Shown here: one piece after another, positions 1-64,000 of the stretch | Position numbering within the stretch: the first letter of the stretch is position 1 | Layout: every line of letters begins with the position of its first letter | Source: an uncultured Acidobacteriota bacterium | GTDB taxonomy: Bacteria > Acidobacteriota > Vicinamibacteria > Fen-336 | DNA: 64,000 nt | NCBI GenBank assembly: GCA_963818355.1 | Contig: CAWFSB010000040.1 | Location: 86,649 to 150,648 of the forward strand | Direction of reading: 5' to 3' | The notes under the pieces: model-generated | Told to the model about the DNA's origin: nothing | Databases searched by the model: none | Seen by the model: only the letters and a program-made list of their open reading frames with translations | Program-made: the position numbers and the translations under genes

Positions 1-414
1 CACGCTGGGGACGTGCACCCAGACGAACGGCGCGACCTCGAATCGTGGCGGCGTGGCGCCGAGGACGGCCTTCCCGAAGCTGGCGGCGGTGCGGTCGAGC
101 AGGATGACGCGCACCTCCCCGGGACGGGCCATCTCCCGTGCGTCGCCGCGGCGCCAGGAGATCGAGGCGCCCATCCTCCGGAGGAGAGACCGGGCCTCGT
201 CGCGGGCCACCGCCTCTGTCCCGACCCCGACCCCGGTCGAGTCCACCCAGACGAGGCGCAGGACGGGGGATGCCGCGAGCGGGGCGGAAGGGGCAGGCCG
301 CAGGCGCGCCCCCACGACGCTCTCGATGTCCAGGAGATAGGATTCGTCCGCCGTGGCGGCGCCCGCCACGAGCGAAGCCAGAGTCACGACGGCGACCGCG
401 AAACGTGTCGACAC
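1..414 (-). CDS. secreted hypothetical protein, N-terminal part only (continues past left edge)
   Basis: Not in the track because no stop lies in the window. Reverse strand from GTG at 414, preceded by a GGGGAGGGA SD-like run, reads VSTRFAVAVVTLASLVAGAATADESYLLDIESV... This is a signal-peptide-like N-terminus, and the frame stays open to position 1. Confidence 0.45.
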   Translation of the reverse strand, partial: MSTRFAVAVVTLASLVAGAATADESYLLDIESVVGARLRPAPSAPLAASPVLRLVWVDSTGVGVGTEAVARDEARSLLRRMGASISWRRGDAREMARPGEVRVILLDRTAASFGKAVLGATPPRFEVAPFVWVHVPSV

Positions 415-614
415 GCGTCCCTCCCCTCGCCCCTCGGCTGGCCACCGGGCCGGCCGCCCGCTCTCGTGTGCTCGGTCCTTGCGAGAGTGAACGTGCGCGG
501 GCCGCGCCCCGTTGCGTGAGTTGCGCGGAGATGAGGGCGAAGACGGGATGAGCCGGGAAGCCGCGCCGCGGCAACGGATTGCGGGCCGCGGTGAGGAGCG
601 GACGAGGGCGGGGG

Positions 615-2760
615 CTACTTCACGCCGGTGACGACGTGGAGCTCGGAGAGGCGGCGCATCACGTTGTAGGTCCACGCCCCGCCGTCTCCGGCCACCAGGA
701 CGCCCATGACGGCGAGAACCCCCGCCCGGTCGCGAGGGGCGAGCTCGGCCACCAGGGTGGCCCGGCCCGTGGCCGGGTCCACGCGCCACAGCGTCTCCGG
801 CAGGAGCTTCGACCGGTCCCGGAAATAGAGCCGCCCGCGCGCGTCCCAACCCACGGGCCACCAGCCCTTCTGCGCCCCGCGCACGGGCACGGACTCACCG
901 GTGCCAGTGTCGTAGGTGCAGGAGACGCCCTTCTCCGGGCACGAGGTCACGAAGTGCCCTCCGTCGGGCGAGAAGGTGTTCTGCATCAGGATGTACCCCT
1001 CGGGAAGGGGCAGCCGGCGCGGGGCCGCGCCCGCGATGTCCGTGAGCCATGTGGCTCGCTTGCCGGCCGCGTCGCGACCGGTGACGAAGATCCGGCCGTC
1101 ATTCCCGACGAAACCGGCCGCCTCGTGCGCCACGAGGCCGGGCACCCGGAGCTTGCGGTTCTCCCCCGGCCCCGTGGGGGTGAGGTCCACGGAGTCGGGC
1201 TGGCGGAGGCTGACGCTGAGCACCCAGCGCCCGTCGGGCGAGAGGGCCAGCGCGCGGCCGGACCCGACCCGGACGGGCAGCGAGCCGTCGGTCTTGCGCA
1301 GGAAGGTCGAGTAGTCCGCCCCTCCACCCTGGCCGCTCTCGTAGAAAAGGAGGGTGCCCCCGTCCGGGGCGATGCCCTCCGGCGCCGAAAAGTCCAGCCA
1401 CGAGAGGTCGCGGTCTTCCGGCTCGCCGGCCCGGCGGAACAGCATCTCCGAGCGCAGCGTCGCACGCTCGAGAAGCACGCGGCCGTCGGGGGCCAGGTCG
1501 TGGACGACGAGGCGTCCCATCCCCGAGAGCACGATGCGCACGCGACCGTCGAGGGACAGCGCCCGCACCGCGTTGTCCGCCCCGACCGGGGAGGCCGTGA
1601 ACCAGACTTCGCGGCCACCCGGCGCCCAGGCGATTCCGTCCAGGCTGGCCCACTCCTCCGACACCGCGACGCGCTTGCCGTCGCGGTCGAGGATCGCCAC
1701 CAGCCCCCGGTCGTCGTCCAGGATCGGGTGCTCGGCGATCGCCAGGTGGCTCCCGTCGGGCGACAGGCGCACCCGGCTGACCCTGGCGACCCGAGCCACG
1801 ACACGGCCCACGGGGAACTCCACCCGGTACCCTTCCTCCCCCGAGCGCACCACCGCGAAGTCGGATCCCCCTTTGGCCCAGTCGGCGGCGACGACGCCCT
1901 TGAGGACGTCCTTCGGCGGCCCGCCCGACAGCGGGGCCCGGGCCAGCACGCCGCCTCGAAGGAAGGCCACCTCCCCGGACGAAGAGACGGCCGCCACCGT
2001 GGCGTCGAGGATCTCGAGCGCCCGCGAGTCGCCCGGGTCCGAGCCCGCGACGTGCAGGCCCCGGCGTCCGCCGTCCCACGAGCCGGAGTACACGACCTGG
2101 CCGTCGGGCCCGAAGCGCGCGGCGCTGACGGAGCCGCGGTGGAACGTGATGCGCTGGAAGGCGGGCGGCTCGACGGGCGGCGAGCGGCGCGAGGAGAGCC
2201 ACTCCCGGGCGGCAATTGCCGCGGCCGCGAGGACGAGCGCGGCGGCCAGCGGCCACCACGCGCGGGCGCGCGCGACGGGCGGGGTCGCGGGGAGGGGTGG
2301 TGCCGGCGAGTCGGTGCGCGGTTCCGCCGCTCCCGAGCGCCCGGGGCTCGACCGGCACCGGCCGCGGCCACTCGCGCACCGTGGCGGGGGCCGTCACCTG
2401 CTCGACGGCGCCGCCCACCCACCGGTAGCCGCGCCGGGGCAGGGTCTCCAGGTAGCGAGGCGCATTCGCGTTGTCGCCGAGGGAGGAGCGTATCTGCCGG
2501 ACGCAGAAGTTGAGCGACTGCTCGAAGTCCACGAACGTGCCCGCGGGCCAGACCTCGGCCTGGATCTCCTCGCGGGTGACCACCTCGCCGGGGCGACAGG
2601 CCAGCAGGACGAGCACTTTGAAGGGCTGGGGCTGGAGGCGCACCGTGGTGCCGTTGCGGCGCAGCTCTCCGCTGCGCACGTCCAGCTCGAATGGCCCGAA
2701 GCGCAGCGAGAGAAGCTGCCCCTCTGCCGCGTCGTTCAAAGGGTTGGACGCTCGGTGCAT
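615..2760 (-). CDS. membrane-anchored transcriptional regulator: OmpR/CadC-type winged-helix domain + TM helix + TolB-like beta-propeller (frame broken near 2280)
   Basis: The N-terminus of ORF 1099..2760 (LSLRFGPFELDVRSGELRRNG..PFKVLVLLA..FCVRQIRSSLGD..YLETLPRRGYRW) is a trans_reg_C wHTH domain. The frame of ORF 615..2093, extended upstream, gives the TM helix ARWWPLAAALVLAAAAIAA and then repeated SPDG/DGR propeller blades. The two halves lie in different frames. Confidence 0.75.
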
Positions 2761-2802
2761 AATCGCCGGACTCCCCGGCGCTTAGAGGTCGCCTCATTGC
2801 CT

Positions 2803-4068
2803 ATGACGCATCCGAGGGCGTTTGCGTTCACTGCCGGCACGGTTTTTCTTTTCGCCTCCGTCCTGTCCAATGCGGAGGACGCGGCGCTCGAGCGCGCCCG
2901 GCGCGTGCTCGCCGCGCACCCGGTGATCGACGGGCACAACGACCTGCCCTGGGCGATCCGGGAGAACCCCGACGCCCCGCGCGACGTCGAGGCCTACGAC
3001 CTGCGCGCCCGCACGAAGGGGAACACCGACCTCGAGCGGCTGCGCGAGGGCGGGGTCGGTGGGCAGTTCTGGTCGGTGTACGTCCCCGCCGAGCTCCCGG
3101 CCGGCTTCGCCCGCACGCAGCTCGAGCAGATCGACATCGCCCGCCGGGTGATCGCCCGCTACCCGGACCACCTCGCCCTGGCGACCACGGCCGACGAGGT
3201 CGAGCGGGCCATGAAGGGCGGGCGCGTGGCCAGCCTCCTCGGCATGGAGGGCGGCCACGCGATCGAGAACTCGCTCGGAGCGCTCCGCGCGTACTTCGAC
3301 CTGGGCGTCCGGTACATGACCCTGACCCACGGGAAGACCCTCGACTGGGCCGATTCCGCCACCGACACCGCGCGCCACGGCGGCCTCACCCGCTTCGGCG
3401 AGGAGGTCGTGCGGGAGATGAACCGGCTGGGCATGCTCGTCGACCTCTCCCACGCCTCCGACGAGACGATGGACGACGCGCTGCGCGTCTCCGAGGCGCC
3501 GGTCATCTTCTCCCACTCCTCCGCCCGCGCCCTGTGCGACCACCCCCGCAACGTCCCCGACTCCGTGCTCGCGAAGATGAAGGCGAACGGGGGCGTCGTG
3601 ATGGTGACCTTCGTGAACGCGTTCGTGTCCCCGGAGTGGGCAAAGGTGAGCGGACCGCTCTGGAAGGAGTACGAGGAGCGCACGCGGGGCGTCGCGGACC
3701 CCGCGGAGCGGGAGCGGATCGGGAAGGAGATCGCCGCGCGCATGCCGAAGGTCCCGGTCACGATCGCCCAGGTGGCGGACCACGTCGACCACGTCCGCAA
3801 GGTCGCGGGGGCGGACCACGTGGGGCTCGGCGGCGACTTCGACGGCAACGACTCGTGGCCGGAGGGCCTCTCCGACGTGTCGGGCTACCCGCGCCTCCTC
3901 GCCGAGCTGGTGCGGCGCGGCTGGAGCGACGAGGACCTCGGCAAGCTCGCGAGCGGCAACGTCCTGCGGGCGATGCGGCAGGCCGAGCTGGTCGCGCAGC
4001 GGCTGGCCAAGGCACGCCCGGCCTCGACCGCCACCATCGAGTCGCTCGACGGCACAACGGGCCGGTAA
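2803..4068 (+). CDS. membrane (renal-type, peptidase M19) dipeptidase
   Basis: C-terminal 421 aa of ORF 1354..4068, starting at ATG 2803. It has a signal-like N-terminus and the motifs HPVIDGHNDLPW, GGQFWSVY, LLGMEGGH, MTLTHG, VDLSHAS, FSHSSARA and GLGGDFDG. Confidence 0.9.
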   Translation: MTHPRAFAFTAGTVFLFASVLSNAEDAALERARRVLAAHPVIDGHNDLPWAIRENPDAPRDVEAYDLRARTKGNTDLERLREGGVGGQFWSVYVPAELPAGFARTQLEQIDIARRVIARYPDHLALATTADEVERAMKGGRVASLLGMEGGHAIENSLGALRAYFDLGVRYMTLTHGKTLDWADSATDTARHGGLTRFGEEVVREMNRLGMLVDLSHASDETMDDALRVSEAPVIFSHSSARALCDHPRNVPDSVLAKMKANGGVVMVTFVNAFVSPEWAKVSGPLWKEYEERTRGVADPAERERIGKEIAARMPKVPVTIAQVADHVDHVRKVAGADHVGLGGDFDGNDSWPEGLSDVSGYPRLLAELVRRGWSDEDLGKLASGNVLRAMRQAELVAQRLAKARPASTATIESLDGTTGR

Positions 4069-4088
4069 GCGGGACCGGAACGACCGAT

Positions 4089-4241
4089 GTGTCATTCCGA
4101 GCGGGCACCGGCGGCTGCCGGTCGCCGATGGCAATGAACTTGTCACCCCGAGGAGCATCCGGGCCGGGCGACGAGGGGTCCGCCGGCGCCGGCGGATTCC
4201 TCGTCGCCTGGCACACGACCGTAGCTCCTCGGAATGACAGG
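4089..4241. repeat. composite palindromic repeat (family copy 1), bounded by TGTCATTCCGAG ... CTCGGAATGACA
   Basis: It contains TGTCATTCCGAGC, then CCGGTCGCCGATGGCAATGAAC, then TTGTCACCCCGAGGAGC..GGGCGACGAGGGGTCCGCC, then the inverted unit GGCGGATTCCTCGTCGCC..AGCTCCTCGGAATGACA. It lies directly after the dipeptidase stop codon. Confidence 0.85.
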
Positions 4242-4301
4242 GCCGGCGGCGAGGGCGCGTGGGCGGGGCCTTGGGATATAGTCGGGGACCCGGAGGCCGC
4301 C

Positions 4302-7072
4302 GTGGTGGAGACGACCCTGAAGACGCTCATCGAACGGTTCCGCAGCAAGCCCGAGTGGCAGCACGCCGACCCCGCCGTCCGCGCGGACGCCGTGCTCCGC
4401 CTGCCTTCCTCCGAGCACGAGGTCCTGCTCGCCCTCGCCCGGGAGGACGCCGACCCGCGCGTGCGCCGGGCCGCGGTGAAGAAGCTGTCGGACACGGCCG
4501 GGCTGGTCGAGATCGTCGCCTCCGAAGCGGACGCCGGCGTGCGGGACGAGGCGGAGGGCCGGCTGGCCCACGTCGCGGCGCACGAGCACGACGAGGCCGC
4601 GGCGAGGGCGGCGGTGGCCGGGCTGCGCGACGCGAAGCACCTCGCGGCCGTGGCGAAGGCCGCCCCCCTGGCGGCGACGCGGGAAGCCGCCATCCGCGCG
4701 ATCGCCGACCCCAGGTCCCTGGCCACGGTGGTCCGGGAGTCCGAGGACACCCCCACCCGGCTCCTCGCCCTCGGGCGGATCGAGGACGGCGCGACGCTGC
4801 TGGCCCTGGCCCTGAAGATCGAGCAGAAGTCGGTGGCCGTGGCCGCCGTGGACCGCCTGGTCGATCCCGAGGCCCTGAAGGCCGTGGCCCAGAAGGCCAA
4901 GGCGAGCGCGGCGGCCCGCCGTGCCCGCGCCCGGCTCGAGACCGGCGAGCCGGCGACCGCCGCGGCCGCGCCCCTCCCCGCCGCGACCGAGCACGACGAC
5001 GAGGCCGAGCGGCGCGCCTACGAGGAGGCCCGCGCCGCGCTCGAGCGCGAGGCCGCCGAGCGCACGCGGGCCAAGGACGCCCGCACGGCGCTCGCGGCGG
5101 CCGTCGACTCCGCCGAGGGCGAGGCGATCCCGCAGGCGATCGCGCACGCGCGTGAGGAGTGGGCGGGGATGGCACCCCTCGCCGAGGCCGATCGCGAGCG
5201 GCTCGACGGCCAGGTTTCCGCCGCCCTGGCGGCGGCCGAGAGACGACACGCCGCCTATCTCGCCGGCCTCTCGCGCCGGGAGGAGCTTCTGGCCCTCGTC
5301 CAGCAGGCGGAGGAGCTCGGCGGCCAGGAGCTCGGCGCCGCCCGCGCCGCCTTCCCGGCGCTCGACGCGAAGTGGCGCGAAGCCACGACCGGCGCCGACC
5401 TGCCCGACCTGCGGTCGCGGTTCGAGGCCGTCGCCGCCACCCTGCGCTCGCGGGGCCGCGCGGCCCGGGAGGAGCAGGCCCAGAAGGACCAGCAGCACCT
5501 CGACCAGCTCGTGCGGCTCGCCGGCCGGGCCGAGGCCCTCGTGGCCCGGGGGTCCGAGGTGTCCCTGCGCGACGCCGACCACGCGCTGCGCGAGATCCGG
5601 GAGGCCCTCGAGCACCCCGGGCACTTCCCGACCCGCAAGGACCGCGAGGCGGCCCTCGCCCGCCTCGACGCGGCGCGCAAGCACCTCTACCCGCTCCTGC
5701 AGCAGCTGCGCGAGGACGCGGAGTGGAAGCGCTGGGTGAACACCACCGTGCAGGAGGAGCTGTGCGCGAAGGCCGAGGCCCTCCTCGGGGAGGAGGACCT
5801 CGAGCGGGCCGCGAACACCCTGCGCGAGCTCGACGCCCGCTGGAAGCAGGCCAAGGAGGCCCCGAAGGACCAGGCGGAGGCCTTGTGGACGCGCTTCAAG
5901 GCGGCGCGCGACCAGGTCAAGTCGCGCACCGACGCCTTCTTCGCGAAGCAGGCCGAGGAGCTGGCGGGCAACCTGAAGAAGAAGGAGGCCCTGTGCGAGA
6001 GGGCCGAGGCCCTCTCCGAGTCCGCCGACTGGCTGAAGACCGCGGAGGAGCTGCGCAAGCTCCAGGCCGAGTGGAAGGAGATCGGGCCGGTGCCGCGCAC
6101 GGTGTCGCAGAGGGTGTGGGAGCGCTTCCGCAAGCCCTGCGACCACTTCTTCACCCGGTGGCAGGAGCACCGCAACCTGCGCAGCCACGAGTGGGCCGAC
6201 AACCTCGCGAAGAAGGAGGCCCTGTGCGAGAAGGCCGAGGCCCTCCGGGAGTCCACCGACTGGGAGGCCGGCACGGCCGAGCTCAAGCGCCTGCAGGCCG
6301 AGTGGCGCACGATCGGCGCGGTGAAGAAGGCCACGGTCCGAGGCGATCTGGCAGCGCTTCCGCGCCGCCTGCGACCACTTCTTCGACCGCTACAAGAACC
6401 GCGACGAGCACGCGCGGCAGGCCGCGCAGGACGCGCGGGAAACGATCTGCGCCGAGCTCGAGGCGCTCCTCCCCGCCGAGGGGGAGACCTCCGAGCCGCC
6501 CGCCGACCTCGTGGCGCGGCTGCAGGCGGCGCAGACGGCGTGGCGTCAGGCGGGCGGCCTGCCCCACGACCAGATGGCCGCGCTCGACGAGCGCTTCTCC
6601 GCGGTGCGCGACCGGCTCCTCCAGCTCTTCCCCCGCGCCTTCGAGGGCAGCGACCTCGACCCGGAGGCGAGCCGCCTCAAGGCCGAGAAGCTCGTCGTCC
6701 GCGTCGAGGGTCTCCTCGCGGAGCTCCTCCCGGGCGGCGGGGCGCCCCGGCCGCAGAACGCGGAGGAGCTCGCCGCGCGGCTGCGCGACGCGCTCGCCTC
6801 CAACACGATCGGCGGCCGCGAGGCGGTCGAGGCCAAGTGGCACTCGGCCTCGGTCGAGGTCGAGGCGGCACAGGCGGCGTGGAAGCGCCTCGGCCCGGTG
6901 CCAGGGGAGCGCGGGCCGCGACCTCTCGGCCCGCTTCGAGCACGCCTGCCGCCGCTTCTTCGAGCAGCGGCCGAAACCGAAGCCGGAGCGGGAGCGGCCG
7001 CGCGGAGACGGGTCGCGGCCCGGCGCCGGGCGCGGCCCTCGCCCGCGCTTCGACCGGCCGGACCGGCGCTAG
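4302..7072 (+). CDS. HEAT-repeat + DUF349-repeat coiled-coil protein (two frame breaks, near 6340 and 6910)
   Basis: GTG 4302 follows a GGAGG SD. The N-terminus has HEAT-like DPxVR repeats (DPAVRADAV, DPRVRRAAVKKL). Repeated DUF349 units follow (W..IGPVPR..S..VWERFRKPCDHFF, LWTRFKAARDQV). The sense reading passes from the frame of ORF 3534..9641 to that of 6511..8097 (SEAIWQRFRAACDHFFDRY) and then to the tail of 5159..7072 (DLSARFEHACRRFFEQR). Confidence 0.75.
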
Positions 7073-7084
7073 CGGGCGCCTCCC

Positions 7085-8206
7085 GTGCCGGCGCGTCGGG
7101 TGGCCCCGGGCGACGTCCTCGAGCTCTTCGTTCTCGCTCCCGTTCCCTCGTCCGACGCCGCGTCGATCCTCGCCACGTTCCGCAACGCGCGCGTCCTGGT
7201 CCCCTTCCCGCGGCGGGGCGGCGAGGCCGGGGCCCGCTGGCAGCGCATCATCCGCGCCCACGAGCGCACGCTCGCCGTCCTGGAGGGCCGGGCGCGCTCT
7301 GGAGCGCTCCCCTCCGGGAAGGGCCTGCGCGAGCTCGGGCGGGACCTCTTCGAGGTGCTCTTCCCCGGCGACGTGCGGCGCCTGTACGACACCGCCCGGG
7401 CGCTGCGCAAGCACGAATCGCTCGACGTCGTCTTCACCTCGATGCTCGACTGGGTGGCGGACAAGCCGTGGGAGCTCGCCTTCGACCCCTCGCGCCGCGA
7501 GTTCCTCGCCACGTCCTCCGTCAACTTCGTCCGCAACGCCTTCACCGCCGTCCCCGCGGACGCGCTCCCCCGCGGCCGGGGCCGGCTGCGCATCCTGGCC
7601 GTCGTCGCGCAGCCACGCGGGGCGGCGCCCCTCGACACGAAGACCGAGACGACCGACCTGCGCCAGGCGTTCCGCGCCCTCGTGGACGCCGGCCGCGCCA
7701 CGATCGAGGTCCTGGCGAAGGCGACCGCGGGCCGCCTGCAGCGCCGACTCGCCGCGGGAGGGGTCGACGTCCTGCACTACGTCGGCCACGGCGACTTCGA
7801 CGAGCGGGAGCGCGAGGGGTCGCTCCTCCTCGAGGACGATCGGGGGCGGCCCAGGCCCCTGGGCACCGATGCGCTCCGCCAGGTCCTGTGCGGGCGCTCT
7901 CTGCGCCTCGTCTTCCTCAACGCGTGCGAGACCGGGCGCGGAGGCCGCGTGGAGTGGAACCGCGGACTGGCGCCCGCGCTCGTCGCCGCCGGGATCCCCG
8001 CCGTCGTCGCCAACCAGTACCCGGTCGAGGACGCGGCGGCCACCGCCTTCGCCCGCGAGCTCTACGCCCAGCTCGCGGCCGGGAGCGCCCTCGGTGACGC
8101 GGCGCGCGAAGCGCGGGTCGCAGTGGGCCGCGAGCACGGGACCTCCTCGCTCGGCTGGGCCGTGCCCGTCGTCTTCGCCCGCGACCCGCGCGAGCCGCTG
8201 CGGTGA
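7085..8206 (+). CDS. stand-alone CHAT-domain (caspase-fold) protease
   Basis: ORF 7085..8206. It has DKPWELAFDP, a His motif VLHYVGHGDF and a Cys motif LVFLNACETG. No TPR or other partner domain is present. Confidence 0.75.
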   Translation: MPARRVAPGDVLELFVLAPVPSSDAASILATFRNARVLVPFPRRGGEAGARWQRIIRAHERTLAVLEGRARSGALPSGKGLRELGRDLFEVLFPGDVRRLYDTARALRKHESLDVVFTSMLDWVADKPWELAFDPSRREFLATSSVNFVRNAFTAVPADALPRGRGRLRILAVVAQPRGAAPLDTKTETTDLRQAFRALVDAGRATIEVLAKATAGRLQRRLAAGGVDVLHYVGHGDFDEREREGSLLLEDDRGRPRPLGTDALRQVLCGRSLRLVFLNACETGRGGRVEWNRGLAPALVAAGIPAVVANQYPVEDAAATAFARELYAQLAAGSALGDAAREARVAVGREHGTSSLGWAVPVVFARDPREPLR

Positions 8207-9541
8207 GGCGCGCCCTCCTCGGCCCCGTTCTGCTGGCCCTCGCGCTGCGCCTCGTCGCCATCCTCGCCACCGACCGGGTCGTGGCGGACGTCGAGCGCTA
8301 CGAGCGCGTGGCGGCCCACCTCCTGGACGTCTCGTGGAACCCCTACGAGACGAAGCGGCTCTACCCCTATCCCCCGCCGTGGGCGGCGGTGGAGGCGGCG
8401 GCCGAGTGGCTCGCCCGCCGCGGGACGGGCTCGTTTCCGGTGAACGTCAAGCTCCCCGTCCTCGCGGCCGACCTCCTGCTGGTCGCGCTCCTCGCCGCGG
8501 CCGCCGGCGCCGGGCGCGCCTCGCCGCTGGCGCCGTGGCTCTACGCCGCCCACCCCGTGAGCCTGCTCGTCGGCGGCGTGCACGGTCAGTTCGACGCCAT
8601 CCCGCTCTTCTTCCTCCTGCTGGCGACGGAGGCGCTCGCCCGGGGAAGGCGCGACGCCTCGGCGCTCGCCCTCGCGGCGGCGATCGCCTCGAAGTCCTTC
8701 CCGGTGCTGGCACTCCCCTTCCTGGCGTTCGGGACACGCGAGTCGTGGCGCTCCGCCGCGCGCTACGTCGCGCTCGCCCTCGCGCCGGGCGCGCTCCTGC
8801 TCCTGCCGTTCGCGATCGCCGACCTCGGCGCCCTGCGACGCGAGCTCTTCGCCTACGGCGGCATCGCGGACTTCGGCTGGACCGGCGTCCTGCGCGGGGC
8901 CGAGTGGCTGGCGACGGGTGCTCTGCCGCGCAGCGAAGCGCGCTTCTGGCCGGTGTCCTCCTTCCTCTCGAAGGCGCTCTTCCTGGCGGCCTGGGCGGGA
9001 CTCGTCGTCGCGGTGAGGTCCGGACGGCTGCGGCTCGGCCCGGAGCGCGCGATCCTCGCCACGCTGCTGGCCTTCTCCACGCTCTACGGACTCCTGAGCG
9101 CGCAGTACCTGCTGTGGGCGGTGCCCTTCGGTCTGCTGTGGACCGGCGGGCCGGCGGATTCCTCGTCGCCCGGCCAGATGCCAGCGAACTCGTCATTCCG
9201 AGGGACTTCGATCGGACGGGTCCCGAGGGATCCGCCAGGATCGCGGAGCCCTCTCGCTGCCCGCCGGGGATGCCATGGCTCGGCGCTGCCCGCTCCACGC
9301 CGCGGCGGCGACCGCGGGGCTCGTCGGCTTCTATCTCTTCCTCGCCCCCGGCACCCTGCTCCCCGCACCCCTCGAAGCAGGGGCGGCCCTCCTGGCCGGG
9401 CGCCTGTGGCTCGGCGGCGCGGCCGCGACGCTCGCGGCATCCGGCTTCTGGCTCGCCACGGTGGTGCGCGAGGGTTGGGACGGGGGCTTGCGGGCCGCCA
9501 CGGACGCGAGCGATCGCCCGTCGATCTCGCCCTCCCGCTGA
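8203..9541 (+). CDS. polytopic GT-C-fold membrane glycosyltransferase (DUF2029/GT87-like), C-terminus interrupted by a repeat copy
   Basis: GTG 8203 overlaps the CHAT stop (GTGA). The protein is multi-TM, with LYPYPPPWAAVEAAAEW in the first loop. The hydrophobic reading is lost at about 9145, where the repeat begins, and resumes in another frame as ORF 9275..9541 (AGLVGFYLFLAPGTLL..GFWLATVV). Confidence 0.5.
9150..9240. repeat. repeat family copy 2 (inverted half-unit + forward unit)
   Basis: GGCGGATTCCTCGTCGCCCGG ... CGTCATTCCGAGGGAC TTCGATCGGAC GGGTCCCGAGGGATCCGCC. Confidence 0.8.
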
Positions 9542-10341
9542 CGCAGCACCTCGAGCGGGGCCACGAGCCGCGGCAGCTCACCCGGCTCGAGGAGGTGGTG
9601 GGGGTTCGTCGGCCGGCCACGCTTCGCCTGCTCCGCCGTGAAGGTCTCGTACAGCAGGACCCCGCCGGGCTTCAGCGCGCGGACGAGCGCGGGGACGAGC
9701 GGCCGGTGGAGGTAGTTGAAGACGAGCACCAGCTCCCACTCCTCCTCGCCGAGGTCCACCGCGGCGTCCTCGAGATCCACGACCTCGGCGTCGAGCGGTA
9801 GCTGGAGGCGACGAGCCAGCGCGTTCAGCCACGCGACCTGCCCGGCGTCGCGGTCCACCGCGCGCACCGGGAAGCCGGCGCCGGCCAGGAGAAGCGCGTG
9901 CCGGCCGCGGCCGCAGGCCACGTCCAGCGTGCGGGCCCCACGGGGGGCGAGGTGCACGTTCGACAGGAGCCACGGCGAGGGGCCGCTGATCGGCGAGGGC
10001 TCGTGCACGCGCGGCCCCGTCCAGCGGGACATCCCGCCCGCCATGTTGCACGCCGCGACCCCGGCCTCCGCGAGCAGCGCCGCGGCCTGGCGCGACCGCA
10101 CGCCGTGCTCGCAGACGACCACGACCGGCCGGCCGTCGTCCGGGACGACCGCGGGGGCGACGGCCGCGAGCTCCACCGGCAGGAGGAGAGCGCCGGGGAT
10201 GTGGCCGAGCTCCTCGTGCTCGCGGGGCGTGCGCACGTCGAGGACGACCGCCCCGAGCGCCAGCAGGCGCTCGGCCTCCTCGGGCGACACGTTCTGGTAC
10301 GGGCGGGGCCCGCGATCTATAGTGACGGGAAGCGTGGGCAA
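9331..10341 (-). CDS. rhodanese domain - class I SAM-dependent methyltransferase fusion protein
   Basis: ORF 9331..10341. The rhodanese part has VLDVRTPREHEELGHIPGA and the active-site loop CEHGVRS. The methyltransferase part has LDVACGRGRHALLLA and LKPGGVLLYETF. The last ~60 aa are low-complexity and antisense to the TM-like ORF 9275..9541, so the true stop is uncertain. Confidence 0.7.
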   Translation of the reverse strand: MPTLPVTIDRGPRPYQNVSPEEAERLLALGAVVLDVRTPREHEELGHIPGALLLPVELAAVAPAVVPDDGRPVVVVCEHGVRSRQAAALLAEAGVAACNMAGGMSRWTGPRVHEPSPISGPSPWLLSNVHLAPRGARTLDVACGRGRHALLLAGAGFPVRAVDRDAGQVAWLNALARRLQLPLDAEVVDLEDAAVDLGEEEWELVLVFNYLHRPLVPALVRALKPGGVLLYETFTAEQAKRGRPTNPHHLLEPGELPRLVAPLEVLRQREGEIDGRSLASVAARKPPSQPSRTTVASQKPDAASVAAAPPSHRRPARRAAPASRGAGSRVPGARKR

Positions 10342-10410
10342 GGCGGGTCATGATAGGGCCCGCGCGGAAGGGGGACGAGTGCGCGGGATCACCTCGGCGG
10401 CGCGCGGGGC

Positions 10411-11202
10411 GTGACGATGGCCTTTCCAGCCCTCTTCGTTTCGCACGGCGCGCCGAGCGCCGCCCTCGAGGACGACGCCTACACGCGAGCGCTCGGCGCG
10501 TGGGCCCGGGGGCGCCCCCGACCGCGGGCCGTCGTCGTCGTCTCCGCCCACGCGGAGGCCCGCGGCCCGGTGCGGGTGAACGTGGCGGCCCACCCCCCGC
10601 TCATCTACGACTTCTACGGCTTCCCGCAGGCACTCTACGACCTGCGCTATCCCGCGCCCGGCTCGCCCGACCTCGCCCGCGAGGTCGCGGGAGCTCTCGC
10701 CGGCGCCGGCCTCGATCCCGTCCTCGACGCGCAGCGGGGCTGGGACCACGGCGTCTGGGTCCCGCTGCGCCTGCTCTTCCCCGCGGCGGACGTGCCGGTC
10801 GTCGCGGTCTCCCTGCCGGCGCCCCGCACGCCGGCGCTGCTCCTGGCCATGGGGGCGGCGCTTCGGCCCCTGCGCGACGAGGGCGTGCTGCTCTTCGGCA
10901 GCGGGGGCATCGTCCACAACCTGCACCGCCTGCGCGGGGACGACGGCGAGACGCCGGAGCCCTGGGCCGCCGCCTTCGGCGCCTGGGTGGACGAGCGGCT
11001 CCTGGCGCTCGACCGGGAGGGCCTGAGCGCCTACGCGTCGCGAGCCCCGCACGCGGAGCTCGCCGTGCCCACCAGCGAGCACTTCGACCCCCTGTTCTTC
11101 GTCCTGGGCGCGCTCGACGGCCGGGACCGGGTGGAGAGCGTCTACGAGGGCTTCCGCTACGGGACCCTGTCGCTGCGCTCCTTCGCCCTGGCGGCCCCGT
11201 GA
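10411..11202 (+). CDS. LigB-family extradiol ring-cleavage dioxygenase (YgiD / 4,5-DOPA dioxygenase-like)
   Basis: ORF 10411..11202, with the motifs PALFVSHGAP, VVVSAHAE, IYDFYGFP, RGWDHGVWVPL, SGGIVHNL and TSEHFDPLFF. Confidence 0.8.
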   Translation: MTMAFPALFVSHGAPSAALEDDAYTRALGAWARGRPRPRAVVVVSAHAEARGPVRVNVAAHPPLIYDFYGFPQALYDLRYPAPGSPDLAREVAGALAGAGLDPVLDAQRGWDHGVWVPLRLLFPAADVPVVAVSLPAPRTPALLLAMGAALRPLRDEGVLLFGSGGIVHNLHRLRGDDGETPEPWAAAFGAWVDERLLALDREGLSAYASRAPHAELAVPTSEHFDPLFFVLGALDGRDRVESVYEGFRYGTLSLRSFALAAP

Positions 11203-11550
11203 CGCGCAAGGCCGCCGGGCGCGATCCGTGGCGTCCCGTCCTGCTCTCGGGCCTCGTCTTCCCCGGCCTCGGCCAGTGGACGAGCGGCCACCCCTGGCGC
11301 GCGCTCGGCTTTCGGCGGCTCGAGCGTCGCGCTGCTCGTGGCGGTGGCGCGGCGCGTGATGCAGGAGACGCAGCGGCTCATGCCCGAGGACCCCGCCCTG
11401 ATCCTCGACCCGGCCCTCCCCTTCCGCCTCGCCGCCCAGATCCACCGCGACAACGCGTCGTTCTTCTTCTGGGCGACGCTGTGGATCGTGGCGATCTGGC
11501 TGGCCTCGATGGCCGACGCCTGGATCGGCGGCCGCGCGACGCGAGCCTGA
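11199..11550 (+). CDS. small membrane protein (frame break near 11305)
   Basis: GTG 11199 overlaps the upstream stop (GTGA). It reads VLLSGLVFPGLGQW..., then shifts into ORF 11338..11550 (FFFWATLWIVAIWLASMADAWIG). Confidence 0.4.
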
Positions 11551-11562
11551 CGCGCGCGGCGC

Positions 11563-12360
11563 TCAGCGCTGGCGGGAAGGGACGAAAGCCGTCGTGCGGC
11601 CGCCGATCGTGAGGTGAACGATCCGCTCGCCGCGAGCGGTCCGCGCGCCCTCCTCTCGCCCCCAGCGGTCGTGGAAGAGCCAGGTGCGCGGGAAGCGGCG
11701 GTCGTCCGCCCCGACCGCCACCGCGCGCCGCACGATGGCGTGCAGCCGCGCCCGCAGGCGGGCCACCTCGGGAGGCGCGAGCGAGGACGCAGGCCGGCGG
11801 GGGTCGATCGCGGCCTGGTAGAGGGCCTCGTCGGCGATCCAGTTGCCGACCCCGGCGAAGAGCGACTGGTCGAGCAGCACCGACTTCACCGGCCCGCCGC
11901 GCACGTGCAGCCGCCGGGCGATCTCGCGCGCGGGCGGCAGCCCTTCGAGCGGGTCGAAGCCGAGGCTCGCGAGCGGGTGCTCGTCCTCGGGCCGCTCCTG
12001 GAGGCGGATGCGGCCGAAGCGGCGCGGGTCGGGCATCGCGAGGCGCGTGCCGTCCTCCATGACCATCTCGACCCTCCAGAAGCGCGGCCGCGGGACGCCG
12101 TCTCGGTAGATCGCGAAGGAGCCGGTCATGCCGAAGTGGAAGAGCGGCCACGGCCGGCGGTCGAGCTCCATCCAGATGTGCTTGCCCTTCCGGCGAACCG
12201 CCAGGACGCGCCGGCCGCGCAGCGCGGCGGCGAAGCGCGCCGGGCTCACGCCCTGGTAGACGATCGGGTCGGGGGCGGCGGCCACGGCGACGATGCGCCG
12301 GCCGCGCAGGGCGCGCTCGGCGTTACGCCTCGCGGTCTCGACCTCGGGCAGCTCGGGCAC
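11563..12360 (-). CDS. mutM: formamidopyrimidine-DNA glycosylase (Fpg/MutM family), zincless C-terminus
   Basis: C-terminal 265 aa of ORF 11563..13335, starting at GTG 12360: (M)PELPEVETARR. It has the H2TH LLDQSLFAGVGNWIADEALY. The C-terminus ...GARTARGERIVHLTIGGRTTAFVPSRQR has no Cys where the CxxC...CxxC finger normally lies. Confidence 0.85.
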   Translation of the reverse strand: MPELPEVETARRNAERALRGRRIVAVAAAPDPIVYQGVSPARFAAALRGRRVLAVRRKGKHIWMELDRRPWPLFHFGMTGSFAIYRDGVPRPRFWRVEMVMEDGTRLAMPDPRRFGRIRLQERPEDEHPLASLGFDPLEGLPPAREIARRLHVRGGPVKSVLLDQSLFAGVGNWIADEALYQAAIDPRRPASSLAPPEVARLRARLHAIVRRAVAVGADDRRFPRTWLFHDRWGREEGARTARGERIVHLTIGGRTTAFVPSRQR

Positions 12361-12441
12361 TCCCGTCCAGCCTACCAGAGGCGCCTTGCGCGCGCGGCGC
12401 CGCGGCGTATAGTAGGGGCACACTCGGGGAGGCTCGACGCT

Positions 12442-13020
12442 ATGGCCCTGCCGCGGTTCTGTTCCCAGTGCGCCGCGCCGCTGCCGTCCCCGCCGCCCGT
12501 CACCTGCCGCTCCTGCGACACCAGCCACTGGCTCGACGCGAAGCCGTGCGCGGGCGCGCTCGTCGCCCGGGGCGGAAAGCTGATGCTGGTGCGCCGTGCG
12601 CACGAGCCGTGGCGCGGGGCGTGGGACGTGCCGGGCGGCTTCTGCGGGCCGCGGGAGCACCCGGCCGAGGCCGCCGAGCGCGAGGTGCGCGAGGAGACCG
12701 GCCTGACCGTCCGGGTCGGGGGCGTCCTCGGGATGTGGATCGACACCTACGCCCCCGAGGGCGCCGACGCCGACAAGGTGACCCTCAACATCTACTTCCA
12801 CGCGACGGCCCGGGCCGGCGCCCAGCCGAGGATCGACCCGAACGAGGTGGCGGAGATCGGCTGGTTCGCGGCCGACGAGCTGCCGTCGCACCTGGCCTTC
12901 CCGGGCCACGTCCCCGCCGTGCTGCAAGCGTGGAGCGAGAGCCTCGAGCCGGCGCCTCGAGCGGCCGCCCCGGCGGTGGTGCGCCCCACGAGCTCCCGCA
13001 AGCCCGAGCCGAGCGTCTGA
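12442..13020 (+). CDS. NUDIX hydrolase with N-terminal C4 zinc ribbon
   Basis: ATG 12442 lies within ORF 11614..13020. It has CSQCAAPL..CRSCD and the Nudix box GGFCGPREHPAEAAEREVREETGL. Confidence 0.8.
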   Translation: MALPRFCSQCAAPLPSPPPVTCRSCDTSHWLDAKPCAGALVARGGKLMLVRRAHEPWRGAWDVPGGFCGPREHPAEAAEREVREETGLTVRVGGVLGMWIDTYAPEGADADKVTLNIYFHATARAGAQPRIDPNEVAEIGWFAADELPSHLAFPGHVPAVLQAWSESLEPAPRAAAPAVVRPTSSRKPEPSV

Positions 13021-13111
13021 AAGGGGGACTTCCCCTCGCGGACGGGTTGCGCTAGCATCTCCCCCGCGCAGCTTGCTGCGTATGGAGCGTCCTCCCAGGA
13101 CGAGGTCCGAG

Positions 13112-13495
13112 ATGGTCACAGTCTGTGCCTGGTGCCAGCAGTACATGGGCTCCAAGGAGCCCCTCCACAACCCTGCCGTGAGCCACGGCATCTGCAACGA
13201 CTGCGTCGAGCGGGGCCCTCTCGACGACGCGCCGGTGCTGGTGGTCAGCCGCGACCGCGTCGAGGCCATCCCCGTGCTGCAGACGCTGCTGCGCGGAGCG
13301 CCCGAGATCGCGATCGTGGTGGATCGCCGGGCCAACGAACGGCGTGAGCGGCCGCCCCGTGGCGTACGTCGCCGATCGTCGGGCCACGGACCGGCGGCGG
13401 GCGCCGTCTTTCTACCTGGTCTGACGCGCGGGCCTCAGCTCGCGGCGTCGCTCCCGAAGACGCGCTCGAAGACCGCGTCCACGTGGGTGAGGTAG
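13112..13495 (+). CDS. small Cys-motif protein (CAWC...SHGICNDC) with Arg-rich tail
   Basis: ORF 13073..13495. The likely start is ATG 13112 (MVTVCAWCQQYMG...VSHGICNDC). An alternative reading after ~13370 gives ...ADRRATDRRRAPSFYLV* ending at 13425, which would avoid overlap with purB. Confidence 0.45.
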   Translation: MVTVCAWCQQYMGSKEPLHNPAVSHGICNDCVERGPLDDAPVLVVSRDRVEAIPVLQTLLRGAPEIAIVVDRRANERRERPPRGVRRRSSGHGPAAGAVFLPGLTRGPQLAASLPKTRSKTASTWVR

Positions 13496-14743
13496 CGCTC
13501 GAGGCGGAACACCTCCTCGATCGCGGCCTCGCTCAGGACCGTGCGGATCTCGGGGTCGGCCAGCACGCGCTTCCGGAAGTCCCCCTCGCTCTTCCAGGCC
13601 TCCATCGCGTGCGCCTGGACCACCCGGTAGGCGTCCTCCCTCCTCATCCCCTTCGCGGTCAGCTCCAGAAGCAGCTGGCCGGAGAAGACGAGCCCCTGGC
13701 CGAGGTCGAGGTTCCGCCGCATGCGGGTCTCGTCGACGCTCATGCCCTTCACGATGCGGGTGAAGCGCGCCAGCATGTGGTCGAGGGCGAGGAAGCTGTC
13801 GGGCACGATCACGCGCTCGACCGACGAGTGCGAGATGTCGCGCTCGTGCCACAGCGCGACGTTCTCGAGCGAGGCGAGGGCGTTCGTGCGCACGAGGCGG
13901 GCGAGGCCGGCCACCTGCTCGCAGCCCACGGGGTTCCTCTTGTGGGGCATGGCCGAGGAGCCCTTCTGGCCCGAGCCGAACGGCTCCTCCACCTCGCGGA
14001 CCTCCGTCTTCTGGAGGGCCCGGATCTCGGTCGCGAACTTCTCGAGGCTGGCGGCGATCGAGGGCGAGGGTGGTCATCACCTCGGCGTGCCGGTCGCGCT
14101 GGAGGACCTGCGACGAGACGGGCGCGGGCAGCACCCCGAGCCGTGCGCACACCGCCTCCTCGACCTCCGGGGGCAGGTGCGAGAAGGTGCCCACCGCGCC
14201 CGACAGCTTGCCGAACGCGATGTTGGCCCGCGCCCGGTCGAGCCGCGCCAGCTGCCGCTGCAGCTCCGCGTGCCACAGCGCCATCTTCAGCCCGAAGGTC
14301 ATGGGCTCGGCGTGGACGCCGTGAGTGCGGCCGATCATCGGCGCGTGCTTGTGGCGCAGGGCCCGCGCCTGCACTGCCTCCATGAGGTCGAGGAGGTCGG
14401 CGCGGACGAGGTCGCAGGCGTCGCGCATCAGGATGGCGAGAGCGGTGTCCACCACGTCCGAGGAGGTGAGCCCGTAGTGCAGCCAGCGCCCCTCGGGCCC
14501 CACGCTCTCCGCCACGCAGGACACGAAGGCGATCACGTCGTGCTGGACCTCCTTCTCGATCTCCTCGATGCGCGCGACGTCGAAGCGGGCCTTCTCCTTG
14601 ATCGCGGCGAGGGCCTCCTTCGGCACGACGCCGCGCCCGACGAGGACCTCGGTGGCGGCGATCTCCACCTCCAGCCAGGTCGCGAAGCGGTTCTCGTCGG
14701 ACCACAGGCGGGCCATCTCGGGACGCGAGTAGCGAGGGATCAT
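13435..14743 (-). CDS. purB: adenylosuccinate lyase (frame break at about 14059)
   Basis: The N-terminus is in ORF 13412..14743 ([37 protein letters not shown]). The C-terminus is in ORF 13435..13992 ([16 protein letters not shown]). Removing one base from CTCGATCGCC restores ..[31 protein letters not shown]... Confidence 0.9.
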
Positions 14744-14800
14744 GGGCTTTCCTTCCCGCGGACGACGGGCAGACTACCACGCCCCGCTACGGACCCCGAG

Positions 14801-16566
14801 CTACGCCTCGAAGCGGATCGGCAGGTACTCCGGGAACCACATGGCCCGCTCGACCGTCTTCTCGAGGTGGTCGAGGATCTCCGGGTCCGCGTGGCCTTCC
14901 GCCACGGCCCGGCGGATCGTCGCGCAGGCCACCGCGAACGAGCAGTCCCGGATCCGCGCGAGCTCCGGGTAGACGGCGGTCTCGGCGAGGTCTTCGGGCT
15001 TCACCATGGCGGCGAGCGCCTTGGCGGCCTCGAGGAACATGCCGTTCGTCACGCGCCGCGCGCCGCTGACCGTCAGCCCCAGCCCCACGCCGGGGAAGAC
15101 GAAGGAGTTGTTGCACTGCCCGATGCGGTGCCGCTTGCCGTCCACGGTCACGGGATCGAACGGGCTGCCGGTCGCCACGATGGCCCTCCCCTCCGACCAG
15201 CGCAGGGCGTCCTCCGGCGTGACCTCGGTCTTCGATGTCGGGTTCGAGAGCGGGAGGATGATGGGCCGGGCGTTGATGCGGGCCATGGCCCGGACCACCG
15301 GCTCGTCGAAGACGCCCGGAGTCGCCGAGGTCCCGATGAGCATGGTCGGCTTCGCGTTCTCGATGGTCTCGAGCAGCGTGACGTGCGAGCGGTCCTTGCA
15401 GTCGTAGCCGGCCACCTCCTCCGCGGGACGCGCGTAGGTGGCCTTGTACTTCTCGAGGTTCGGCCGGTTCCAGGAGACGAGCCCGTGGCTGTCGGCCGTC
15501 CAGATGCGGCGGTTCGCCTCCTCCAGGCTGAGCCCGTCCTCCATGAACGCCGCCACCAGCAGCTCCGAGATGCCCTGGGCCGAGGCGCCCGCGCCCGCGA
15601 ACACCACCCGCTGGTCCCGCATCCGCTGGCCGGTGATGCGCAAGGCGCCGTACACCCCGGCGAGGACGACCGCCGCCGTGCCCTGGATGTCGTCGTTGAA
15701 GGTGCAGAGCTGGTCGCGGAAGCGGGCGAGCTGGAAGAGCGCGTTCTCCTTGAGGAAGTCCTCCCACTGCAGCACCACGCGCGGGAAGACCTTCTGCACG
15801 GCGGCCACGAAGGCGTCGATGAACTCCTGGTACTCCGCCCCGCGCACGCGCGGGTGGCGCATGCCGAGGTAGAGGGGGTCGTTCAGCCGCTCCTGGTTGT
15901 TCGTCCCCACGTCGAGCGTGATCGGGAGCGTGCTGTAGGGCGAGATGCCCGCGCACAGGGTGTAGAGGCAGAGCTTGCCGATCGGGATGCCCATCCCGCC
16001 CGCGCCCTGGTCGCCCAGCCCCAGGATCCGCTCGCCGTCGGTCACCACGATCACCGAGGGGTGCGGGATCCCGGCGTTGAGCGAGGATCGTCCTCGATGC
16101 GGTCCCGGTCCTCGTAGGCGATGTAGAGGCCGCGGCCACGCCGGTAGATGTGGTGGTACTTCTGGCACGCCTCGCCGACGACCGGCGTGTAGACGATCGG
16201 CATCATCTCGTCGATGTGCTCGAGGGCCAGGCGGTAGAAGAGCGTCTCGTTGCGGTCCTGCAGGCTGGTCAGGTAGATGAACTTCTCGAGGCTGCTCGTC
16301 TTCGCCTTGAAGTTCTCGTAGGTCCGGTCCATCTGCTGGCGGATCGTGCAGACGGCCGGCGGCACCAGGCCGCCGAGATCGAGCTCGTCTCGCTCGCGCC
16401 GCGTGAAGGCGGTGCCCTTGTTCGTGTGCGGGTTCAGCAGCAGCGCCCGGCCCCGCTCGGACACGGCCATGTAGGGCTGGCCGGTCGACGAGTCGATCTT
16501 GATGCTGAAGCTCATCGTGGCGGGCGTGACCCGGGAAGAGGTCGGCTCGGCGATTCCTGCGCTCAT
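14801..16566 (-). CDS. NAD(P)-dependent malic enzyme, paralog 1 (frame break near 16080)
   Basis: The N-terminus is ORF 16051..16566 (NKGTAFT..LQDRNETLFY..IVYTPVVGEAC). The rest is the C-terminal 425 aa of ORF 14801..16846 (VVTDGERILGLGDQGAGGMGIPIGK..FNDDIQGTAAV..LSNPTS). Confidence 0.85.
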
Positions 16567-16860
16567 GGATCACTCCTCCTGCCGGGCGCTCGGCAGAGAG
16601 CGCCCAGGCCCACCGTCCCTGCGTGCAATCCTCGCGCCGCCGGCGCCCAGCCGAAGTCGAGCGGACGGGACCGGCACTAGCGAAGGCGCAGCAAGAGTTT
16701 GCGGGGGCACTCTCCGAGCCGGGAGCGCGCCGCCGATCGCCCCCAGACCGCAGGATGTTCGCCGGCAGCGGGCGCGGCTGAAGAAGCTGCGGCGCGCCAC
16801 GAGCGTCACCGGGCGTAGTAAGCTTGCCCGGTTTGGCCGTCGGCAAGGAGGAGCACCTGT

Positions 16861-18552
16861 ATGGAGGCGTACCGCAGGAAGCGTGGCGCGGACGGGCGGG
16901 AGCGCGTGGAGGTGCGCCTGCGCGGGCCGCAGCTGCTCAACCACCCCATGTACAACCGGGCGACCGCCTTCACCCGCGACGAGCGGCGTGAGCTCGGGCT
17001 CGAGGGGTTGCTGCCCGACGTCGCGAGCACGATGGAGCAGCAGGCCCGGCGCGCCTACGGCAACATCGTCCGCAAGGCCGAGCCGCTCGAGCGCTTCATC
17101 GGCCTCGCCGCGCTCCAGGACCGCAACGAGCACCTCTTCTACAAGGTGCTCGGCGACCACCTCGAGGAGTTCCTCCCCATCGTCTACACGCCCACCGTGG
17201 GCCAGGCCTGCCAGCAGTACAGCCGGATCTTCCGCCGTGCGCGCGGCCTGTGGATCACCCCCGAGCACAAGGGGCGCATGACCGAGGTGCTGGCCAACGC
17301 CCCCTTCGAGGACGTGCGGCTCATCGTGGTCACCGACAACGAGCGCATCCTCGGCCTCGGCGACCAGGGGGCGGGAGGCATGGGCATCCCGGTCGGCAAG
17401 CTCGCGCTCTACGTGGCCGCGGCGGGAATCCACCCCGCGCAGACGCTCCCCGTCAGCCTCGACGTGGGCACCGACAACCAGGAGCTGCTGGGCGACGACC
17501 TCTACATCGGCTGGCGCCAGCCCCGGCTGCGGGGCGAGGCCTACGACGCGGTGGTGGACGAGTTCGTGCGGGCGGTGAAGCAGCGCTTCCCCAAGGCCCT
17601 CCTGCAGTGGGAGGACTTCAAGCAGTGGAACGCGTTCCGCCTGCTCGAGCGCTACCGCAAGGAGCTGCCGTCCTTCAACGACGACATCCAGGGCACGGCC
17701 GCGGTGGCGGTGGCGGGGATCTTCGCCGCCTCCCGCGCCGCCGGACGCAAGCTCACCGACGAGCGCCTGGTGATCGCGGGCGCCGGCGCCGCGGGGATCG
17801 GGATCGCCCGGCTCTTCCAGAGCGCGCTGCGCCGCGAGGGCGTGACCGGCGAGGCGCTGCGGCCCACCGTGGCCATGCTCGACTCGAAGGGCCTCGTGGT
17901 GGACGCGCAGGACGAGTACCGCCGCGACCTCGCGTGGACGGGCGAGATGGCCTCCGCGCACGGCCTGCGGGCCGGCTCGTCGCTCCTCGACGTGGTGAAG
18001 GCGGCGAAGCCGACCGTGCTCATCGGCGTCTCCGGCGTGCCCGGCCTCTTCGGCGAGGAGATCGTGCGCACCATGGCCGCCCAGGTCGAGCGCCCCGCGG
18101 TCTTCCCGCTCTCGAACCCGACCAGCTCGTCCGAGGCCCGGCCGGCCGACGTCATGGCCTGGACGGGCGGGCGGGCGCTCATGGCCACCGGCAGCCCGTT
18201 CGAGCCGGTCGACGTGGACGGCCGGAAGGTCCGCATCGGCCAGGGCAACAACGCCTTCGTCTTCCCCGGCGTGGGCCTGGGCGTCCTGGTGTCGGAGGCG
18301 CGCGAGGTGACGGACGGCATGTTCGCCGCGGCGGCCGACGCCCTGGCCGCGCAGCTGCCCGAGGAGGACCTGCGGGCCGGGAGCCTCTTCCCGCGGGTCG
18401 CGGGGCTGCGCGCCATCACCGCGCGGGTGGCCGAGGCGGTGGTGCGGCAGGCCGAGAGCGAGGGCGTCGCCCGCAGCGTGCCCGAAGACCCGGCCGCGGC
18501 CGTCGCCGCGGCCATGTGGGACCCGGCGTACCCGGCGATAGACGTGGCGTAG
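16861..18552 (+). CDS. NAD(P)-dependent malic enzyme, paralog 2
   Basis: ORF 16861..18552 is intact, with the motifs NRATAFT, LQDRNEHLFY, VVTDNERILGLGDQGAGGMGIPVGK, FNDDIQGTAAV and LSNPTS. Confidence 0.9.
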   Translation: MEAYRRKRGADGRERVEVRLRGPQLLNHPMYNRATAFTRDERRELGLEGLLPDVASTMEQQARRAYGNIVRKAEPLERFIGLAALQDRNEHLFYKVLGDHLEEFLPIVYTPTVGQACQQYSRIFRRARGLWITPEHKGRMTEVLANAPFEDVRLIVVTDNERILGLGDQGAGGMGIPVGKLALYVAAAGIHPAQTLPVSLDVGTDNQELLGDDLYIGWRQPRLRGEAYDAVVDEFVRAVKQRFPKALLQWEDFKQWNAFRLLERYRKELPSFNDDIQGTAAVAVAGIFAASRAAGRKLTDERLVIAGAGAAGIGIARLFQSALRREGVTGEALRPTVAMLDSKGLVVDAQDEYRRDLAWTGEMASAHGLRAGSSLLDVVKAAKPTVLIGVSGVPGLFGEEIVRTMAAQVERPAVFPLSNPTSSSEARPADVMAWTGGRALMATGSPFEPVDVDGRKVRIGQGNNAFVFPGVGLGVLVSEAREVTDGMFAAAADALAAQLPEEDLRAGSLFPRVAGLRAITARVAEAVVRQAESEGVARSVPEDPAAAVAAAMWDPAYPAIDVA

Positions 18553-18573
18553 CGCTCCCGGCGCTCCCGGGGT

Positions 18574-18598
18574 CCAGGGGGGCGGGATGCCCCCCTGG
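18574..18598 (+). terminator. GC-rich hairpin after malic enzyme 2
   Basis: CCAGGGGGGC-GGGAT-GCCCCCCTGG is a perfect 10-bp stem, followed by TT, about 20 nt after the stop. Confidence 0.5.
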
Positions 18599-18833
18599 TT
18601 GGAGGGCCGGTCCGTCGGCTCGTTTCGCAGGCCCTGTCGCAAAGCCCTGCGGAGAGTCTCGCAGTCCAGCGCCCAGTGACGGCCCCACGCCACGGCCGAG
18701 GCCATCGGATCCGCGGCGGGTCACGCGCGCCCCCTCCCCCGGGACAACGTCCGACACGAGCCGATGAGTCCCGGGAGAGGGGGCTCTCCGCGTGAGCCCG
18801 CCGCTACCCGTGGCTCTCGGCGGTGCTTGGGCT

Positions 18834-20837
18834 TCAGGCCTTCGGCGCAGCCGGAAGGTGAATTCGCACGCTCGTGCCCTTGCCGGGGGCGCTCTCGGCG
18901 CGGATCGTGCCGCCGTGCTCCTCGACGATCTGCCGCGCGATGGCGAGGCCGAGGCCCGTGCCCTTCACCTTCGTCGTGTAGTGCGGCTCGAAGATCCGCT
19001 CGACGTCCTCGACTCCGGGGCCGGCGTCGTCCACACGGATCGCCACTCCCCCGTCCTCGCGCGCCGTGCGCAGCCGCAGCTCTCCGCCCTTCTCCGCCAT
19101 CGCTTCGAGCGCGTTGTTGATCACGTTGAGCAGCACGCGCTTCACCTGGTCGGCGTCGACCTCGACCTCGGGCACGCCGGGGTCGAGCTCCACCCGCACC
19201 TGGAGCCGGTCGAGCGGCGCCTGGGTGTACGGCGAGAGCGCGTCGAGCACCAGCGCGTTGGGGTCGATCCGCTCCGGTCGCATCGGGGGCAGCCGTGAGA
19301 AGCGGGAGAACTCGCCGATCAGCTCCTTCAGGTCGCGCACCGCCCCCAGGATCATGTCGATCGCGGAGGGGAAGAGGTCCGCGAAGCGGTCCTTGTCCCG
19401 GGACCAGGCCGTCTTCAGCGTCTCCGCCGCCAGCCCCACCGGCGTGAGCGGGTTCTTGACCTCGTGGATGACCCGCTCGACCGCCTCCTTCCAGGCTTCG
19501 AGCCGCTGCGTGGCCAGGACCTGCGTGAGGTCCTCGATCACGACCACGGTGCCGCTGGGCCGGTGGCCCTCCCCGCGCAGCGCCGAGGCCACGACGGCGA
19601 GCGTGCGGCGGCCCTGCGGCAGCTCGCACACGATCTGCGCCTCGTGCCAATCCTCGCCCCCGTCGCGCACGACCGCGACCGTCTCGACCAGCCGCGAGGT
19701 CGTCAGGTCACCCAGCGCCTCCTCCAGCGTGCGGCCCCGTGCCCCTTCCGGGGCGAGGCCCAGGATCTCGCTCGCCCTCTCGTTGAAGGTCTCGATCCGG
19801 CCTTCCTCGTCGAGCGAGAGGACGCCGGTGCCGACGTTGGCGATGACGGTGGCCAGATGGTTCTTGAGGGCGAGGAGGCTCGCCTGCGAGTCGCGCAGCT
19901 CCCCGGTGCGGGCCTGCACCATGCCCTCCAGGTTGCGGCTGTAGCCCTCGACCTCGAGGCGGCTCGCCCCGAGCTCGCTCACCATGCGGTTGAACGACTC
20001 CGCCATGCTGCCCACCTCGTCGCGCGAGTGGACGGGAAGCCGGACCTGGAGGTCGCCCGTGGCCGCCCGGGCCATCGCGTCGTGGACCCGCCGCACCGGG
20101 ACGAGCACCATTCGCGAGAGCAGCAGGTTGAGGAGCAGGAGCACGAGCACGAAGGAGAGCGCGACGCCCCCGTAGACGAGCCGGCGGGTCACCGCCTCGC
20201 TCCGGTCGAGGGGCGCCAGGCTCTTCATCAGGTGGAGCCGCCCGTACGCCTCGCCCGCCGCGGAGAGCGTCGCCACGAGGGCCAGGACCCGCTGGCCGCC
20301 GAAGCTCGCCTCGCGGAACTCGTCCTGCCCGGGCGCGGGCCCGCCGCCCGCCGGCAGCGCCTCCTCGCGCTTGACGCTGCGCCCGGCGAGGAGAGGCCTC
20401 CCGCCCGGGCCCACCAGGTCGGCCTCGCCGTCCCGGTCCACGAGCAGGACGACCTCGGGCTGCCCGAGGAAGGGCTCCGCGTCGGGCCCCAGCAGCCTCC
20501 GGATGACGGCGACGTCGGCGGTCGTTCCCAGGTCGAGGTCTCCCGCCTCGATCCGGGCCCACAGGATCCCCTCCTGCCCCGCCAGATCGGCGAGGTGCAG
20601 CGCCAGCGACTCGCGGTTTCTCTGGAGCTGGTCGTAGATGAACTCGCGCTCGTGGTTGCGACGCAGGGTCGAGAGCAGCCGCTTGTCCTGCTCGAGCAGC
20701 CGCTGGCGCTGGGCGGCGAGGACCGGGGCGAGCACGAGGAGGAGGGCGACGAGGCTGAACAGGAACACGACCGCGAGGGTGAGCGTCACCTTGCGGCGAA
20801 GGCTCAGGTCGCGCAGCGACCGCAGGAGGGCCTTCAC
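18834..20837 (-). CDS. NtrY-like sensor histidine kinase (TM-periplasmic-TM-HAMP-PAS-HisKA-HATPase)
   Basis: C-terminal 667 aa of ORF 18834..22085, starting at GTG 20837, which overlaps the upstream stop (GTGA). It has the HAMP SRDEVGSMAESFNRM, a PAS domain, the H-box VIHEVKNPLTPV, and the ATPase motifs NVINNALEAM and GTGLGLAIARQIV. Confidence 0.85.
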   Translation of the reverse strand: MKALLRSLRDLSLRRKVTLTLAVVFLFSLVALLLVLAPVLAAQRQRLLEQDKRLLSTLRRNHEREFIYDQLQRNRESLALHLADLAGQEGILWARIEAGDLDLGTTADVAVIRRLLGPDAEPFLGQPEVVLLVDRDGEADLVGPGGRPLLAGRSVKREEALPAGGGPAPGQDEFREASFGGQRVLALVATLSAAGEAYGRLHLMKSLAPLDRSEAVTRRLVYGGVALSFVLVLLLLNLLLSRMVLVPVRRVHDAMARAATGDLQVRLPVHSRDEVGSMAESFNRMVSELGASRLEVEGYSRNLEGMVQARTGELRDSQASLLALKNHLATVIANVGTGVLSLDEEGRIETFNERASEILGLAPEGARGRTLEEALGDLTTSRLVETVAVVRDGGEDWHEAQIVCELPQGRRTLAVVASALRGEGHRPSGTVVVIEDLTQVLATQRLEAWKEAVERVIHEVKNPLTPVGLAAETLKTAWSRDKDRFADLFPSAIDMILGAVRDLKELIGEFSRFSRLPPMRPERIDPNALVLDALSPYTQAPLDRLQVRVELDPGVPEVEVDADQVKRVLLNVINNALEAMAEKGGELRLRTAREDGGVAIRVDDAGPGVEDVERIFEPHYTTKVKGTGLGLAIARQIVEEHGGTIRAESAPGKGTSVRIHLPAAPKA

Positions 20838-22085
20838 GGCTCGCCCAGCCAGCCCCGGACGAGCGCCCGCGGGGGCCCGAGCGGCGTCTTCTCCACGGAG
20901 TAGAGCGCGACGCCCTGCCGGCGGTCTCCGTGCGCGTCGAAGCGGATCTTCCCGGTCGCCCCGTCCACCTCGTTGCGGGAGACGGCGTCCCGGAGGCGAC
21001 GGCGCGTCGCGGCCAGTGACGCGTCGAGAGCCGCGTCGGGAAGCGGCCCGAGCGAGCGGAGCCCGGCCGCGATCACCCTCACCGCGTCGTAGGCGAGGAC
21101 GGCGCGGCACCCCGGCGGCTCCTGCCCCTCGGCCGTCTCGTAGCGGCGGTCGAACTCCGGGGCCGGCGAGCACAGCTCCACGTAGTAGGCGTCGCCGGGG
21201 GGGCCGCCCCGCTGGAAAAGGAGCGGGCTCGACCAGGCGTCGCCACCGAGGAGGGTGACGTGCAGCCCCACCTCCACCGCCTGCGCGGCCACCAGCGTCG
21301 CGTCGGGAAAGGAGCCCGGCAGGAACAGCACGTCGGGCCGGAACTCCTTGATCCGGAGGAGCTGCGGGCGGAAGTCGGTCTCGAGGGCGAGATAGAAGAA
21401 CTCGGCCACCACGTGCCCCGCCACGTCGTCGCTGAAGCGGCCGATGAAGCTGCGCGCGAGGCGCTGGCTGTAGGTCCGCCCGACCTCGTAGAGCACGGCC
21501 GCCCGCTTCGCCCCCAGCCGGTCCCGTGCGAATCCGGCGAGCAGCTCGCCCATCACGCCGTCCGAGGCGCACATGCGAAAGACGAACGGCCGGTCGCGCC
21601 CCGTCTGCGGGTCCCACGTGAGGTCGGCCGCGGTGGAGACGTTGGAGATCTGGAGGATGCCGTTCCGCCTCCGCCTCCTCGGCCACCGCGCGCGAGAGCT
21701 CGCTCGAGTTCGCCCCCACGATGGCGAGGGCGCCGTCGCGGGCGGCGAGCGAGGCGGCGCGGCGCGCGTCGACGAAGTAGCTGCCGGTGCGGTACTCCGC
21801 GAGCCGCAGCCTCCGACCGTGGACGCCTCCCTCGCGGTTCACGTCCTCGACCGCGAGGCGCGCGCCCTGCAGCGACTGCAGGCCGGACACCGCGTAGCGG
21901 CCGATGGTGGGGAAGACGGCGGCGATGGGCAGGGCTCCCCCCGCGCGGATCCCGTCGGGGGCGAGCACGACGGGGTCGACCCTGTCCACGGCCACCGCGG
22001 CGGACCGCTCGCCGTTCCCGGAGCGCAGGCACGCGGGGGAGACGAGGGCCAGGAGAAGGACGACGGCCGAGGCCCTCTGCGCCAT
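20834..22085 (-). CDS. type-1 periplasmic (LivK-like) solute-binding lipoprotein (frame break near 21655)
   Basis: The N-terminus is in ORF 18834..22085 (signal LLLALVSPAC, then IAAVFPTIGRYAVSG..GARLAVEDVN). After a 1-nt shift it reads NGILQISNVSTAADLTWDP..FRMCASDGVMG and continues as ORF 20834..21574. Confidence 0.75.
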
Positions 22086-22119
22086 CGAGGGCAGCGTAGC
22101 ACGCCCGCGTGGGCGGCCG

Positions 22120-22947
22120 TCAGAAGAGGCGCAGCTGCCCGTCGGGCCGGCCCGCGGCCGTGCGGGGCGCGGCCACCACGATCCAGCCGGTCCCCTCCGG
22201 GGCGGCGAGCGCCACCTTCACGTCGCGACGGCCCGCCCGCCCGAGCGCCTCCTCCGCGGCCTGCAGCGCGAGCTCCGGGTGGTTGTTCTTCCTCGAGAGG
22301 TGGGCGAGGACGACGTGCCGGCACGCCTCCCCCAGCCCCTTCTCCAGGAGCCGTCCCACGTCGCCGTTCGAGAGGTGCCCGAGCGGCCCGAGGATGCGCT
22401 CCTTGAGCGACCACGGGTACGGCCCGTCGCGGAGCATCGCGGGGTCGTAGTTGGACTCGAGGAGAAAGGCGGCGCAGCCGCGAAGGGCCTCGACGAGGCC
22501 CCGGCTGAGGTGGCCGAGGTCCGTGGCGTGGCCGAAGGACACGGCGCCGGCCGTCGCCACGAAGGCGAGCGGGGAGGCGGCGTCGTGGGGAACGGCGACC
22601 GCCCGCACCGTGAGCCGGCGGATGGTGCGCGTCTCCCCGGGGGCGATGGCCTCCCAGGCCGGCAGCTTCGCCTCGGTGAAGCCGGCCGCCCGGAACGTGC
22701 CGCGCGTGAGCGCCAGCGGCACCCCCCACTTCGCGGAGAAGGCGGCGGCCCCGCGGGCGTGGTCGCCGTGCTCGTGCGAGACGAAGACGGCGTCGAGCGA
22801 GGCGGGGTCGACCCCCGCCGACTGCAGCCGCTCCGCGAGAGACCGTGGCCCCAGGCCGGCGTCGAGCAGCACGCGCGCCCCGCCCCCCTCGACGAGGGTG
22901 GCGTTACCGGCGCTGCCCGAGCCGAGGACGCGAAAGCGCAAGGTCAC
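22120..22947 (-). CDS. MBL-fold metallo-hydrolase
   Basis: ORF 22120..22947, with LGSGSAGNA, FVSHEHGDHARG and an HLS motif. Its GTG start overlaps the upstream stop. Confidence 0.8.
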   Translation of the reverse strand: MTLRFRVLGSGSAGNATLVEGGGARVLLDAGLGPRSLAERLQSAGVDPASLDAVFVSHEHGDHARGAAAFSAKWGVPLALTRGTFRAAGFTEAKLPAWEAIAPGETRTIRRLTVRAVAVPHDAASPLAFVATAGAVSFGHATDLGHLSRGLVEALRGCAAFLLESNYDPAMLRDGPYPWSLKERILGPLGHLSNGDVGRLLEKGLGEACRHVVLAHLSRKNNHPELALQAAEEALGRAGRRDVKVALAAPEGTGWIVVAAPRTAAGRPDGQLRLF

Positions 22948-24200
22948 ACTCGAAGCTCACGCTCGCGCGGGCGCCAGCCCCGGAGGTTGCCGAGGACGCT
23001 CGCGGCGAGCCGGCCGTCGAAGACCTCGGCCGCCACCCGCCGCACGTCCTCTGCGCTCACCGACTCGATGCTCCCGAGGATCTCGTCGACGGCGAACTGC
23101 CGGCCGAAGTAGATCTCCTGCCGGGCGAGGTGGCTCATGCGCGCGCCCGAGCTCTCCAGCGAGAGCACGAGGCCGCCCTTGATGTGGTCCTTCGCCCGAC
23201 GCAGCTCCTCCTCGCCCAGGAGCTCGCCCCGCACGCGCCGGATCTCCTCGAGGGTCAGGCGGATCACCTCGGGCACCGAGTCGAGGCTCGTCCCCGCGTA
23301 GATGGTGACGAGCCCCGCGTCGGAGTAGGCGGTGAGGCCCGAGGAGATGGAGTAGACGAGCCCGCGCTTCTCCCGGACGTTCTGGAACAGGCGCGACGAC
23401 ATCGAGCCGCCGAGGACGGTGTTGAGGACGTAGCAGGCGTAGCGATCGGGGTGCGCCTGCGGGTAGGCCCGGGCCCCGAGGCAGACGTGCACCTGCTCGA
23501 GCTCCTTCTTCGAGCGCGTGACGGTGCGGGTCGCGACCGTGGGGGCGCGGCCGTCTCGCGGCGTGCGGCCGTTGTGCAGGCCCGCGAAGTGCCGGCCCAC
23601 GAGGGCCGACACCGCCCCGTGCTCCAGGTGCCCCGCGGCGGCGATCAGGATGTTCGCGGGGTGGTACACCCGCGCGAAGTAGGACGCGAGGTCCTGGCGC
23701 CGGAAGCGCCCCACCGTGCGCTTGGTTCCGAGAATGGGCCGGCCGAGCGGGTGGCCCGGCCAGAACGCCTCCGCGAAGAGCTCCATGACGAGGTCGTCGG
23801 GAGTGTCCTCGACCATGTTGATCTCTTCGAAGATGACCTTCTTCTCCTTGGCCATCTCCGCGGGGTCGAAGAGCGGGTTGAGGACGACGTCGCCGAGGAT
23901 CTCCACCGCGAGGGGCAGGTGCTCGTCGAGCACCTTGAGGTGGAACGAGGCGTACTCCTTGGCGGTGAAGGCGTCCATGTAGCCGCCGATCGAGTCCACC
24001 TCGGCGGCGATGCGCTCCGCCGAGCGGGTCTTCGTGCCCTTGAAGACCATGTGCTCGATGAAGTGGCTGACGCCGCTCACCTCGTCGGCCTCGTGCCGGC
24101 TTCCCCGCTTGAGCCACACTCCCACCGCCGCGCTGCGGACCCCGGGCATGGACTCGGTGACGAGGGTGAGGCCGTTCGGGAGCGTCTCCTTGACGATCAT
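22944..24200 (-). CDS. M16-family zinc peptidase (pitrilysin-like)
   Basis: ORF 22944..24248. The likely start is ATG 24200 (MIVKETLPNGL). It has the HxxEH motif HFIEHMVFKGT and the downstream EE. An alternative start is GTG 24248. Confidence 0.85.
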   Translation of the reverse strand: MIVKETLPNGLTLVTESMPGVRSAAVGVWLKRGSRHEADEVSGVSHFIEHMVFKGTKTRSAERIAAEVDSIGGYMDAFTAKEYASFHLKVLDEHLPLAVEILGDVVLNPLFDPAEMAKEKKVIFEEINMVEDTPDDLVMELFAEAFWPGHPLGRPILGTKRTVGRFRRQDLASYFARVYHPANILIAAAGHLEHGAVSALVGRHFAGLHNGRTPRDGRAPTVATRTVTRSKKELEQVHVCLGARAYPQAHPDRYACYVLNTVLGGSMSSRLFQNVREKRGLVYSISSGLTAYSDAGLVTIYAGTSLDSVPEVIRLTLEEIRRVRGELLGEEELRRAKDHIKGGLVLSLESSGARMSHLARQEIYFGRQFAVDEILGSIESVSAEDVRRVAAEVFDGRLAASVLGNLRGWRPRERELRV

Positions 24201-24279
24201 TCGGGGGATGCGCCGGCTCGCTCGCCGGCGGAGGTCTGAGACTAGCACATGCTAGACTCGCTCACTTTCGAGCCTGCGA

Positions 24280-24670
24280 ATGAAGGACCAGGACTACCAG
24301 CGCTGGGCGCGGCTCAACCTGCCCCACGCCCGCACGATCGTGCAGCGGATCGGCCGATCGCTCGAGGCCCTGGGGGCCTTCGGCGAAGCCGGAAACGGCC
24401 ACGCCGCGCCGCTCGCCGAGGCCTTCGACGCGGTCGAGCTGCGCTTGCGGGGCTTCGACGAGGACCCCCCGGCCGAGGAGGCGCTCGTGGCCGCGGACGA
24501 GGCGGCCGCCCTCGCCCGGGCCCTGGTCGACGGCGATCCTCGCGACTCCCGTCCGCGGCGACCGCCTCGGCCAGCACGTGCGGAACCTCTTCGAGTGCCT
24601 CGGCCTGCCGGAAGAAGGCGCCCGGCAGTCGCTGCTCTGCGGCGAGAAGCCCGACTCGCCGCTGCGGTAG
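24280..24670 (+). CDS. hypothetical protein (possible frame break near 24535)
   Basis: ATG 24280 reads MKDQDYQRWARLNLPHARTIVQRIG... The plausible continuation ..ILATPVRGDRLGQHVRNLFECLGLPEEGARQSLLCGEKPDSPLR* lies in the +1 frame. I recognise no family. Confidence 0.25.
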
Positions 24671-24675
24671 CGACT

Positions 24676-25785
24676 TCAGGGGCCGGCGAACTTCAGGACG
24701 TCCGGGAGGAGCGACTCCGCCGCCCGTCGGTGGGCCACCTCGTTCGGGTGGTGGTCGACCGGGTGCACCCAGAAGTCGGTGGTGCTCTGCCCCTGGAAGA
24801 CGGGCAGCAGGTCGTGGTGCGGGATCCGCGCGCCCGTGCAGAAGCCGAGGATGGCCTCGTGCACCGGCGTGAACGGATAGCCACGCTCGAGGCCGATGAA
24901 GAGAGGCCAGGGCGCGACGAGCAGGCGAGCCCCCTTCTGGTTGAGCCTTCGCTTCATCTCGCGCAGGTACTCCTGCGTCCTCTCCCACCCCTCGCGGTTC
25001 GCATCGCTCCACATGTCCAGGTACCAGCGCGTCGTCTCGCGGCCCGTGAAAAAGGCCGCCACGCGGTCCGAGACGAAATCGAAGACCCGGGGGCGCACGA
25101 AGGACGTCGGGGCGTCGGGGTCGTCGGGCGCGTTCGTCCGGTCGAGGATCCAGTCGTTCAGGTAGGTCTGCCGCGCGCGGAAACCCGGGGGCTGAACCGC
25201 GTCGTTCAGGGTCAGGGTGTAGACCACGAGGTCGGGCTCGTAGGGGAGCACGTCGTCGAAAGCCTCGTAGATCTCCGGGAAGTCCGTCCCCCGGCGGCCG
25301 CAGTTGCGCACCTCGTAACGGCCCGGCGCCCGCTCCTCCAGAAGGTGGGCCAGCACCCGGGCGAGGGTATCCGCCTCCTGGACCCCCTGCCCCTCGGCGA
25401 AGGAGTCGCCGAGGATGACGACGCGGCGCACGCCGGGCGGCTTGGGGCCGAGCGGTGCGTCGCGGAAGCGAAGGGCGTTGTAGCGGGACTCGACCGCCCA
25501 GGGGTGGTGGCGGGCCATGGCGTCGAAGCGGCCGGGGGCGAGGCGGCGGTAGCGCGCGTCGTTCTCCGGGAGGCGCAGGTCGATGTCGAAGGTGCCGCGC
25601 GGGTTCGAAGGGAAGCAGTCGAGGAGCGTCGTCCACCGGGCGTCCACCATCCGCCGCACGGCACGCTCCCTCTCCGGCACGAAGCCGGTGAGGCGGAGCG
25701 CGGACTCGAGGACGAGAAGCACGAGGGACACGGACCCCACGACGAGGGCCGCGGATCCCAGGGCGGCTCGCCAGCGCGGGCTCAT
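24676..25785 (-). CDS. SGNH/GDSL hydrolase with N-terminal membrane anchor
   Basis: C-terminal 369 aa of ORF 24676..26772, starting at ATG 25785. It has the TM LGSAALVVGSVSLVLLVL and blocks VVILGDSFAEG, NCGRRG, TLTLND and DHHPN. Confidence 0.7.
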   Translation of the reverse strand: MSPRWRAALGSAALVVGSVSLVLLVLESALRLTGFVPERERAVRRMVDARWTTLLDCFPSNPRGTFDIDLRLPENDARYRRLAPGRFDAMARHHPWAVESRYNALRFRDAPLGPKPPGVRRVVILGDSFAEGQGVQEADTLARVLAHLLEERAPGRYEVRNCGRRGTDFPEIYEAFDDVLPYEPDLVVYTLTLNDAVQPPGFRARQTYLNDWILDRTNAPDDPDAPTSFVRPRVFDFVSDRVAAFFTGRETTRWYLDMWSDANREGWERTQEYLREMKRRLNQKGARLLVAPWPLFIGLERGYPFTPVHEAILGFCTGARIPHHDLLPVFQGQSTTDFWVHPVDHHPNEVAHRRAAESLLPDVLKFAGP

Positions 25786-27482
25786 GGGACGACCGTTTCC
25801 TTCGCCGGCGAGGCGCCCGTCTCCGGCCAGGTGAAGTCGGCGCGGTAGACCCGGATCGACCAGCCGACCCGGCCGATGGGCTCGAGCGCTCGCAGTCGCG
25901 CCATGAGGCGCCGGTCCTCGGGCTCGAGGTAGACCCCCTGCAGGTTCGTAGCGCTCACCGCCACGATGTCCCCGGGCTGGATCTCGCGAGTGATGCGCGG
26001 GGCGTGGGGAGACGTGTACCCCGGCAGCGCCTCCGCGTCGATCCCGTGGTACCACGGGTCCGCGCTGCCGAAGTAGGAGAGCTTGACGCCCTTGACGCCG
26101 TTCTCGCGCATCCAGGTGGCCAGCCGCTTCAGGTCCTGCCCCCAGTCGAGGTTGGAGTCCACGAGAAGCCGCCAGCCGCTGGCCGGCCCGCCGGCGATCT
26201 CGTTGAAGTAGGCCAGGTGGTGCGGGTGCTGGCGCAGCGTGCCGCCCGCGTACCAGAGCCCGAGCCCGGCCACGAGCGCGAGGCCGGCGGGCCGCCGCCA
26301 CGACCACAGCCGTGCCGCCGCCTCGCCCGCCGCCACGAAGAGGAACGGGTAGAGGGGGAGGAGGTGGCGGTGACCGATCTGCAGGCCGCGGGTGGTGGTG
26401 AAGGCGGCGTAGACGAGGACCGGCAGCCACAGGAACGCGGCCTCGCGACGAGGGAGCCGGCCGATCCGGACGAGCGCGAGGGCGGTGAGGAGGAGCAGGG
26501 GAACGGGCGTCTTCAGCAGGAACGTGACGAGGAAGTAGTGCGGAAAGCCGCGATCCGAGAGCTCGCCGAGCAGGAACGTCGAGCGCGCCTCCGAGTGCGC
26601 CGTCACGAAGAGGGCCCCTCGCGCGTAGTCTTCCGGGACGAGGCCGAGGTTCCCCGCGGCCGCGATCGCGCGCGGCAGCAGGCCCGCGGCGGGCGCCTCG
26701 AGCGGCGCACGCTGGGCCGTGCGGACGGCCGGGTCGGGCGAGAGGGCGTAGTGGAAGCCGTAGGAGGCCCACACGACGACGAGCGCCAGCGCGCCCACCG
26801 CGACGAGGGGGGCGGCGAGCCGGCGCGCGCGGCTACCGGCGAGACCCAGGAGCAGGAGCACGGGGACGAGGATCGGGGCGGAGAACTTCGTGGCGAAGGT
26901 GGCGCCGGCGGCGAGGCCGGCGAGGACGACGCGGCGGGGTGTCGCCTCCTCGACGACGCGCGAGAACGCCGCGACCGAGAGGAAGAAGAAGAGGGCGAAG
27001 GCGAGGTCCGTGGTGACGAGGGCGCCGTGAGCGAGGACGTCGGGCGAGAGTGCGGCGAGGCCGAGCGACGCCGCGGCCGCGGCATCGCCGAACCGGCGCC
27101 GGGCCTCCAGGAAGACGGCGACGACGAGGCAGGAGGCGAGGGCCACGATCGGCAGGCGTCCGAGGAAGAGCAGGCGGTCGGCGTCGTTCCAGCGGTAGAG
27201 GAAGCTCCGCCCGAACTCCCACTGGCGGGCTTCCAGCCAGGACCGGGCGTCTTCCTTCAGGACCGGCCGCACCGCGAGGAGCGGCGCCGCGGCCAGGAGC
27301 TTCGCGAGCGGCGGCTGCTCCGGGTTCAGGCGGTGGTCGCCGAGGACGAGGTGGGTGTAGCCCGCCGGCAGGTGAGCGCCCTCGTCGAAGGTGGCCGAGC
27401 TCCCGCGCATGGCGTGGATGGCGAGGCCGGCCTGGAGGGCCACGGCGGCGGCCACGAGCGCGACGGACGTGCTCCGGCTCAT
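25782..27482 (-). CDS. GT-C glycosyltransferase, family 39 (ArnT/PMT-like)
   Basis: C-terminal 566 aa of ORF 25782..27779, starting at ATG 27482. It has at least 10 TM segments, FDEGAHLPAGY in the first loop, and a C-terminal soluble domain. It makes 4-nt overlaps with both neighbours. Confidence 0.8.
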   Translation of the reverse strand: MSRSTSVALVAAAVALQAGLAIHAMRGSSATFDEGAHLPAGYTHLVLGDHRLNPEQPPLAKLLAAAPLLAVRPVLKEDARSWLEARQWEFGRSFLYRWNDADRLLFLGRLPIVALASCLVVAVFLEARRRFGDAAAAASLGLAALSPDVLAHGALVTTDLAFALFFFLSVAAFSRVVEEATPRRVVLAGLAAGATFATKFSAPILVPVLLLLGLAGSRARRLAAPLVAVGALALVVVWASYGFHYALSPDPAVRTAQRAPLEAPAAGLLPRAIAAAGNLGLVPEDYARGALFVTAHSEARSTFLLGELSDRGFPHYFLVTFLLKTPVPLLLLTALALVRIGRLPRREAAFLWLPVLVYAAFTTTRGLQIGHRHLLPLYPFLFVAAGEAAARLWSWRRPAGLALVAGLGLWYAGGTLRQHPHHLAYFNEIAGGPASGWRLLVDSNLDWGQDLKRLATWMRENGVKGVKLSYFGSADPWYHGIDAEALPGYTSPHAPRITREIQPGDIVAVSATNLQGVYLEPEDRRLMARLRALEPIGRVGWSIRVYRADFTWPETGASPAKETVVP

Positions 27483-28456
27483 GGGCGCGGCGCACCCGGG
27501 GCCGGGCGCGGCACCACCTCGTCCACCGCCTGCGCGATCGCCCGCGCGGCGATCCGGTGGGCGATCTCGTTCGGATGCTCGTCGTCGGCGCCGTTCACCA
27601 CGAGCAGGGCCCCGTCGAGCCCGCGGAAGACGGGCAGGAGGTCCACCACCCTGGCGCCCGCCTCCGCCGCGGCCTGCGCGACCTTCGCGTGGACGTCCGC
27701 GAAGGGGTAGCGGTCGTCGAGCGGGTTCCCGAATAGCGGGAAGATGGCCACGACGAGGGGCACGCCCCGCGCCCGGCACATCCCCCCCATTGCCTTGAGG
27801 GCCCGCCGGCCGGCCGTCCAGCCCGCGTACTCGTCGGCGTACATCGAGCGGAAGCCCTCGATGCGTCGGCGGTTCTCGACCGTGGCCCGGACCCGCGTCC
27901 GCACGAGGCGGGCGAGCGCCGAGCGGTCGAGGAGCGACACCGACGGGCCGCGGCGCTCGTCCTCCACCCAGTCCGCGGCCCGGCGCGCCTCGGCGGCCGT
28001 CTCGTCCTCGCTGTCGTTGAGCACGTAGGCCACGATCACGACGTCCGGCTCGTAAGCGAGGCCCTCGGAGGCGAGCCGGCTCGCCTCCTGGACGGCGTTG
28101 AGGCCCGGCTCGGCGAGGTTCACGACCTCCCAGCGCTCGCCGCGCTCGCGGGAGAGCGTGCGCTCCACTCTCTGCGGCCAGGCGTCGTCGAAGAGAACAC
28201 TCACGCCCCAGGTGAACGAGTCGCCGATGCCGACCGCGCGCCGTACGCCATCCGGCTTCGGGACGGCGCGCTCGAGGTCACGATAGCCTTTCGAGTTGAT
28301 CGGCCGGCGGTCCCGCCGATCGGTGCGCACGGGGGCATACCCGGTCCCCTGGCCACCGGGCAGCAGGAGACGCACCGCCGCCTCGGCGACCAGGAGCGCG
28401 ACGAGCAGCGAGACGGCGGCGAGGGCGATCTCGCCCCCGCGGGAGGCCCGGGCCAT
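27479..28456 (-). CDS. SGNH/GDSL hydrolase with N-terminal membrane anchor (second copy)
   Basis: C-terminal 325 aa of ORF 27479..28741, starting at ATG 28456. It has blocks AVGIGDSFTWG, NLAEPG, AYVLNDS and DDEHPN. Confidence 0.7.
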   Translation of the reverse strand: MARASRGGEIALAAVSLLVALLVAEAAVRLLLPGGQGTGYAPVRTDRRDRRPINSKGYRDLERAVPKPDGVRRAVGIGDSFTWGVSVLFDDAWPQRVERTLSRERGERWEVVNLAEPGLNAVQEASRLASEGLAYEPDVVIVAYVLNDSEDETAAEARRAADWVEDERRGPSVSLLDRSALARLVRTRVRATVENRRRIEGFRSMYADEYAGWTAGRRALKAMGGMCRARGVPLVVAIFPLFGNPLDDRYPFADVHAKVAQAAAEAGARVVDLLPVFRGLDGALLVVNGADDEHPNEIAHRIAARAIAQAVDEVVPRPAPGAPRP

Positions 28457-28526
28457 CGGGCCATCATAATGCGACGGCGGCGGCGGTCGGGCCCGGCTGA
28501 GTGGCGTGCTATGCTCCAAAGGCCCC

Positions 28527-29992
28527 ATGCCGCCGCGTCCGACCGCCCGCTTCGTGCTGTGTCCTGCGCGGATCGCGGGCGGGGTGTGGCTCGCCTGCCT
28601 CCTCCTGCGGGCGCCGGACGCGTTCGCCCAGCTGGAGGTGGACCGGATCGACATCACGGGTCGGCAGAACCTCACCCTCGGCTCGGGGGCCCGCGCGTAC
28701 GGGATGGGCGGCGCCTTTCTGGCCCGCGCCGACGACGCCACCGCGGCCTCCTGGAACCCGGCTGGCCTCAGCTACCTGCGGGTCCCGGAGCTGTCGCTCG
28801 TCGGGGTGTCGAACTCGTTCGACGTCACGCGGGGCCTGAGCAGCGACAGCTTCCAGGGGCAAGCGGTCGACTTCGCCGCCTTCACCTGGCCGGTCGGCCT
28901 GGGCGACGTGAGGGGCGCGGTCCAGCTGAGCTACCAGCGGGCCATCTCCTTCGACGGCTCGCGCCGGATCGAGCTGTACAACCAGACGACGGGCCTCCTC
29001 GAGCAGATCGAGGACGGGAGCAGCAACGGCGGGTTCGACGTGGTCGCGGTCGGGACGGGCCTTCGCCTCAGCCGGCACGTCCGCGCCGGGTTCACGGCGA
29101 ACCGCTGGCTCAACGGTTACGATCAGACCCTGTCGCGCACGATCCTGAAGGACAACCAGCACCCGCTCCGCGAGTTCGGCCTCGACTTCCGCCCGAGCGG
29201 GTGGAGCTTCAACCTCGGCCTGATCGTCTCGCCGCTCGAGCAGCTCAACGTGGCCGCGGTCTACAAGACACCGTTCACCGCCGACGTGAGCCTGGACAAA
29301 TCGCGCCGCGACTCGTGGGGCACGATCAGCGACATCGACGAGGTCACGACCAACGCGGCCTCCAGCGAAGCGGTCCGGCTCGACTTCCCCTCGTCGTACG
29401 GGTTCGGCCTCTCCTGGCGGCCGCGGGACGCGCTGACCCTCTCGGCGGACTTCACGCGCACGCACTGGTCCGACGCCCGGATCCTGGACTACTTCGAGCT
29501 CGCCGCGACCCAGCCGAGCGACGACGGGGTTCCCGCAGTGCCCCCGAAGCCGGTGGTGTATCCCGAGCGACAGTACCCCACCCTGCGTCCCGTCGCCGAC
29601 CCGAGCGACCCCAACGACCCGTTGAGGCTGCAGGGCCAGCAGGACGCGGAGCAGTTCCGCGTCGGTGTCGAGTGGGTGCTGATCCGGGGCGGGCTCAAGG
29701 TCCCGCTGCGCGCCGGGTACTTCAACGACCGCCAGATCGAGCCCGTTCTCGGGGGGTACCCGCCCCGCTTCAACGGGTTCACCGGAGGCACCGGCCTGAT
29801 CCTCGGCTCGATGCTGTTCGACGTGGCGTACGTCTACGAGTTCGGCGAGTACTCCGTCGCCGCCCAGGCCACGACCGAGCGGTGAGTTCGACGTGCCCCC
29901 GACCCCGCAGCCAGCCGCTGCGCTACGCCGTGACGACGCACCGCTTCTACGCCTCGGTCATCTACCGTTTCAGCGGGCGCTGGCGGCCCTGA
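28527..29992 (+). CDS. outer-membrane beta-barrel protein (PorV/FadL-like) (frame break near 29880)
   Basis: ORF 28506..29885. It has a signal ending AFA|Q and the motif GARAYGMGGAFLARADDATAASWNPAGL. After the break, the frame of ORF 28469..29992 gives a beta-strand terminus ..LRYAVTTHRFYASVIYRF. Its stop overlaps the next ATG (TGATG). Confidence 0.65.
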
Positions 29993-31840
29993 TGGGCGGC
30001 GACCGGCCGCCGCTCGCTTCCGTCGACACGGTGCGCGAGGAGCTGCGGCGCCTCGGCTACCTCGACAGCTCGCTCGACCGCTTCGTCCTCGGCGGCGCGG
30101 GCGGGACGACCCCGGTGCGAGCCTCGCTCCGCGCGGCTGTGCGCGTCGGCCTCGTGGGCGGTGTCCTCTTCGGGGTGGCGGCGACCCTCGCGGCGGCAGG
30201 CCTCGACCGGCGGCTCCTCGCCGAGCCGCAGGACCTGCTGGTCCTGGCCGTCTACCTCGTCGTCGCCTTCGCCCTCTTGACGGGCCTCGTCGCTCTTGCC
30301 GGCGGCCTCCTCGCCGCCTGGGCGCGGGGAATCGGGCGCGAGCCGGGGGCCGGCCTGGCGCGCCGCGTCGGCCTCGGGATGGCGCTCCTCGCCGCGGCCT
30401 ACGTCGCCTTGTGGTGGCGGTCGCACCTCGTGGGCGCGCCCGTCCTCGGCCAGGCGGCCGCGCTCGCCCTCGGCCTCCTGCTGAGCCTGGCCCTCGGCCG
30501 TTTCGCCTCCCTCGCCGCCGTGGCCGTCGTCTCGGCGGGCGGAGCCTCCGCGCACCTGCCGCCCGCGAGCCTCTCGCGTCGGCGCGTCCTGCCGCTCGTC
30601 CTCGGCGCCGCCGCGCTCTTCGCCGGCGTCGTGGCGGTGGCGCCGCGGCTCTCGGGCCCGACGGGCGCGACGGCCCCCGACTACGCGGTCGTGCCCACCG
30701 GCCTGCGCGTGCGCGTCCTCGCGATCGACGGCCTGGAGCGCCGCATGGCCGAGCACCTCGTCGCCGGCGGCGAGATGCCGGCCCTCGGCGCCCTCCTGGC
30801 CACGGGGGCCCGCGCGCGGCTCACCGCCGAGCCGGAGCGCGTGCCCGCCATCGTGTGGACGACGATCGCCACCGGGCGCGGCCCCGAGGCGCACGGGATC
30901 CAGGCCGCGGACACGCGCCGGATCACGGGCCTGCGGACGCCGGTGAGCCTCGACGCCGAGCGGAGCCCGTTCACCTCCGCCCTCGGCGCCGCGACCGACC
31001 TGCTGCGCCTCACCCGGCCGCAGCCCCCGAGCGCCGTCCTGCGCAGCGTCAAGACGTTCTGGAACGTGGCCTCGGAGAAGGGCCTGCGGGTCGGCGTCGT
31101 CAACTGGTGGGCCACCTGGCCGGCGGACGCGGTGAACGGCTGGATCGTCACCGACCGGGCCGCCTTCAAGCTGGAGAAGGGCGGATCGCCCGACCGCGAG
31201 GTGTACCCCGCCGAGGCCTTCGATCGACTGCGGCCGTTGCTCGACGCGTCCGAGCCGGACCGCGCCCGCCGTCTCGACCGCTTTCACCTCGCGGCTACCC
31301 GCGCCCTGCGCGCGGACGCGCCGCCGGACCTCGAGGCGCTCTACCTCTCCGGGCTCGACATCTTCACCATGCAGCAGCTGGGCGAGGCGCCGGCGAGCGA
31401 CCTCGCCGGCCTCGACTCCAAGCTCGCCGCGGTGCGCGACCAGTACCGCTTCGTGGACGGTCTCATCGCCGAGGTCGTGGCGGGGCTGGGGCCGAACGAC
31501 GTGCTGGTGCTCGTCGGCGACCCCGGCCGCCTCGCGCGCGGCGGCACGGTGGCGGCCGAGGGGCTCCTCGTTCTCTCCGGGGCCCCGGTGGCGCCGGGCG
31601 ACCTCGGAGCGGTCTCGGAGCGCGACGTCGCCCCGACCGTGCTGCACCTGCTCGGCCTGCCGAAGAGCCGCGAGCTCGAAGGCCGCGTGCTCGAGGCGGC
31701 GCTCTCCGAACTCATTCCGCCGCGACCACCCGGTGCGCCTCGTCGACTCCTACGGCCGCCGCCCAACGTCACGCGCGGCCCAGAGCGACTTCGACCAGGA
31801 CGTCCTCGAGCAGCTCAAGAGCCTCGGCTACATCCAGTAA
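29992..31840 (+). CDS. multi-TM protein with alkaline-phosphatase-superfamily (type I phosphodiesterase/nucleotide pyrophosphatase) ectodomain (frame break near 31715)
   Basis: ATG 29992 lies within ORF 29893..31980. It has 5-6 TM helices, then VLAIDGLE and IVWTTIATGRGPEAHGI. The C-terminus is restored in the +1 frame: FRRDHPVRLVDSYG..DFDQDVLEQLKSLGYIQ*. Confidence 0.75.
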
Positions 31841-31854
31841 GGGGTCAGGTGCCC

Positions 31855-31912
31855 TGTCATTCCGAGGAGCTTCGTCCGAGTCGGGCGACGAGGAATCCGC
31901 AGTCTCAGCGCC
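31855..31912 (+). repeat. repeat family copy 3 (single unit)
   Basis: TGTCATTCCGAGGAGC TTCGTCCGAGTC GGGCGACGAGGAATCCGC AGTCTCAGCGCC, lying between convergent genes. Confidence 0.85.
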
Positions 31913-31930
31913 CGGTCCAGGCGAAGCGGG

Positions 31931-32561
31931 TCACTTCACGACGTTCATCGTCACGTCGATCTTCACGACCTCGCCGGTGACGGGGTCGGTCGAGGCCACC
32001 GTCTGCATGCTCTGGCCGTCGCGCAGCGCCGGGTCGAGGTTGACGTTCGAAGCGTGCGGAACATGGGCCGATCGGGAGCGAGGCCGGTCTCGTTCACGCC
32101 CGCCCGTCGTGCGCGCTCGGTCGAACGAGGCCGACGAGTTCTCGACGCTCGATGCTCGAGCTGGTAAGAGGCCGTCCCCCCGGTCCTCCGCCCACGCAGT
32201 CGATGTTCGTGCCGACGTTCTTGTACTGGAACGACGTGACCGCGCCGACTTCGCGTTGTCCGACTTCGGACGTCGAGGTCACGGGGATCGGAGTGTCGAC
32301 TCCCATCCGCATGCGGACGCGGCCTGTCGCCCGTGGTGCGCCAGCGAACGTGTAGGGGAGGCTCGCCAGCTTCTTGCTCGCCCTGGAAGCGGGTGATCAC
32401 GAGCTGGACCCGCAGGGTCATGGCCGGGCCTCCGGGCGGTCGGCGCTGGCTTCCGCCTTCGCGGCATCCGGCTTCGGCGTCTCCTGGGCCTGACCGGTCG
32501 CGCCGGGACGGCCAGGAGGGCGAGCCGCGACGGCGAGCGGGAAGAGCGTGCGACGGGTCAT
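31931..32561 (-). pseudogene. small secreted protein downstream of the anti-sigma gene, reading frame changes at least 3 times
   Basis: ATG 32561 follows a GGAGAAGGAGA SD. Sense-looking pieces lie in three frames: MTRRTLFPLAVAA.., MTLRVQLVITRFQGEQ, KLASLPYTFAG..MRMGVDTPIPV..FQYKNVGTNIDC, and NVNLDPALRDGQSMQTVASTDPVTGEVVKIDVTMNVVK* (stop at 31931). Confidence 0.35.
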
Positions 32562-32576
32562 GGCGTTCTCCTTCTC

Positions 32577-33341
32577 CTACGTCCCTGAGCTCTCGGCCGG
32601 GTCGAGCGGGACGATCTCGAGCGGCTCGATGTCGATCGGCGCCGGCTCCGCGAGGTCGGCCGAGGGCTGGCCCGCGGCGCCAGCGAGGTCGGGCGCGAGC
32701 GGCTCGGCGGTGCACCAGCGCGACGAATCGCAGCAGCGCCTCGGTCTCGCCGGGCGGCACGAGGACCTCGGGCTCCGGCGCCCTGTCATCCCGAGGGACT
32801 CGGGCCTGCCGGGTCCCGAGGGATCCGCCGGGACTGCGGACCCCTCGTCGCCCGGCCTGACCGGAGCTCCTCGGGGTGACAACGTCATGGCCATCGGCGA
32901 CCGGCGCCAGTCCGGTCTCCGCCCGAGGCGACGACGGCTGCACGGCCGGTCCGCCGGCCCGATGTCGCGCGTCGGCCGTGACCGGTGCGCGCCAACGGCC
33001 ACTCGGGGCTCGACCGACGGAGTCCCGCGCACCACGAGCGCGCGAGCGCCACCAGCAGCGTCGCGGCCGCGGCCGCGGCCGGCCAGAGCCAGCCGAAGCG
33101 CCAAGCCGGGCGAAGAGTCCGGTCCGCCACCGCCTGGCGAATGCGAGCGGCCAGCTCCGGCGACGGCTCGGCGGCGCGCAGTCCGGCCAGCTCCGCGTCG
33201 GCCACGGCCAGCGCCTGCCGCAGCCCGTGCGAGCTCCGCCCGGCACTCCTCGCACGCGGCGAGGTGCGCCTCGAGGCCGGCCGGGGCCGGCAGGCCCGCC
33301 GCCACGTCGGCTAGCGCTTCCCGGTATCGCTCACAAGCCAT
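32577..33341 (-). CDS. anti-sigma factor (zf-HC2 + TM), disrupted by frame changes and a repeat copy
   Basis: ATG 33341 reads MACERYREALADV..LEAHLAACEEC (HxxxCxxC). The TM WLWPAAAAAATLLVALA lies in the frame of ORF 32885..33205. The repeat at 32784..32906 lies within the ORF. The C-terminal piece EVLVPPGETEALLRFVALV follows it. Confidence 0.6.
   Translation of the reverse strand: MACERYREALADVAAGLPAPAGLEAHLAACEECRAELARAAAGAGRGRRGAGRTARRRAVAGAGRSHSPGGGGPDSSPGLALRLALAGRGRGRDAAGGARALVVRGTPSVEPRVAVGAHRSRPTRDIGPADRPCSRRRLGRRPDWRRSPMAMTLSPRGAPVRPGDEGSAVPADPSGPGRPESLGMTGRRSPRSSCRPARPRRCCDSSRWCTAEPLAPDLAGAAGQPSADLAEPAPIDIEPLEIVPLDPAESSGT
32784..32906. repeat. repeat family copy 4 (composite, opposite orientation to copy 1)
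   Basis: TGTCATCCCGAGGGAC..GGGTCCCGAGGGATCCGCC, then inverted GCGGACCCCTCGTCGCCC..GCTCCTCGGGGTGAC, then GTCATGGCCATCGGCGACCGG. The reverse complement is nearly collinear with copy 1. Confidence 0.85.
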
Positions 33342-33844
33342 CGCAGTTTCTCCGCCAGCGACTTCCTCGCCAGGTGCAGCCGGGACTTCACCGTCCCCTC
33401 CGGCAGCTCCAGGAGCCGCGCGACCGACGCGACGTCGTGCTCCTGGATCGCCGCCAGCACCGTCACGATCCGCAGCTTCTCGGGAAGCGCGTCCACCGCC
33501 TCGCTCACCCGAGCCCGCAGCTCGGCCCGCGCCGCCGCGTCCTCGGCCGACTCCGTCCGGACCGGCGCCTCGACCGCCACCGCGTCCTCCCGCCGCGCCC
33601 GCCGCTTCTCGCCGCGCAGCCGATCGAGGGCGAGCCGGAAGGCCGTCCGCACGAGCCACGCGCGGAACCGGTCCCGGTCCCGCAGCGAGCCGAAGGCCCG
33701 GTGCGCGCGCAGGAAGGCATCCTGCGCGACGTCCTCCGCGTCCTCGCGGTGACGCAGGACGCCGAGGGCGACCCGGAAGGCCAGCGTGGACGAGTCGGCG
33801 ACCCGCTCCTCGAACTCGCGCTCGAGCGCCGGGTCCAGGCTCAC
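33311..33844 (-). CDS. ECF-type RNA polymerase sigma-70 factor
   Basis: GTG 33844 lies within ORF 33311..34102. Region 2 is EDVAQDAFLRAHRAFGSLRDRDRFRAWLVRTAFRLALD. Region 4 is ASVARLLELPEGTVKSRLHLARKSL. The 3' end overlaps the anti-sigma start by 31 nt. Confidence 0.85.
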   Translation of the reverse strand: MSLDPALEREFEERVADSSTLAFRVALGVLRHREDAEDVAQDAFLRAHRAFGSLRDRDRFRAWLVRTAFRLALDRLRGEKRRARREDAVAVEAPVRTESAEDAAARAELRARVSEAVDALPEKLRIVTVLAAIQEHDVASVARLLELPEGTVKSRLHLARKSLAEKLRWLVSDTGKR

Positions 33845-33933
33845 CGCAACCCAGCCGACCGCAATCGCGCCATCCAGGAGCACCTCGGAGCCTCGAACAG
33901 CCAGACGCCGCGCCCCGCGGTCGAGGTTCACCG

Positions 33934-34101
33934 TGTCATTCCGAGCGGGAACTGGCTGTGGCCGGTCGCCGGTGGCAATGACCTTGCCGGCCCCGAGGAG
34001 CTCCATCCGGGTCGGGCGACGAGGGGTCCGCAGTTCCGCCGGCGCTGAGATTGCGGATTGCCTCGGCGACCAGCATCGAGCCGGAGTCCTTCGGAATGAC
34101 A
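33934..34101. repeat. repeat family copy 5 (composite palindrome)
   Basis: TGTCATTCCGAGCGGGAAC..GGTCGCCGGTGGCAATGACC..CCCCGAGGAGC..GGGCGACGAGGGGTCCGC..GCGGATTGCCTCGGCGAC..TCCTTCGGAATGACA. Confidence 0.85.
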
Positions 34102-34112
34102 AGGGACACGGG

Positions 34113-34529
34113 TCACTCCTCGTCCGGGTCGTCGAGGCCCTTCGGGTAGACCCTCACCGCGTCCCAGCGCTTCAGCAGGACCTGGCCGGCGGCGAAGCCC
34201 TTCGGCTTGCGCACGTCGGCCACGCGGCAGAGGTGCACCTCGACCTTTCCGCGCGCTCCGCGGGCCTTCGAGTGCCAGGCCGCGAGCTGGGCGGCGCGCT
34301 CGGCCACGGGGCGCGGCAGCTCGCCGAGGTCGAACGGGTTGCGGACGATCACGTGGCTGCCGGCCGGGCCCGAGACGTGCAGCCAGAAGTCCCGCGGCTC
34401 GGCGATGCCGAACGTGAGCCGGTCGTTGTCCGCGTCGGCCTTGCCGACGAGGATCTCGAACCCCTCGAACTCGACCGTCCGGTACCCCTTGCCCTTGCTT
34501 CCCAATGCCGATGCCTCCGCGCGCGGCAT
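34113..34529 (-). CDS. DUF814 / NFACT-R RNA-binding domain protein
   Basis: ORF 34113..34529, with ILVGKADADNDRLTF, RDFWLHVSGPAGSHVIV and a C-terminal KPKG..GQV motif. Confidence 0.75.
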   Translation of the reverse strand: MPRAEASALGSKGKGYRTVEFEGFEILVGKADADNDRLTFGIAEPRDFWLHVSGPAGSHVIVRNPFDLGELPRPVAERAAQLAAWHSKARGARGKVEVHLCRVADVRKPKGFAAGQVLLKRWDAVRVYPKGLDDPDEE

Positions 34530-34567
34530 GCTACGCTCGGCGCGGTCCTCGTCTCAAGGCGGAGCGC

Positions 34568-36004
34568 ATGGACGACTTCGATCTCGACCCCGAGGCGGTG
34601 CGCCGTCTCGGCTACCGGACAGCCGACCTCGTGGCCGACCACCGCGCCGGCCTGCTGAAGCGGCCGGTCTTCGGCAAGGTGGGCGACGCCGCGGCCCTCT
34701 TCGACGAGCCGCTGCCCGAGGACGGCCAGCCGCTCGAGGCGGTGCTCGACGCCGTGCGCGACCGTGTCCTCGCCCACCCCTTCGGCAACTCGCACCCGCG
34801 CTTCTTCGCCTTCATCAACGCCACCGCCGACCCCGTCGGCGCCGCGGTCGATTACCTGGCCTCGGCGATGAACAGCAACTGCTGGGGCGGAGACCACGCG
34901 GCCATCCACGTGGAGCGGCGCGTCGTCGCCTGGCTCGCGGAGATCCTCGGCCTGCCGGAGGCGACGGAGGGCCTGCTGACCTCCGGCGGCTCGATGGCGA
35001 ACTTCACCGCCCTCGCGACGGCGCGGCGCGCCAAGGCCCCGACCGTGCGCGAGGACGGCTTCGCGGGAACGCCGCCGCTGGTCGTGTACGTGTCAGACGA
35101 GGTCCACAACTGCGTGGACAAGGCCGTGGATCTCCTCGGCATCGGCTGGAAGCAGCTGCGGAAGATCCCGACCGACGACCGCTTCCGGGTGCGCGTGGAC
35201 CTGCTGAAGCGGGCGATCGCCGACGACCGGAAGGCCGGCCGGAAGCCGGCGATCGTCGTGGGCAACGCCGGCACCGTGAACACCGGCGCCATCGACCCGC
35301 TCGACGAGCTGGCCGACCTGTGCGCCGCCGAGGGCCTCTGGTTCCACGTGGACGGGGCCTACGGGGCGCTGGCCTCGATCTCGCCGAAGCTCAAGCCTCT
35401 ATTCAAGGGCCTCGAACGCGCCGACTCCGTCGCCGCCGACCCGCACAAGTGGCTCTACGTGCCCTACGAGGCCGGCGCCACCCTCGTCCGCGAGCCGGGG
35501 CGCATGGCCGAGGCCTTCCGCCGTCCCGCGCCCTACCTCGTGCACGACCCCGACAGCCCGGTCCTCGGCCCCGTTCTCTTCAACGAGCGGGGGCCGGAGC
35601 TCTCGCGCAGCTTCAAGGCGCTCAAGGTGTGGGTGGGCCTCAAGCACCACGGGCGCAGCGGCTACGCGGCCGCGGTCGAGCACGACGTCGCGATGGCGCG
35701 TTTCCTGGCCGACGCGGTCCGGGCGCGGGGCGACTTCGAGCTCCTGGCCGAGCCCGTCCTCTCGATCGTCGGCTTCCGGTACCGACCGGCCGGCCGGGGG
35801 CTCGCGGAGGCCGAGCTCGACCGGCTGAACCGGCAGATCGTGAACCGGCTCGTGGGCCGCGGCACCTTCTTCCTGGCGCCGACGATCCTGAAGGGCCGGA
35901 CGGCGATGCGCACGGCCATCGTCAACTTCCGGACGCGGGAGGACGACCTGCGCGCGCTGCTCGACGAGGCGGCACGGGCCGGCCGCGAGATCGAAGAGGG
36001 CTGA
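34568..36004 (+). CDS. pyridoxal-dependent (group II) amino-acid decarboxylase
   Basis: ATG 34568 lies within ORF 34505..36004. It has HPRFFAFI, LTSGGSMANFTAL, FHVDGAYGA and the PLP lysine motif SVAADPHKWLYVPYEAG. Confidence 0.85.
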   Translation: MDDFDLDPEAVRRLGYRTADLVADHRAGLLKRPVFGKVGDAAALFDEPLPEDGQPLEAVLDAVRDRVLAHPFGNSHPRFFAFINATADPVGAAVDYLASAMNSNCWGGDHAAIHVERRVVAWLAEILGLPEATEGLLTSGGSMANFTALATARRAKAPTVREDGFAGTPPLVVYVSDEVHNCVDKAVDLLGIGWKQLRKIPTDDRFRVRVDLLKRAIADDRKAGRKPAIVVGNAGTVNTGAIDPLDELADLCAAEGLWFHVDGAYGALASISPKLKPLFKGLERADSVAADPHKWLYVPYEAGATLVREPGRMAEAFRRPAPYLVHDPDSPVLGPVLFNERGPELSRSFKALKVWVGLKHHGRSGYAAAVEHDVAMARFLADAVRARGDFELLAEPVLSIVGFRYRPAGRGLAEAELDRLNRQIVNRLVGRGTFFLAPTILKGRTAMRTAIVNFRTREDDLRALLDEAARAGREIEEG

Positions 36005-36013
36005 AAGAAGAAG

Positions 36014-36047
36014 GGGTGGCCGCAGGAGGGAGAAACTGCGGCCACCC
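36014..36047 (+). terminator. 12-bp perfect hairpin immediately after the decarboxylase stop
   Basis: GGGTGGCCGCAG-GAGGGAGAAA-CTGCGGCCACCC. No U-tract follows. Confidence 0.5.
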
Positions 36048-36297
36048 GAGAAGTCCACCGACAGGATGCACCCAAGGCCCAACTTGGGGAATAGCCGGAA
36101 AGTGGGGGGTTGCATGGCACGAAGGTGCCGAATCAGGGTTTCATCAGGCACAGGACGACTAATTTAGATACGTTTTATGAGAATCCGAAGCGAGGTTGTC
36201 ATCATCGAGGTTCCCCAGCCGACCGGAACTTCCCCGTCCGCCCCCCGGCTCGCTTCAAACCGCGCGCGCCCCTCCGGCATCTCAAGGGTCGGAGCAA

Positions 36298-36891
36298 ATG
36301 ATGGAGGGGCTTGCAGGAGCGGTGCTCGGAGAAACGCTGACCCACATGCGTGAGGATGAGGACCGCCGGGCCACGGAGAAGCGGCTCGTCCGGGACGCCC
36401 AGAACGGCGATCTCGTGGCCTTCGAGCGCCTGTATCGCGACAACGAGCGGAAGGTGTTCGCCCTGTGCCTCAGGATGTCGTCCGACGGTGCTTTGGCCGA
36501 GGAGCTCACGCAGGAGGTTTTCGTGCGCGCCTGGCGCAAGCTCGGCAGCTTCCGCGGGGACAGCGCGTTCTCTTCCTGGCTGTACCCGCTGACGGTGAAC
36601 GTGGCGCTGAGCGAGCGCCGGTCGAGGCGGCGCCGGGACGCGCGGATCTTCGCGACCGACGATCCGGCGAGCCTGGAGAGGGCGCCGGGGTCGCCACGAC
36701 CCGAGGCGGGCTTCGACCTGGAGAAGGCGATGGCGACGCTGCCGCCCGGCGCGCGGGCCATCTTCGTGCTCCACGACGTGGAGGGCCGGACTCACGACGA
36801 GATCGCGGCGCTGCTGAACCTCGCGACCGGGACGTCGAAGGCGCAGCTCTTCCGCGCCCGGAGACTGCTCAGGGAGGCACTCGGATCATGA
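36298..36891 (+). CDS. ECF-type RNA polymerase sigma-70 factor
   Basis: ATG 36298 follows a GGAG SD, within ORF 36196..36891. It has DLVAFERLYRDNERKVFALCLRM, EELTQEVFVRAWRKLGSFRGDSAFSSWLYPLTVN, and region 4 THDEIAALLNLATGTSKAQLFRARRLL. Confidence 0.85.
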   Translation: MMEGLAGAVLGETLTHMREDEDRRATEKRLVRDAQNGDLVAFERLYRDNERKVFALCLRMSSDGALAEELTQEVFVRAWRKLGSFRGDSAFSSWLYPLTVNVALSERRSRRRRDARIFATDDPASLERAPGSPRPEAGFDLEKAMATLPPGARAIFVLHDVEGRTHDEIAALLNLATGTSKAQLFRARRLLREALGS

Positions 36892-37560
36892 CGTGCCACG
36901 AGCTCGACGAACGTCTCGACGACTGGGTCGACGGCGCGCTGCCTGCGGCGGCCGCCTCCGAGGTCGAGGCGCACCTTCTCTCCTGCGCCCTCTGCCGCGA
37001 GCGGGAGCGCCGGCTGCGCCACGTGCTCGCGCACGCCGCGGCCCTTCCGCGGTCGCTCACCCCGCCCCGGGACCTGTGGCCCGGGATCGCGCAGCGCGTG
37101 ACGCGCGAGCGGTCCTGGTCGTGGGCCGCGGGCGGGTCGCGTCCCTGGGCCCTGGCGGCGGCGGCGACGGTCGTGGTCGGCCTCGGCGCCGTCCTGTGGA
37201 ACGGCCCGTCCCCCTCGCGCGTGCGCACGGTGCAGATCCCGGCCCCGAGCCCCGAGACGATGCTCGTGGCGGGGACCGCGGTCGTGTCCGACCCGGTCCT
37301 GGCGGCCGCCGAGCGGGACTACGAGGCGGCGGCCAACGCCCTTCTCGAGGCGCTGCAGCAGCGCCGGGCCCGCCTTCAGCCCGAGGCCCTGGCGGCCGTC
37401 GAGACGAACCTCCAGGTCATCGACCGGGCGCTCGCCGAGGTGCGGCTAGGCCCTCGTCCAGGACCCCGCCAACCCCGAGCTCAGCCGCATGCTGGTGTCG
37501 ACCCACCGCAAGAAGGTCGAGGTCCTGAGCCGGGTCGTCAAGCTTTCGACCGTGCTGTGA
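36888..37560 (+). CDS. anti-sigma factor (zf-HC2 + TM) (frame break near 37447)
   Basis: ATG 36888 overlaps the sigma stop (ATGA). It has MTCHELDERLDDWVDG..VEAHLLSCALC and the TM PWALAAAATVVVGLGAVLW. The C-terminus is restored in the +1 frame: ALVQDPANPELSRMLVSTHRKKVEVLSRVVKLSTVL*. Confidence 0.75.
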
Positions 37561-37579
37561 GATGAAGAGGAGCAAGACC

Positions 37580-38458
37580 ATGAAGCGCGCAGCGCTCGTC
37601 CTCGCCGCCGTCCTCGCCGGATCAGCTTGGGCCAGTGCCCAGACCCCGGTCGACCAGAAGCGTCCCGCCGCCGCCGACGGGAAGGTGACGATCGAGAACA
37701 TGTCCGGATCCGTCAAGGTGACCGGCTGGGACCGGGCCGAGGTGCAGGTCAAGGGCACCGTCGGGAGCGGCGGCGAGCTGAGCTTCGACGGGTCCGAGAA
37801 GCAGACCTCGATCGAGGTCGAGGCCGAGCACGGCAACCCGATGGGCATCAAGAGCGACCTCGAGGTCTTCGTCCCCTCCGGAAGCTCCGTCTCCATCGAG
37901 GGCTTCGCGGCCTCGATCTCGGTGGCCGGGGTCACGGGCTCGGTGTCGGCCGAGACCGTCAACGGCTCGATCACCCAGACGGGAGCCGCGAAGGGCGTCG
38001 AGCTCCAGAGCGTGAACGGGGCGATCGACATGACGAAGGCGAGCGGCCGCCTCAAGGCCGAGGCCGTCAACGGCACCGTGACCGTCCGCGACGCGTCGGG
38101 CGAGCTCGAGGCCTCGACCGTCAACGGCAAGCTCGTCGTGACCGGCGGCTCGTTCGACCGGGCGGCGCTCGAGTCGGTGTCGGGGGGCGTGAAGTTCGAG
38201 GCGGGCCTCTCCCCCAAGGCCACGCTCTCGGTCGAATCGGTGAGCGGCTCGGTGGACCTCTTCCTCCCCGCCGGCTTCGGCGCGGAGTTCTCGGTGTCCA
38301 CCTTCAGCGGCGCGATCACGAACGAGCTCGGCCCGGCGGCCGAGAAGTCGAGCCAGTGGACCCCCCAGAAGGAGCTCTCGTTCACGACCGGCTCCGGCGG
38401 AGCGCGGATCACCGTGGAGACCCTCTCCGGCTCCGTCAACATCCGCAAGCGGCCGTAG
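37580..38458 (+). CDS. DUF4097-type putative adhesin / beta-helical secreted protein
   Basis: ORF 37562..38458. The likely start is ATG 37580, after a GAGGAG SD. It has the signal MKRAALVLAAVLAGSAWASA and repeated xVNGxI/V units (TVNGSIT, SVNGAID, AVNGTVT, TVNGKLV, SVSGSV). Confidence 0.75.
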   Translation: MKRAALVLAAVLAGSAWASAQTPVDQKRPAAADGKVTIENMSGSVKVTGWDRAEVQVKGTVGSGGELSFDGSEKQTSIEVEAEHGNPMGIKSDLEVFVPSGSSVSIEGFAASISVAGVTGSVSAETVNGSITQTGAAKGVELQSVNGAIDMTKASGRLKAEAVNGTVTVRDASGELEASTVNGKLVVTGGSFDRAALESVSGGVKFEAGLSPKATLSVESVSGSVDLFLPAGFGAEFSVSTFSGAITNELGPAAEKSSQWTPQKELSFTTGSGGARITVETLSGSVNIRKRP

Positions 38459-38466
38459 GCCCGTCC

Positions 38467-38523
38467 TGTCATTCCGAGGGACTCCGGTCGGACGGGTCCC
38501 GAGGAATCCGCAATCTCGGCGCC
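38467..38523 (+). repeat. repeat family copy 6 (single unit)
   Basis: TGTCATTCCGAGGGAC TCCGGTCGGAC GGGTCCCGAGGAATCCGC AATCTCGGCGCCGG. Confidence 0.85.
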
Positions 38524-38598
38524 GGCGGGCCGGCGGCCCTCCGCCCGGCACGAGTCCCGGGGGATACGCGACGACACGCAGCGAACAAGAGCAGAGCA

Positions 38599-39375
38599 AT
38601 GAAGCGCAAGACGATCCTGGCGACGATGTTGGCGGCGGCTCTCGCGGTTCCCGCGCTGTCGGCCCAGGACGAGTTCCACTGGACCGGCAAGGTCGCGGCC
38701 GGGGCCGCGGTCGAGATCAAGGGCGTGAACGGCGGCATCGTCGCGACCGGCGCCGCCGGCGGCGACGTCGAGGTGACCGCGGTCAAGAAGGGCCGCAAGA
38801 GCGACCCGGCCGAGGTGAAGGTGGAGGTCGTGGAGCACGCGGGCGGGGTGACGATCTGCGCGGTCTACCCGTCGACGGGCGCCCCCAACGAGTGCAAGCC
38901 CGGCGCGGGCGGGCGGATGAGCGTTCGCGACAACGACGTGAACGTCGAGTTCCGGGTGAAGGTGCCGGCCGGGGTGCGCTTCGTCGGCCGGACGGTGAAC
39001 GGCGGCATCGAGGCGAGCGGCATCACGGCGGACGCCGAGGCCCACACGGTCAACGGGGGCGTCGAGCTCGACGCGACCGGCACCGCGCGGGCCGAGACCG
39101 TGAACGGCGGCATCACGGCGCGCCTCGGAAGGACCGACTGGACGGGCGCCCTGACCCTGAAGACGGTCAACGGCGGGATCGAGATGACGATGCCCGAGGG
39201 GCTGAGCGCCGACGTGAAGGCCTCGACCGTGAACGGCGACATCCAGACCGACTTCCCGCTCACCGTCACCGGCCGGATCTCGCGCCGCAAGCTCGAGGGC
39301 ACGATCGGCAGCGGCGGCCGGCTCCTCGAGCTCTCGACGGTGAACGGCGGCATCGAGCTGCGCAAGGCCAGGTAG
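38599..39375 (+). CDS. DUF4097-type putative adhesin (second paralog)
   Basis: ATG 38599 lies within ORF 37627..39375. It has the signal MKRKTILATMLAAALAVPALSA and seven VNGG repeats (GVNGGIV, TVNGGIE, TVNGGVE, TVNGGIT...). Confidence 0.75.
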   Translation: MKRKTILATMLAAALAVPALSAQDEFHWTGKVAAGAAVEIKGVNGGIVATGAAGGDVEVTAVKKGRKSDPAEVKVEVVEHAGGVTICAVYPSTGAPNECKPGAGGRMSVRDNDVNVEFRVKVPAGVRFVGRTVNGGIEASGITADAEAHTVNGGVELDATGTARAETVNGGITARLGRTDWTGALTLKTVNGGIEMTMPEGLSADVKASTVNGDIQTDFPLTVTGRISRRKLEGTIGSGGRLLELSTVNGGIELRKAR

Positions 39376-39376
39376 C

Positions 39377-39492
39377 TGTCATTCCGAGGGACGCCGATCG
39401 GGCCGGGTCCGACGAGGAATCCGCAGTCTCGCGGCGCCGACACCGGCGGATTCCTCGTCGCCCGGCACAAGCCGAAGCTCCTCGGAATGACA
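39377..39492. repeat. repeat family copy 7 (two units in inverted orientation, near-perfect palindrome)
   Basis: TGTCATTCCGAGGGAC..GGGTCCGACGAGGAATCCGC AGTCTCGCGGCGCCGACACC GGCGGATTCCTCGTCGCCC..GCTCCTCGGAATGACA. Confidence 0.9.
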
Positions 39493-39562
39493 GGGGCCGT
39501 AAATCGACGCTCCCCGGGATGGCGGGGCCCTGATAGCATCTCGGCGTCCAAGAGGTGCACTC

Positions 39563-42500
39563 ATGTCCATTCGATTGAACACGGCTGCGGGACTGCTCGC
39601 GGCCCTCGGCACGGGGCTCCTGCCCTCTGCCGCCACGGCCCAGACGAAGCTCCTCCGCTTCCCCGACATCGCCGGCGAGCGCGTCGCGTTCTGCTACGCG
39701 GGCGACGTCTGGACGGCGCCCGCGAAGGGCGGCAACGCCACCCGGCTGACCGCCCACCCGGGCCTCGAGCTCTTCCCGAAGTTCTCGCCGGACGGGAAGT
39801 GGCTCGCCTTCACCGGCCAATACGAGGGTGACGAGCAGGTCTACGTGATGCCGGCGGAGGGGGGCCAGCCGAAGCAGCTCACCTACTACCCCGCCCGCGG
39901 CCCCTTCCCGCCGCGCGGCGGCTACGACAACCAGGTCATGGGCTGGACGCCCGACGGCACGGCCATTCTCTTCCGCTCGCAGCGCGACGCCGACGGCGTC
40001 CGCTCGGAGGGCCAGCTCTTCACCGTCCCGGCGAAGGGCGGCCTCGCGAAGCCGCTCCCGATGCCCACCTCGGGCGCGGGCGACTTCTCGCCCGACGGGA
40101 AGCGGATCGCCTACTCGCCCCTCTTCCGCGACTTCCGCACCTGGAAGCGCTACGAGGGCGGCTGGGCGCAGGACCTCTGGGTCTACGACCTCGCCACGAA
40201 CGACGCCAAGGCCTTCGCCACCAGCAAGCGCACCGAGCGCGACCCCATGTGGATCGGCGACGGGATCTACTTCGCCTCCGACCGCGACGGCACGCTCAAC
40301 CTCTACTCCTGGGACCCGAAGACCGACGCGGTCGCGAAGCTCACGAGCAGCACCACGTGGGACGTCCGCTGGCCGTCGTCCGACAACGCGTCCCGCATCG
40401 TCTACGAGCTGAACGGCGAGCTGCGCGTCTACGACATCCGCGCGAAGGCCGACCAGGCGATCCCGATCTTCGTCCCGAGCGACGGCGTCGCGGTGCGCCC
40501 CTCGCGGGTGAGCGTCGAGAGAAACGTCGAAGGCTTCGAGCTCAGCCCGAAGGGCGAGCGGGCGCTCTTCGTGGCCCGCGGCGACGTCTTCACCCTCCCC
40601 ATCGAGAAGGGCCCAACGCGCAACCTGACCGCGACCTCCGGCGTCCACGACAAGCACGCCCGCTGGTCCCCCGACGGCAAGCGGATCGCGTTCGTCTCGG
40701 ACGCGTCGGGCGAGGACGAGATCTGGCTCGTGGACCAGGCGGGCGGGAAGCCGGAGCCGCTGACCAAGGGGCGACAGGGCATGACCTACGCCCCGGAGTG
40801 GTCGGCCGAGGGGACGCACATCGCCTTCTCGCACAAGGACGGCGGGCTCTTCGTCGTCACCCTCGCCGACCGGAAGGTGGTCGAGGTCGCCCGCGACGAG
40901 CGCGGCACCATCCGCGACTACGCCTGGTCGCCGAAGGGCGCGTACCTCGCCTTCTCGAAGGGCGACCCCGACGACTCGCGGTCGATCCACGTCTGGAGCG
41001 CCACCGACGGCACGCTCCACCGGGTCACGGACGAGCTCTTCAACGAGGAGTCCCCCGCGTGGGACCTCGACGGCGAGCACCTCTTCTATCTCTCCGACCG
41101 CGACTTCGCCCCCCAGATCAGCACCTTCGAGTGGAACTTCGCGACGAACCGCACGACCGGCATCTACGCCGTCACCCTGAAGAAGGACGGCAAGAGCCCG
41201 TTCCCGCCGCAGTCGGACGAGGTGACCTTCGAGGAGAAGAAGGCGGAGGGCGAGGCGAAGAAGCCAGCGGCGGACGATGGCAAGGCCGACGACCCGAAGG
41301 CCGACGCCGAAGGACAAGCCCGCGAAGAAGGAGACGCCGTTCCGCATCGACTTCGAGGGCCTCGGCTCCCGCGTCAGCCGCGTGCCGATCGAGGGCGACA
41401 ACATTGGCGGGCTCGCCGTGGGCAAGGGGCACCTGCTCTACACCGTGACCGGCGCGCCCTTCTACGGCCGCGACTCGTACGTGAAGCCCGCGCTCAAGCT
41501 CTACTCCTTCAAGGACCGCAAGGAATCCACCCTGGCCGAGAACGCGACCGGCTGGGCGCTCTCCCGCGACGGGGCCAAGGTCCTCGTGCGGCAGGAGGAC
41601 AAGTTCAACCTCTACGACGTCAAGCCAGAGGCCAAGGACAAGAAGGCGGTCGCGACGAAGGGCCTGATGGTGGACCGCGTCCCCGCCGAGGAGTGGCGGC
41701 AGTTCTTCGACGAGGCCTGGCGGCGCTACCGCGACTTCTTCTACGCCCCGAACATGCACGGCTACGACTGGAAGGCGATCGGCGACCGCTACCGCGCCCT
41801 GCTGCCCCACGTGGCCCACCGCGCCGACCTCAACTACCTCCTCGGGGAGATGGTGGCCGAGCTCAACGTCGGCCACACCTACATCCAGGGCGGCGACTAC
41901 GAGATTCCGTCCCGTCCGAAGGTCGCGCTCCCCGGCGCACGCTTCGAGCTCGACGCCGCGTCCGGCCGTTTCCGCATCGCGCGCATCCTCCAGGGCCACA
42001 ACCAGGAGGACCTCTACCGGGCCCCGCTCACCGAGGTGGGCGTCGACGCCCGGGTGGGCGACTACGTCCTCGAGATCGACGGTGTCGCGCTCGAGCGGCG
42101 ACGACGACCCCTACCGCCTCCTCCGGCACAAGACCGACCCGGTGACCCTGACCCTCAACGCGAAGCCGGTTCTCGAGGGCGCCCGCAAGACGACCTACCG
42201 GCCCATCACGAGCGAGGAGCCGCTCCTCTACCTCGAGTGGACGAGCGCCAACCGCGAGAAGGTGGCGAAGCTCACGAACGGCCGCGCCGGCTACCTGCAC
42301 GTCCCGGACATGGGCGCGCCCGGCATCTACGAGTTCGTCAAGTGGTTCTACCCGCAGATCCGCAAGGAGGGGCTCGTCGTGGACGTGCGCTCGAACGGCG
42401 GGGGCAACGTCTCGCAGTGGATCATCGAGCGGCTGGACACGAAGCTGCTCGGCACGCGCTTTGGCCGGCGGGAGCACCCGGGGACGTACCCGGGGACGGT

Positions 42501-42885
42501 CTTCCACGGCCACAAGATCGCGATCCTCAACGAGACGTCGGCGTCGGACGGCGACATCTTCCCGCACATGTTCCGCAAGGCCGGGCTCGGCCCGCTGGTC
42601 GGCAAGCGCAGCTGGGGCGGCGTCGTCGGGATCGGCGGCCAGGGGCCGATGATCGACGGCGGCAGCGTGACCGTGCCCTCGAGCGGCACCAACGACGTGG
42701 ACGGCCGGTGGATCATCGAGGGCCAGGGCGTCGAGCCGGACATCGTGGTGGAGAACGACCCGAAGTCGGTGATCGCCGGGCGCGACCCCCAGCTCGAGCG
42801 GGCGGTCGCGGAGCTCGTCAAGAAGATGGACGCCGAGCCGATGACGCTGCCGAAGCGGCCGGCGGACCCGGTGAAGACGCAGTGA
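39563..42885 (+). CDS. tricorn protease homolog (S41B; beta-propellers + PDZ + S41 catalytic domain) (frame breaks near 41308 and 42090)
   Basis: ORF 39563..42145 reads [23 protein letters not shown].. and has FSPDGK-type blades. It continues in ORF 41277..44060 ([36 protein letters not shown]) and then in ORF 42082..42885 ([36 protein letters not shown]). Confidence 0.85.
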
Positions 42886-43668
42886 CGCCCGCGGGCGGGG
42901 CGGCCGGCATCGCCGTGATGCGGGGCGTCCCGCCCACGCTCGCCGACTGCGAGCTGACGTTCCACGCGCGGGAGCCGATCGACATCGGCCTCGCGGTCGC
43001 CCAGCACGCCGCCTACGGCGACCTCCTGCGCTCGTTCGGCCTCGAGGTCGTCGAGCTGCCGGCCGACCCCGCGCTTGCCCGACTGCTGCTTCGTCGAGGA
43101 CGTGGCCGTCGTCCTCGACGAGGTGGCGCTCCTGACGATGCCGGGGGCGGCTTCCCGGCGGGGCGAGCTCGTCGCGGTCGAGGCGGCGATCGAGCGGTTC
43201 CGCCCGATCGAGCGCACCGCGCTGCCCGCGACCCTCGAGGGCGGCGACGTCCTGCGCGTGGGCCGGACGCTCTTCGTCGGCCGCTCGGCCCGGACGAACG
43301 AGGCCGGAATCGCCCGCCTCGCCGCCGTCGCCGAGCCCCTCGGCTACCAGGTGCGGCCGGTCGCGGTGACCGGCTGCCTGCACCTCAAGAGCGCGGTCAC
43401 CGCCCTCGACGACGAGCGGTTGCTGGCCAACCCCGCCTGGATCGACATGTCCCCGTTCGTCGGGAAAGGCGTGGTGCCGGTGGACCCCGACGAGCCCGGG
43501 GCCGCCAACACCCTCCGCGTCGGTGGCGTCGTCGTCGCCCACCCCGGCTTCCCGCGCACCCTCGACCGTGTCGCCGCGCTCGGCTACGCCGTCCGCCCCC
43601 TGGACGTATCCGAGTTCGTCAAGGCCGAGGCCGCCCTCACCTGCAAGAGCCTCCTGTTCCGCGCCTGA
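42882..43668 (+). CDS. dimethylarginine dimethylaminohydrolase (DDAH) / amidinotransferase-fold enzyme (frame break near 43078)
   Basis: GTG 42882 overlaps the tricorn stop (GTGA). It reads ..[23 protein letters not shown].., then shifts to ORF 43075..43668 ([41 protein letters not shown]), which contains a catalytic Cys. Confidence 0.8.
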
Positions 43669-43675
43669 ACGCGCT

Positions 43676-43862
43676 GCCTGTCCCCCGAGGAGCTTCGACG
43701 CTTGCCCTTGTCATTCCGAGGAGCTTGGTCTTGCCGGGCGACGAGGAATCCGCCGGCCCGCCGGCGCTGAGACTGCGGATTCCCCCTCGCTTCTCGGCTC
43801 CCCGTCGTGCTCGGGGCTACGCCTCCAGTCCCGGATCGAGCCGGAGTCCCTCGGGATGGCCA
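43676..43862. repeat. repeat family copy 8 (truncated unit + full unit + degenerate inverted unit)
   Basis: CTGTCCCCCGAGGAGC.., then TGTCATTCCGAGGAGC TTGGTCTTGCC GGGCGACGAGGAATCCGCC GGCCCGCCGGCGCTGAGACTGCGGATTCC, then ..CGAGCCGGAGTCCCTCGGGATGGCCA. The right half is collinear with copy 5. Confidence 0.8.
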
Positions 43863-43868
43863 GGCGCG

Positions 43869-44654
43869 CTACGGCGTGCGGCGGGCCGCCCACAGGACGG
43901 CGTTGCGCACCAGCCGGCGGTAGGACGGGTGCAGGTGCGCCTCGCGCCCGTGCCCCAGCTGGATGGTGACGACCCGGGCCTTCGGGTAGGGAGAGACCCA
44001 GGCCACGGGCCCGTCGCTCGTCGCTTCGTCGGTCGTGAGCAGCACCGTCACCTTCGGTGAGATCCACATCCCCTTGTAGGTCTCGTCGAGGATGCGGAAG
44101 TCGGTCAGGCCGGCCGTGACCGGGTGCGCGGCGGCCACCCGCACGGTCAGCTCGACATCGTGCTTGTAGGTCGAGGCCGGTCGGTCGCCCTCGGGCGCTT
44201 CCAGGTAGCGCCCGCCGATCACCTCCTCCCACCACCACCGCCAGCCCGTCCGGCCGGCGATCGCGTGGTGCAGCGAGACGACACCCCCGCCCGCCTCGAC
44301 GAAGGCCCGCAAGTGCGCCTCCTGCTCGGGCGCCATCGCCGCCGGCATGTCGTAGAAGACCACGACGTCGGCATCGCGGCCCGGGGCGACCTCGCCGCGG
44401 AAAGCGTTCGGGTGCGGGTCGACGCGGACGTCGAGGTCGTCCTGCCCGTCGAGGACCGAGTAGAACGACACGTCGTGGTCGTGCCCGCCCGTGACGAGAA
44501 GAACGCGCACGGCGTCCTTCGCCTTCGGGGCGGGACGGAAGAGCTCCTGGGCGACCGTGGGAGAGGGAAAGACCGCGCCGAGGGCCAGGGCGATCAGGGC
44601 GGCGCCGGCGCGGGGGAAGCGAGGGGACGAGGTCGAGGGTTCCACGGGGGCCAT
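43869..44654 (-). CDS. ThuA-like (trehalose-utilisation family) secreted protein
   Basis: C-terminal 261 aa of ORF 43869..45182, starting at ATG 44654. It has a signal peptide and the motifs [21 protein letters not shown] and TIQLGHG. Confidence 0.75.
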
Positions 44655-44747
44655 CGTACCGCCGCCTGGGCGCGGCCGGGGCCGCGGGTCGGGTATGCTT
44701 GGAGGGTTCTCTATTTCAACCGACGCATTCCAGAGGAGACCCGCCGA

Positions 44748-45248
44748 ATGGCCACCGTCACGCTCAAGGGCAACCCCATCGACGTCGCCGGCTCGTTCCC
44801 GCAGAAGGGCCAGAAGGCCCCCGCGTTCAAGCTCGTCGCCAAGGACCTCAAGGACGTCTCGCTCGCGGACTACGCGGGCAAGCGCAAGGTCCTCAACATC
44901 GTCCCCAGCCTCGACACCGCCGTCTGCGCGACCTCGACCCGCAAGTTCAACGAGAAGGCGGGCAGCCTGGCGAACGCCGTCGTGCTCGTCATCTCGGCGG
45001 ACCTCCCCTTCGCCGCCGGCCGCTTCTGCTCGACCGAGGGCCTGGAGAACGTGGTGACGCTCTCGACCCTGCGCGGCCGCGAGTTCATGAAGGCCTACGG
45101 CGTCGAGATCACGAGCGGCCCCCTCACGGGCGTGACCGCGCGCGGCGTCCTCGTCCTCGACGAGAACGACACGGTGCTCCACGCCGAGCTCGTCCCCGAG
45201 ATCACGCAGGAGCCGAACTACGACGCGGCCCTCGCCGCCCTGAAGTAG
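44748..45248 (+). CDS. tpx: thiol peroxidase (atypical 2-Cys peroxiredoxin)
   Basis: ATG 44748 lies within ORF 44124..45248. It has [31 protein letters not shown] and [14 protein letters not shown]. Confidence 0.9.
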
Positions 45249-45302
45249 AGTCCCCCGGGGCGCCGACGCTCGCCAGGCAGCGCCGGCGCCCTACCACTCC
45301 GA

Positions 45303-46755
45303 ATGAGCCCAGAGCCCCGCACCGACGGGCCGGCCACCCCGCAGGCACGCCGCCTCGCCGACCGCGCGCTGGCGGCCCTCGACGCCGTCATCGCGGCCAC
45401 GTCGGCCGTGGGCCTCCTCTACCTCGTTCTCGGCGGCTTCGACCTCGGCTTCCTCAGCGTGCGGCGCTTCTCGAAGCCGTTCCTGCTGCTGCTCGTCCTC
45501 GCCTCGCTGCGCGCCGCCATCCCCCGCCCTTCCTGGCTGCCACGCCTGCTGGCCGACGCCGCGCGGCGCGTTCGGGATCGGGCCACGATCCTCGACCGGC
45601 GCACTCCCTGGGCCGCGGCCGCCTTCGACGCGCTCGTCGCCGTGCTCACCGTCCACCTCCTCCCCAAGGGCACCGCGTTCCTCGCCCACGTCCTCTTCCC
45701 GGCGGCGAGGCCCCGGCCCTTCCCGATGCCGTTCGAAGCGGCGAAGTTCGCCGAGACGTTCGCCGCCTGGGACTCCGGCTGGTACTTCGACATCGCGCAG
45801 CGCGGCTACTACTGGAGCGCCTCGGGGCAGAGCAGCATCGCGTTCTTCCCGCTGTACCCGATGCTGATGCGGGCGCTGGCCTGGCCGTTCGGAGGCGGTG
45901 ACCGCGCGCTCTGGATCGCGGGGATCGCGCTTTCGTACGCGTGCCTCTTCCTGGGGCTCGCCGTCCTGCACCGCCTCACCGCGAAGATGTTCGGCGACCG
46001 CGAGACCGCCCGCCGCACCCTCCTCTACGTCGCCGTCTTCCCCTTCGCGTACTTCTTCACGCAGGTCTACACCGAGTCGCTCTTCCTGCTCACGAGCGTC
46101 TCGGCCGTGGCCGCGGCCGTGGCCTCGCGCTGGGGCTGGGCCGGCCTCTTCGGCGCGCTCGCCGCGCTCACCCGCCCGAACGGCATCCTGATCGCGTTGC
46201 CGCTGGGGCTCCTCGCCCTCGCCGGGCGGCCGCGGCTCGCCGAGCTCGATGCGACGCGCGGCGGCGCTCGCCCTGGTGCCTCTCGGCTTCGGCGCCTTCT
46301 GCGCCTACGCCTTCCGCCTCACCGGCGACCCCCTCGCCTGGCTGCACGCGCAGGCCCAGTGGGGCTACACGGTGGGCAACCGCCCCTGGGGCGAGCTGAT
46401 GCGGCTCCTCGACGGCCTCGAGCGGCAGGGCCTCTACGGCTACTTCTTCTCCGACCCCCTCGCCCCGTACTACTTCCTTCACGGCATGGTGGCGCTCGCC
46501 TTCGTGGCCCTGACGCCCAGCGTCTTCACGCGCGTGGGGGTCGCGCTCGGCGCCTACGTGGCGGTGAGCCTCTACCTGCCGCTCAGCGGGAACGCGCTCG
46601 AGGGGATCGGGCGCTACGCGGCGACGCTCTTCCCGGTCTTCATGCTGCTCGGGACGATCACCTCACGCCGCGTGCACGAGGCGATCCTGATCGGCAGCGC
46701 GCTGGTGCTGTCGCTCCTGACCAGCCTGTTCGCGGGCTTCTACCCGATCTACTAG
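45303..46755 (+). CDS. GT-C membrane mannosyltransferase, PIG-V-like (frame break near 46247)
   Basis: ORF 45303.. has WDSGWYFDIAQRGY, IAFFPLYPMLMRAL and TESLFLL. It continues in ORF 46249..46755 (multi-TM, ..GRYAATLFPVFMLLG..). Confidence 0.65.
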
Positions 46756-46760
46756 CCGCG

Positions 46761-47180
46761 TCAGGGGTTCGAGCCGACCGTCAGGGGGCGGCCGCTCGTC
46801 AGCCAGCCGCCGAGGCCGCCCGCGAGAACGCGAGCGTCGATGCCCTTCGCCTGCAGTGTGCGCGCCGCCCGGGCGCTCTCGTGCTCGTTCGGTCAGCCAC
46901 AGTAGAGGATCGGCAGCCGGCCCATCTTCCGGATCTCGACCGCCCGTTCCTCGATCTCGCTCGAAGGGATGTTCAGGGCGCCGGGGACGTGGCCCTCGGC
47001 ATACGACTCGCGCGAGCGGACGTCGATCAGCACCGCCTCGCCGCGGTCGCGGCGCTGGAGCGCCTCGGCGAGCGGCATGGCCGCGGCGTCGGGACCGGCG
47101 CCCTGCGGCCAGACGACGCAGCCGACGGCCGCGAGAGTCACGAGGAGGAGCGCGGGCAGTCGTCCGAGTCGGAGCTTCAC
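46761..47180 (-). CDS. rhodanese-domain lipoprotein with an in-frame TGA (complement 46893..46895)
   Basis: ORF 46893..47180 has a GTG start, the lipobox LAAVGC, then VLIDVRSRESYAEGHVPGALNIP..LPILYCG*. The same frame continues after the TGA with PNEHESARAARTLQAKGIDARVLAGGLGGWLTSGRPLTV..*, which is the rest of the rhodanese fold. Confidence 0.65.
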
Positions 47181-47218
47181 GAGACGATCCTAGCATCGGG
47201 CGAGCACTGGACGGCCCC

Positions 47219-48126
47219 ATGATCTCTCGTCCTCGCGCTCTGCTCGGAATCCTGGCTCGGCGGCCGGACCGCCCTCGCCGATCCGGGTCGAGGCCCTCGC
47301 CCGGGAGACGCCGGAGGGCCCGGTTCGCGCCTGGCTCGCCCGCGTCGATCTCAACGACCCGCGCGTCAGCTTCGTCGTCACCGGCCCGCTGGAGCGGCGG
47401 GAGGGCGACCCGGAGCGCGCCGAGGCCCGCCTCGTGCCGACCGACGTCTGGGCCGAGAGAGAGGGCGTCGACCTGGCGGTGAACGCCAGCTTCTTCGCAC
47501 GCCTCGAAGGAGCCGGCGCTCCGGTGCTCGGCTGGACCGACGCGCTGCCGGTGGATCTCGTCGGCCTGTCTCGGAGCGAGGGACGCACGGTCTCCCCGCC
47601 GCGCCGCGGCGGAGGCGTCGAAGCACCCGCCGACCCGGCGCTACTCATCGACGAGGCGAAGGACGGGCACTGCCCGTGCCAGGCACGCGCCGCTCACGCG
47701 GGCGAGAGCGATCTCGACGGCGTCGAGGAAGCGGTGGCGGGCATGGGCGCCCGGAACGGGAACCCGGGCACGCTTCTCGTCGAGAACGGCCGAAACCTCG
47801 GGGCGACCGCCCAGGTGGCACCCACCCAACGTCACCCGCGCACCGCGGCCGGCGTCACTCGCGACGGGCGGACGTTGCTGCTGCTCGTCGTGGACGGCCG
47901 GCAGGCGGGCTGGAGCATCGGCGCCACCCTGCCGGAGCTCGCGCAGACGATGCTCGACGCCGGCGCCTGGAACGCCGTCAACCTCGACGGCGGCGGCTCG
48001 TCCGCGATGTGGCACCGGGAGCCGGGAGCGACGGCCGGACGCGTCCTCAACCGCCCGAGCGACGGCCACGTCCGGCCGGTGGCGAACCACCTGGGCGTGC
48101 GACTCTCGACCGGGCCGCTCCGGTAG
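47219..48126 (+). CDS. phosphodiester glycosidase family protein (NAGPA/DUF2233-like); N-terminal frame uncertain
   Basis: ORF 47434..48126 has AVNASFF, HPRTAAGVTRDGRTLLLLVVDGRQ and AVNLDGGGSS. The frame extends upstream (RVEALARETPEGPVRAWLARVDLNDPRVSF). ATG 47219 lies in a different frame, so there is probably a break near 47260. Confidence 0.6.
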
Positions 48127-48160
48127 CGTCTCCGGACCGCCGGCGCTGTGATCCGCATCC

Positions 48161-51100
48161 TTGACCGACGCGCGCCAGCACCCTAACCTTGCTCACTTGA
48201 TCGAGTCAGCCACTCCAGGGCCGCGGGAGGCCCTCCAGACGGCCGGTACCGCCGTGCCCGAGGTGTCTCCGACCGACATCGCGGTCGTCGGCCGGGCCCT
48301 CCGGGTGCCCGGCGCGCGCAACGTATCCGAATTCTGGGACAACCTTCACCAGGGCAAGGAGTCGATCCGCCGCCTGAGCGACGACGAGCTCCGCGCCCGC
48401 GGGGTGGACCCGGCCCTCCTCGCCGACCCCGCCTACGTGAAGTGGGGCGCCCCGCTCGAGGACCTCGAGCTCTTCGACGCGGGCTTCTTCGGCTTCAGCC
48501 CGCGCGAGGCCGCGATCATGGACCCCCAGCACCGCCACTTCCTCGAGGTGGCCTGGGAGGCGCTCGAGGACGCCGGCCACGCGCCGGAGTCGTTCCCGGG
48601 ACGGATCGGGGTCTTCGCCGGGTCGGGCATGAGCGCCTACATGCCCTACCACCTCTTCACGAACCCGAAGCTGATGGCGTCGGTGGGCCTCTTCCTCGCG
48701 CGGCACACGGGGAACGACAAGGACTTCCTCACCACGCGCGCGTCCTACCTGTTCGACCTGCGCGGCCCCTCGGTCAACGTCCAGACCGCCTGCTCCACCT
48801 CGCTCGTCGCGATCCACGCCGCCGGCCAGAGCCTCGTCAACCACGAGTGCGACCTGGCGCTCGCGGGAGGCGTGACGATCGAGCTGCCCCACGGCCTGGG
48901 CTACCTCTACCACGAGGGCGAGATCCTCTCCGACGACGGGCACTGCCGCGCGTTCGACCGGCGGGCGAAGGGCACGGTCTTCGGGAGCGGGGCCGGCGTC
49001 GTGGTCCTGCGGCGGCTCGGGGACGCGCTCGAGGACGGCGACACCGTCTACGCCGTCGTCAAGGGCTCGGCGGTGAACAACGACGGGGGCCGGAAGGTCG
49101 GCTACCTGGCGCCCAGCGTCGACGGGCAGGCCGAGGCCGTGGCCGAGGCGCTCCACGTCTCCGGCGTGCCGGCCGACTCCGTCACCTACGTCGAGTGCCA
49201 CGGGACGGGGACGCCCGTGGGCGATCCCATCGAGGTGACGGGCCTGACCCAGGCCTTCCGCTCCTTCACCGAGCGCTCGCGCTTCTGCGCCATCGGCTCG
49301 GTCAAGACGAACATCGGCCACCTCGACACCGCGGCGGGTGTCGCGAGCTTCGTCAAGGTCGTGGAGATGCTGCGGCACCGCACCCTGGCGCCGAGCCTGC
49401 ACTTCCGCGAGCCCAACCCCGAGGTCGATTGGGAGAAGACGCCGTTCTTCGTCGCCGACCGGGCGGCGCCGTGGCCCTCGGACGGCCCTCGCCGGGCCGG
49501 CGTCAACTCCCTCGGCGTCGGCGGGACGAACGCCCACGTCGTCGTCGAGGAGGCGGCCGCCCCGCCGCCTCCCGCGCCCTCGCGCGGACCGACGCTCGTC
49601 CTGCTCTCGGCGCGGACGAAGGCCTCGCTCGACCGGGCCACGGCCCGCCTCGCGGACCGGCTGGAGGCCGACCCTTCCCTCGACCTCGCCGACGCGGCCT
49701 TCACTCTGGCCGCGGGTCGGCGCCGCTTCGCCGAGCGCCGCGCCGTCGTGTGCGCGTCGCGCGAGGACGCGGTCGAGGCGCTGCGCTCGCCGGCGAGGCG
49801 GCTCGGCGCCGCGAGCGACCGCTCGGGCACGAAGGTCGCCTTCCTGTTCCCGGGCGGCGGCGCCCAGTACCCCGGGATGGCGTCGGACCTCTACCGATCG
49901 GAGCCGGCCTTCCGGGCGCGGGTGGACGAGTGCCTGGCGCTCCTCCGCACGCGCGAATCTCTCGACCTGCGCCCTCTCATGTTCCCCGTCGCGGGGGCCG
50001 AGGCCGCGGCGGCGGCCGAGCTCCTCCGCCCCTCCCTGGCGCTGCCCGCGCTGCTCACGATCGAGCTGGCCCTCGCGGAGCTGCTGCGGTCGTGGGGCCT
50101 CACGCCCGTCTCGATGATCGGCCACAGCCTCGGCGAGTACGCCGCCGCGCACCTCGCCGGCGTGTTCTCCCTGGCCGACGCGCTCGGCGTCGTGACCTGC
50201 CGCGGCCGGCTCTTCGAGACGCTGCCCGAGGGGGCGATGCTCTCCGTGCCGCTCCCCGAGGCGGAGGTCGCAGCGGATCTTCCCCCCGGCCTGTCCTTCG
50301 CCGCGATCAACGGCCCCGGCCTGTGCCTCGTCTCGGGCGAGGTCGGCCTCATCGCCGGGCTCGAGTCGCGGCTCGCCGCCCGCGGCGTCGAGGCGAAGCG
50401 TCTGGCGATCGCGGTGGCCGCGCACTCGCCGATGCTCGAGCCCATCCTGGGCCCGTTCGAGAAGTACCTGCGATCGCTGCGCCTCGCCGAGCCGACCCTG
50501 CCGTTCGTCTCCAACGTCACGGGCACGTGGATCCGCCCGGAGGAGGCACGCGATCCCGCCTACTGGGTGAGGCACCTCCGTCAGCCCGTGCGCTTCGCCG
50601 ACGGCCTGCAGGCGCTCGTCGCGCAAGGGAGCCCGGCCCTCCTCGAGGTGGGCCCGGGCCGGACGCTCACGTCTCTCGCCCGCTCGCACCCGGCGGTCGG
50701 CGCGGGGAGATCCGTCATCCCGGCGCTGCGGCACCCGCAGGACCCCACGAGCGATCTCGAGGCCGTGCTCGCGGCCATGGGTCAGCTGTGGATGGCGGGC
50801 GTCGATGCCGACTGGCGGGCGTTCTTCGGGCCGGGGCGCCAACGGGTCAGCCTGCCGGCCTACTCGTTCGACCACGAGCGGCACTGGATCGAGCCGGGCG
50901 ACGGCTTCTTCCTCCGACCGGAGAAAGCGACGGCCCTCGCGAGGAACCCGGACCGCTCCGCGTGGACGTACCGGCCGGTGTGGCGGCGGAGCGAGACACC
51001 CCGGCGCCGGGCGGTGGCGGCACGCAACGTCCTCGTGTTCGAGGACGGGACCGGGCTCGGCCGGGAGCTGGCGCTCGAGCTGCGCGCCGCCGGCCACGCG

Positions 51101-54100
51101 GTCGACATCGTGCGGCCGGGCGACGGCTTCGGACGCGACCCGGACGGGGCGTTCCGGCTCCGGCCGGACAGCCGCGAGGATCACGCGGCGCTCCTGCGCG
51201 AGGTGGGCGCGGCCGGACGGACTCCCTCCCAGATCGTCCACCTCTGGGGGGTGAACGAGGACGACGGCCTCGACTCGGCGCTCGAGCGAGGCTTCTTCCC
51301 CCTGGTCCGGCTCGGCCAGGCCCTCCTCGACGAGGAGCCCGCGGGCCGCGTCGAGATCGTGGTCGTGACGAGCGGCGCGGAGGGCGCGGGACGCGACGCT
51401 GCGCCACGCTTCCCCGCCAAGGCGCTCGTGCAGGGCCCGGCGAGCGTTCTCCCACGCGAGCTGCCGTTCGTCTCCTGCCGCTCGGTCGACCTGTCCTCTT
51501 CGCTGGCTCCCACGGCGGCCTTCGCACGGCAGCTCGCCGCCGAGCTGGAGGCGGAGACGGACGAGGGCCGCGTGGCCATCCGCGACGGCGAGCGGCTGGT
51601 CGAGGCCTACGAGCGTTGGCCTCTCGCGGAGGCCACCGTGCCGTGGCGCGAGCAGGGCGTCGTGCTGATCACGGGCGGGCTGGGCGGCCTGTCCCTCGCG
51701 CTCGCCGAGCGCCTCGCGCGCGAGGCGAAGGCCCGCTTCGTCCTCGTCGGCCGCACGGGGCCCGATCCCAGCGACCCCGACGATGCTCGGAGCCGGGCCA
51801 TCCGCGCGATCGAGGCGGCGGGAGGCGAGGTCCTCGTCGTCACGGGAGACGTCGCCGAACCGGCCACCCTGAGGCGCGCCGTGGCGGAGGGCGAGGCGCG
51901 CTTCGGCGCGATCCACGCCGCCGTCCACGCCGCCGGCGTGATCGACGACGGCCCTCTCCACGGGAAGGAGCGCGGGGGCCTCGAGGCCGTGCTGCGACCG
52001 AAGGTGCACGGCGCTCTCGCGCTCGTCGAGGCGCTTCGCGGCCGGAAGCTCGACGCTCTCGTCTTCTTCTCGTCCACGAGCGTGGCCCTCGCCCCCGCCG
52101 GCCAGGTGGACTACGTCGCCGCGAACGCGTTCCTGAACGCCTACGCCCGCCGGCTGGCCGCGGAGGGATGGCCCGCGCGCGTGGTGCAGTGGGGGGCCTG
52201 GCGCGACGTGGGGATGGCCGTGGCGGCGCTGCTGCCCGTCCGCGTGCCGCCGGGGTGCCTGCCGGTCGAGCATCCCCTCCTCCAGCGACGCCTCGAGAGG
52301 GACGGCGAGACCGTCTTTCCCGCCGTCCTCGACGCGAAGCAGCAGTGGGTCCTCGACGAGCACCGCCTCCGCGGCGGCGACCCCGTCCTGCCCGGGACCG
52401 CGTTCGTCGAGATGGCGCGGGCCGCCCTGGCCGCCTCCGCTCCGGCGGACGGCGCGATCGAGATCTCCAACCTGGCGTTCACGGCCCCACTGGTCGTGCC
52501 CGAGGGCGAACCGCGCCTGGTCGAGACGGAGCTGCGCCCCGCGGAGGATGGCTCGGTGGCGATCTCCATCCGAAGCGTGCCGGCCCGCGGGCCGGCCGTC
52601 GAGCACGCGGCGGGCCGTGTGCGCGCGCTCGACGGCTGGGCTCCGGGCACGATCGACGTCGCGAGCCTCGAGGCCCGGTGCACGCTCGGCCGCCAGAGCT
52701 TCGGCCCCGGCGAGCAGAGCCTGCCGCAGGAGCAGGCGCTGGCCTTCGGGCCCCGATGGAAGGCGGTCCGCCGCATGGCCTTCGGCTCGGCGGAGGCGGT
52801 GGCGCACCTCGAGCTGCCGGAGACGCTCGCCGGGGACCTCGAGACGTACGGCCTTCACCCCGGCCTCCTCGACATGGCCACGGGCTTCGCGTTCTCCCTC
52901 GTCGAGGGCGGTGCCACCCTGCACGCGCCGCTGTCGTACGGCCGGCTGCGCGCGGCACAGCACCTGCCCCGCCGGGTCGTCAGCCACGTGCGCCTGCGCC
53001 CCGGGTCCGGCCCGGGAGTCGGCGTCCTCGACGCGACGCTCGCGGACGAGCAGGGTCGGGTGGTGGCCGAGATCGAAGGCTACGTGGTGAAGGCGGTCGA
53101 GCCCGGCGTCCTCGGCCACCGCGCGGAGCCGCGCCCACCGTCGCCGCTCGAGCGCTGGGTCGAGCACGGGATCACCCCCGACGAGGGCTTCGACCTCTTC
53201 CGTCGCGTCCTCGCCCAGGACCGCGAGGTGCAGGTCCTCGTCTCCCCTCTCGATCTTCACTCGATGATCGCGGAGCTGCGCCCGAAGCCACCGGTCACGA
53301 GCCCGGCCCAGCCTGCGACCCCGGCGACCGCATCTCCCGAGGGGGCCGGGACCGCACCCCGCGACGAGATCGAGGCGAAGCTCGCGGCGATGTGGCGCGA
53401 CCTGCTCGGCGTCGAGCAGGTGGGTCTCCACGACGGCTTCTTCGCCCTCGGCGGCCACTCGCTCGTCGCGGTGCGGCTCTTCGCCCGGGTCAAGAAGACG
53501 TGGGGCGTGGACCTGCCGCTCGCCACGCTGTTCGCGGCGCCGACGCTCGAGGCCCTGGCCGCGAGGGTGCGTGAGCCCCTCGGCCTGACCCTCGACACGT
53601 CGAGCCCCGGGGCCGTCGAGCCCGGCTCGCCGCCCGCGAAGACCGGCTGGTCGCCTCTCGTCCTGATCCGCAAGGGAGGCTCGCGGCTGCCGTTCTTCTG
53701 CGTGCACGGCGCCGGCGGGAACCTGCTCGTCTTCCGGGACCTCGCGGAGAGGCTCGGGCCCGAGCAGCCCGTCTACGGCCTCGAGGCCCGCGGCGTCGAC
53801 GGCCACCTCCCGCCCGCGGCGAGCATCGAGGAGATGGCGGAGATCGTATCTCGAGGCGATCCGCGGCGTGCGGCCTCGCGGCCCGTACCTCCTCGGCGGC
53901 TACTCCGGGGGCGGTGTCGTGGCCCTCGAGATGGCCCGGAGGCTGACGGCGGCGGGAGAGCGCGTCAGCCGAGGTCGTGCTCCTCGACACCTTCCACCCC
54001 GCGACCGAGGCGCACAGGACCGCCCTGCGCGATCACCTGAGCGGCCTGGCGGCCGAAGGCATCGCCGTATCTGCCCCGGCGGGCGCGCGCGACGCGCGGC

Positions 54101-54455
54101 CCGGCACCTCTCCAGACTGCCGCAGGAGCTGCGCCTGCGGTACTACCTGAGCCGCGGCCGGCCGCTGCCCCACGACCTGCGCGACGCGCACCTCACCCGG
54201 CACTTCCTCGAGGTCTCGCGCCGCCACGTGCCCGGCCCCTACGGGGGCCGGGTGACGCTCTTCCGAGCCCGCGAGATGGACCGTGTCTACGCGCACATGG
54301 GACCGCGCCTCGGCTGGGAGCCGGTGCTCCTGCTCCCCGTCTCGAGGTTGTCGAAGTGCCCGGGAAACCACGATACTATCGTCCGCGAACCCAACGTCGG
54401 CGTCCTCGCCTCCCTCCTCGAGGATCTCCTACTCCGTGCTTCGTCCGGGAGCTAG
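48161..54455 (+). CDS. type I polyketide synthase, KS-AT-KR-DH-ACP-TE (several frame breaks in the TE region, 53850-54370)
   Basis: ORF 48161..54040. KS: TACSTS (Cys 48791), ECHGTGT, NIGHLDTAAG. AT: GHSLGE (Ser 50126). KR: ITGGLGGLS (~51670) and YVAANAFL. DH: HRLRGGDPVLPG (His 52361). ACP: LGGHSL (Ser 53459). TE: FFCVHGAGGN, GGYSGGG (Ser 53904, ORF 53868..54455) and PGNHDTIV. Confidence 0.9.
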
Positions 54456-54470
54456 AGCCTCGGGCAGGAG

Positions 54471-57400
54471 GTGAGTCCATTGGCGGTCCACTCGTGGGTC
54501 CTCGTCGGCGAAGGGACGCTCCTCGCCGGCTGCGGCGACATCCTCCTGGGACTCGGCCAGCGCGTCGCGGCGGTCGTCACGGCGCGAGCCGACGATCGAG
54601 CGCTGGGCCTCGGAGAAGGGGATCCCCGACCCACCGCTCCGACTCGGGACCTCGCCTCCGTCCTGCGGGGCCTCGACTTCGACCACCTCGCGAGCATCGC
54701 GCATCTCTCGATGATCCCGGCGGAGGCGCTGGGCCTGGTGCGCGGCCTCGCCGTCAACTTCCACGACGGGCCCCTGCCCCGCTACGCGGGGCTCAACGTC
54801 ACGAGCTGGGCGATCCTCGGCCGCGAGACCACGCACGGCGTCACGTGGCACGAGATGACGGCGCGGCCCGACGCGGGACGGCTTCTGGAGCAGCGCATCT
54901 TCGACGTGGCTCCCGACGAGACGGCCTTCTCGCTCAACGCGAAGTGCTACGCGGCCGGGCTCGAGTCCTTCACGGACCTGGCGCGCCGCGTCGCCGCGGG
55001 AGATACCGGCGGTCGCGAGCAGGACCTCGCCGGGCGGAGCTACTTCGGCCGCCACGATCGGCCGGCGGCGGCCGCGGTGATCGACTGGCAGGCGGCGGCC
55101 GACGAGATCGCCGCCCTCGCGCGCGCCCTCGACTTCGGGCCGCACCCGAACCCCCTCGCGCTGCCGAAGGTTCTCCTGGGAGACGGCTTCGTCTTCGTCG
55201 GCCGCGCCGATGTGACCGACGGGCCCTCGGGCCTGCCGCCGGGAACGGTGGCGGCCGTCCTGCCGAATGGCCTGCAGGTCGCCACTCGCACGGCGGACAT
55301 CCGTGCTGGGCGAGTTCCGCGAGCCCGACGGCGCCGCGGTCACGGTCGCCGAGGCCGCGCGACGGCACGGCCTCGTCCCCGGGAAGACGCTGCCGCCCCT
55401 CACCGCGGCGATGGCCGCGCGGCTGACCGAGCTCTCGGCCGGGGCGGCGCGATCCGAGGCGGCCTGGCGAGCGACGCTCTCGAGCCTCGCGTTCCCGGAC
55501 CTCGATCTCCCGGCGGATACGGGTGACGGACGCTCGGCGCTCGCCGGGCGCACGCTCGAGCCGGCCCTCCTCGAGCGCCTCCCGCGAACCGGGCGGGTCG
55601 ACGCGCTCGTGGCGGCGATCGCCGTCCTCACCGCCCGCCGGTCCGGGACGTCGTCGTTCGACATCGCGTATGGCGACGACCGACTGTCCTCGCACGTCGA
55701 GGGCACCCACGGGACCTTCCCCGCCGCCCTGCCGCTGCGCGTGACGCTCGATCGCACCGCGCCGTTTGCGGCCGCGGTGGCGGCCGTAAGGGCGGCGCGC
55801 GAGGAGCTCCAGCGGCGTGGCCCCCACGCCGCCGACCTCTGGGCCCGCGACCCCGCGCTACAGGAGGCCGCTCGAGTGGGCGGCCTCCGGGCGGCGACCG
55901 TGTCGGTCGGCGTCGGCGTGGAGCCGCCCGCGGGACGGATCCGCATCGCGCTGGCTGTCGACGGCTCGGACTGCCGCGCTGCTCGGCGACAGCACGGTGG
56001 AGGCTCTCACCGCCCAGCTCGAGGCGGTGATCGCCGGCGTCTGCGACGCGCCGGAGCGACCTCTCGCCGAAATCGATCTCGTCACCCCGGAGGAGCGGGA
56101 TCGGCTCCTGGGGACCTGCAACGATACGGCCCGCCCCGTCCCCGAGGCCTGCATCCACGCGCTCTTCTCCGAGCAGGCGAGGCTCACGCCGGACGCCACC
56201 GCCCTCGTCTTCCGCGGCCGCCGGATGAGCTACCGCGAGCTCGACGAGCGGACGAACCGCCTCGGGCGCCACCTGCGCGGCCTCGGGGTCGCGCCCGGGA
56301 CCCTCGTCGGCATCCTCCTCCACCGCTCCTTCGCGATGGTGGAGGCCGTCCTCGGCACGCTCAAGGCCGGCGGGCGCCTACGTGCCCCTCGACCCCACCT
56401 ACCCGGCCGAGCGCATCGACTTCATGGCCCGCGACGCCGGCCTGGGGCTCGTCCTGACCGAGGAGAGCCTCCGCTCCCGGGTCCCGGCGGGCACGGGACG
56501 GGTCGTGGCTCTCGACACGGAGCCCGGCGAGATCGCGCGCGGCGTCGGCCGAGCCGCTCGAGGGCGGAGCCTCTCCCTCGGACCTCGCCTACGTCATCTA
56601 CACCTCGGGCTCGACCGGCCGGCCGAAGGGCGTGATGGTCGAGCACCGCAACGTCGCGAACTTCGCGGTCGGGATGGACGAGCACCTCGACCGGTCCGAT
56701 CCGAAGACCTGGCTCGCCGTCACCAGCCTGAGCTTCGACATCTCGGTGCTCGAGCTGCTCTGGACGCTCGCGCGAGGCTTCACGGTCGTGCTGCACCGCG
56801 ACGAGGAGCGCGAGTCCTTCGTGGCCGCCGCTGCCCCGCGACGCCCGGTGGACTTCAGCCTCTTCTACTTCTCGAGCGACGCGTCCGAGCACGAGCAGGG
56901 GAAGTACCGCCTGCTCCTCGAGGGCGCGCGCTTCGCCGACCGCAACGGCTTCGTCGCGGTCTGGACCCCCGAGCGCCACTTCCACGCGTTCGGCGGGCTC
57001 TACCCGAACCCCGCCGTCACCGGCGCCGCCGTGGCCGCGATCACCGAGAGGGTCGGGATCCGCGCCGGAAGCCTCGTCAGCCCGCTGCACTCGTCGCTGC
57101 GGATCGCCGAGGAGTGGTCGGTGGTCGACAACCTCTCGAACGGCCGCGTCGGGATCTCCTTCGCCGCGGGCTGGCAGCCGAACGACTTCGTCCTCCGCCC
57201 CGAGTCCTTCGCCGCGCGCAAGCAGGTCATGCTCGACCAGATCGAGGAGGTGCGCCGCCTCTGGCGCGGCGAGGCCGTGTCGTGCGCCAACGGCGCCGGC
57301 GAGACGGTCGAGGTGCGGACCCTCCCGCGGCCCGTCCAGCCGGAGCTTCCGGTCTGGGTCACGATCGCGGGCAACCCCGAGACCTTCGTGGCCGCGGCGC

Positions 57401-59116
57401 GATCGGGGGCCCACGTCCTCACCCACCTCCTGGGACAGAGCGTCGAAGAGGTTGCGGAGAAGGTGGCTCTCTACCGCCGCGCCTGGCAAGAGGCGGGACA
57501 CCGCGGGTCGGGGACGGTCAGCCTGATGGTCCACGCCTTCGTGGGAGACACGGACGAGGCGGTGAAGGACGTCGTCCGCGGCCCCATGAAGGACTACCTG
57601 CGCAGCGCGGTCGGCCTCGTGCGCGAGGCGGCCTGGTCGTTCCCCACGTTCAAGGAGAAGGCCACGAGCGCGAGCGGGGAGTTCGACCCCGACAGCCTGT
57701 CTCCCGAGGAGATGGACGCGCTCCTGGAGCACGCCTTCGAGCGCTACTTCGCGACGAGCGGGCTCTTCGGCAGCCCCGACACCTGCCGCCGCTTCGTCGA
57801 ACGGCTGGGTGGGATCGGCGTCGACGAGGTGGCCTGCCTCGTGGACTTCGGCGTGCCCAGCGACACCGTGCTCGCCCACCTGCCGCGCCTCGCCGAAGTG
57901 GCGCGGACGTTCGGGAGAGACACCGTTCCCGCGCGCCCTCCGGAGCGCGCCGAGGCCGAGACGATCCCGGCGCTCGTCGAGGCCCACGGCGTCACGCACT
58001 TCCAGTGCACGCCGACGATGGCCCAGATCCTGCTCCAGGACGAGCCCTCGCGGCGCGCGCTCGGGCGCCTGCGCCAGATGCTCGTCGGCGGCGAAGCCCT
58101 GCCGGACCGCCTCGCGCACGAGCTGGCCGGCCTCGTGGGCGGCGTGGTGACCAACGTCTACGGGCCCACGGAGACGACCGTCTGGTCCTCCGTGGCCCGC
58201 GTGCCCCGGGACGGCTCGCCGGTGACCATCGGGTTCCCGATCGCCAACACGAGCCTGCACGTCCTCGACCGCGACGGCCGGCTCGCGCCGGTCGGCCTCG
58301 CCGGCGAGCTGCACATCGGCGGGAGCGGCGTCGTCCGGGGCTACTGGAACCGCCCGGACCTCACCGCCGAGCGCTTCGTGCCGAACCCCTTCGGCGAGGG
58401 CCGCCTCTACCGCACGGGCGACCTCGTGCGCCGTCGCGAGGACGGCGCGCTCGAGTTCCTCGGGCGGCTCGACCACCAGGTGAAGGTCCGCGGCCACCGG
58501 ATCGAGCTCGGGGAGATCGAGGCCCGCCTGGCGGAGCACCCCGGGGTGCGGGAGGCGGTCGTGGTCGCGCGCGACGACGGGGCCGGGGCCGACCTCGTGG
58601 GCTATGTCGTCCCGCGCAACGGCGCGCTCGGCCGAGACGGACCTGCGCGAGCACCTGCGCGCCCGCCTGCCGGAGCACATGATCCCCCGCGCGTTCGTCA
58701 CGCTCTCGGCCCTGCCGATGACGCCAAACCGCAAGATCGACCGCAAGGCGCTCCCCGCGCCCCACCGACATCCCGTCGTCGTCGCCCCCGCGGCGCGACC
58801 GGAGGGGGCTCTCGAGGAGACGATCGCCGCGGTCTGGCGCGAGGTGCTCGAGCTCCCGGACGTGGGGGTCGACACGAACTTCGCCGATCTCGGCGGCCAC
58901 TCGCTGGCGATGGTCCAGGTCCTCGGCAGGCTGAGGGAGCGCGTGGACGCCTCGGTCACCCTCGTGGACCTCTTCCGCCACACCACGATCCGAGCGCTCG
59001 CGCGCTTCCTGGCCGCGAGCGGCAACGAGGACGCGGCCCTGGAGACGAGCGCCTCGCGCGCCACTGCCAGGCGCAACGCCCTCCAGGCTCGCACCCTGAG
59101 GTCACGTCGATCGTGA
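54471..59116 (+). CDS. NRPS 1: formyltransferase domain - C-domain-like remnant - A domain with embedded luciferase-like monooxygenase - PCP (frame breaks near 55300, 55975, 56375, 56540, 58630)
   Basis: F domain: ORF 54471..55526 (SIAHLSMIP..AVNFHDGPLPRYAG..GVTWHEM, His 54762). C-lobe-like region: ORF 55267.. (VDALVAAIAVLTARRSG..FDIAYG..FPAALPLRV). A domain: LTPDATALVF, KAGGAYVPLD, YTSGSTGRPKG (~56599), FDISVLE, then the LLM at 56848-57900 (VDFSLFYFSS..RFADRNGFVAVWTPERHF..), then NVYGPTETT, GELHIGG, YRTGDL, VKVRGHRIELGEIE and PNRKIDRK. PCP: LGGHSL (Ser 58901). Confidence 0.85.
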
Positions 59117-62100
59117 AGACGAGCGGGCCAGGCACGATCACCACGATTGGCGATCGATTCCGGGCAGTGTCGTCTCAGCGCGCGCAGCATCCCGCCCTGG
59201 TCTGGGCTGATGGCAGCCTGACCTACGGAGAGCTCGATCAGCGGTCGACCGCGCTCGCCGGGAGCCTGCAAGCGCTGGGTGTTCGGCCCGGTGATCGGGT
59301 CGGGCTGCACATGACGCGCTCGCCGGAACTGATGCTCGCGATTCTCGCCACGGTCCGCATCGGCGCCGTGTACGTGCCTCTGGAGCCGACCTACCCGGCC
59401 GAGCGCCTGGGATGGATGATGCAGGATGCCGACCTGAGCCTGCTGCTGACTCAGGGGGGATTGCCGCTACTCGCCTCCGTGCCCTGCCCGGCGCGCGACA
59501 TTGCCGACACCCCGGACGGACGGATGACCGGCGTTTCCGTGACTCCGTCAGCGCCGGTCTATGTCATGTACACGTCGGGCTCGACCGGCACCCCCAAGGG
59601 CGTCGTGGTGCCACAGCGCGGCATCCTGCGGCTGGTGTGCGATGTCGACTACGTGCAACTGGATCGCAATACCCGCATCCTGCAGCTGGCGCCCAACTCG
59701 TTCGACGCCGCGACGTTCGAGGTCTGGGGCGCATGGTTGAACGGCGGCACCCTGGTTCTGGCCCCTCCCGGGATTCCCGACCTCGTCACCCTCGGACGCT
59801 TGATCGCGGACGAGCGGATCAACACGATGTGGCTGACGGCATCGCTCTTCAACGTCGTCGTGGACGAGTCGGTCTGGATCCTCCGGCCATTGAGCCAGCT
59901 TCTCACCGGTGGCGAAGCGTTGTCACTCCCGCACGCAGGGCGGGCGATGGCGGCACTGCCCGGCCTCAGGCTCATCAACGGGTACGGCCCCACCGAGAAC
60001 ACCACGTTCACCACCTGCTACACCGTTCCATCGGACATCGACGGGGCTCTACCGTATTCCCCCCTGGGCTACCCGATTCGCGACACCGTCGTGCGCGTGC
60101 TCGACGAGACGTTGCGGCCAGTCCCGTCCGGGGAGGTCGGCGAGCTGTGCCTCGGGGGCGCCGGCGTGGCCCTGGGCTACCTCAACCGGCCGGAACTGAC
60201 CGCCGAGCGCTTCGTTCCCGACCCCGAAGCCCCGGGGACCCTCCTGTATCGCAGCGGAGACCTGGGCCGGCGTCAGCCGGACGGCTTCGTCGAGTTCCAC
60301 GGCCGCCGAGACCAGCAGGTGAAGGTGCGCGGCTATCGCGTCGAGCCGGGCGAAATCGAGGCAGCTCTGGCGCGTATCGAAGGCGTGCGCCAGGCCGTCG
60401 TCGTGCCGCACTCTTCCCCGGGCGGCGATGTGTCGCTGGTGGCGTTCGTCGTCGGCCACGGCGGAGGCGGCGACCCGCATCACCTCCGCGCCCGTCTCGC
60501 CGAGCAACTGCCGGCGTGGATGATCCCGACGCGGTTCGTGCTGCTCGGCGCCCTGCCCCTGAACGCCAATGGCAAGGCCGATCGTCAGCAGCTGCTGGCC
60601 AGCGTCTCCATGTTGGGCGGCCCTCCCCGGCGTGAACTGGCGGACGCGCTCGAGGCCCGGGTACTCGAGATCTACCGAGGGGCGCTCCACGTACCGGATT
60701 GCCAACCCGACGACCGCTTCGTCGATCTCGGCGGGCAGTCGATCCAGGCACTGATGATCGCCAGCCGCCTTGAGCGTGAGTACGGCCGCCGGATTCCGCT
60801 CTGCTGGGTCTACGACTACGGCTCGCCGGCAGCCCTGGCCACGGCATTGCGTGACCGCCCGCCCGAACCCGACCCCATCATGCCGGCGCCGCCGGTCATC
60901 GAACCCACGCCCGGGTTGTCCTTCCCGCAGGAGCGCGTGTGGTTCCTGCAGCAGCGTTACCCGGACTGCCGCGCCTACCACTTCCAGGCGACCTTGGAGT
61001 TCACCGGCGCGCTGGACGTCTCGGCCCTGGAACGGGCGCTGAGCGAGATCGTCCGCCGCCACGCCATCTTGCGCTCGGGGTTCCCGCTCGGTCGCCAGGG
61101 TCCCGAGATGGCCCCGCGTGAGCCGGAACCCGTCGTCCTCGCTCCGCTACGGACAGACGACGTGCCAACACTCTTGGCCGAGGAGTTCCTCGCGCCGATG
61201 GACGTCGTCCACGGCCCGCTCGTCCGCTGGCGACTGCTCCGGCTCGGGCCCGACCGTCACCTGCTCGTGCAGACCGAGCACCACCTGGTGCACGACGGCT
61301 GGTCGTTCAACCTCCTGCTCGACGAGATGCAGGGACTCTACCGCGCTTCCCGGGAGGGCCGGCCCTCGGCCCTTCCCCCGGCGCCCGACTTCGCCGCGGT
61401 GATGAGCGCCTGCCGGGCGCGTTACGAGCGGCGGCGGGGCGAGGACGAGCGCTGGTGGAGGCAGCACCTCGACGGCTGCGCGCCCGCGATGTCGCTGCCC
61501 TGGGATCACGCGCCCTCCGGTCGGGAGTCGTTCGAGGGCCTTACGGTGCGCCTGCCACTGTCGCGGCGCCTGATCGACGCGCACCGGGATCTGGCCCGAG
61601 CGCTCGGCACCACACCCTTCGTGACCCTGCTGAGCGCCTTCCTGATCCTGCTGCACCGCCACAGCGGGCAGCACGACCTGTGTATCGGCAGCGGCGTCGC
61701 CAACCGCACCGACCCGGAGGTCGAGCGCCTGCCCGGCATGCTCGTCAACACCCTGCTGCTGCGTTTCGACCTCGCCGGCGACCCCAGCGTGGCCGAGCTC
61801 GCGCAGCGCGTGCACCGCACGACGTTGGCAGCCTGGGATCACCAGGGCATGCCGTTCGACCGCGTCGTGTCGCTCCTGCGTGAGGACGGCCCGATCGGCG
61901 ATTGGTCGTCGCCGGAGGTGATGTTCAGCGTCCACAACTCGCCTTCCACGCCGATCGATTGGCCCGGCTTGAAGGTCCGCGTGACCGAGGGCCTGAGCTA
62001 CGGCACGGCCAAGGTGCCGCTGAACGTCGTCCTGTTGCCGGCGCATCCCGATCCGGAGGCCCCGGACGATCCGGACGCGCCGGCAATGACGCTGATCTGG

Positions 62101-63294
62101 GAACACTGCACCGCGCGCTTCACCGAACGCACCATGCACGCCTGGCGCGGCGAATACCTCGACCTGCTCGAGCGGCTGCCCCGGTCGGCAGCAGGGCCGA
62201 TCTCGGAGCTCGCGGGCGCCACGGCGAGCCCCCCGGTAGCGACGGCCTCGGCCGCTCCTCCGCCGACGGGAAGCTCGAAGCGGCCTCCACCGTCGGATGA
62301 CCCGCGCGGCGAGTACATCCGCAGCGAGCTGTCCCGCATCTGGGCGGCGTGGTTCGAACGACCGGTTGGCCCCGATGAGCGCTTCTTCGATCTCGGCGGC
62401 CATTCGTTGCTGGCCGTGCGCCTGGTGGTCCGCATCCGCGAGGCGTTCGGGGTCGAGGTGCCGCTGGGGACGTTCTTCGACAACCCTACGATTGGCGGGT
62501 TGGCGGCCACGATTGCCCTCTCGGGCGATGGCGGTGCGCGCGGGCTGTGGCGCAACGTCGCCCCGGGACCACCCATTGCGCCCCTTTGGGCAGTGCCCGG
62601 CGCTCATGCTCGCGAGGAGCATTGGTACGTCCACGCCGCGATCGCCCGGACGTTTCGAAGGAAGCGCCCGGTCCACGTCTTGTACCCGCCACATTCCCGG
62701 AAGCAGCCCGACGTCGAGACCATCGCGTCAGAAGCCGTGGACGCTTTGCGCGACGTCCAGCCGCAGGGCCCCTACGACCTCGTCGGCGACTGCCTCGGTG
62801 GAGTGCTCGCCTTCGAGATCGCCCGCCAGCTGACGGCCCGCGGGTGCACGGTCGGGCGGCTCGTGCTTCTGGATTCCCTGTATCCTGCACGTCGGCCGGG
62901 CTCGAGGCTCGCGCAGGCGGCGAGGGGCTCGACGCGGGCGCGCCGGCTGTGGCTCAGGTGCCTGGCGGGCGGCCACCGGCTGGCGGCGCTGAAGGCGCGA
63001 CTGGACGGACGTGGCGCCACCGCTGGTCGGGAGCACCTGGACCTCGCGCGGCACCTGGTCCCGCCGAGGTACAGCGAGAAGTACACACTCGAGCTCGCCC
63101 GCTACCGCCTTCGGCCCTGGGATGGGGCTCTGGACTACGTCGTCAGCGAGAGTCTCGCCGGGCGCCTCCCTCAGCAGGCCTGGGAGCCTCACGTGGCCGC
63201 GGTCCGCGTGCACCGGGCCGCGGGAGACCACGTCACCTACCTTCGCTCGCGCCTGGAGGACAACCGCGAGCTCCTTCGGTCGTTGCTGGAGTAG
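59113..63294 (+). CDS. NRPS 2: A - PCP - C - PCP - TE (TE nucleophile motif GDCLGG)
   Basis: GTG 59113 overlaps the NRPS-1 stop (GTGA). The gene is uninterrupted in the frame of ORF 56632..63294. A: YTSGSTGTPKG, FDAATFE, NGYGPTENT, YRSGDL, VKVRGYRVEPGEIE. PCP1: LGGQSI (Ser 60739). C: HHLVHDG (61279..61299). PCP2: LGGHSL (Ser 62404). TE: GDCLGG (Cys 62791) and GDH near the C-terminus. Confidence 0.9.
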   Translation: MKTSGPGTITTIGDRFRAVSSQRAQHPALVWADGSLTYGELDQRSTALAGSLQALGVRPGDRVGLHMTRSPELMLAILATVRIGAVYVPLEPTYPAERLGWMMQDADLSLLLTQGGLPLLASVPCPARDIADTPDGRMTGVSVTPSAPVYVMYTSGSTGTPKGVVVPQRGILRLVCDVDYVQLDRNTRILQLAPNSFDAATFEVWGAWLNGGTLVLAPPGIPDLVTLGRLIADERINTMWLTASLFNVVVDESVWILRPLSQLLTGGEALSLPHAGRAMAALPGLRLINGYGPTENTTFTTCYTVPSDIDGALPYSPLGYPIRDTVVRVLDETLRPVPSGEVGELCLGGAGVALGYLNRPELTAERFVPDPEAPGTLLYRSGDLGRRQPDGFVEFHGRRDQQVKVRGYRVEPGEIEAALARIEGVRQAVVVPHSSPGGDVSLVAFVVGHGGGGDPHHLRARLAEQLPAWMIPTRFVLLGALPLNANGKADRQQLLASVSMLGGPPRRELADALEARVLEIYRGALHVPDCQPDDRFVDLGGQSIQALMIASRLEREYGRRIPLCWVYDYGSPAALATALRDRPPEPDPIMPAPPVIEPTPGLSFPQERVWFLQQRYPDCRAYHFQATLEFTGALDVSALERALSEIVRRHAILRSGFPLGRQGPEMAPREPEPVVLAPLRTDDVPTLLAEEFLAPMDVVHGPLVRWRLLRLGPDRHLLVQTEHHLVHDGWSFNLLLDEMQGLYRASREGRPSALPPAPDFAAVMSACRARYERRRGEDERWWRQHLDGCAPAMSLPWDHAPSGRESFEGLTVRLPLSRRLIDAHRDLARALGTTPFVTLLSAFLILLHRHSGQHDLCIGSGVANRTDPEVERLPGMLVNTLLLRFDLAGDPSVAELAQRVHRTTLAAWDHQGMPFDRVVSLLREDGPIGDWSSPEVMFSVHNSPSTPIDWPGLKVRVTEGLSYGTAKVPLNVVLLPAHPDPEAPDDPDAPAMTLIWEHCTARFTERTMHAWRGEYLDLLERLPRSAAGPISELAGATASPPVATASAAPPPTGSSKRPPPSDDPRGEYIRSELSRIWAAWFERPVGPDERFFDLGGHSLLAVRLVVRIREAFGVEVPLGTFFDNPTIGGLAATIALSGDGGARGLWRNVAPGPPIAPLWAVPGAHAREEHWYVHAAIARTFRRKRPVHVLYPPHSRKQPDVETIASEAVDALRDVQPQGPYDLVGDCLGGVLAFEIARQLTARGCTVGRLVLLDSLYPARRPGSRLAQAARGSTRARRLWLRCLAGGHRLAALKARLDGRGATAGREHLDLARHLVPPRYSEKYTLELARYRLRPWDGALDYVVSESLAGRLPQQAWEPHVAAVRVHRAAGDHVTYLRSRLEDNRELLRSLLE

Positions 63295-63338
63295 CCGAGA
63301 GGGCTCGGCGCGGTCGCCTCGCGTGGGCGCCCTGCGAT

Positions 63339-64000
63339 ATGCTCGCGGCCCGGGAGATCGCCATGCTCGACATCCGCCGCATCCGGGATCAGTTCCCCAT
63401 CACCCGCCAGCGCTTCCAGGTGCTCGGCCAGACCGAGCCGAAGCCCCTCATCTACATGGACCACGGGGCGAGCACCCATCCGCCCTCACCCGTGCTCGAC
63501 ACCTACAAGGACTTCCTCGAGCACTCCTACGCGAACGTCCACCGGGGACGCCACTACCTCTCGGAGATGGCCACCGACCGCTTCGAGCACGTCTCGGACG
63601 ACATCTTCCGCTTCATCCACGGGAGCCGCTCCGCGAACACGGTGATCCTGTGCGGGAACACCACCCAGGCCCTCGACCTCGCGGCCCACGTCATGGCGCA
63701 CCGCAAGGGCGTCACCCTCGTGTCGCTGATGGAGCACCACTCGAACGACCTGCCCCACCGCGCGCGGGGCCGGGTCGTCCACTTCGGGGTGAAGGACGAC
63801 GGGACCCTCGACTACGACGACCTCGAGGCGAAGCTGCGCGAGCACGAGGTGAAGCTCGTGGCGGTCACGGGCGCCTCGAACGTGACCGGCTACCTCCCGG
63901 ACATCCACCGCATCGCGCGCATGGCCCACGCCCGCGGGGCGAGGATCCTGATCGACGGCGCCCAGATCCTCGCCCACGCGCCGTTCGACGTGCTCCCCGA
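63339..64000 (+). CDS. class-V PLP-dependent aminotransferase / cysteine-desulfurase-like enzyme (5' part, runs off right edge)
   Basis: Not in the track because it has no stop. The start is ATG 63339 or 63363: MLDIRRIRDQFPI..IYMDHGASTHPPSPVLD..YANVHRGRHYLS..CGNTTQALDL..EHHSNDLP..VTGASNVTG. Confidence 0.75.
   Translation, partial: MLAAREIAMLDIRRIRDQFPITRQRFQVLGQTEPKPLIYMDHGASTHPPSPVLDTYKDFLEHSYANVHRGRHYLSEMATDRFEHVSDDIFRFIHGSRSANTVILCGNTTQALDLAAHVMAHRKGVTLVSLMEHHSNDLPHRARGRVVHFGVKDDGTLDYDDLEAKLREHEVKLVAVTGASNVTGYLPDIHRIARMAHARGARILIDGAQILAHAPFDVLP

Follow-up and report, generated by a model that had tools for sequence, protein, structure and literature searches.

The 64-kb stretch of DNA analysed here (the window) carries a family of hairpin-forming repeats at eight extragenic loci, and these repeats are probably a high-GC, long-loop, G·A-containing subfamily of the CGTC-tagged REP/SRM repeats, targeted by the nuclease Ssn, with the cognate Ssn encoded elsewhere in the genome. 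The existence of a repeat family at eight loci, claimed in an earlier sequence-only reading, was confirmed in two ways. The core 12-mer TGTCATTCCGAG occurs 11 times in the window with at most one mismatch, compared to 0.11 occurrences expected from shuffled windows, none of 100 shuffles reaching 11. Likewise, a covariance model built from 71 units and used to search the window recovered 12 full units at 8 loci, with scores of 30-67 bits and the next-best match below 14 bits. Besides the full units, three "type-2" hairpins with a module D are present, together with partial and degenerate pieces. Depending on how pieces are counted, there are about 16-19 of them, covering about 1.0 kb, close to the earlier estimate of some 16 units and 1 kb, and modules A, B, C and D lie where the sequence-only reading had placed them.

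Organization of the repeats in the window

Some units stand alone, whereas others form inverted dimers or are combined with the second unit type into mosaics. Locus 1 begins with a type-2 unit, TGTCATTCCGAGCGGG...CCGGTCGCCGATGGCAATGA (4090-4137, + strand), which has an exact match to module D at 4118 and a DNA fold of -13.5 kcal/mol (z -2.1). It is followed by an outward-tag dimer (z -8.0), built of a left full unit with a doubly compensatory ACCCC/GGGGT stem, evident from the alignment (4138-4187, +; 50.8 bits), and a right full unit (4188-4242, -; 63.4 bits). Locus 2 consists of one unit and an inverted 3′ half, where the isolated half holds only module B, without mismatches (9154-9171, -), and the full unit carries a CGTC tag (9188-9239, +; 54.6 bits). 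At locus 3, a single full unit is extended at its 3′ side by module C, AGTCTCAGCGCCCG, and is situated between convergent genes (31852-31914, +; 66.6 bits). The dimer of locus 4 (z -4.7) joins an ATCCC/GGGAT variant on the left (32781-32832, +; 62.3 bits) to an ACCCC/GGGGT variant on the right (32832-32884, -; 61.3 bits), followed by a type-2 unit with a module D match at 32885 (32885-32936, -). Locus 5 holds a type-2 unit with a module D match at 33962 (33934-33985, +; fold z -2.6), a degenerate unit that lost its 5′ tag (33990-34035, +; 30.1 bits) and a partly degenerate unit with module C at 34039-34052 (34036-34104, -; 31.9 bits, the full unit being placed at 34049). Locus 6 is a single full unit with module C, located 8 nt past the stop codon of a DUF4097 gene and having an orthologue in the related MAG locus L009 (38464-38525, +; 65.2 bits), accompanied by the eroded remnant of a second tandem unit (38527-38560, +), which the alignment reveals to be intact in L009. 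At locus 7, a dimer (z -7.5 as DNA and -7.7 as RNA) comprises a left full unit beginning 1 nt past a stop codon (39374-39428, +; 52.4 bits) and a right one (39442-39495, -; 66.5 bits). Finally, locus 8 combines a partial 5′ half read from the sequence, TGTCCCCCGAGGAGC... (43676-43700, +), a full unit (43706-43757, +; 66.1 bits), and a module C match with a degenerate inverted unit of expanded loop (43761-43862, -), the degenerate piece spanning 43775-43862 and giving a weak covariance-model match at 43810-43853.

Inverted pairs bounded by TGTCA...TGACA form imperfect palindromes at loci 1, 4, 5, 7 and 8, in agreement with the five palindromic loci proposed before. Copies 1, 4, 5 and 8 had also been described as collinear composites, which holds for the first three, while locus 8 is only loosely collinear with them because it lacks module D.

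The GC3 codon periodicity collapses at all 8 loci, and not just at the six that had been placed after stop codons or between genes. Units begin 1-21 nt past stop codons. Two ORFs formally enter or cross the clusters, one (8203-9801) passing through the full unit of locus 2 without a stop, and the other, an anti-sigma ORF, taking its stop codon from the type-2 unit at 32885. With respect to the nearest upstream gene, 24 singletons are in sense and 9 in antisense orientation (p = 0.014), and no recurring neighbour gene adjoins the units across 69 loci. As already noted from the sequence, no RAYT or transposase is present among the called genes of the window according to Pfam scans; no ssn gene was found in the window either (hmmsearch --max, best E-value 1.3).

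Structure of the repeat unit

The unit has the form GTCATTCCGAGG...CGAGGAATCCGC, and the window units possess an extra 3′ module, ARTCTCRGCGCCGG. An unpaired 5′ tag, (T/C)GTC, which is TGTC in ten window units, CGTC in one and lost in one degenerate unit, is followed by a stem with a 5-bp base, ATTCC/GGAAT, and a tandem G·A/A·G mismatch, above which there is a covarying GC-rich upper stem of about 5 bp and a variable loop. In the window, the arms of the 5-bp stem are separated by 18-24 nt, of which the loop takes 9-15 nt. GTC is kept in 11 of the 12 window units, and all 12 have both the C directly after the palindrome, likewise left unpaired, and the CCGC tail. Within the window, ATTCC/GGAAT is swapped for ACCCC/GGGGT twice and for ATCCC/GGGAT once. 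The covariation score of 0.191, compared to 0.066 in shuffles, was reached in none of 500 shuffles, and slid controls stayed at or below 0.071. Among the 71 units, pair 8-54 (A-U) is kept in all and pair 9-53 (U-A) in 69, the two exceptions being compensatory C-G pairs. A single unit is a covarying hairpin when the DNA strand bearing TGTC...CCGC is single-stranded. Nearest-neighbour folding of single units is not unusually stable, with z of about 0 for both DNA and RNA, and the long hairpins formed by inverted doublets have z values between -4.7 and -8. Dimers are found in head-to-head (HH, tags outward), TT and HT arrangements in 14, 1 and 3 cases, respectively.

Distribution and association with nuclease genes

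Units of the window type are present in many phyla, including Acidobacteriota, Planctomycetota, Gemmatimonadota and Chloroflexota, with about 24 nt of the unit sequence conserved across them. No new insertions were seen between the window and its relative of about 85-90% identity, and the comparison therefore does not demonstrate current mobility. Orthologous clusters are rearranged between close relatives whose flanking genes are 85-91% identical. No matches to the units were found in 2.9 million viral contigs.

In other genomes, ssn genes are physically linked with sister units. A forward tag lies upstream of the gene in 53 of the 72 ssn loci whose flanks are long enough, and a reverse tag downstream in 65; in 50 both are present, so that the Ssn homologue is bracketed with tags outward, among them GTCATTCCGAGCGCAGCGAGGAATC. 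In L053, an Acidobacteriaceae MAG, inverted CGTCATYCCGAGCG...GCGAGGGATC units enclose the gene of a 116-aa GIY-YIG protein, and an exact window-type unit is present as well. In L157, GTCATTCCGAGCGCAGCGAGGAATCTGC is found on both sides of ssn with tags outward, and in L151, TGTCATTCCGAGCG...GAGCGAGGAATC occupies both sides in the same orientation. Furthermore, the window-derived model matches ssn flanks at full length and in the correct orientation in 14 of 19 matches, with about 30 bits for the flanks in L157 and L158. None of the ssn-flanking units seen at the DNA level had the exact long-loop GAGGRRC...GYYCCGAGG form with its CCGC tail; they belong to sister subfamilies. Of the 507 proteins fetched, including unannotated-library representatives, 12 end in ...ADSS..., and five of these in ...ADSS(L/P)...RSE, ends that are consistent with an inverted ...CGAGGAATCCGC unit, though the back-translation is not unique. 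Compared with a 94-aa SsnA-type ORF of N. gonorrhoeae, which is located among NTS copies, the acidobacterial protein shows 40% identity (E 6e-23).

Possible mechanism and alternative explanations

By analogy with NTS and SsnA of Neisseria, a small single-domain GIY-YIG nuclease, Ssn, would bind the hairpin strand-specifically, with cleavage a few nucleotides upstream of its tag. The ssn gene would lie at another place in the genome, as a rule between two such units, and we infer that the source genome has such a cognate Ssn, which would cleave the units of the window. Such an activity could influence what becomes of single-stranded DNA, either incoming or replicating, as well as recombination, and might also bear on how the units spread and turn over. 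Since the units are sited just past stop codons, they would also be transcribed into 3′-end hairpins, which may represent a secondary, host-level effect. Given the fit to the features of CGTC REPs and SsnA, the partner to be expected genome-wide is therefore an ssn-type GIY-YIG gene and not a RAYT.

It is conceivable, if somewhat unlikely, that a separate clade of Ssn reads the long-loop tandem-G·A subfamily, its ssDNA specificity being new and directed at a mismatch-containing bipartite stem, or that the subfamily persists in this high-GC acidobacterial lineage without a cognate nuclease. In the latter case, the units may form an ancient network, passed on by vertical inheritance and retained because it serves the host at the 3′ ends of genes, through RNA 3′-end structure or the control of recombination. 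If either alternative is true, published SRM censuses missed a large, cross-phylum branch in soil bacteria.

The sequence-only reading suggested a REP/BIME- or MITE-like system. The REP/BIME-like part stands, as the units are extragenic hairpins present as singletons, dimers and mosaics, but the specific features expected of a RAYT-driven REP or a MITE are not borne out, given the (T/C)GTC tag, the lack of target-site duplications, the covarying hairpin formed by a single unit and the cross-phylum sequence. Classical REPs/REPINs, mobilised by a RAYT (a Y1 HUH transposase) whose gene would lie outside the window, are very unlikely, even though the units are extragenic palindromes whose inverted doublets form long hairpins, and hairpins in high copy number are reported to accompany the Y1 "class 3" HuH genes of Acidobacteria and Planctomycetes (Quentin et al. 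2018, PMC6006769). Units that keep the tag have (T/C)GTC and not GT[AG]G, the class 3 repeats differ in sequence (CnGAGCCGCGACCGTnAGGGAGCG), no Y1 gene was found among the annotated genes of the window and no gene recurs beside the units in 69 loci; in addition, CGTC-tagged REPs were reported never to flank tyrosine transposase genes in the sections of PMC3733652 drawn on here. The five imperfect palindromes of 100-190 bp, starting with TG and ending with CA, could evoke MITEs derived by deletion from a DDE insertion sequence whose terminal inverted repeats would be TGTCATTCCGAGG. Such an origin is extremely improbable, as no direct repeats border the dimers at 4141-4239, 32784-32881 and 39377-39492, the dimer halves are variably spaced, units often stand alone and already form a covarying hairpin by themselves, and the same ends recur in many phyla, with neither a corresponding IS nor matches among the viral contigs.

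The position just past stop codons and the excess of sense singletons could, on the other hand, point to a primarily RNA element, i.e., a 3′-UTR terminator or mRNA-stabiliser hairpin selected at the transcript level independently of a nuclease. A T-run follows 20 of 32 units in genomes with GC below 0.63, but none of 34 units in the window and other high-GC genomes, which thus lack the T/U tract directly after a GC-rich hairpin that characterizes an intrinsic terminator, and where the T-run is present it lies 4 nt past the stem. The roughly 24 nt conserved across phyla go far beyond structural need, single-unit RNA folds have z of about 0, and a search against Rfam gave no gathering-level match, E-value mode returning only far-subthreshold miRNA-like hairpins. 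We therefore regard a primarily RNA element as unlikely, although it is not mutually exclusive with targeting by Ssn. As for the recurring CHSEE, VIPRS and GDEESA peptides being real parts of conserved coding segments, an outcome named beforehand as contradicting a repeat family, long ORFs do pass into units (8203-9801 and the anti-sigma ORF ending at 32885), and many database proteins end with such peptides. However, the collapse of GC3 periodicity at every locus, the occurrence of units on both strands and in all frames, and the rearrangement of orthologous clusters in close relatives effectively refute a coding origin, leaving it a negligible probability.

Relation to known repeat systems

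The window units resemble the REP-BIME and REPIN-RAYT systems of E. coli and Pseudomonas in being small extragenic palindromes that build inverted doublets, mosaics and long hairpins, and the presumed partner is in both cases a single-copy gene bracketed by repeats. The differences lie in the GT[AG]G tag and the Y1 HUH transposase partner of the REPIN-RAYT systems, and in the usual lineage-specificity of REP sequences, whereas the window unit is common to several phyla. Host phyla and high copy number are common to the window units and the class 3 CnGA-footed hairpins, as is an internal tandem G·A (CCGC-GA-CC...GG-GA-GCGG), but the sequence and the associated protein differ.

A closer relationship is seen with the CGTC-tagged REP superfamily, comprising families CGTC-1 to -4 (Di Nocera, De Gregorio and Rocco 2013, PMC3733652). 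As described there, these REPs have an unpaired terminal CGTC tag, or TGTC or CCTC in its place, an 8-9 bp stem, a 4-5 nt loop and a CCA tail, HH dimers predominate while TT are rare and HT negligible, and the superfamily is reported to be without a tyrosine transposase; in the sections used here, Acidobacteria are mentioned solely with regard to tyrosine transposases. The window-type units share the CGTC or TGTC tag, a stem starting with A-T and T-A, the prevalence of HH dimers, a mostly extragenic location past ORFs whose neighbours are convergent or run in one direction and, as far as the annotated genes of the window and the 69 loci show, the lack of an associated tyrosine transposase. They depart from that description in exceeding its stem and loop dimensions, with a G·A-interrupted stem and a long, variable apical part. 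In the short unpaired tail, CC is common to both and the third base differs, the tail being CCG(C) in the window and CCA in the CGTC REP consensus.

SsnA, a GIY-YIG nuclease acting on ssDNA, targets the Neisseria member of the CGTC REPs, and Ssn binds and cleaves NTS/SRM repeats in their single-stranded form (Chenal et al. 2025, PMC11893778). The NTS, CGTCATTCCCGCGMAVGCGGGAATCYRG, includes the Neisseria dRS3 repeat, and the GTC upstream and the C downstream of its palindrome are functionally important (PMC11893778). The published SRM pattern, HGTCWYN(0-2)YYVSBRHN(0-5)WNVSBRGN(0-2)RNCYNB, matches none of the 12 window units, and its only two matches in the window are unrelated. NTS differs from the window units, in which the 5-bp base is followed by a conserved tandem G·A/A·G and by a second covarying stem with a 9-15 nt loop; from tag to tail they measure about 45-50 nt in place of 28 nt, and they possess a CCGC tail as well as the extra 3′ module. 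Nevertheless, they share with NTS/SRM the unpaired 5′ (C/T)GTC, the ATTCC...GGAAT palindrome and the C after it, they are likewise oriented, hairpin-forming, extragenic and present in high copy in many phyla, and units related to them bracket ssn genes with tags outward. If they belong to the CGTC-tagged REPs targeted by Ssn, as is probable, the window units therefore represent a new and unusual form of a system already described, and not a wholly new one.

Structure of the repeat units

A modular palindromic family had been described from the sequence alone, and pattern searches of the window recovered its sequence blocks, modules A, B, C and D, where they had been placed, at eight loci (4089, 9150, 31855, 32784, 33934, 38467, 39377 and 43676; loci 1 to 8). 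The enrichment of the core was borne out within the window, whose G+C content is ~73%: TGTCATTCCGAG is present in 11 copies with at most one mismatch against 0.11 expected, a number that 0 of 100 shuffles got to. R1, a covariance model of the unit trained on 71 sequences (10 within the window, 61 taken from other genomes), detected 12 full units in the window with scores of 30-67 bits, the next match being below 14 bits. The eight loci add up to ~1.0 kb, as previously estimated, if fragments and three hairpins of a second type are counted together with the full units. No Rfam family was matched in the window at gathering thresholds, E-value mode on two stretches gave only chance matches to miRNA-like hairpins, a literature search with the core sequence returned only unrelated primers, and the window has no tRNA genes. 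From 43.9 to 64 kb no units were found. This part holds PKS and NRPS genes, namely a type I PKS (KS-AT-KR-DH-ACP-TE) at 48254-54040 and an NRPS-like gene with luciferase-like monooxygenase, A, C, PCP and TE domains at 56632-63294, which form one biosynthetic cluster.

In the 5' to 3' direction, the unit is composed of the tag (T/C)GTC, ATTCC, GA, G with 3-4 variable bases, a loop, the complementary bases with C, GA, GGAAT and C-CGC, often with module C (ARTCTCRGCGCCGG) after it. ATTCC pairs with GGAAT, succeeded by a tandem G·A/A·G, a G-C pair and an upper stem, which is Watson-Crick paired in some units (for example GGGAC/GTCCC or GGGCC/GGCCC) and has a second tandem G·A in others (GGAGC/GCGAC). 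The outer stem shows compensatory forms within the window, ACCCC/GGGGT at 4138 and 32832 and ATCCC/GGGAT at 32781. In the R1 alignment of 71 units, the covariation score of the hairpin is 0.191 versus 0.066 in shuffles, none of 500 equalling it, and slid controls reach at most 0.071; pair 18-44, for example, occurs as G-C in 31, C-G in 19 and A-U in 8 sequences, and RNAalifold concurs. Covariation thus supports the single unit as a hairpin. In thermodynamic folding, single units show no unusual stability, either as DNA or as RNA (z ~0), whereas long hairpins form from inverted dimers (z -8.0, -7.5 and -4.7). Dimers have the tags outside in 14 cases, inside in one and in tandem in three. A distinct small hairpin, the type-2 unit (TGTCATTCCGAGCGGG...GGCAATGA; z -2.1 to -2.6), adjoins a dimer at each of loci 1, 4 and 5, so that these loci constitute BIME-like mosaics.

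Gene context in the window

Conservation of the repeats as coding segments, which the sequence-only reading had named as one of two outcomes that would speak against it, is contradicted by GC3 periodicity, which is strong in the flanking genes and collapses across the repeat at all eight loci. Units start 1-21 nt 3' of stop codons, next to ordinary housekeeping and regulatory genes (M19 dipeptidase, ECF sigma and anti-sigma factors, an NFACT-R protein, two DUF4097 proteins, a PD40 protein, a phosphodiesterase and a ThuA protein). The membrane-protein-like ORF 8203-9801 (+), upstream of locus 2, passes through the repeat with no in-frame stop until 9799, and the repeat may have replaced its original stop codon; this ORF overlaps the convergent rhodanese/methyltransferase gene at 9331-10341. 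The type-2 unit at 32885 supplies the stop codon of an anti-sigma ORF. Among the called genes, Pfam scans found neither a RAYT nor a transposase, in agreement with the earlier statement, nor a GIY-YIG gene, and a sensitive six-frame search of the window with a profile of Ssn, a small GIY-YIG ssDNA nuclease, gave a best E-value of 1.3.

Several genes appear frame-split, within 13412-16515, 31700-31850 and 32885-33300. A frame change divides a malic enzyme into 14801-16054 and 16051-16515, the C-terminus of adenylosuccinate lyase is encoded in 13435-13992 and the remainder in a different frame, the anti-sigma factor in the 32885-33300 region changes frame, and the codon phase of the phosphodiesterase gene shifts ~120 nt 5' of its TAA at 31838. 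Such structures suggest indel errors, possibly of a long-read MAG, or pseudogenes. The malic enzyme is also one of two adjacent, divergent paralogues, at 14801-16515 (-) and 16861-18552 (+).

Distribution and turnover

An exact-pattern scan (GTCATTCCGAGG-N12-30-CGAGGAATCCGC) of one genome per species gave at least 69 stretches. Among the matches listed, most were from Acidobacteriota, accompanied by Planctomycetota, Gemmatimonadaceae, Polyangiaceae, Chloroflexota, a betaproteobacterium, a Patescibacteria-labelled MAG and an Oscillospiraceae MAG. All listed stretches have identical flanks and a variable inner stem and loop, and R1 matched 120 units in these 69 loci, around which only generic gene families recur (kinases, ABC transporters, SDRs and similar). 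Zero matches were found in 2.9 million viral contigs.

One of the listed loci, L009, from the related Acidobacteriota MAG MFD10007.bin.2.143 (contigs CAVOPG01), is syntenic with 34.3-42.3 kb at 85-91% identity. The unit at 38464 differs from its orthologue solely in the loop, the second tandem unit next to it is intact in L009 and eroded in the window, the locus 7 cluster is rearranged, and the 8-kb stretch compared holds no new insertions. From this comparison, the repeat sites are old; their conserved parts have been maintained, and the clusters undergo local turnover. In the same alignment, the intergenic region 5' of the ECF sigma gene (36322-36891), window 36004-36322 versus L009 1667-1891, has mostly diverged; a block just 5' of the start codon, CAAACCGC...CCCCTCCGGCATCTCAAGGnTCGGAGCA, is conserved and is possibly a promoter or leader.

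Association with Ssn genes

One of the 69 listed loci, L053, belongs to an Acidobacteriaceae MAG in which an exact window-type unit is also present, and encodes a 116-aa protein with GIY-YIG as its only domain. Inverted CGTCATYCCGAGCG...GCGAGGGATCTCC units, their tags facing outward, enclose its ssn gene, and the protein shares 40% identity (E 6e-23) with an N. gonorrhoeae ORF of 94 aa situated among copies of NTS, the Neisseria target repeat. The profile of the protein matches ~16,000 representatives (50% identity) at E <=0.001; in PDB and NCBIfam, only a distant UPF0213 GIY-YIG structure was found and nothing else useful.

Of 80 ssn loci returned by a metagenome scan, 72 had enough flank, and these carried a forward tag upstream in 53, a reverse tag downstream in 65 and both in 50 cases. 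The flanking units (n=157) share the architecture NGTCA-YY-CC-GA...GA-GG-RR-TC, with ATCCC/GGGAT in 156 of 157; R1 matches such flanks at full length and in the expected orientation in 14 of 19 hits. In other Ssn clades the flanking units are of the ATTCC/GGAAT type, as in L157 (GTCATTCCGAGCGCAGCGAGGAATCTGC on either side of ssn, tags outward) and L151 (TGTCATTCCGAGCG...(30 nt)...GAGCGAGGAATC on either side, in the same orientation), and L155 carries a covarying ATTCT/AGAAT form. In loci L070-L149, ~60 nt separate the upstream unit from the ssn start codon, and many of these acidobacterial loci have a conserved stretch, ...GTTCATTCGTCACAGACAAA..., within this interval, which could represent a promoter, an operator or a second recognition element.

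Among 507 fetched proteins, unannotated-library representatives included, 12 end in ...ADSS..., five of them as ...ADSS(L/P)...RSE, which is consistent with reading into an inverted ...CGAGGAATCCGC unit, back-translation not being unique. Many predicted Ssn and other database proteins have repeat-derived N- or C-terminal extensions (EIPRSA, ...AGENAGLRDDA, ADSSLRSE, CHSERS...SEES, QIPRFARDDK), which are systematic annotation artefacts of this repeat superfamily.

Interpretation and comparison with known systems

A superfamily of CGTC-tagged REPs was defined by Di Nocera et al. (PMC3733652), with a CGTC/TGTC tag, a stem opening with A-T then T-A and a short tail, mostly arranged as 'HH' dimers with tags outside and sited downstream of ORFs; its members are reported to be without an associated tyrosine transposase and include Neisseria dRS3. 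Chenal et al. (PMC11893778) showed that SsnA, a 94-aa nuclease consisting of a single GIY-YIG domain, binds and cuts NTS (CGTCATTCCCGCGMAVGCGGGAATCYRG), a repeat which contains dRS3, and acts on ssDNA only and on one strand only. According to the same study, the base most crucial for binding is the C directly after the palindrome, repeats of this kind, termed SRM (Ssn-related motif), typically lie on both sides of ssn genes, and 81% of genomes with >200 SRMs encode an Ssn.

The most plausible assignment of the window repeats is to a high-GC subfamily of CGTC-REP/SRM repeats with long loops and G·A mismatches. The REP/BIME-like proposal of the sequence-only reading was correct; its MITE-like alternative, like a RAYT-REP system, a pure terminator or a coding segment, either fails its defining tests or is contradicted. 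The Y1 'class 3' REPtron repeats of Acidobacteria and Planctomycetes were rejected as a partner because the sequences differ. Within the CGTC-REP/SRM reading, an Ssn-type nuclease encoded elsewhere in the genome would likely recognise the folded top strand of the unit; this recognition is inferred rather than observed: the window has no ssn, and the exact long-loop form of the unit was not seen bracketing ssn among the loci examined.

The units may also act at the transcript level as 3'-end hairpins, possibly alongside a nuclease role. Such a role fits their placement and the orientation bias of singletons, 24 of which are sense and 9 antisense to the upstream gene (p = 0.014), but is unable to account for the cross-phylum conservation of sequence. 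A T-run follows the unit in 20 of 32 cases in genomes with GC <0.63 versus 0 of 34 in high-GC genomes. In five low-GC Terriglobia loci (L013, L033, L043, L049 and L062), units lie inside a larger palindrome, with GCTGAAAAA on the upstream and TTTTTCAGC on the downstream side. This arrangement resembles the context of a bidirectional terminator and does not occur in the high-GC window.

CGTC-tagged REPs had long been an orphan repeat class without a known enzyme, until a partner was supplied by the 2025 Ssn work. The window family can now be placed in a known kind of repeat with a recently discovered partner enzyme, as a variant novel in structure and host range. The window suggests that Ssn/SRM repeats reach well past the published motif definition and into abundant soil phyla (Acidobacteriota, Gemmatimonadota, Planctomycetota and Chloroflexota). 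This could be of use for SRM censuses, for the search for Ssn enzymes of new ssDNA specificity as tools, and for genome annotation, as the units create many spurious peptides and ORF extensions (CHSE..., ...EIPRSA, ...ADSSLRSE). Compared with NTS/SsnA, the window units have exactly the same key positions, GTC, ATTCC...GGAAT and C; they differ in hairpin structure, with G·A mismatches that are conserved and loops that are long and variable, and the published SRM regular expression (PMC11893778) matches 0 of the 12 units.

What the first reader, a model, noticed from the sequence alone, without database searches (positions are those of the whole stretch)
48161..64000. Compact PKS-NRPS cluster whose combined domain set I cannot match to a described pathway
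Three collinear genes sit tightly packed: a 15-nt gap between PKS and NRPS-1, then a GTGA overlap into NRPS-2. The PKS is KS-AT-KR-DH-ACP-TE. NRPS-1 is formyltransferase, a C-lobe remnant, an A domain with an inserted luciferase-like monooxygenase, and T. NRPS-2 is A-T-C-T-TE with a Cys nucleophile. A class-V PLP enzyme follows. The cluster therefore holds two release domains, one N-formylation-type domain, one in-line oxidising domain and one module without its own A domain. This points to a small, heavily tailored acyl/formyl Gly-Val-type product rather than a standard lipopeptide line. This is the best candidate in the window for a genuinely new system.
Basis: partly seen in the sequence, partly recalled or inferred. 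Interest (0 to 1): 0.75.

Follow-up and report, generated by a model that had tools for sequence, protein, structure and literature searches.

The report
Conserved formyl-glycine NRPS–PKS gene cluster
This is a real, probably intact hybrid peptide/polyketide gene cluster from an uncultured soil-type Acidobacterium whose domain calls all hold, and it belongs to a large, uncharacterised gene family found in about ten bacterial phyla, in about a third of sampled genomes next to cell-surface polysaccharide genes.

Summary
Window 48161-64000 (+) encodes a PKS (KS-AT-KR-DH-ACP-TE). It encodes NRPS-1, which has a formyltransferase, the C-terminal half of a condensation domain, a glycine A domain interrupted by a luciferase-like monooxygenase, and T. 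It encodes NRPS-2 (valine A-T-C-T-TE with a GDCLGG cysteine nucleophile) and a SufS-like PLP enzyme.

The many frameshifts are most likely long-read assembly noise. A 98.7% identical contig is broken at different sites, and an unrelated protease gene upstream is also split.

I found no described pathway with this domain set. But the cluster is not one of a kind:
- The PKS plus NRPS-1 pair recurs in Acidobacteriota, Myxococcota, Chloroflexota, Planctomycetota, Gemmatimonadota, Bacteroidota and others.
- The usual gene order is NRPS-1 then PKS.
- NRPS-1 alone sits in Nostocales polysaccharide loci.
- The cluster continues past the window (methyltransferase, PPTase, Wzz-like gene, another NRPS).

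Best reading (inferred, about 0.45): NRPS-1 makes N-formyl-(alpha-hydroxy)glycyl-S-T and primes the loaderless PKS. NRPS-2, the PLP enzyme and the methyltransferase are lineage-specific additions.

Verdict: new variant of a known kind, moderate interest.

The parts
47194..48126 (+). NAGPA-type phosphodiester glycosidase gene just upstream of the PKS; a flanking gene that may be glycan-related
   Evidence: Pfam PF09992, E 5.7e-33. The same gene is called in L001.
48161..54455 (+). Type I PKS, KS-AT-KR-DH-ACP-TE. The start is TTG 48161 or GTG 48254. KS 48275-49405, AT 49841-50800, KR 51656-52207, DH 52271-53107, ACP 53378-53569, TE 53693-54452. There is no loading domain.
   Evidence: Pfam. Motifs: KS TACSTS/HGTGT/NIGHL, AT GHSLG, DH HxxxGxxxxP. 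TE GYSGGG. The TE region needs 1-nt corrections at about 53846, 53967, 54067 and 54092, and carries window-specific insertions at 54333 and 54359.
54480..59116 (+). NRPS-1, 1539 aa after correction: F - C-terminal lobe of a C domain - A(Gly) interrupted by a luciferase-like monooxygenase - T
   Evidence: Frameshift-aware alignment to the L002 orthologue. Collinear clean orthologues in L002 and L003. Frame errors at 54585, 54638 (2 nt), 55302, 55978, 56372, 56538 and 58627.
54480..55390 (+). Formyltransferase domain with N and C subdomains, ArnA/Fmt-like
   Evidence: Pfam Formyl_trans_N E 7e-12 and Formyl_trans_C E 2.2e-5. Best PDB hits are ArnA and Fmt, E about 1e-16; LgrA scores only 2e-3. 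The NFHDGPLPRYAG motif and the catalytic Asp are invariant or nearly so in 30 orthologues.
55450..56110 (+). Remnant of a condensation domain: C-terminal lobe only, no HHxxxDG
   Evidence: Pfam Condensation profile positions 277-324 in the window (E 1.4e-3) and 401-456 in L024 (E 8.7e-7). hhalign probability 92.5%, E 5e-7, to template columns 202-460 of 479. Poorly conserved among orthologues.
56165..58735 (+). Glycine-type adenylation domain (Stachelhaus DILQLGVVWK), split by the monooxygenase insert
   Evidence: Pfam AMP-binding and AMP-binding_C. Code extracted against GrsA.
56875..57825 (+). Luciferase-like FMN monooxygenase (MOx) inserted between A4 and A5
   Evidence: Pfam Bac_luciferase E 3.3e-43. 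TIGR04020 at 507.9 bits against a cut-off of 244 on the L002 orthologue. PDB 6KET PuwE, E 5.9e-112.
58820..59011 (+). T (PCP) domain of NRPS-1
   Evidence: Pfam PP-binding E 4.1e-17
59113..63294 (+). NRPS-2, 1393 aa, A(Val)-T-C-T-TE. A 59164-60576, T1 Ser at 60739, C from 60916 (HHLVHDG), T2 Ser at 62404, TE 62638-63252 with the nucleophile Cys codon at 62791-62793 (GDCLGG). Its GTG start overlaps the NRPS-1 stop (GTGA at 59113-59116).
   Evidence: Pfam. Motifs. Code DAFWLGGTFK. The Cys is conserved in orthologues P0121-P0124.
63363..64000 (+). SufS-like class-V PLP enzyme, cut off by the end of the window (446 aa in L001)
   Evidence: Pfam Aminotran_5 E 2.4e-37. NCBIfam SufS family at 306 bits, below the 475 cut-off. 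L001 gene 16980-18320.

Best explanation
What it is
The region is a functional hybrid NRPS-PKS biosynthetic cluster. It looks broken only because of long-read indel errors. The source is probably an uncultured Acidobacteriota genome.

The conserved core
- The core is a two-gene cassette that recurs across phyla: NRPS-1 plus a loaderless PKS module.
- NRPS-1 adenylates glycine and loads it on its own T domain.
- Its ArnA/Fmt-type formyltransferase domain N-formylates the tethered glycine. This domain has taken the place of the catalytic N-lobe of an ancestral C domain.
- The FMN monooxygenase embedded in the A domain hydroxylates the carbon next to the thioester. The result is N-formyl-alpha-hydroxyglycyl-S-T or, after hemiaminal collapse, glyoxylyl-S-T.
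- This unit primes the KS of the PKS.
- One or more malonyl extensions with ketoreduction and dehydration give an alpha,beta-unsaturated (vinylogous-glycine or 4-oxo-enoyl type) acyl-ACP. The Ser-TE releases or transfers it.

Lineage-specific additions
- NRPS-2 activates valine. Its A-less second T is loaded in trans. The loader is either the glycine A domain, as in AmbE, or its own Cys-TE acting as an acyl shuttle, as in SyrC/CmaE.
- The SufS-like PLP enzyme and the SAM methyltransferase tailor the product. A Sfp-type PPTase activates the carriers.

Shown and inferred
- Shown: gene and domain architecture, intact catalytic motifs, predicted Gly and Val specificity, cross-phylum conservation, gene order.
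- Inferred: the formyl acceptor, the timing of hydroxylation, the T-to-KS hand-off, the number of PKS cycles, the role of NRPS-2, and the final product.
For: Architecture and motifs.

Indels are errors
- L001 is 98.67% identical with 23 indel differences. Each assembly is in frame and orthologue-like where the other is broken.
- A tricorn protease gene upstream is also split over three frames.

NRPS-1 chemistry
- The Gly code is DILQLGVVWK.
- The MOx insert matches PuwE Ox (PDB 6KET) at E 5.9e-112. PuwE Ox is assigned to hydroxylation alpha to the thioester (PMC4219810).
- Glycine A domains with MOx give alpha-hydroxyglycine in myxothiazol-type and solanimycin pathways.
- The F catalytic Asn-His-Asp is invariant or nearly so in 30 orthologues.

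Direction NRPS-1 to PKS
- NRPS-1 ends in T and has no TE.
- The PKS starts with KS, has no loader and ends in TE.
- In 27 of 38 loci that carry the PKS, the order is NRPS-1 then PKS. In L055 (shared base), L077 (4-nt overlap) and L022 (3-nt gap) the two genes abut.
- The minimal cassette in Myxococcus has no C domain at all, so a KS is the only condensing enzyme available.
- In Nostocales loci a discrete KASIII and SDR sit where the PKS would be.

Accessory genes
- The PLP enzyme, methyltransferase and PPTase travel with the cassette in the closest relatives (L002; L083; L085).
Against: - There is no biochemical evidence for any step.
- The F domain resembles sugar and tRNA formyltransferases far more than LgrA's F domain. 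Its acceptor could therefore be an amino sugar rather than Gly-S-T.
- In the window, and in Myxococcus, the gene order is PKS then NRPS-1.
- The KR-before-DH order resembles iterative PfaA/enediyne-type synthases. The chain length is therefore unknown.
- NRPS-2 starts with an A domain, not a C domain, so it has no obvious entry point for the PKS or NRPS-1 product. Its orthologues also work in unrelated contexts.
- One frameshift (an extra G at 56372, inside the A2 motif) is shared by both assemblies. It could be real.
Confidence: 0.45

Rival explanations
1. Amide-forming release logic, as in MtaG/MelG. The PKS, perhaps acting iteratively, builds an enoyl or polyenoyl chain, and NRPS-2 adds valine. 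The glycine A(MOx) domain loads the A-less T of the C-T-TE unit in trans. Alpha-hydroxylation of the C-terminal glycine then splits off a primary amide, and the Cys-TE clears glyoxylyl-S-T.
For: - MOx-interrupted Gly A domains are described only for alpha-hydroxylation and amide release or a retained hydroxyglycine.
- The cluster family is rich in A-less C-T-TE units. L024 has two, plus an A-T-C... gene.
- NRPS-2 has an A-less T-TE behind an intact C domain.
- Trans-loading of a T in a T-C-T-TE arrangement has a precedent in AmbE (my own knowledge, not checked here).
Against: - NRPS-1 keeps its own T and a strictly conserved formyltransferase. This model does not need either.
- The minimal cassette in Myxococcus and some Acidobacteria has no C domain and no C-T-TE.
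- The PKS carries its own TE.
Confidence: 0.2
2. Glycan-decoration system. The cassette builds a carrier-bound acyl group derived from formyl- or hydroxy-glycine. A hexapeptide-repeat acyltransferase or similar enzyme puts this group on an amino sugar of an exopolysaccharide, O-antigen or glycolipid. The F domain may even formylate the sugar itself. The product is then a cell-surface modification rather than a diffusible metabolite.
For: - In Nostocales, NRPS-1 lies inside a polysaccharide locus with 3 GT4, Bac_transf, hexapeptide transferases, a PglD-like gene and DegT.
- The 76% identical Acidobacteria orthologue P0002 is flanked by Polysacc_synt, WecG, Poly_export, Bac_transf and three Hexapep genes.
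- Among 126 nearest neighbours from 39 loci the commonest families are Hexapep (13 proteins), Bac_transf (5) and Poly_export/SLBB (4). By BLAST clustering, hexapeptide-transferase genes fall in 10 loci and Bac_transf genes in 5 (13 distinct loci), spanning Cyanobacteria, Ignavibacteria, Acidobacteria, Rhodothermales and Myxococcota.
- In the window's own lineage a Wzz/GNVR-like gene follows the PPTase and an NAGPA glycosidase precedes the PKS.
- The F domain is closest to ArnA and to sugar N-formyltransferases.
Against: - Many loci show no glycan genes within 10 kb, for example Myxococcus (L006). L024 (Chloroflexota) has NRPS parts plus a membrane Acyl_transf_3 protein instead of the glycan gene families.
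- The window's cluster itself lacks a hexapeptide transferase or glycosyltransferase between the NAGPA and Wzz-like genes.
- Co-location in about a third of loci is suggestive, not proof. No background rate was computed.
Confidence: 0.2
3. The cluster is a decaying pseudogene array. The frameshifts are real and nothing is made.
For: - There are at least 12 frame disruptions between 53.8 and 58.7 kb.
- Indels and mismatches between the window and L001 concentrate at 53.3-56.5 kb.
- One frameshift (56372) is shared by both assemblies.
Against: - The disruptions are at different sites in two 98.7% identical assemblies. At each site the other assembly restores the orthologue-like reading.
- They are almost all single extra G after C.
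- An unrelated protease gene is split the same way.
- There are no in-frame stops or large deletions.
- Amino-acid identity to orthologues is as high inside the 'broken' genes as in the clean ones.
- NRPS-2 is clean over 4.2 kb. The PKS reads through in one frame from its start to about 53.7 kb, although three 1-nt differences from L001 lie at 49273-49627, where the window is the in-frame copy.
Confidence: 0.07
4. NRPS-2 is an independent small-peptide synthetase. Its single A domain would load both T domains, for example to make a Val-Val product released by the Cys-TE. It is merely co-located and co-transcribed with the cassette.
For: - Orthologues with the same architecture and the GxCxGG nucleophile occur without the PKS or NRPS-1. 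L081 stands alone beside an efflux system. L082 and L084 sit beside aryl-polyene-type clusters.
Against: - NRPS-2 has a GTGA start/stop overlap with NRPS-1.
- It is adjacent to NRPS-1 in relatives L083 and L085.
- An A-T-C... gene follows the PKS in Chloroflexota, Polyangiaceae and Haliangium loci.
Confidence: 0.15

Closest known systems
MtaG / MelG (myxothiazol, melithiazol) and related modules (fischerazole FshJ, crz-like clusters, solanimycin SolF): glycine A domain with an embedded monooxygenase
   Same: - Glycine-type Stachelhaus code.
- Luciferase-like FMN monooxygenase inserted between A4 and A5.
- TIGR04020 family.
- Expected alpha-hydroxylation of the tethered glycine.
   Different: - Those modules are C-A(MOx)-T(-TE) at the end or middle of an assembly line.
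- Here the catalytic N-lobe of the C domain is replaced by a formyltransferase.
- NRPS-1 has no TE.
- The module looks like an initiation module.
LgrA formylating initiation module (linear gramicidin), F-A-T
   Same: - A formyltransferase domain is fused N-terminally to an A-T module.
- The catalytic Asn-His-Asp is present.
   Different: - The F domain here has both subdomains and is far closer to ArnA/Fmt (E about 1e-16) than to LgrA (E 2e-3).
- A C-domain half sits between F and A.
- The A domain carries a monooxygenase.
- This is most likely an independent fusion.
Formyl-glycine-primed polyketides (oxazolomycin OzmO, conglobatin CongA, phthoxazolin): F-A(Gly)-T feeding a KS
   Same: An F-A(Gly)-T unit lies next to a PKS whose first domain is a KS. 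Architectures are recalled from my own knowledge. The phthoxazolin paper surfaced but was not read.
   Different: - No cyclodehydratase gene was seen in the window or L001.
- The KR and DH would remove the beta-keto group needed for an oxazole.
- A MOx domain is present.
- There is a single PKS module with KR-before-DH order.
PuwE Ox domain (puwainaphycin; PDB 6KET)
   Same: Closest solved structure to the monooxygenase insert (377 bits, E 5.9e-112). It is assigned to hydroxylation of the carbon next to the thioester.
   Different: PuwE's domain lies between a PKS module and an aminotransferase/NRPS module and acts on a beta-amino fatty acyl chain. It is not inside an A domain.
Cys-nucleophile alpha/beta-hydrolase domains: SyrC/CmaE aminoacyl shuttles; ObiF/SulM beta-lactone/lactam-forming TEs
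   Same: GxCxG nucleophile in the TE of NRPS-2, conserved in its orthologues. The comparison itself is from my own knowledge.
   Different: - It is fused behind an A-less T.
- The predicted substrate is valine, which has no beta-hydroxyl, so a beta-lactone is unlikely.
- The function is untested.
AmbE (Pseudomonas AMB), ...T-C-T-TE with the last T loaded in trans
   Same: T-C-T-TE arrangement in which the second T has no A domain of its own (from my own knowledge).
   Different: AmbE has additional domains and a Ser-TE context. No sequence comparison was made here.
PfaA / enediyne PKSE-type iterative synthases
   Same: KR precedes DH in the polypeptide. There is a partial hit to TIGR02813 PfaA (344 bits, below the cut-off, scored on the Myxococcus orthologue L006).
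   Different: - A single ACP sits after the DH.
- A TE is fused.
- There are no tandem ACPs and no PPTase domain.
- The KS-AT is closer to modular or mycobacterial type I PKS.

Membership tests
Hybrid NRPS / type I PKS assembly line | KS with Cys-His-His, AT with GHSxG, and carrier domains with the Ser attachment motif | tested here: met
   TACSTS, HGTGT, NIGHL and GHSLG. PP-binding hits and GGxS motifs.
Hybrid NRPS / type I PKS assembly line | A domains with core motifs and a readable specificity code | tested here: met
   AMP-binding and TIGR01733. Codes DILQLGVVWK and DAFWLGGTFK.
Hybrid NRPS / type I PKS assembly line | A Sfp-type PPTase available in the cluster | tested here: met
   Outside the window, but in the 98.7% identical L001: ACPS/AASDHPPT_N gene at 19003-19710. 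HetI-like at 147 bits.
MOx-interrupted glycine modules (MtaG/MelG type) | Luciferase-like monooxygenase inserted in the A domain between A4 and A5, and a glycine code | tested here: met
   TIGR04020 at 507.9 bits against a cut-off of 244.
MOx-interrupted glycine modules (MtaG/MelG type) | A complete upstream C domain that acylates the glycine, and a TE in cis that clears glyoxylate | tested here: not met
   Only the C-terminal lobe is present and there is no HHxxxDG. NRPS-1 ends in T.
MOx-interrupted glycine modules (MtaG/MelG type) | Alpha-hydroxylation of tethered glycine followed by N-C cleavage | not testable with these tools
   Needs enzymology or metabolite analysis.
Formylating NRPS initiation modules (LgrA type) | F domain with catalytic Asn-His-Asp fused N-terminally to A-T | tested here: met
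   Alignment to ArnA. Invariant NFHDGPLPRYAG and Asp in 30 orthologues.
Formylating NRPS initiation modules (LgrA type) | Sequence relationship to the LgrA F domain, with F packed directly on A | tested here: not met
   LgrA E 2e-3 against ArnA/Fmt E about 1e-16. A C-lobe of about 250 aa lies between F and A.
Formylating NRPS initiation modules (LgrA type) | Formyl transfer from 10-formyl-THF to the aminoacyl-S-T | not testable with these tools
   The acceptor could be Gly-S-T or an amino sugar.
Formyl-glycine-primed oxazole polyketide pathways (oxazolomycin/conglobatin type) | F-A(Gly)-T loading unit next to a KS-first PKS | tested here: met
   27 of 38 loci have the order NRPS-1 then PKS.
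Formyl-glycine-primed oxazole polyketide pathways (oxazolomycin/conglobatin type) | A dedicated cyclodehydratase and a retained beta-keto group for oxazole closure | tested here: not met
   No such gene was found among the annotated neighbours in the window or L001. The PKS module has KR and DH.
Cys-nucleophile TE / acyl-shuttle hydrolases | GxCxG in place of GxSxG | tested here: met
   GDCLGG in NRPS-2. GSCVGG, GSCIGG, GECIGG and GECVGG in the orthologues.
Cys-nucleophile TE / acyl-shuttle hydrolases | Carrier-to-carrier transfer or beta-lactone/lactam formation | not testable with these tools
   The Val code argues against a beta-lactone. The rest needs biochemistry.
PfaA/PKSE-like iterative polyene synthases | KR precedes DH | tested here: met
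   Pfam order is KR 1166-1349 then DH 1371-1649. Orthologues show the same order.
PfaA/PKSE-like iterative polyene synthases | Tandem ACPs or an integrated PPTase, and the family HMM above its cut-off | tested here: not met
   There is a single ACP after the DH and a fused TE. TIGR02813 scores 344 bits against a cut-off of 1010 on the orthologous L006 PKS.

The most novel reading that the evidence does not exclude
The conserved F-C*-A(Gly,MOx)-T protein works with a PKS module or with a discrete KASIII and SDR. Together they form an assembly-line system, spread across roughly ten phyla, that builds a formyl- or hydroxy-glycine-derived acyl group for decorating cell-surface polysaccharides or glycolipids. 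This would be a class of glycan modification made by NRPS/PKS logic that has not been described.
Probability: 0.2. Interest if true: 0.8.

Novelty: new variant of a known kind. Interest (0 to 1): 0.55.

Why it matters
All the parts are known kinds of domain. The initiation-module architecture is what I could not find described: a formyltransferase replacing half of a C domain, fused to a monooxygenase-interrupted glycine A domain, paired with a loaderless KS-AT-KR-DH-ACP-TE module.

The module is also conserved at 49-62% identity (tblastn, A(MOx)-T part) across distant phyla, and at 72-80% within Acidobacteriota. That is unusual for secondary metabolism. It hints at a conserved physiological role, possibly in cell-envelope glycans.

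Cultured carriers exist (Myxococcus sp. Y35, Pyxidicoccus fallax DSM 14698, Dolichospermum and Chroococcidiopsis strains). The question can therefore be tested directly. The answer would assign a function to at least 190 protein clusters (at 50% identity) in public data.

Tried and rejected
1. Reading the frame-1 stop at 54040 as the end of the PKS. Rejected: the TE continues in another frame to 54455.
2. A real frameshift in the short-read L002 PKS. Rejected: it is a masked N-run.
3. Nine full-text literature searches. Three combined a formyl(ation/transferase) term with a monooxygenase term. The others tried MOx/interrupted-A terms, domain-order strings, TIGR04020/Atu3671, NRPS with O-antigen acyl groups, solanimycin and PuwE. 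None returned a pathway with this architecture.
4. NCBIfam's best named hit, 'solanimycin SolG'. It is only generic A-T similarity, and SolG is an ordinary serine module.
5. Looking up the window's NRPS-2 by exact sequence failed twice. It differs by one residue from the L001 copy, so the window's own contig is not in that collection.
6. Oxazole-type chemistry was considered and set aside. There is no cyclodehydratase, and KR and DH are present.
7. Beta-lactone release by the Cys-TE was set aside because the A code is valine.
8. No structure prediction was run. The profile-profile comparison already settled the identity of the spacer.
9. The phage, plasmid and E. coli collections were not searched. 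They are irrelevant for a 73% GC acidobacterial locus.

Full report
**1. What is in the sequence**

The window is about 73% G+C, so long spurious ORFs abound. A third-position G+C frame plot and Pfam scans of every long open frame show one continuous run of + strand coding sequence from about 48.1 kb to the end of the window. The reading frame jumps repeatedly between 53.7 and 58.7 kb.

The first gene is a type I PKS:
- KS 39-415, AT 561-880, KR 1166-1349, DH 1371-1649, ACP 1740-1803 and a TE starting at 1845, numbered from TTG 48161.
- The KS has Cys-His-His (TACSTS, HGTGT, NIGHL). The AT has GHSLG. The DH has HxxxGxxxxP.
- The TE continues in another frame (protein 3). After correction it ends at TAG 54453-54455, with nucleophile GYSGGG.
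- The protein starts directly with the KS. There is no loading domain.

**2. NRPS-1**

A GGAGG at 54465-54469 is followed by GTG 54471 and TTG 54480. I prefer the TTG on spacing.

A frameshift-aware alignment against the clean orthologue of L002 yields a 1539-aa protein. It needs seven corrections, at 54585, 54638 (2 nt), 55302, 55978, 56372, 56538 and 58627. The corrected protein is collinear with single ORFs of 1538 and 1541 aa in two Acidobacteriota MAGs.

The domains are as follows.

(i) A formyltransferase with both subdomains (Pfam).
- Its best solved relatives are ArnA and Fmt (E about 1e-16). LgrA's F domain scores only 2e-3.
- The catalytic Asn-x-His and Asp align with ArnA's. They are invariant or nearly so in 30 orthologues.

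(ii) A poorly conserved spacer of about 250 aa that is the C-terminal half of a condensation domain.
- Pfam Condensation matches profile positions 277-324 in the window (E 1.4e-3) and 401-456 in L024 (E 8.7e-7).
- hhalign against real C domains gives probability 92.5% and E 5e-7, over template columns 202-460 of 479.
- The N-lobe with HHxxxDG is absent.

(iii) An A domain with Stachelhaus code DILQLGVVWK. This is glycine-type. The reference numbering was verified on GrsA.

(iv) A luciferase-like FMN monooxygenase inserted in that A domain between A4 and A5.
- Bac_luciferase scores E 3.3e-43.
- TIGR04020 'MupA/Atu3671 family' scores 507.9 bits against a cut-off of 244.
- The closest solved structure is PuwE, PDB 6KET, at E 5.9e-112.

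(v) A C-terminal T domain.

**3. NRPS-2 and what follows**

- The NRPS-1 stop and the NRPS-2 start overlap as GTGA at 59113-59116.
- NRPS-2 (59113-63294, 1393 aa) has no frame errors.
- It reads A (DAFWLGGTFK, valine-type), T (LGGQS), C (HHLVHDG), a second T (LGGHS) with no A domain of its own, and a TE with GDCLGG, a cysteine nucleophile.
- A SufS-like class-V PLP enzyme starts at about 63363 and runs off the window.

**4. The frameshifts are almost certainly assembly noise**

- A protein 99% identical to the window's NRPS-1 core led to ENA contig ERZ25039527:contig_11163, held as L001.
- L001 is 98.67% identical to window 46369-64000, with 23 indel differences.
- The two assemblies are broken at different places. 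L001 is garbled in the KS-AT linker, where the window reads like its orthologues.
- The window is garbled in the TE (for example LLPVSRLSKCPGNHD against LLPRLEVVEVPGNHD in both L001 and L002) and at four NRPS-1 sites where L001 is in frame.
- Most window-specific errors are an extra G after C.
- An unrelated tricorn-protease gene at 39.6-43.7 kb is split over three frames in the same way.
- One extra G, at 56372 inside the LKAGGAYVPLDP motif, is shared by both assemblies. It could be a systematic error or a real lesion. Only better reads can tell.

**5. The locus does not end at 64000**

In L001 the PLP gene (446 aa) is followed by:
- an overlapping spermidine-synthase-like SAM methyltransferase (229 aa);
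- a HetI/Sfp-type PPTase (235 aa);
- a gene on the other strand whose homologues are named polysaccharide chain-length determinants (Wzz/GNVR, PEP-CTERM-associated);
- another + strand NRPS gene that begins with a C-terminal C fragment and an A domain. It is at least 1469 aa on a Logan contig.

Upstream of the PKS lie an NAGPA-type phosphodiester glycosidase, a rhodanese (per the L001 gene call) and a PIG-V-like mannosyltransferase. Beyond them are genes that look unrelated to the cluster.

**6. It is a member of a large, widespread family**

- The A(MOx) core has thousands of relatives at 55-65% identity in metagenomes.
- A scan of one genome per GTDB species returned 79 loci. They come from Acidobacteriota (84% and 76% identity), Myxococcota, Chloroflexota, Planctomycetota, Gemmatimonadota, Cyanobacteria, Bacteroidota/Rhodothermales, Ignavibacteria, Proteobacteria and Omnitrophota.
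- In 59 of the 66 loci with enough upstream sequence, the formyltransferase domain is fused to the A(MOx)-T.
- In 29 of 29 loci examined, NRPS-1 is a single open frame. It is about 1540-1630 aa in 27 of them. The two longer values (1793 and 2068 aa) are stop-to-stop maxima.
- A library-wide search with the F/C* junction alone found 190 clusters at 50% identity. The match nearly always lies at residues about 280-490 of proteins 1150-1600 aa long.
- The PKS with the same KS-AT-KR-DH-ACP-TE order lies next to NRPS-1 in 38 of the 79 loci. It is downstream of NRPS-1 in 27, upstream in 10 and divergent in 1. In L055 (shared base), L077 (4-nt overlap) and L022 (3-nt gap) the two genes abut.

The context varies:
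- Myxococcus sp. Y35 has only the PKS, an alpha/beta-hydrolase and NRPS-1.
- Ca. Leptofilum has Acyl_transf_3, two C-T-TE proteins, NRPS-1, the PKS and an A(Thr)-T-C... gene.
- Cys-nucleophile TEs recur in the family.

**7. NRPS-2 is an accessory**

- Its orthologues keep the architecture and the GxCxGG cysteine.
- Only the closest relatives sit beside NRPS-1. In L083 (74% identity) NRPS-2 follows NRPS-1, with the PLP-MT-PPT genes after three intervening genes. L085 is similar.
- A 69% orthologue stands alone beside a TetR/RND efflux system (L081).
- The 57% and 54% orthologues sit beside aryl-polyene-type clusters (L082 and L084).

**8. A recurrent polysaccharide context**

- In Nostocales, NRPS-1 has no PKS. 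It sits among three GT4 glycosyltransferases, a Bac_transf initiating transferase, hexapeptide acyltransferases, a PglD-like gene, DegT, and a discrete SDR, AMP-ligase and KASIII.
- The 76% identical Acidobacteria locus is embedded between Polysacc_synt, WecG, Poly_export, Bac_transf and three Hexapep genes.
- I scanned 126 nearest-neighbour proteins from 39 non-redundant loci. The commonest families were Hexapep (13), Bac_transf (5), Hydrolase_4 (5) and Poly_export/SLBB (4), followed by GT2, ACPS and DegT.
- Hexapeptide transferases occur in 10 loci and Bac_transf in 5, spread over five phyla.
- I did not compute a background rate, so this is a lead, not a demonstrated enrichment.

**9. How it most likely works**

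Established knowledge:
- MOx-interrupted glycine A domains hydroxylate the glycine alpha-carbon.
- The outcome is either N-C cleavage to an amide plus glyoxylyl-S-T (myxothiazol, melithiazol, fischerazole) or a retained alpha-hydroxyglycine (solanimycin B).
- PuwE's Ox domain is assigned to hydroxylation next to the thioester.

Inference for this locus:
- In NRPS-1 the acyl donor for the glycine nitrogen has been swapped. A peptidyl-T acting through a C domain has been replaced by formyl-THF acting through the F domain.
- Because NRPS-1 ends in T with no TE, the valuable species must be the T-bound one: N-formyl-alpha-hydroxyglycyl or glyoxylyl.
- The only condensing enzyme in the minimal cassette is the KS of a loaderless PKS that ends in a TE.
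- I therefore read NRPS-1 as the initiation module and the PKS as the terminal module. The product would be a short or polyenic alpha,beta-unsaturated acid with a formamido/hydroxy or oxo terminus.
- The KR-before-DH order, as in PfaA and enediyne PKSE, leaves iteration open.

For NRPS-2, its A-less T would be loaded in trans. The precedents are AmbE for the A domain and SyrC/CmaE for Cys hydrolases, both from my own knowledge. The PLP enzyme and methyltransferase pair could install and methylate a thiol by a C-S lyase route. That last point is speculation.

I give the whole scheme about 0.45. The rivals are listed separately: amide-release logic, glycan decoration, an independent NRPS-2, and a dead cluster.

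**10. Comparison and verdict**

- The locus meets the defining features of a hybrid NRPS-PKS line and of MOx-interrupted glycine A domains.
- It fails the MtaG-type feature of a complete C domain with a TE in cis.
- It fails sequence kinship with LgrA's F domain.
- It lacks the cyclodehydratase of the formyl-glycine oxazole pathways.
- No described pathway with this architecture was found in the literature held here, and no specific model exists in NCBIfam. MIBiG could not be queried.

I rate it a new variant of a known kind. It is real, probably functional, uncharacterised and widely conserved rather than unique. Interest is moderate (0.55). It would be higher if the glycan-decoration reading proves right.

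Noticed in passing
window 39563-43665 (+): A tricorn-protease-like gene is split over three reading frames: PD40/DPPIV_N, then Tricorn_C1 plus PDZ, then Peptidase_S41. This shows that 1-nt indel errors run through the whole window, not only the biosynthetic genes.
   Followed up: partly
window 46369-64000 versus L001: Of 23 indel differences, most are a single extra G after a C in the window. Mismatches and indels cluster at 53.3-56.5 kb. This may reflect a systematic base-calling or methylation-motif error, or local low coverage.
   Followed up: partly
window 56372: An extra G in GGCGGGCGCC, inside the conserved LKAGGAYVPLDP motif of the NRPS-1 A domain, is shared by the window and L001. It is the only frameshift that comparing the two assemblies does not resolve.
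   Followed up: partly
L001 19682-22733 (beyond the window end): A Wzz/GNVR-like polysaccharide chain-length determinant lies on the minus strand. After it, a further + strand NRPS begins with a C-terminal C fragment and an A domain. The original gene call there (a 1108-aa minus-strand ORF) looks like a wrong-strand artefact.
   Followed up: partly
L082 and L084: Orthologues of NRPS-2 (A-T-C-T-TE with a Cys nucleophile, 54-57% identity) sit directly beside aryl-polyene-type clusters (ApeI/ApeP-like, Ketoacyl-synt_2, two ACPs, GT2, aromatic ammonia lyase, LolA, MMPL). This suggests the enzyme type has a role of its own with polyene acyl chains.
   Followed up: partly
L004 (record titled Comamonas sp. 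KCTC 72670): Its cassette is collinear with the Myxococcus loci L006-L008 and equally similar to the query. Either the genome is mislabelled or contaminated, or the cassette was recently transferred.
   Followed up: no
L046 13903-14739, L077 18055-18891; L024 3895-4749: In some relatives the TE fused to the PKS itself has a cysteine nucleophile (GLCAGG). One of the two C-T-TE proteins of Chloroflexota loci has GYCMGG while its paralogue has GYSMGG.
   Followed up: no
L049 12710-21772 (Haliangium MAG): The PKS and the following NRPS read as one open frame of more than 3020 aa. This may be a natural fusion of the PKS-TE with the next module.
   Followed up: no
window 34505-39372 (+): This stretch holds a PLP-dependent decarboxylase, an ECF sigma factor with a zf-HC2 anti-sigma factor, and two DUF4097 'toastrack' proteins. 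The genes look ordinary and unrelated.
   Followed up: no
L002 about 6530-6630: A masked run of N inside the PKS of this short-read MAG mimics a frameshift between the DH and ACP.
   Followed up: yes

Follow-up and report, generated by a model that had tools for sequence, protein, structure and literature searches.

The closest described counterparts of the module analyzed here are the terminal modules MtaG (myxothiazol) and MelG (melithiazol), in which an FMO is located between core motifs A4 and A5 of a glycine adenylation (A) domain (PMC10204066). The embedded luciferase-like monooxygenase (LLM) domains of MtaG, MelG and SolF (solanimycin) α-hydroxylate glycyl thioesters, with N-acyl-glycyl as the substrate; the hydroxylated glycine is cleaved in myxothiazol and melithiazol and retained in solanimycin (PMC10204066). 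All four characterized MOX-bearing glycine domains carry the specificity code DILQLGMIWK (PMC12283262).

A second group of counterparts is formed by formylating loaders. OzmO (oxazolomycin) combines an N-terminal formylation domain with a glycine A domain and a carrier in one protein, F-A(Gly)-PCP, which feeds a PKS and serves as a precedent for a loader of this type (PMC9057759). In LgrA (linear gramicidin; F-A-T), which loads valine, the formyltransferase (F) domain fused to A-T formylates the tethered amino acid. Formylating glycine loaders related to OzmO also include those of conglobatin and inthomycin.

We analyzed a 64,000-nucleotide stretch of DNA from an uncultured Acidobacteriota bacterium (hereafter the window); all features described below lie on its plus strand.

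The monooxygenase insert and its adenylation domain

The original prediction had placed a natural-product luciferase-like monooxygenase of about 350 aa after FDISVLE and before NVYGPTETT of a glycine-type A domain. An open stretch of 351 codons (56848-57900) lies there in the same frame as both motifs, and the two profile searches run on its product agreed with the assignment. The match to TIGR04020 (NCBIfam, MupA/Atu3671 FMN-dependent LLM) scored 519.6 bits (E 3.5e-156; cut-off 244.45 bits) and ran end to end, with insert residues 3-351 aligned to profile positions 1-340 of 341, and Pfam Bac_luciferase gave 154.7 bits. The nearest solved structure is 6KET (E 8.6e-111 by sequence), the OX domain of the hybrid PKS/NRPS protein PuwE. 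It is ∼47-55% identical to the window LLM and belongs to the same NCBIfam subfamily, but is located outside any A domain. An AlphaFold model of the LLM gave a target TM-score of 0.90 against 6KET, with low-confidence linkers flanking the domain on both sides.

The N-terminal part of the A domain, including the upstream linker VVLHRDEERESFVAAAAPRRP, occupies positions 56162-56847 (Pfam AMP-binding profile positions 1-242, motifs, and alignment to an LgrA A domain) and contains A1 (56225), A2 (about 56360-56417), A3 (AYVIYTSGSTGRPKGV; 56587-56634) and A4 (FDISVLE; 56734-56754). Behind the insert, the downstream linker and the remaining A domain (57901-58760; motifs and alignment to LgrA residues 1448-1715) carry the Q278 region (THFQCTPTM, within 57964-58020), the L299/G301 region (58078-58101), A5 (NVYGPTETT; 58153-58191), A6 (58303), A7 (58408), A8 (58462-58521), A9 (58667) and A10 with K517 (58724-58753). 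A3 and A4 upstream of the LLM, and the Q278 region and A5 to A8 downstream of it, share one frame; A9, A10 and the carrier domain follow in the next.

The LLM begins 31 residues downstream of FDISVLE and stops about 84 residues short of NVYGPTETT, with linkers of ∼31 and ∼21 residues flanking it. When the A domain without the insert was aligned to the second A domain of LgrA, the splice fell between LgrA residues 1441 and 1448. In place of a short loop found between Stachelhaus positions 239 and 278, the protein therefore has the insert with its linkers. This site lies beyond the strand next after A4 and upstream of A5, and the predicted A4-A5 location held in this alignment. This confirmed that a glycine-type A domain is interrupted, in a surface loop of its core, by an FMN-dependent LLM domain. 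Among solved structures, no LLM-interrupted A domain was found, the sole interrupted A domain detected being the methyltransferase-interrupted 5WMM.

The specificity code of the window, read manually from anchored motifs, is DILQLGVVWK, and this second reading is identical to the earlier one. It agrees at 8 of 10 positions with DILQLGMIWK, the consensus both of 27 and of 40 homologues, and the two differences (M322V and I330V) are conservative. The agreement with this consensus, which is also the code of the characterized MOX-bearing domains (PMC12283262), supports the proposed glycine-type specificity. The valines at 322 and 330 in place of M and I were counted against the catalytic cycle proposed below.

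Architecture of the loading protein

The LLM-bearing A domain is part of an NRPS gene with the organization F-ΔC-A(LLM)-T (54471-59116), delimited from the frame track and from indels relative to a contig 98.7% identical to the window (L001). After removal of eight bases it forms a single ORF of 1,545 aa, which shares 73% identity over 1,517 aa with an intact homologue (P0121). The F, A and T domains reside in one polypeptide in the edited window protein, in P0121 and in the proteins of five GTDB representative genomes.

The F domain (54471-55392; Pfam Formyl_trans_N and Formyl_trans_C, the NCBIfam formyltransferase model and PDB matches) precedes the A domain, as had been noted originally. 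It contains the N-x-H motif AVNFHDGPLPRYAG (54750-54791) and the catalytic Asp within ARPDAGRLL (54861-54887), and the Asn, His and Asp residues (NFHDGPLP, D-x-G) are invariant in seven full-length homologues across phyla. Codons at ∼54581-54650 are garbled by three insertions, and local correction restored the family consensus TREPTIERWASEKGIP. The PDB matches comprise the WbkC-type 5VYT (E 1.9e-16), ArnA and FMT, and the F domain of LgrA at E ∼5e-3. Since the domain is closer to sugar N-formyltransferases (E 2e-16) than to LgrA F, a sugar substrate is possible, and this was counted against the proposed cycle. The A domains of LgrA, in contrast to its F domain, align well with that of the window; LgrA also lacks a relic C lobe and an LLM.

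Between F and A lies ΔC (55393-56161), a predicted condensation-domain relic that corresponds to the C-terminal half. In BLASTP it aligned colinearly with C-domain residues 193-460 of a related C-A(LLM)-T protein (P0124; 27% identity, E 1e-4), and Pfam Condensation matched at 18.5 bits, below the gathering score, over profile positions 277-324; precomputed PF00668 matches exist on two stand-alone F-ΔC homologues. The HHxxxDG motif is absent from ΔC, and the region is poorly conserved, with few invariant columns. The carrier domain (58823-59014; Pfam PP-binding in P0121 and P0001) contains FADLGGHSL (58880-58915), whose GGHSL is invariant among the aligned homologues. The protein ends after T (...RTLRSRRS, stop codon at 59114-59116), as do P0001, P0121 and the five GTDB representative orthologues, and thus it has no TE of its own, in line with the earlier observation.

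Because ΔC lacks the catalytic N-lobe, the module is predicted to be unable to condense an upstream chain and so must be a starter; judged from its domain content it is an initiation module, F-ΔC-A(MOx)-T, and not a terminal C-A(MOx)-T-TE module. Of the MtaG/MelG layout invoked in the original prediction, the A4-A5 FMO site was therefore retained (PMC10204066) and the terminal amide-forming module was not, and the accompanying caution that the chemistry may differ was justified. The comparison with MtaG and MelG was made through their published descriptions. The domain content already disfavors a reaction in which a chain made by the PKS is joined to glycine, hydroxylation follows, and a primary amide is set free. 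Such a route would fit the similarity of the A(LLM) units, the PKS immediately upstream in the window, and the C-A(LLM)-T sisters (P0124, L002, L011) found beside a similar KS or within polysaccharide loci. However, the condensation domain is a C-terminal half without HHxxxDG, the N-terminus is occupied by F, and the TE belongs to the PKS and not to the NRPS, which makes this route scarcely credible.

As assembled, the gene is divided into six frame segments by eight single-base insertions (54581, 54628, 54644, 55303, 55978, 56373, 56541 and 58631), all outside the LLM insert. These are probably assembly errors, given that the indel set of L001 differs from that of the window (it lacks the extra G at 58631), that 18 of the 22 substitutions between the two sequences in the A(LLM) region are synonymous, and that intact homologues of 1,542-1,626 aa exist. 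The substitutions, 19 of which fall at third codon positions, point to purifying selection on this region. A decaying cluster, with real frameshifts and a module that is non-functional in its host, could account for eight insertions within 4.6 kb, for the insertion at 56373 common to the window and L001, and for frameshifts in the PKS TE region and other window genes. We nevertheless regard such decay as most improbable: the lesions are all +1 insertions that occur window-wide, housekeeping genes included, no in-frame stop remains after correction, intact orthologues are common, and the contig name of L001 and its many single-base indels suggest long-read assembly.

Partner genes, family and genomic context

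Upstream of the loading gene, a type I PKS gene (48161-54458; Pfam domains on the ORF translation) encodes KS-AT-KR(structural and catalytic)-DH-ACP-TE, with motifs at 48785 (KS Cys), 50114 (AT GHSLG), 51662 (KR), 52352 (DH), 53441 (ACP) and 53687 (TE). Its TE part is frameshifted around 53847-54116 and its product ends in ...LLLRASSGS (54426-54452). Directly upstream of the PKS are genes for a PIG-V-like mannosyltransferase and NAGPA. A separate NRPS gene, A-T-C-T-TE (59101-63294, start codon uncertain), follows the loading gene; it was delimited from Pfam matches, motifs and its own 1,327-aa gene in L001, and its A domain has the Val-like code DAFWLGGTFK by manual reading. The start of a SufS-like class V PLP enzyme gene (63363-64000; L001 gene list, NCBIfam and Pfam) reaches the window end. 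In L001 this gene is followed by those for a spermidine-synthase-like protein, an Sfp-type PPTase, a Wzz/GNVR-like protein and another NRPS. The additional A-T-C-T-TE, SufS-like and SpeE-like genes are not explained by the proposed cycle and were counted against it.

An ORF spanning 56632-63294 was rejected as a single gene; it is an artefact that fuses two genes, the downstream one being called separately in L001. This fusion ORF, the eight insertions, the relic half C domain and the conserved family with its PKS partner had not been recognized in the original prediction.

Intact F-ΔC-A(LLM)-T proteins of 1,542-1,626 aa were found, in addition to P0121, in five GTDB representative genomes, three of them cultured (Acanthopleuribacter pedis, Agrobacterium sp. 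AGB01, Roseovarius sp. S4756) and two metagenome-assembled (Agarilytica, Ca. Leptofilum). In the 1.5-1.65 kaa class, 20 of 26 representative clusters combine F, AMP-binding, Bac_luciferase and PP-binding domains. F-ΔC-A-T proteins of ∼1.2 kaa make up about 24 of the top 150 F-domain clusters, and one of them (P0147) has a Gly-like code and keeps both LLM linkers. In length these proteins match OzmO (1,196 aa) as described, which differs from the window protein in lacking a monooxygenase insert and in giving an oxazole product.

In 11 loci the NRPS adjoins a KS that shares 56-68% identity with the window KS, and in one of them (L004) the two genes overlap at the stop codon of the NRPS. The PKS is located upstream of the NRPS in the window, L003, L009, L013 and L014, and downstream in L004, L006, L008 and L017; as the order varies, colinearity gives no direction, which was counted against the proposed cycle. 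A flavin reductase gene lies directly 3' of the PKS in L008 and was counted in its favor, as a supply of reduced flavin. Polysaccharide assembly or export genes (Wzx, Wzy, Wza, Wzz, priming and other glycosyltransferases, or exosortase) are present in 8 of the 12 contexts examined, the other four being without clear polysaccharide genes. The sister proteins with a full C domain adjoin the same kind of KS or sit in polysaccharide loci. F-ΔC-A(LLM)-T proteins form a large conserved family that extends over several phyla, with its own PKS partner and a frequent polysaccharide context.

The family probably includes a conserved roseobacter PKS/NRPS cluster, as judged from Roseovarius, Nioella and Pelagimonas loci. 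Passages of two later papers attribute to Martens et al. 2007 a cluster of PKS, NRPS, glycosyltransferase and PPTase genes that is conserved among roseobacters, and in these passages its product is reported as not identified (PMC5014874, PMC4062626). The three loci carry F-ΔC-A(LLM)-T and PKS genes with glycosyltransferase, Wzx and Wzy neighbors (PKS, NRPS, GT2, Wzx and Wzy in Roseovarius). In the window and L001, the PKS, NRPS and PPTase genes are present, whereas an adjacent GT2 or GT4 is absent and the extra NRPS, SufS-like and SpeE-like genes are found instead.

The same contexts could be read as two parallel lines, in which F, or a T-bound (formyl/hydroxy)glycyl group, acts on an amino sugar or polysaccharide and decorates an exopolysaccharide, with no transfer to the KS. 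This would agree with WbkC and ArnA as the best solved relatives of F, with the 8 of 12 contexts containing polysaccharide or exosortase genes, and with the mannosyltransferase and NAGPA genes of the window and the Wzz-like gene of L001. We consider it very unlikely, as every intact member carries F in covalent linkage with A-T, the ∼1.2-kaa F-ΔC-A-T loaders of the family occur without a sugar context, the KS partner is co-conserved, and a third of the contexts have no clear polysaccharide genes.

Proposed chemistry and its possible product

Our preferred reading, which we hold to be probable on balance, combines a catalytically intact LLM in the glycine A domain of a 1,545-aa initiation protein with a cycle of four steps. 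The A domain would load glycine onto the carrier domain, and the F domain would N-formylate the tethered glycine from N10-formyl-tetrahydrofolate, as proposed for OzmO-type F-A(Gly)-PCP proteins. The LLM, with reduced FMN and O2, would then hydroxylate the α-carbon; formylation is assumed to precede hydroxylation. Finally, the KS of the neighboring one-module PKS (KS-AT-KR-DH-ACP-TE) would receive the N-formyl-2-hydroxyglycyl thioester, and a single malonyl extension with reduction and dehydration would end in release by the TE. The expected α-hydroxylation of an N-acyl-glycyl thioester is the same as in MtaG and MelG. There, however, the N-acyl group is a polyketide or peptide chain, whereas it would be a formyl group here, and the window module has a one-module reducing PKS as its partner and a context that is often one of polysaccharide biosynthesis.

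The N-formyl carbinolamide may collapse rather than undergo extension, a possibility that was counted against the cycle. Formamide would then leave, and the glyoxylyl-S-T would serve as the PKS starter or be hydrolyzed. In MtaG and MelG the hydroxylated N-acyl-glycyl thioester yields an amide and a two-carbon glyoxyl thioester (PMC10204066), MOX domains have been described as cleaving the glycine backbone (PMC12283262), and the insertion site and consensus code are common to these domains and to A(LLM) of the window. However, a conserved F domain that is predicted to be catalytically intact would be a costly detour to glyoxylyl-S-T, and the glyoxyl thioester of MtaG and MelG is removed by a TE of the same module, which the loading protein lacks. 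In solanimycin, moreover, α-hydroxyglycine is kept through many further extensions (PMC10204066), and collapse thus seems rather unlikely here. SolF resembles the window module in having an FMO embedded in a glycine A domain, with the α-hydroxyglycine extended by PKS/NRPS modules, and provides a precedent for a non-cleaving outcome; it differs in being an elongation module and in carrying its FMO behind a8 instead of in the a4-a5 interval (PMC10204066).

In many genomes the pathway is located inside polysaccharide assembly or export loci, and the compound it makes may therefore be a small acyl unit that is glycosylated or joined to a polysaccharide.

The luciferase-like domain and its insertion site

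Translation of positions 56848-57900 (+) gave an open stretch of 351 residues. It matched TIGR04020, the NCBIfam model of MupA/Atu3671 FMN-dependent luciferase-like monooxygenases, over profile positions 1-340 of 341 (519.6 bits, E 3.5e-156; curated cut-off 244.45 bits), and Pfam Bac_luciferase with 154.7 bits, which confirmed that the insert is a luciferase-like monooxygenase domain (LLM), as originally predicted. Among solved structures, the nearest by sequence (E 8.6e-111) is that of OX, a flavin-utilising domain from the hybrid PKS/NRPS PuwE (6KET). In the AlphaFold model of the 99%-identical protein P0001 (mean pLDDT 82.5), the LLM is a separate domain between two low-confidence linkers, and its superposition on 6KET gave a target TM-score of 0.90. 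Since the pTM of the model was 0.54, the inter-domain geometry was left uninterpreted. Structure comparison found no LLM-interrupted adenylation (A) domain among solved structures.

The insertion site was located by motif order and by alignment. Upstream of the LLM and in the same frame lie motifs A3 (56587-56634, +) and A4 (FDISVLE; 56734-56754, +). Downstream, again in the same frame, follow THFQCTPTM (within 57964-58020, +), MLVGGEAL (58078-58101, +) and A5 (NVYGPTETTVWSS; 58153-58191, +), and then A6, A7 and A8. With the LLM removed, the A domain aligned in two blocks with A domain 2 of LgrA, the blocks abutting at LgrA residues 1441 and 1448, so that the LLM, together with linkers of ∼31 and ∼21 residues, takes the place of a short loop. 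The strand that comes after A4 leads into this loop, which falls between Stachelhaus positions 239 and 278, and the two approaches thus agree with the predicted position of the LLM within the A4-A5 interval. The corresponding domains of MtaG and MelG are located in the same interval (PMC10204066).

The specificity code of the window protein, obtained solely by a motif-anchored manual reading, is DILQLGVVWK, and this reading reproduced the code proposed originally. The consensus code of the homologues (27 and 40 homologues) is DILQLGMIWK, which is the exact code of all four characterised MOX-bearing glycine domains (PMC12283262).

Reading-frame breaks and domain architecture of the loading protein

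Frame analysis by GC3 plot and by six-frame Viterbi tracking placed five +1 frame changes within the loading gene, and many further ones across the window, housekeeping genes included. Other genes of the window are also split over frames, e.g., that of a tricorn-like protease (39593-42882). A near-identical contig (L001; ENA ERZ25039527 contig_11163) is 98.67% identical to window positions 46369-64000 (17.6 kb) and differs from them by 29 single-base indels, 22 of which add a base to the window sequence. At four of the five frame changes in the loading gene the window has an extra G that L001 lacks; the fifth (ggcgGgcgcc, 56373) is common to both contigs. Three more insertions, at 54581-54644, scramble ∼22 codons of the formyltransferase (F) domain, and their removal restored the family consensus ...TREPTIERWASEKGIP.... 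Deletion of eight bases in total yielded a single ORF of 1,545 aa (54471-59116, +), whose product shares 73% identity over 1,517 aa with an intact homologue of 1,542 aa (P0121). The breaks in the loading gene are probably sequencing errors in this assembly. Between the window and L001, the region encoding the A domain with its LLM, A(LLM), contains 22 substitutions, of which 18 are synonymous and 19 fall at third codon positions, so that the loading gene is under purifying selection.

The ORF lists, long ORFs and gene boundaries of this indel-ridden window are unreliable at face value. The reading of a 2,220-aa ORF (56632-63294, +) as one continuous A(MOx)-T-A-T-C-T-TE protein was considered but rejected, since two genes are involved: the loading protein ends with the stop codon at 59114-59116, and near 59101 begins a gene of its own for A-T-C-T-TE. 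The fusion ORF is kept going by a chance open frame across the frameshifted T-domain region.

The corrected protein has the order F-deltaC-A(LLM)-T. Its F domain matched Pfam Formyl_trans_N and Formyl_trans_C, in line with the formyltransferase predicted ahead of the A domain. Its closest relatives are the sugar N-formyltransferases WbkC (5VYT, E 1.9e-16) and ArnA, the F domain of LgrA being more distant (E about 5e-3). The Asn-x-His and the Asp of the window F domain are the same in all of seven full-length proteins that come from different phyla. The ∼250 residues between F and A (deltaC) are colinear with residues 193-460 of the full condensation (C) domain of the homologue P0124 (BLASTP; 27% identity, E 1e-4) and gave a sub-threshold match of 18.5 bits to the C5 region of Pfam Condensation. 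Across the same seven full-length proteins deltaC is poorly conserved; it lacks HHxxxDG, and a phmmer search of deltaC against the PDB returned zero matches. On the basis of this single pairwise BLASTP alignment (E 1e-4) and two precomputed Pfam matches in homologues, deltaC appears to be a relic C-terminal lobe of a condensation domain; a module retaining only this lobe would be unable to condense an upstream chain. The T domain carries the GGHSL serine, and no TE was found in the loading protein, again as predicted. In NCBIfam, no model covers the whole loading protein, and the partner PKS is matched only by generic models.

Family, partner polyketide synthase and gene neighbourhoods

The A(LLM) region retrieved 4,905 proteins at E <= 1e-10 among 8,000 candidates scored; the 120 best all combined AMP-binding with Bac_luciferase, most of them also with PP-binding. 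As a word-indexed search with F-deltaC gave only 21 matches, the F domain was searched exhaustively instead, which identified 1,274 representative clusters at E <= 1e-30. Among these, the full-length relatives fall into two length classes. In that of ∼1.55 kaa, F, AMP-binding, Bac_luciferase and PP-binding occur together in 20 of 26 clusters, while that of ∼1.2 kaa is F-deltaC-A-T with no LLM; the latter length is that of OzmO (1,196 aa), which serves oxazolomycin as its F-A(Gly)-PCP loader (PMC9057759). A close F-deltaC-A-T relative with a Gly-like code and no LLM, P0147 (1,192 aa), still has the two linkers that surround the LLM of the window protein, HRDSLHEDFVAA... and ...IAALIERHGVTH, and appears to have lost the inserted domain cleanly.

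Intact ORFs of 1,546-1,626 aa were found in five GTDB representative genomes, three from cultured strains (Acanthopleuribacter pedis, Agrobacterium sp. AGB01 and Roseovarius sp. S4756) and two metagenome-assembled (Agarilytica and Ca. Leptofilum). A contig scan with generic A-domain peptide patterns gave 79 loci, of which ∼17 are true A(LLM) relatives and the remainder ordinary NRPSs. Sister proteins with a full C domain, C-A(LLM)-T, are P0124 and those of loci L002 and L011, and elongation modules with the LLM at the same insertion site occur in L015, L016 and L050. Stand-alone F-deltaC proteins of ∼560-595 aa were also observed (P0132-P0144; Polaromonas locus L086, 10001-11746). The Polaromonas gene is located directly after a multidomain C-A-MT-T NRPS and before a PPTase, which indicates that F-deltaC can also be a separate protein.

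Upstream of the loading gene lies the partner PKS (48161-54458, +), a KS-AT-KR-DH-ACP-TE protein in which KR precedes DH. At 11 loci across phyla, the KS adjoining the loading protein is 56-68% identical to that of the window. Polysaccharide assembly or export genes were present within 10 kb in 8 of the 12 contexts examined: Wzx, Wzy, Wza, Wzz/BY-kinase, GT2, GT4 and a PPTase in Agrobacterium; Wzy, GT2 and Wzx in Roseovarius; exosortase EpsH/EpsI and a chain-length determinant in Agarilytica; and Poly_export, Bac_transf, WecG, Hexapep and NTP_transferase in metagenomic relatives. Within the same distance, Acanthopleuribacter, Leptofilum and L085 carry no clear genes of this kind. In Agarilytica, a flavin reductase encoded directly 3' of the partner PKS (L008, 19678-20181) could plausibly provide the LLM with reduced FMN; no gene for one was seen in the window.

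Directly upstream of the window PKS are genes for a frameshift-split PIG-V-like mannosyltransferase (45249-46752) and a NAGPA phosphodiester glycosidase (47281-48099), the only local hint of a glycan link. Downstream, the NRPS at 59101-63294 (+) has an odd A-T-C-T-TE layout, its second T lacking an A domain of its own, and a Val-like A code by manual reading (DAFWLGGTFK). C-T-TE units recur alongside the loading-protein family, since L017 encodes a tandem pair of C-T-TE proteins (2470-7593) upstream of its cassette. Next in the cluster (63363-64000, +, in the window; 16980-19710 in L001) come a SufS-like PLP enzyme of the cysteine desulfurase family (306 bits, below the SufS cut-off), a spermidine-synthase-like protein and an Sfp-type PPTase; the downstream genes of L001 further include a Wzz/GNVR-like protein and another NRPS.

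Elsewhere, the window contains two adjacent, divergent malic-enzyme paralogues (14802-16531, -; 16862-18547, +), a PMT_2 (GT-C) membrane glycosyltransferase with a GDSL/SGNH hydrolase on either side (24682-28549, -) and, after this group, a FadL-like outer-membrane protein with a type I phosphodiesterase (28554-31713). Scans of the window for Rfam families and tRNAs gave no matches.

Roseobacters share a conserved PKS/NRPS/glycosyltransferase/PPTase cluster whose product was not identified (PMC5014874; PMC4062626). The Rhodobacterales loci found here probably represent this cluster. A literature search found neither a reported product of the roseobacter cluster nor a paper in which an F domain accompanies an LLM-interrupted A domain. 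It returned a survey of interrupted A domains concerning methyltransferase insertions (PMC8341866); a TAD preprint was set aside, as it is about a different amidation domain.

Proposed chemistry and significance

To our knowledge, glycine A domains with an embedded LLM have been described in only a few modules, which act in elongation or termination. Such modules yield terminal amides or retained alpha-hydroxyglycine. The loading protein is a new variant in that it unites a formylating glycine loader with an LLM-interrupted glycine A domain, both of them known devices. The original comparison with MtaG and MelG holds for the A(LLM) unit, which is alike, but not for the module type, which here is a formylating starter. 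A terminal-amide module is disfavoured: the loading protein has no working C domain and no TE, and the PKS has a TE of its own.

Judging from its specificity code, the A domain would load glycine, and by homology to F-A-T loaders the F domain would N-formylate the tethered residue. By analogy, the LLM may then hydroxylate C-alpha. The embedded FMO domains that have been characterised take N-acyl-glycyl thioesters as substrates (PMC10204066), and formyl would be the minimal N-acyl group, which suggests that formylation precedes hydroxylation. The resulting N-formyl-2-hydroxyglycyl thioester could fall apart into formamide and a glyoxylyl thioester, a collapse with precedent in MtaG/MelG. We prefer its extension by the partner PKS, for which the retained alpha-hydroxyglycine of solanimycin is a precedent.

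The loading protein belongs to a widespread, apparently uncharacterised cassette. One reading, which we put forward as speculative and rather unlikely, is that the loading protein and PKS form a horizontally spread two-enzyme cassette making an N-formyl hemiaminal C4 acyl unit, or an aldehyde after formamide loss, which joins or primes a Wzx/Wzy- or exosortase-dependent exopolysaccharide. The cassette occurs in Acidobacteriota, in Alpha- and Gammaproteobacteria (including, on this reading, the long-known orphan roseobacter cluster), and also in Myxococcota, Chloroflexota and numerous lineages from soil metagenomes. If true, this would constitute a new class of assembly-line-derived polysaccharide modification.

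The fusion of an LLM with a formylating starter is abundant, kept across phyla, tied to one particular PKS and often found in exopolysaccharide loci. If the proposed chemistry is true, N-formyl-2-hydroxyglycyl would be a new starter unit, and the orphan roseobacter PKS/NRPS cluster, which also occurs in strains of Agrobacterium, Roseovarius and Acanthopleuribacter that can be cultured, would gain a testable hypothesis.

What the first reader, a model, noticed from the sequence alone, without database searches (positions are those of the whole stretch)
60870..63294. Terminal C-T-TE without an A domain, and a thioesterase with Cys in the nucleophile elbow (GDCLGG)
After A-T, NRPS-2 continues with C (HHLVHDG), a second PCP (LGGHSL) and a TE. 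The TE nucleophile motif is G-D-C-L-G-G (tgc at 62791..62793) rather than GxSxG. Cys-TEs are rare. The cases I know are obafluorin ObiF1 (beta-lactone) and sulfazecin SulM (beta-lactam), both tied to strained-ring release. The second PCP has no cognate A domain, so it must be loaded in trans, possibly by the Gly A domain of NRPS-1.
Basis: partly seen in the sequence, partly recalled or inferred. Interest (0 to 1): 0.6.

Follow-up and report, generated by a model that had tools for sequence, protein, structure and literature searches.

The report
Cysteine-type thioesterase on an orphan NRPS
This peptide-assembly enzyme really does end in a release domain that uses cysteine instead of serine, after a second carrier with no loader of its own, but the domain lacks the hallmarks of the rare beta-lactone/beta-lactam makers, and its product is unknown.

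Summary
NRPS-2 (59113..63294, 1393 aa) is A-T-C-T-TE. TGC at 62791..62793 gives G-D-C-L-G-G, and this Cys aligns with the nucleophile of EntF, ObiF1 and SulM. It is not a sequencing error. An independent assembly about 96-97% identical carries the synonymous TGT, and all six orthologues that cover the site keep Cys.

ObiF1 and SulM place the catalytic Asp after strand beta7 and have Gly at the usual site. This TE has the usual Asp (LLDS, Cys+27), as in EntF and in the polymyxin/macolacin Cys-TEs, which are macrolactamising enzymes. Of its 150 best-matching cluster representatives, 114 also carry Cys, so Cys is normal among its relatives.

Loading of T2 by the glycine A domain of NRPS-1 is unsupported. 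NRPS-2 orthologues occur without NRPS-1. Eighty NRPS-1 loci from many phyla lack NRPS-2, and so does a genome of the same genus. NRPS-2 looks like a mobile accessory gene under purifying selection.

The most likely reading is a self-contained dipeptide synthetase with a Val-like A domain that releases its product through an acyl-S-Cys intermediate. The product is unknown. This is a new member of known kinds, of modest interest.

The parts
59113..63294 (+). NRPS-2 gene, 1393 aa, A-T1-C-T2-TE. The GTG start overlaps the upstream stop (GTGA).
   Evidence: It has the same length and architecture as orthologues P0005, P0006 and P0007.
59113..60612 (+). Adenylation domain. The specificity residues read D-A-F-W-L-G-G-T-F-K, which is Val-like.
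   Evidence: Pfam. The best solved match for the pocket region is PA1221, with the same residues at 278, 299, 301, 322, 330 and 331. The code assignment and PA1221's Val preference come from my memory of GrsA numbering.
60625..60870 (+). Carrier domain T1 (DLGGQSIQA; Ser543 at 60739..60741).
   Evidence: The motif is invariant in 4 orthologues.
60874..62247 (+). Condensation domain with an intact HHLVHDG (61279..61299).
   Evidence: The nearest solved C domains are Txo1, Txo2 and TycC6, all elongation type.
62248..62304 (+). Part of the Pro/Ala-rich C-T2 linker, where an A domain would normally sit. No A-domain remnant is present.
   Evidence: The linker is variable among orthologues.
62305..62532 (+). 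Carrier domain T2 (FFDLGGHSLL; Ser1098 at 62404..62406), with no cognate A domain.
62542..63291 (+). Type I thioesterase domain with a Cys1227 (62791..62793) / Asp1254 (62872..62874) / His1373 (63229..63231) triad.
54471..59116 (+). NRPS-1 (formyltransferase, C-lobe remnant, Gly-type A domain split by a luciferase-like monooxygenase, T). It is read in several frames here because of 1-nt indels. It is context for NRPS-2, not an obligate partner.
   Evidence: The same-genus orthologue is an intact 1536-aa ORF with code D-I-L-Q-L-G-V-V-W-K. The indel at 58626-58630 is absent from L005 and L033.

Best explanation
NRPS-2 is an intact, selection-maintained, stand-alone two-carrier NRPS: A(Val-like)-T1-C-T2-TE. 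It belongs to a very small orphan family, with three full-length orthologues and four fragments among billions of proteins.

Its TE is an ordinary type I (EntF-like) alpha/beta-hydrolase thioesterase with the acid at the usual position. Its nucleophile is Cys, a trait shared with most of its nearest relatives: largely metagenomic TEs carrying G-[E/D/N/S]-C-x-G-G.

Shown: the architecture; the triad and its alignment; conservation of the Cys, including a synonymous codon change; absence of the ObiF1/SulM hallmarks; independence from NRPS-1 in other genomes; purifying selection.

Inferred: the A domain activates a branched aliphatic amino acid and charges T1. T2 is charged by the same A domain (most parsimonious, since the protein recurs alone) or by an unidentified enzyme in trans. 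C makes a dipeptidyl-S-T2. The chain moves by energy-neutral transthioesterification to Cys1227. It is then released by a nitrogen or otherwise poor nucleophile, for example cyclisation to a diketopiperazine or transfer to an acceptor, rather than by water. This is what the characterised Cys-TEs have in common.
For: Architecture and motifs.

Triad alignment to EntF (Ser/Asp/His). Position-I Asp, and no Asp at position II.

Fold: the model (pLDDT 75) is nearest to SkyXY, Pks13, EntF and NocB TEs. 6N8E and 8W2C are not in the top 50.

Cys conservation. TGT in independent assembly L033.

Size of the Cys group: 114 of the 150 best representatives have Cys, 107 of them with position-I Asp. Only 4 clusters reach E<=1e-30, so the orthologue family is tiny.

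Self-sufficiency: P0006 sits alone beside TetR/RND genes. P0007 and P0127 sit beside aryl-polyene-type genes with no NRPS-1. None of 80 NRPS-1 loci has an NRPS-2. The same-genus genome G059 lacks it, as does a 400-genome sample of the phylum.

Functionality: against L005, all indels in NRPS-2 are multiples of 3 and dN/dS is 0.30.

Chemistry of Cys-TEs: PMC13288461, PMC6668435, PMC11298585.
Against: No experiment or read data were available. The substrate of T2 is unknown. T1 and T2 share only 19 of 70 residues, which gives no positive sign that one A domain serves both.

In this genome, and in L005 and L033, NRPS-2 lies directly behind NRPS-1: a GTGA overlap here and a 2-nt gap in L005. A functional link here is therefore not excluded. 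The Val assignment rests on a recalled specificity code plus similarity to PA1221. The release mode is inferred by analogy only. The AU test does not reject a tree that joins this clade with SulM/ObiF1 (p = 0.55), so the phylogeny alone does not separate them.
Confidence: 0.55

Rival explanations
1. ObiF1/SulM-type TE: the Cys-TE closes a strained four-membered ring (beta-lactone or beta-lactam) on release.
For: It has a catalytic Cys in the nucleophile elbow, which aligns with the ObiF1 and SulM Cys. The AU test does not reject grouping with SulM/ObiF1. The unit on T2 is unknown, so a beta-hydroxy or beta-amino acid cannot be excluded.
Against: The defining features are not met. Asp is at position I, not II. 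Position I is not Gly. There is no Q-C-N motif. phmmer with this TE does not reach 6N8E or 8W2C at E<=1 but does reach EntF, SkyXY and NocB. SulM TE as query finds ObiF1 and type II TEs instead. Fold search does not list them in the top 50. The quick tree splits them off with 99% SH-aLRT. The only A domain is Val-like. No sulfotransferase or beta-hydroxylase genes were seen beside it.
Confidence: 0.06
2. Split assembly line with NRPS-1: the Gly A domain of NRPS-1 charges T2 in trans, as AmbB charges T2 of AmbE, giving a Val-Gly-type product or a formyl-Gly-containing peptide.
For: NRPS-1 and NRPS-2 are adjacent and translationally coupled here, and adjacent in L005 and L033. The NRPS-1 A domain reads as Gly-type. 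The AmbB/AmbE precedent is experimental (PMC4357302).
Against: NRPS-2 orthologues exist without NRPS-1. NRPS-1 is widespread, with at least 563 relatives, and none of the 80 loci fetched has an NRPS-2. Same-genus G059 keeps PKS, NRPS-1, aminotransferase, methyltransferase and PPTase but has no NRPS-2. NRPS-2 has its own composition and history. The F domain marks NRPS-1 as a chain starter, not an acceptor supplier.
Confidence: 0.13
3. T2 receives a non-standard unit from another enzyme (a stand-alone A or A-T, an acyltransferase shuttle as in SyrB1/SyrC-SyrE, or a polyketide/aryl-polyene carrier). NRPS-2 would then cap or decorate a lipid-like chain with Val, and the Cys-TE would act as a transacylase to an external acceptor.
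For: Three independent contexts place the gene next to polyene or polyketide lipid machinery: the KS-AT-KR-DH-ACP-TE PKS here, and aryl-polyene-type genes in L004 and L034. KAS III and a BtrH_N-type protein lie beside P0007. A-less C-T-TE proteins with Cys-TE recur elsewhere: P0144, P0202, P0227. The SyrE precedent is in PMC8949500.
Against: P0006 has no such neighbours within 10 kb. No neighbour is shared by all contexts. The C domain is an ordinary elongation type.
Confidence: 0.2
4. Artefact: the Cys codon is an assembly error, or NRPS-2 is a decaying pseudogene, in an assembly that is visibly indel-prone.
For: The assembly has many 1-nt indels that break the PKS TE, NRPS-1 and a tricorn protease. 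Reads could not be inspected.
Against: The errors seen are indels, not substitutions. The NRPS-2 frame is unbroken over 4.2 kb. L033 has a synonymous Cys codon. Cys is present in all orthologues. dN/dS is 0.30 and the indels against L005 are in frame.
Confidence: 0.01

Closest known systems
MacB-TE / PmxB-TE (macolacin and polymyxin synthetase terminal thioesterases)
   Same: A type I NRPS TE with a Cys/Asp/His triad and the acid 27 residues after the Cys: Cys89/Asp116 there, Cys1227/Asp1254 here. The authors report that MacB-TE groups with Ser-type cyclases rather than with ObiF1/SulM (PMC13288461).
   Different: Those sit in a normal C-A-T-TE module of a decapeptide line and macrolactamise through a Dab side chain. 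This one follows an A-less C-T in a one-A protein that can hold at most a very short chain. I could not compare sequences directly, because no sequence was available.
ObiF1 TE (obafluorin, 6N8E) and SulM TE (sulfazecin, 8W2C)
   Same: A catalytic Cys in the nucleophile elbow, and the two Cys residues align.
   Different: Those have Asp after beta7 and Gly at position I. SulM has Q-C-N, and both resemble type II TEs. This one has Asp at position I and G-D-C-L-G-G. Only a 33-66 aa local alignment is found (20-26 bits).
AmbE (AMB synthetase, ...A-MT-T1-C-T2-TE) with AmbB
   Same: One A domain, two carrier domains, and a C between them followed by TE. T2 has no A domain of its own (PMC4357302).
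   Different: AmbE has an extra N-terminal region and an MT domain, a Ser TE (S1958), and an obligate partner AmbB that charges T2. NRPS-2 orthologues occur with no partner nearby.
SyrE terminal module [C-T-TE] with SyrB1/SyrB2/SyrC
   Same: A terminal C-T-TE lacking an A domain (PMC8949500).
   Different: SyrE is a nine-module line supplied by a dedicated A-T protein and a shuttle acyltransferase. No such genes are conserved around NRPS-2.
HMWP2/HMWP1 of yersiniabactin synthesis (one A domain charging several carrier domains; from my own knowledge)
   Same: It is a precedent for a single A domain serving more than one T domain, including a terminal Cy-T-TE without an A domain.
   Different: It is a heterocyclising, multi-protein siderophore line. 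I did not test this comparison here.
EntF TE (3TEJ)
   Same: It is the best sequence match among solved structures. The nucleophile, Asp and His align column for column, and it is among the top structural matches.
   Different: EntF uses Ser and trimerises DHB-Ser. Identity is only about 20-30%.

Membership tests
Type I NRPS/PKS thioesterase domain (PF00975, alpha/beta hydrolase) | Profile match above the curated threshold | tested here: met
   PF00975 scores 67.3 bits against a cut-off of 26.4.
Type I NRPS/PKS thioesterase domain (PF00975, alpha/beta hydrolase) | Nucleophile elbow G-x-Nu-x-G, an acid on the strand after the elbow helix (position I), and a C-terminal His | tested here: met
   GDCLGG, VLLDS and GDH align with the EntF Ser, Asp and His. 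The model shows the expected strand/helix order. Fold matches are TE domains.
Cys-type TE with the canonical triad geometry (MacB-TE/PmxB-TE kind) | Cys as nucleophile, conserved among relatives | tested here: met
Cys-type TE with the canonical triad geometry (MacB-TE/PmxB-TE kind) | Acid residue about 27 residues after the Cys (position I), plus His | tested here: met
   Cys1227, Asp1254 and His1373, against Cys89, Asp116 and His218 in PMC13288461.
Cys-type TE with the canonical triad geometry (MacB-TE/PmxB-TE kind) | Sequence or phylogenetic grouping with MacB/PmxB TE | not tested
   No MacB/PmxB sequence could be obtained. The paper's supplement is not held.
Cys-type TE with the canonical triad geometry (MacB-TE/PmxB-TE kind) | Cys-dependent release by an amine nucleophile | not testable with these tools
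   This needs enzyme assays.
ObiF1/SulM-type strained-ring-forming TE | Catalytic Cys | tested here: met
ObiF1/SulM-type strained-ring-forming TE | Catalytic Asp at position II (loop after beta7), with Gly at position I | tested here: not met
   The position-I column holds Asp (LLDS), where SulM has IGGA; in ObiF1 the MAFFT column was misaligned, and (BLASTP) and PMC6668435 (Gly1173) place Gly there. The position-II column holds Ser (VVSES), where they have Asp in GSEDP and GGQDP.
ObiF1/SulM-type strained-ring-forming TE | SulM-specific Q-C-N motif and a Dap-activating last A domain | tested here: not met
   The motif is G-D-C-L. The last module has no A domain, and the only A domain is Val-like.
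ObiF1/SulM-type strained-ring-forming TE | Groups with ObiF1/SulM and type II TEs in trees and searches | tested here: inconclusive
   The quick ML tree separates them (99% SH-aLRT), and searches do not connect them. However, the AU test does not reject a joint clade (p = 0.55). Long branches are involved.
A-less terminal module charged in trans (SyrE / AmbE kind) | C-T-TE with no A domain between C and T | tested here: met
A-less terminal module charged in trans (SyrE / AmbE kind) | A conserved partner A or A-T protein (or shuttle) encoded alongside | tested here: not met
   NRPS-1 is adjacent here and in L005 and L033, but absent around P0006, P0007 and P0127. No neighbour is shared across contexts. 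None of 80 NRPS-1 loci holds an NRPS-2.
A-less terminal module charged in trans (SyrE / AmbE kind) | Demonstrated trans aminoacylation of T2 | not testable with these tools
   This needs loading assays.

The most novel reading that the evidence does not exclude
The A-T-C-T-TE proteins may be a distinct, horizontally mobile class of self-loading mini-synthetases. One Val-type A domain would charge both carriers, and the Cys-TE would keep the dipeptide at thioester energy in order to cyclise it or graft it onto a polyene or polyketide lipid made by neighbouring genes. That would explain why the gene turns up as an accessory cassette beside such lipid pathways in unrelated bacteria.
Probability: 0.25. 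Interest if true: 0.5.

Novelty: new member of a known kind. Interest (0 to 1): 0.3.

Why it matters
Cys-type thioesterases interest enzymologists and people who make cyclic peptides enzymatically. The acyl-S-Cys intermediate allows release by poor nucleophiles: beta-lactone and beta-lactam formation, macrolactam formation, and (from titles cited in PMC13288461, not read here) indole N-acylation.

This case shows that Cys in the elbow alone is a poor predictor of strained-ring chemistry. The position of the acid residue has to be checked as well. It also shows that most of this TE's nearest relatives, largely metagenomic and with no characterised member that I found, carry Cys with ordinary geometry. 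The small A-T-C-T-TE family could be a compact model for asking how an A-less carrier is charged and what Cys contributes on a very short substrate. No product or ecological role is known, so the practical weight is modest.

Tried and rejected
Several things were tried and led nowhere, or were rejected:
- **Raw-read check of the codon.** I used independent assembly L033 and the orthologues instead.
- **Scan of species genomes with TE-specific peptide patterns.** There were 63 pattern matches, none a relative.
- **Profile search of 400 genomes of the same phylum and of the same genus and family.** No orthologue was found, only generic TEs at 79 bits or less.
- **Whole-record search of the L003, L004 and L005 records for other NRPS genes.** The records are not held.
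- **MacB/PmxB TE sequence for a direct comparison.** The supplement is not held.
- **The machine-read structure-based alignment in the SulM supplement.** It was too garbled to use. I recovered the true SulM and ObiF1 TE sequences from the PDB alignment output instead.
- **Phylogeny as a clean separator from ObiF1/SulM.** The quick tree separates them, but the AU test does not reject joining them. I rest the non-membership on the triad geometry and the search results.
- **NCBIfam.** No specific family reached its cut-off other than the generic adenylation domain.
- **A hidden A domain between C and T2.** Rejected: only a short Pro/Ala-rich linker lies there.
- **NRPS-2 as a pseudogene in a frameshifted cluster.** Rejected: the frame is intact, the indels against L005 are in frame, and dN/dS is 0.30.

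Full report
**What is there.** The long ORF 56632..63294 is two genes read in one frame by accident of the high G+C content (73%). Third-position GC tracking shows the true frame leaving at about 58400-58620 and returning at about 59100-59300. NRPS-2 starts at GTG 59113, which overlaps the TGA at 59114..59116 of the upstream frame that carries the NRPS-1 carrier domain. The protein has 1393 aa (P0004).

Pfam gives AMP-binding, PP-binding, Condensation, PP-binding and Thioesterase. Between C and the second carrier lies only a Pro/Ala-rich linker.
- HHLVHDG at 61279..61299.
- LGGHSL with Ser1098 at 62404.
- GDCLGG with TGC at 62791..62793.

The first carrier (DLGGQS, Ser543) is also intact.

**Is the Cys the nucleophile, and is it real?** phmmer against solved structures aligns GPYDLVGDCLGG...LVLLDS...GDH with EntF GPYYLLGYSLGG...LGLLDT...H. 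This is nucleophile to nucleophile, Asp to Asp and His to His. BLASTP against the ObiF1 and SulM TE sequences, recovered from PDB alignments, also aligns the Cys with their catalytic Cys.

- The three full-length orthologues keep Cys: P0005 at 75%, P0006 at 69% and P0007 at 57% identity, all 1393-1406 aa with identical architecture. Their motifs are GSCVGG, GSCIGG and GECIGG.
- Three fragmentary orthologues also keep it.
- L033, a contig from another sample, is 96-97% identical in DNA over window 52384..64000. It reads TGT where the window reads TGC, a synonymous change inside the Cys codon.

The assembly does contain many 1-nt indels. They split the PKS TE, NRPS-1 and a tricorn protease over several frames. 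These are indels, not substitutions, and NRPS-2 has none.

Their catalytic Asp sits after strand beta7 (position II, RifR-like), and Gly occupies the usual site. SulM also has Q-C-N around the Cys. Both resemble type II TEs (PMC6668435, PMC11298585).

In a 97-sequence TE alignment, the NRPS-2 clade has Asp at position I (LLDS) and Ser, Thr or Gln at the position-II column. SulM has Gly at position I and Asp at position II; ObiF1 has Asp at position II, and its position-I Gly rests and PMC6668435, because MAFFT misaligned that column. Three further results agree:
- Searches with this TE reach EntF, SkyXY, NocB, AB3403, Srf, Fen and Pks13 TEs, but not 6N8E or 8W2C at E<=1.
- The SulM TE as query reaches ObiF1 and type II TEs only.
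- A moderate-confidence model (pLDDT 75, pTM 0.69) is closest to SkyXY, Pks13, EntF and NocB TEs. ObiF1 and SulM are absent from the top 50.

A quick ML tree puts SulM+ObiF1 on their own long branch (99% SH-aLRT), and the four orthologues in a 100% clade next to other Cys-TEs. I must add that an AU test does not reject a tree joining the six (p = 0.55). The tree alone therefore does not settle it. The triad geometry does.

**Cys is the norm among its relatives.** An exhaustive profile-free search of 1.84 billion cluster representatives found only 4 clusters at E<=1e-30, all fragments, so the orthologue family is tiny. Of the 150 best representatives, 114 have Cys at the nucleophile position, mostly G-[E/D/N/S]-C-[I/V/L]-G-G. 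Of these, 107 have Asp at position I and a few have Asn or Glu. That matches the remark in PMC13288461 about natural variation at the acid position.

Most of these proteins are plain C-A-T-TE or A-T-TE, nearly all from metagenomes and unnamed. A few are genuine A-less C-T-TE proteins, such as P0144, P0227 and P0202 from Romeriopsis navalis.

Polymyxin PmxB-TE and macolacin MacB-TE are Cys89/Asp116/His218 enzymes that macrolactamise, and papers on indolylamide-forming TEs appear in the reference list of PMC13288461 (I recall those as Cys enzymes but did not check). Cys-TEs are put at about 2% of known TEs. The PKS TE in the same cluster is an ordinary Ser enzyme, GYSGGG.

**Who charges T2?** A-less terminal modules are known:
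- SyrE [C-T-TE] is supplied by SyrB1/SyrC (PMC8949500).
- AmbE (...T1-C-T2-TE) has its T2 charged in trans by AmbB (PMC4357302).

The NRPS-1 A domain does read as Gly-type, D-I-L-Q-L-G-V-V-W-K in the intact same-genus orthologue. The comparative evidence nevertheless speaks against an obligate pairing:
- P0006 lies alone on a 460-kb contig beside TetR and RND efflux genes.
- P0007, and P0127 from a Gammaproteobacteria MAG, lie beside aryl-polyene-type genes with no NRPS-1.
- No neighbour is shared across contexts.
- The monooxygenase-split NRPS-1 module is very widespread, with at least 563 relatives. None of the 80 loci fetched, with 10-kb flanks, holds an NRPS-2 orthologue.
- The same-genus genome G059 (100% complete) has aminotransferase, methyltransferase, PPTase, PKS and an intact 1536-aa NRPS-1, but no NRPS-2 anywhere. 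Its contig does end inside the NRPS-1 C-terminus, so the junction itself is not seen.

**NRPS-2 as an accessory gene.** Against L005, the flanking NRPS-1 is 94-97% identical in DNA and the aminotransferase is 96% identical in protein. Identity drops at the NRPS-2 start codon to 83-95% in A and 71-82% in C-T-TE. dS is 0.54 against 0.13-0.26 in the flanks, dN/dS is 0.30, and every indel is a multiple of three. L005 also carries three extra genes between NRPS-2 and the aminotransferase. NRPS-2 has a lower GC3, 0.86 against 0.94-0.98 for its neighbours.

Together these results point to a functional gene with a separate, deeper history. It appears to have been exchanged or acquired at a variable spot in the cluster.

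**Most likely mechanism.** The A-domain pocket residues read D-A-F-W-L-G-G-T-F-K. The best solved match over this region is PA1221, with identical residues at six of the positions. From memory, this is the Val code and PA1221 prefers Val. The C domain is an ordinary elongation type with an intact HHxxxDG, and is nearest to the Txo1, Txo2 and TycC6 C domains.

I therefore propose these steps:
1. Val-type aminoacyl is loaded on T1.
2. T2 is charged, by the same A domain as the most economical option, or otherwise in trans.
3. C condenses the two units to a dipeptidyl-S-T2.
4. The chain is transferred to Cys1227.
5. The product is released by a nitrogen or other poor nucleophile.

Steps 2 to 5 are inference. 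T1 and T2 share only 19 of 70 residues, so the sequence gives no positive sign of dual loading.

**Verdict.** This is a new member of known kinds: a canonical-geometry Cys-TE and an A-less terminal module. It sits in a small, uncharacterised A-T-C-T-TE family. Interest is modest.

Noticed in passing
window 39563-42885, 53846-56700 and 58626-58630; L033: The assembly is full of single-base indels. A tricorn protease, the PKS TE and NRPS-1 are each split over 2-5 frames. Relatives L005, L033 and G059 disagree with the window at these sites, and G059 has NRPS-1 as one intact 1536-aa ORF. These look like long-read assembly errors rather than pseudogenes.
   Followed up: partly
window 59113-63294 against L005 2267-6448: DNA identity to a closely related strain drops from about 95% to 71-85% exactly at the NRPS-2 start codon. 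dS is 0.54 against 0.13-0.26 in the flanks. L005 has three extra genes after NRPS-2: a 452-aa unknown, a ThDP enzyme and a FemAB-like acyltransferase. The spot between NRPS-1 and the aminotransferase behaves as a variable cassette site.
   Followed up: partly
L029 (G059:C91) against window 48161-66100: The same-genus genome has the order aminotransferase-methyltransferase-PPTase-PKS-NRPS-1. The window has PKS-NRPS-1-NRPS-2-aminotransferase-methyltransferase-PPTase. The cluster has been rearranged within the genus. The G059 PKS also changes frame once, at a different place from the window.
   Followed up: no
L006 4536-12806 (window-equivalent 67787-76057, beyond the window end): A second hybrid line lies downstream: C-A-T-KS-AT..., then ACP plus a class III aminotransferase, then a C domain. 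This resembles a beta-amino fatty-acid-forming arrangement of the iturin/microcystin kind. It is also broken by frame changes.
   Followed up: no
L004 14846-24206 and L034 3660-5694: Two NRPS-2 orthologues, P0007 and P0127 from a Gammaproteobacteria MAG, sit directly beside aryl-polyene-type genes: ApeI-like, ApeP-like, Ketoacyl-synt_2, an acyltransferase, two ACPs, an aromatic ammonia-lyase, LolA-like and MMPL. The link may be functional.
   Followed up: no
proteins P0144, P0202 (Romeriopsis navalis LEGE 11480), P0227, P0173: These are free-standing C-T-TE proteins of about 820-890 aa with a Cys-type TE and no A domain at all. P0173 is C-T-TE-T-TE.
   Followed up: no
window 53868-54455: The TE of the neighbouring PKS uses Ser (GYSGGG). 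The two release domains of this cluster therefore differ in nucleophile.
   Followed up: yes
L035-L114: The monooxygenase-split Gly A domain of NRPS-1 has at least 563 relatives at 51-65% identity. They come from Myxococcota, Chloroflexota, Cyanobacteria, Gemmatimonadota, Planctomycetota, Bacteroidota, Pseudomonadota and Actinomycetota. Only 7 of the 80 fetched loci have any C domain within 10 kb.
   Followed up: partly
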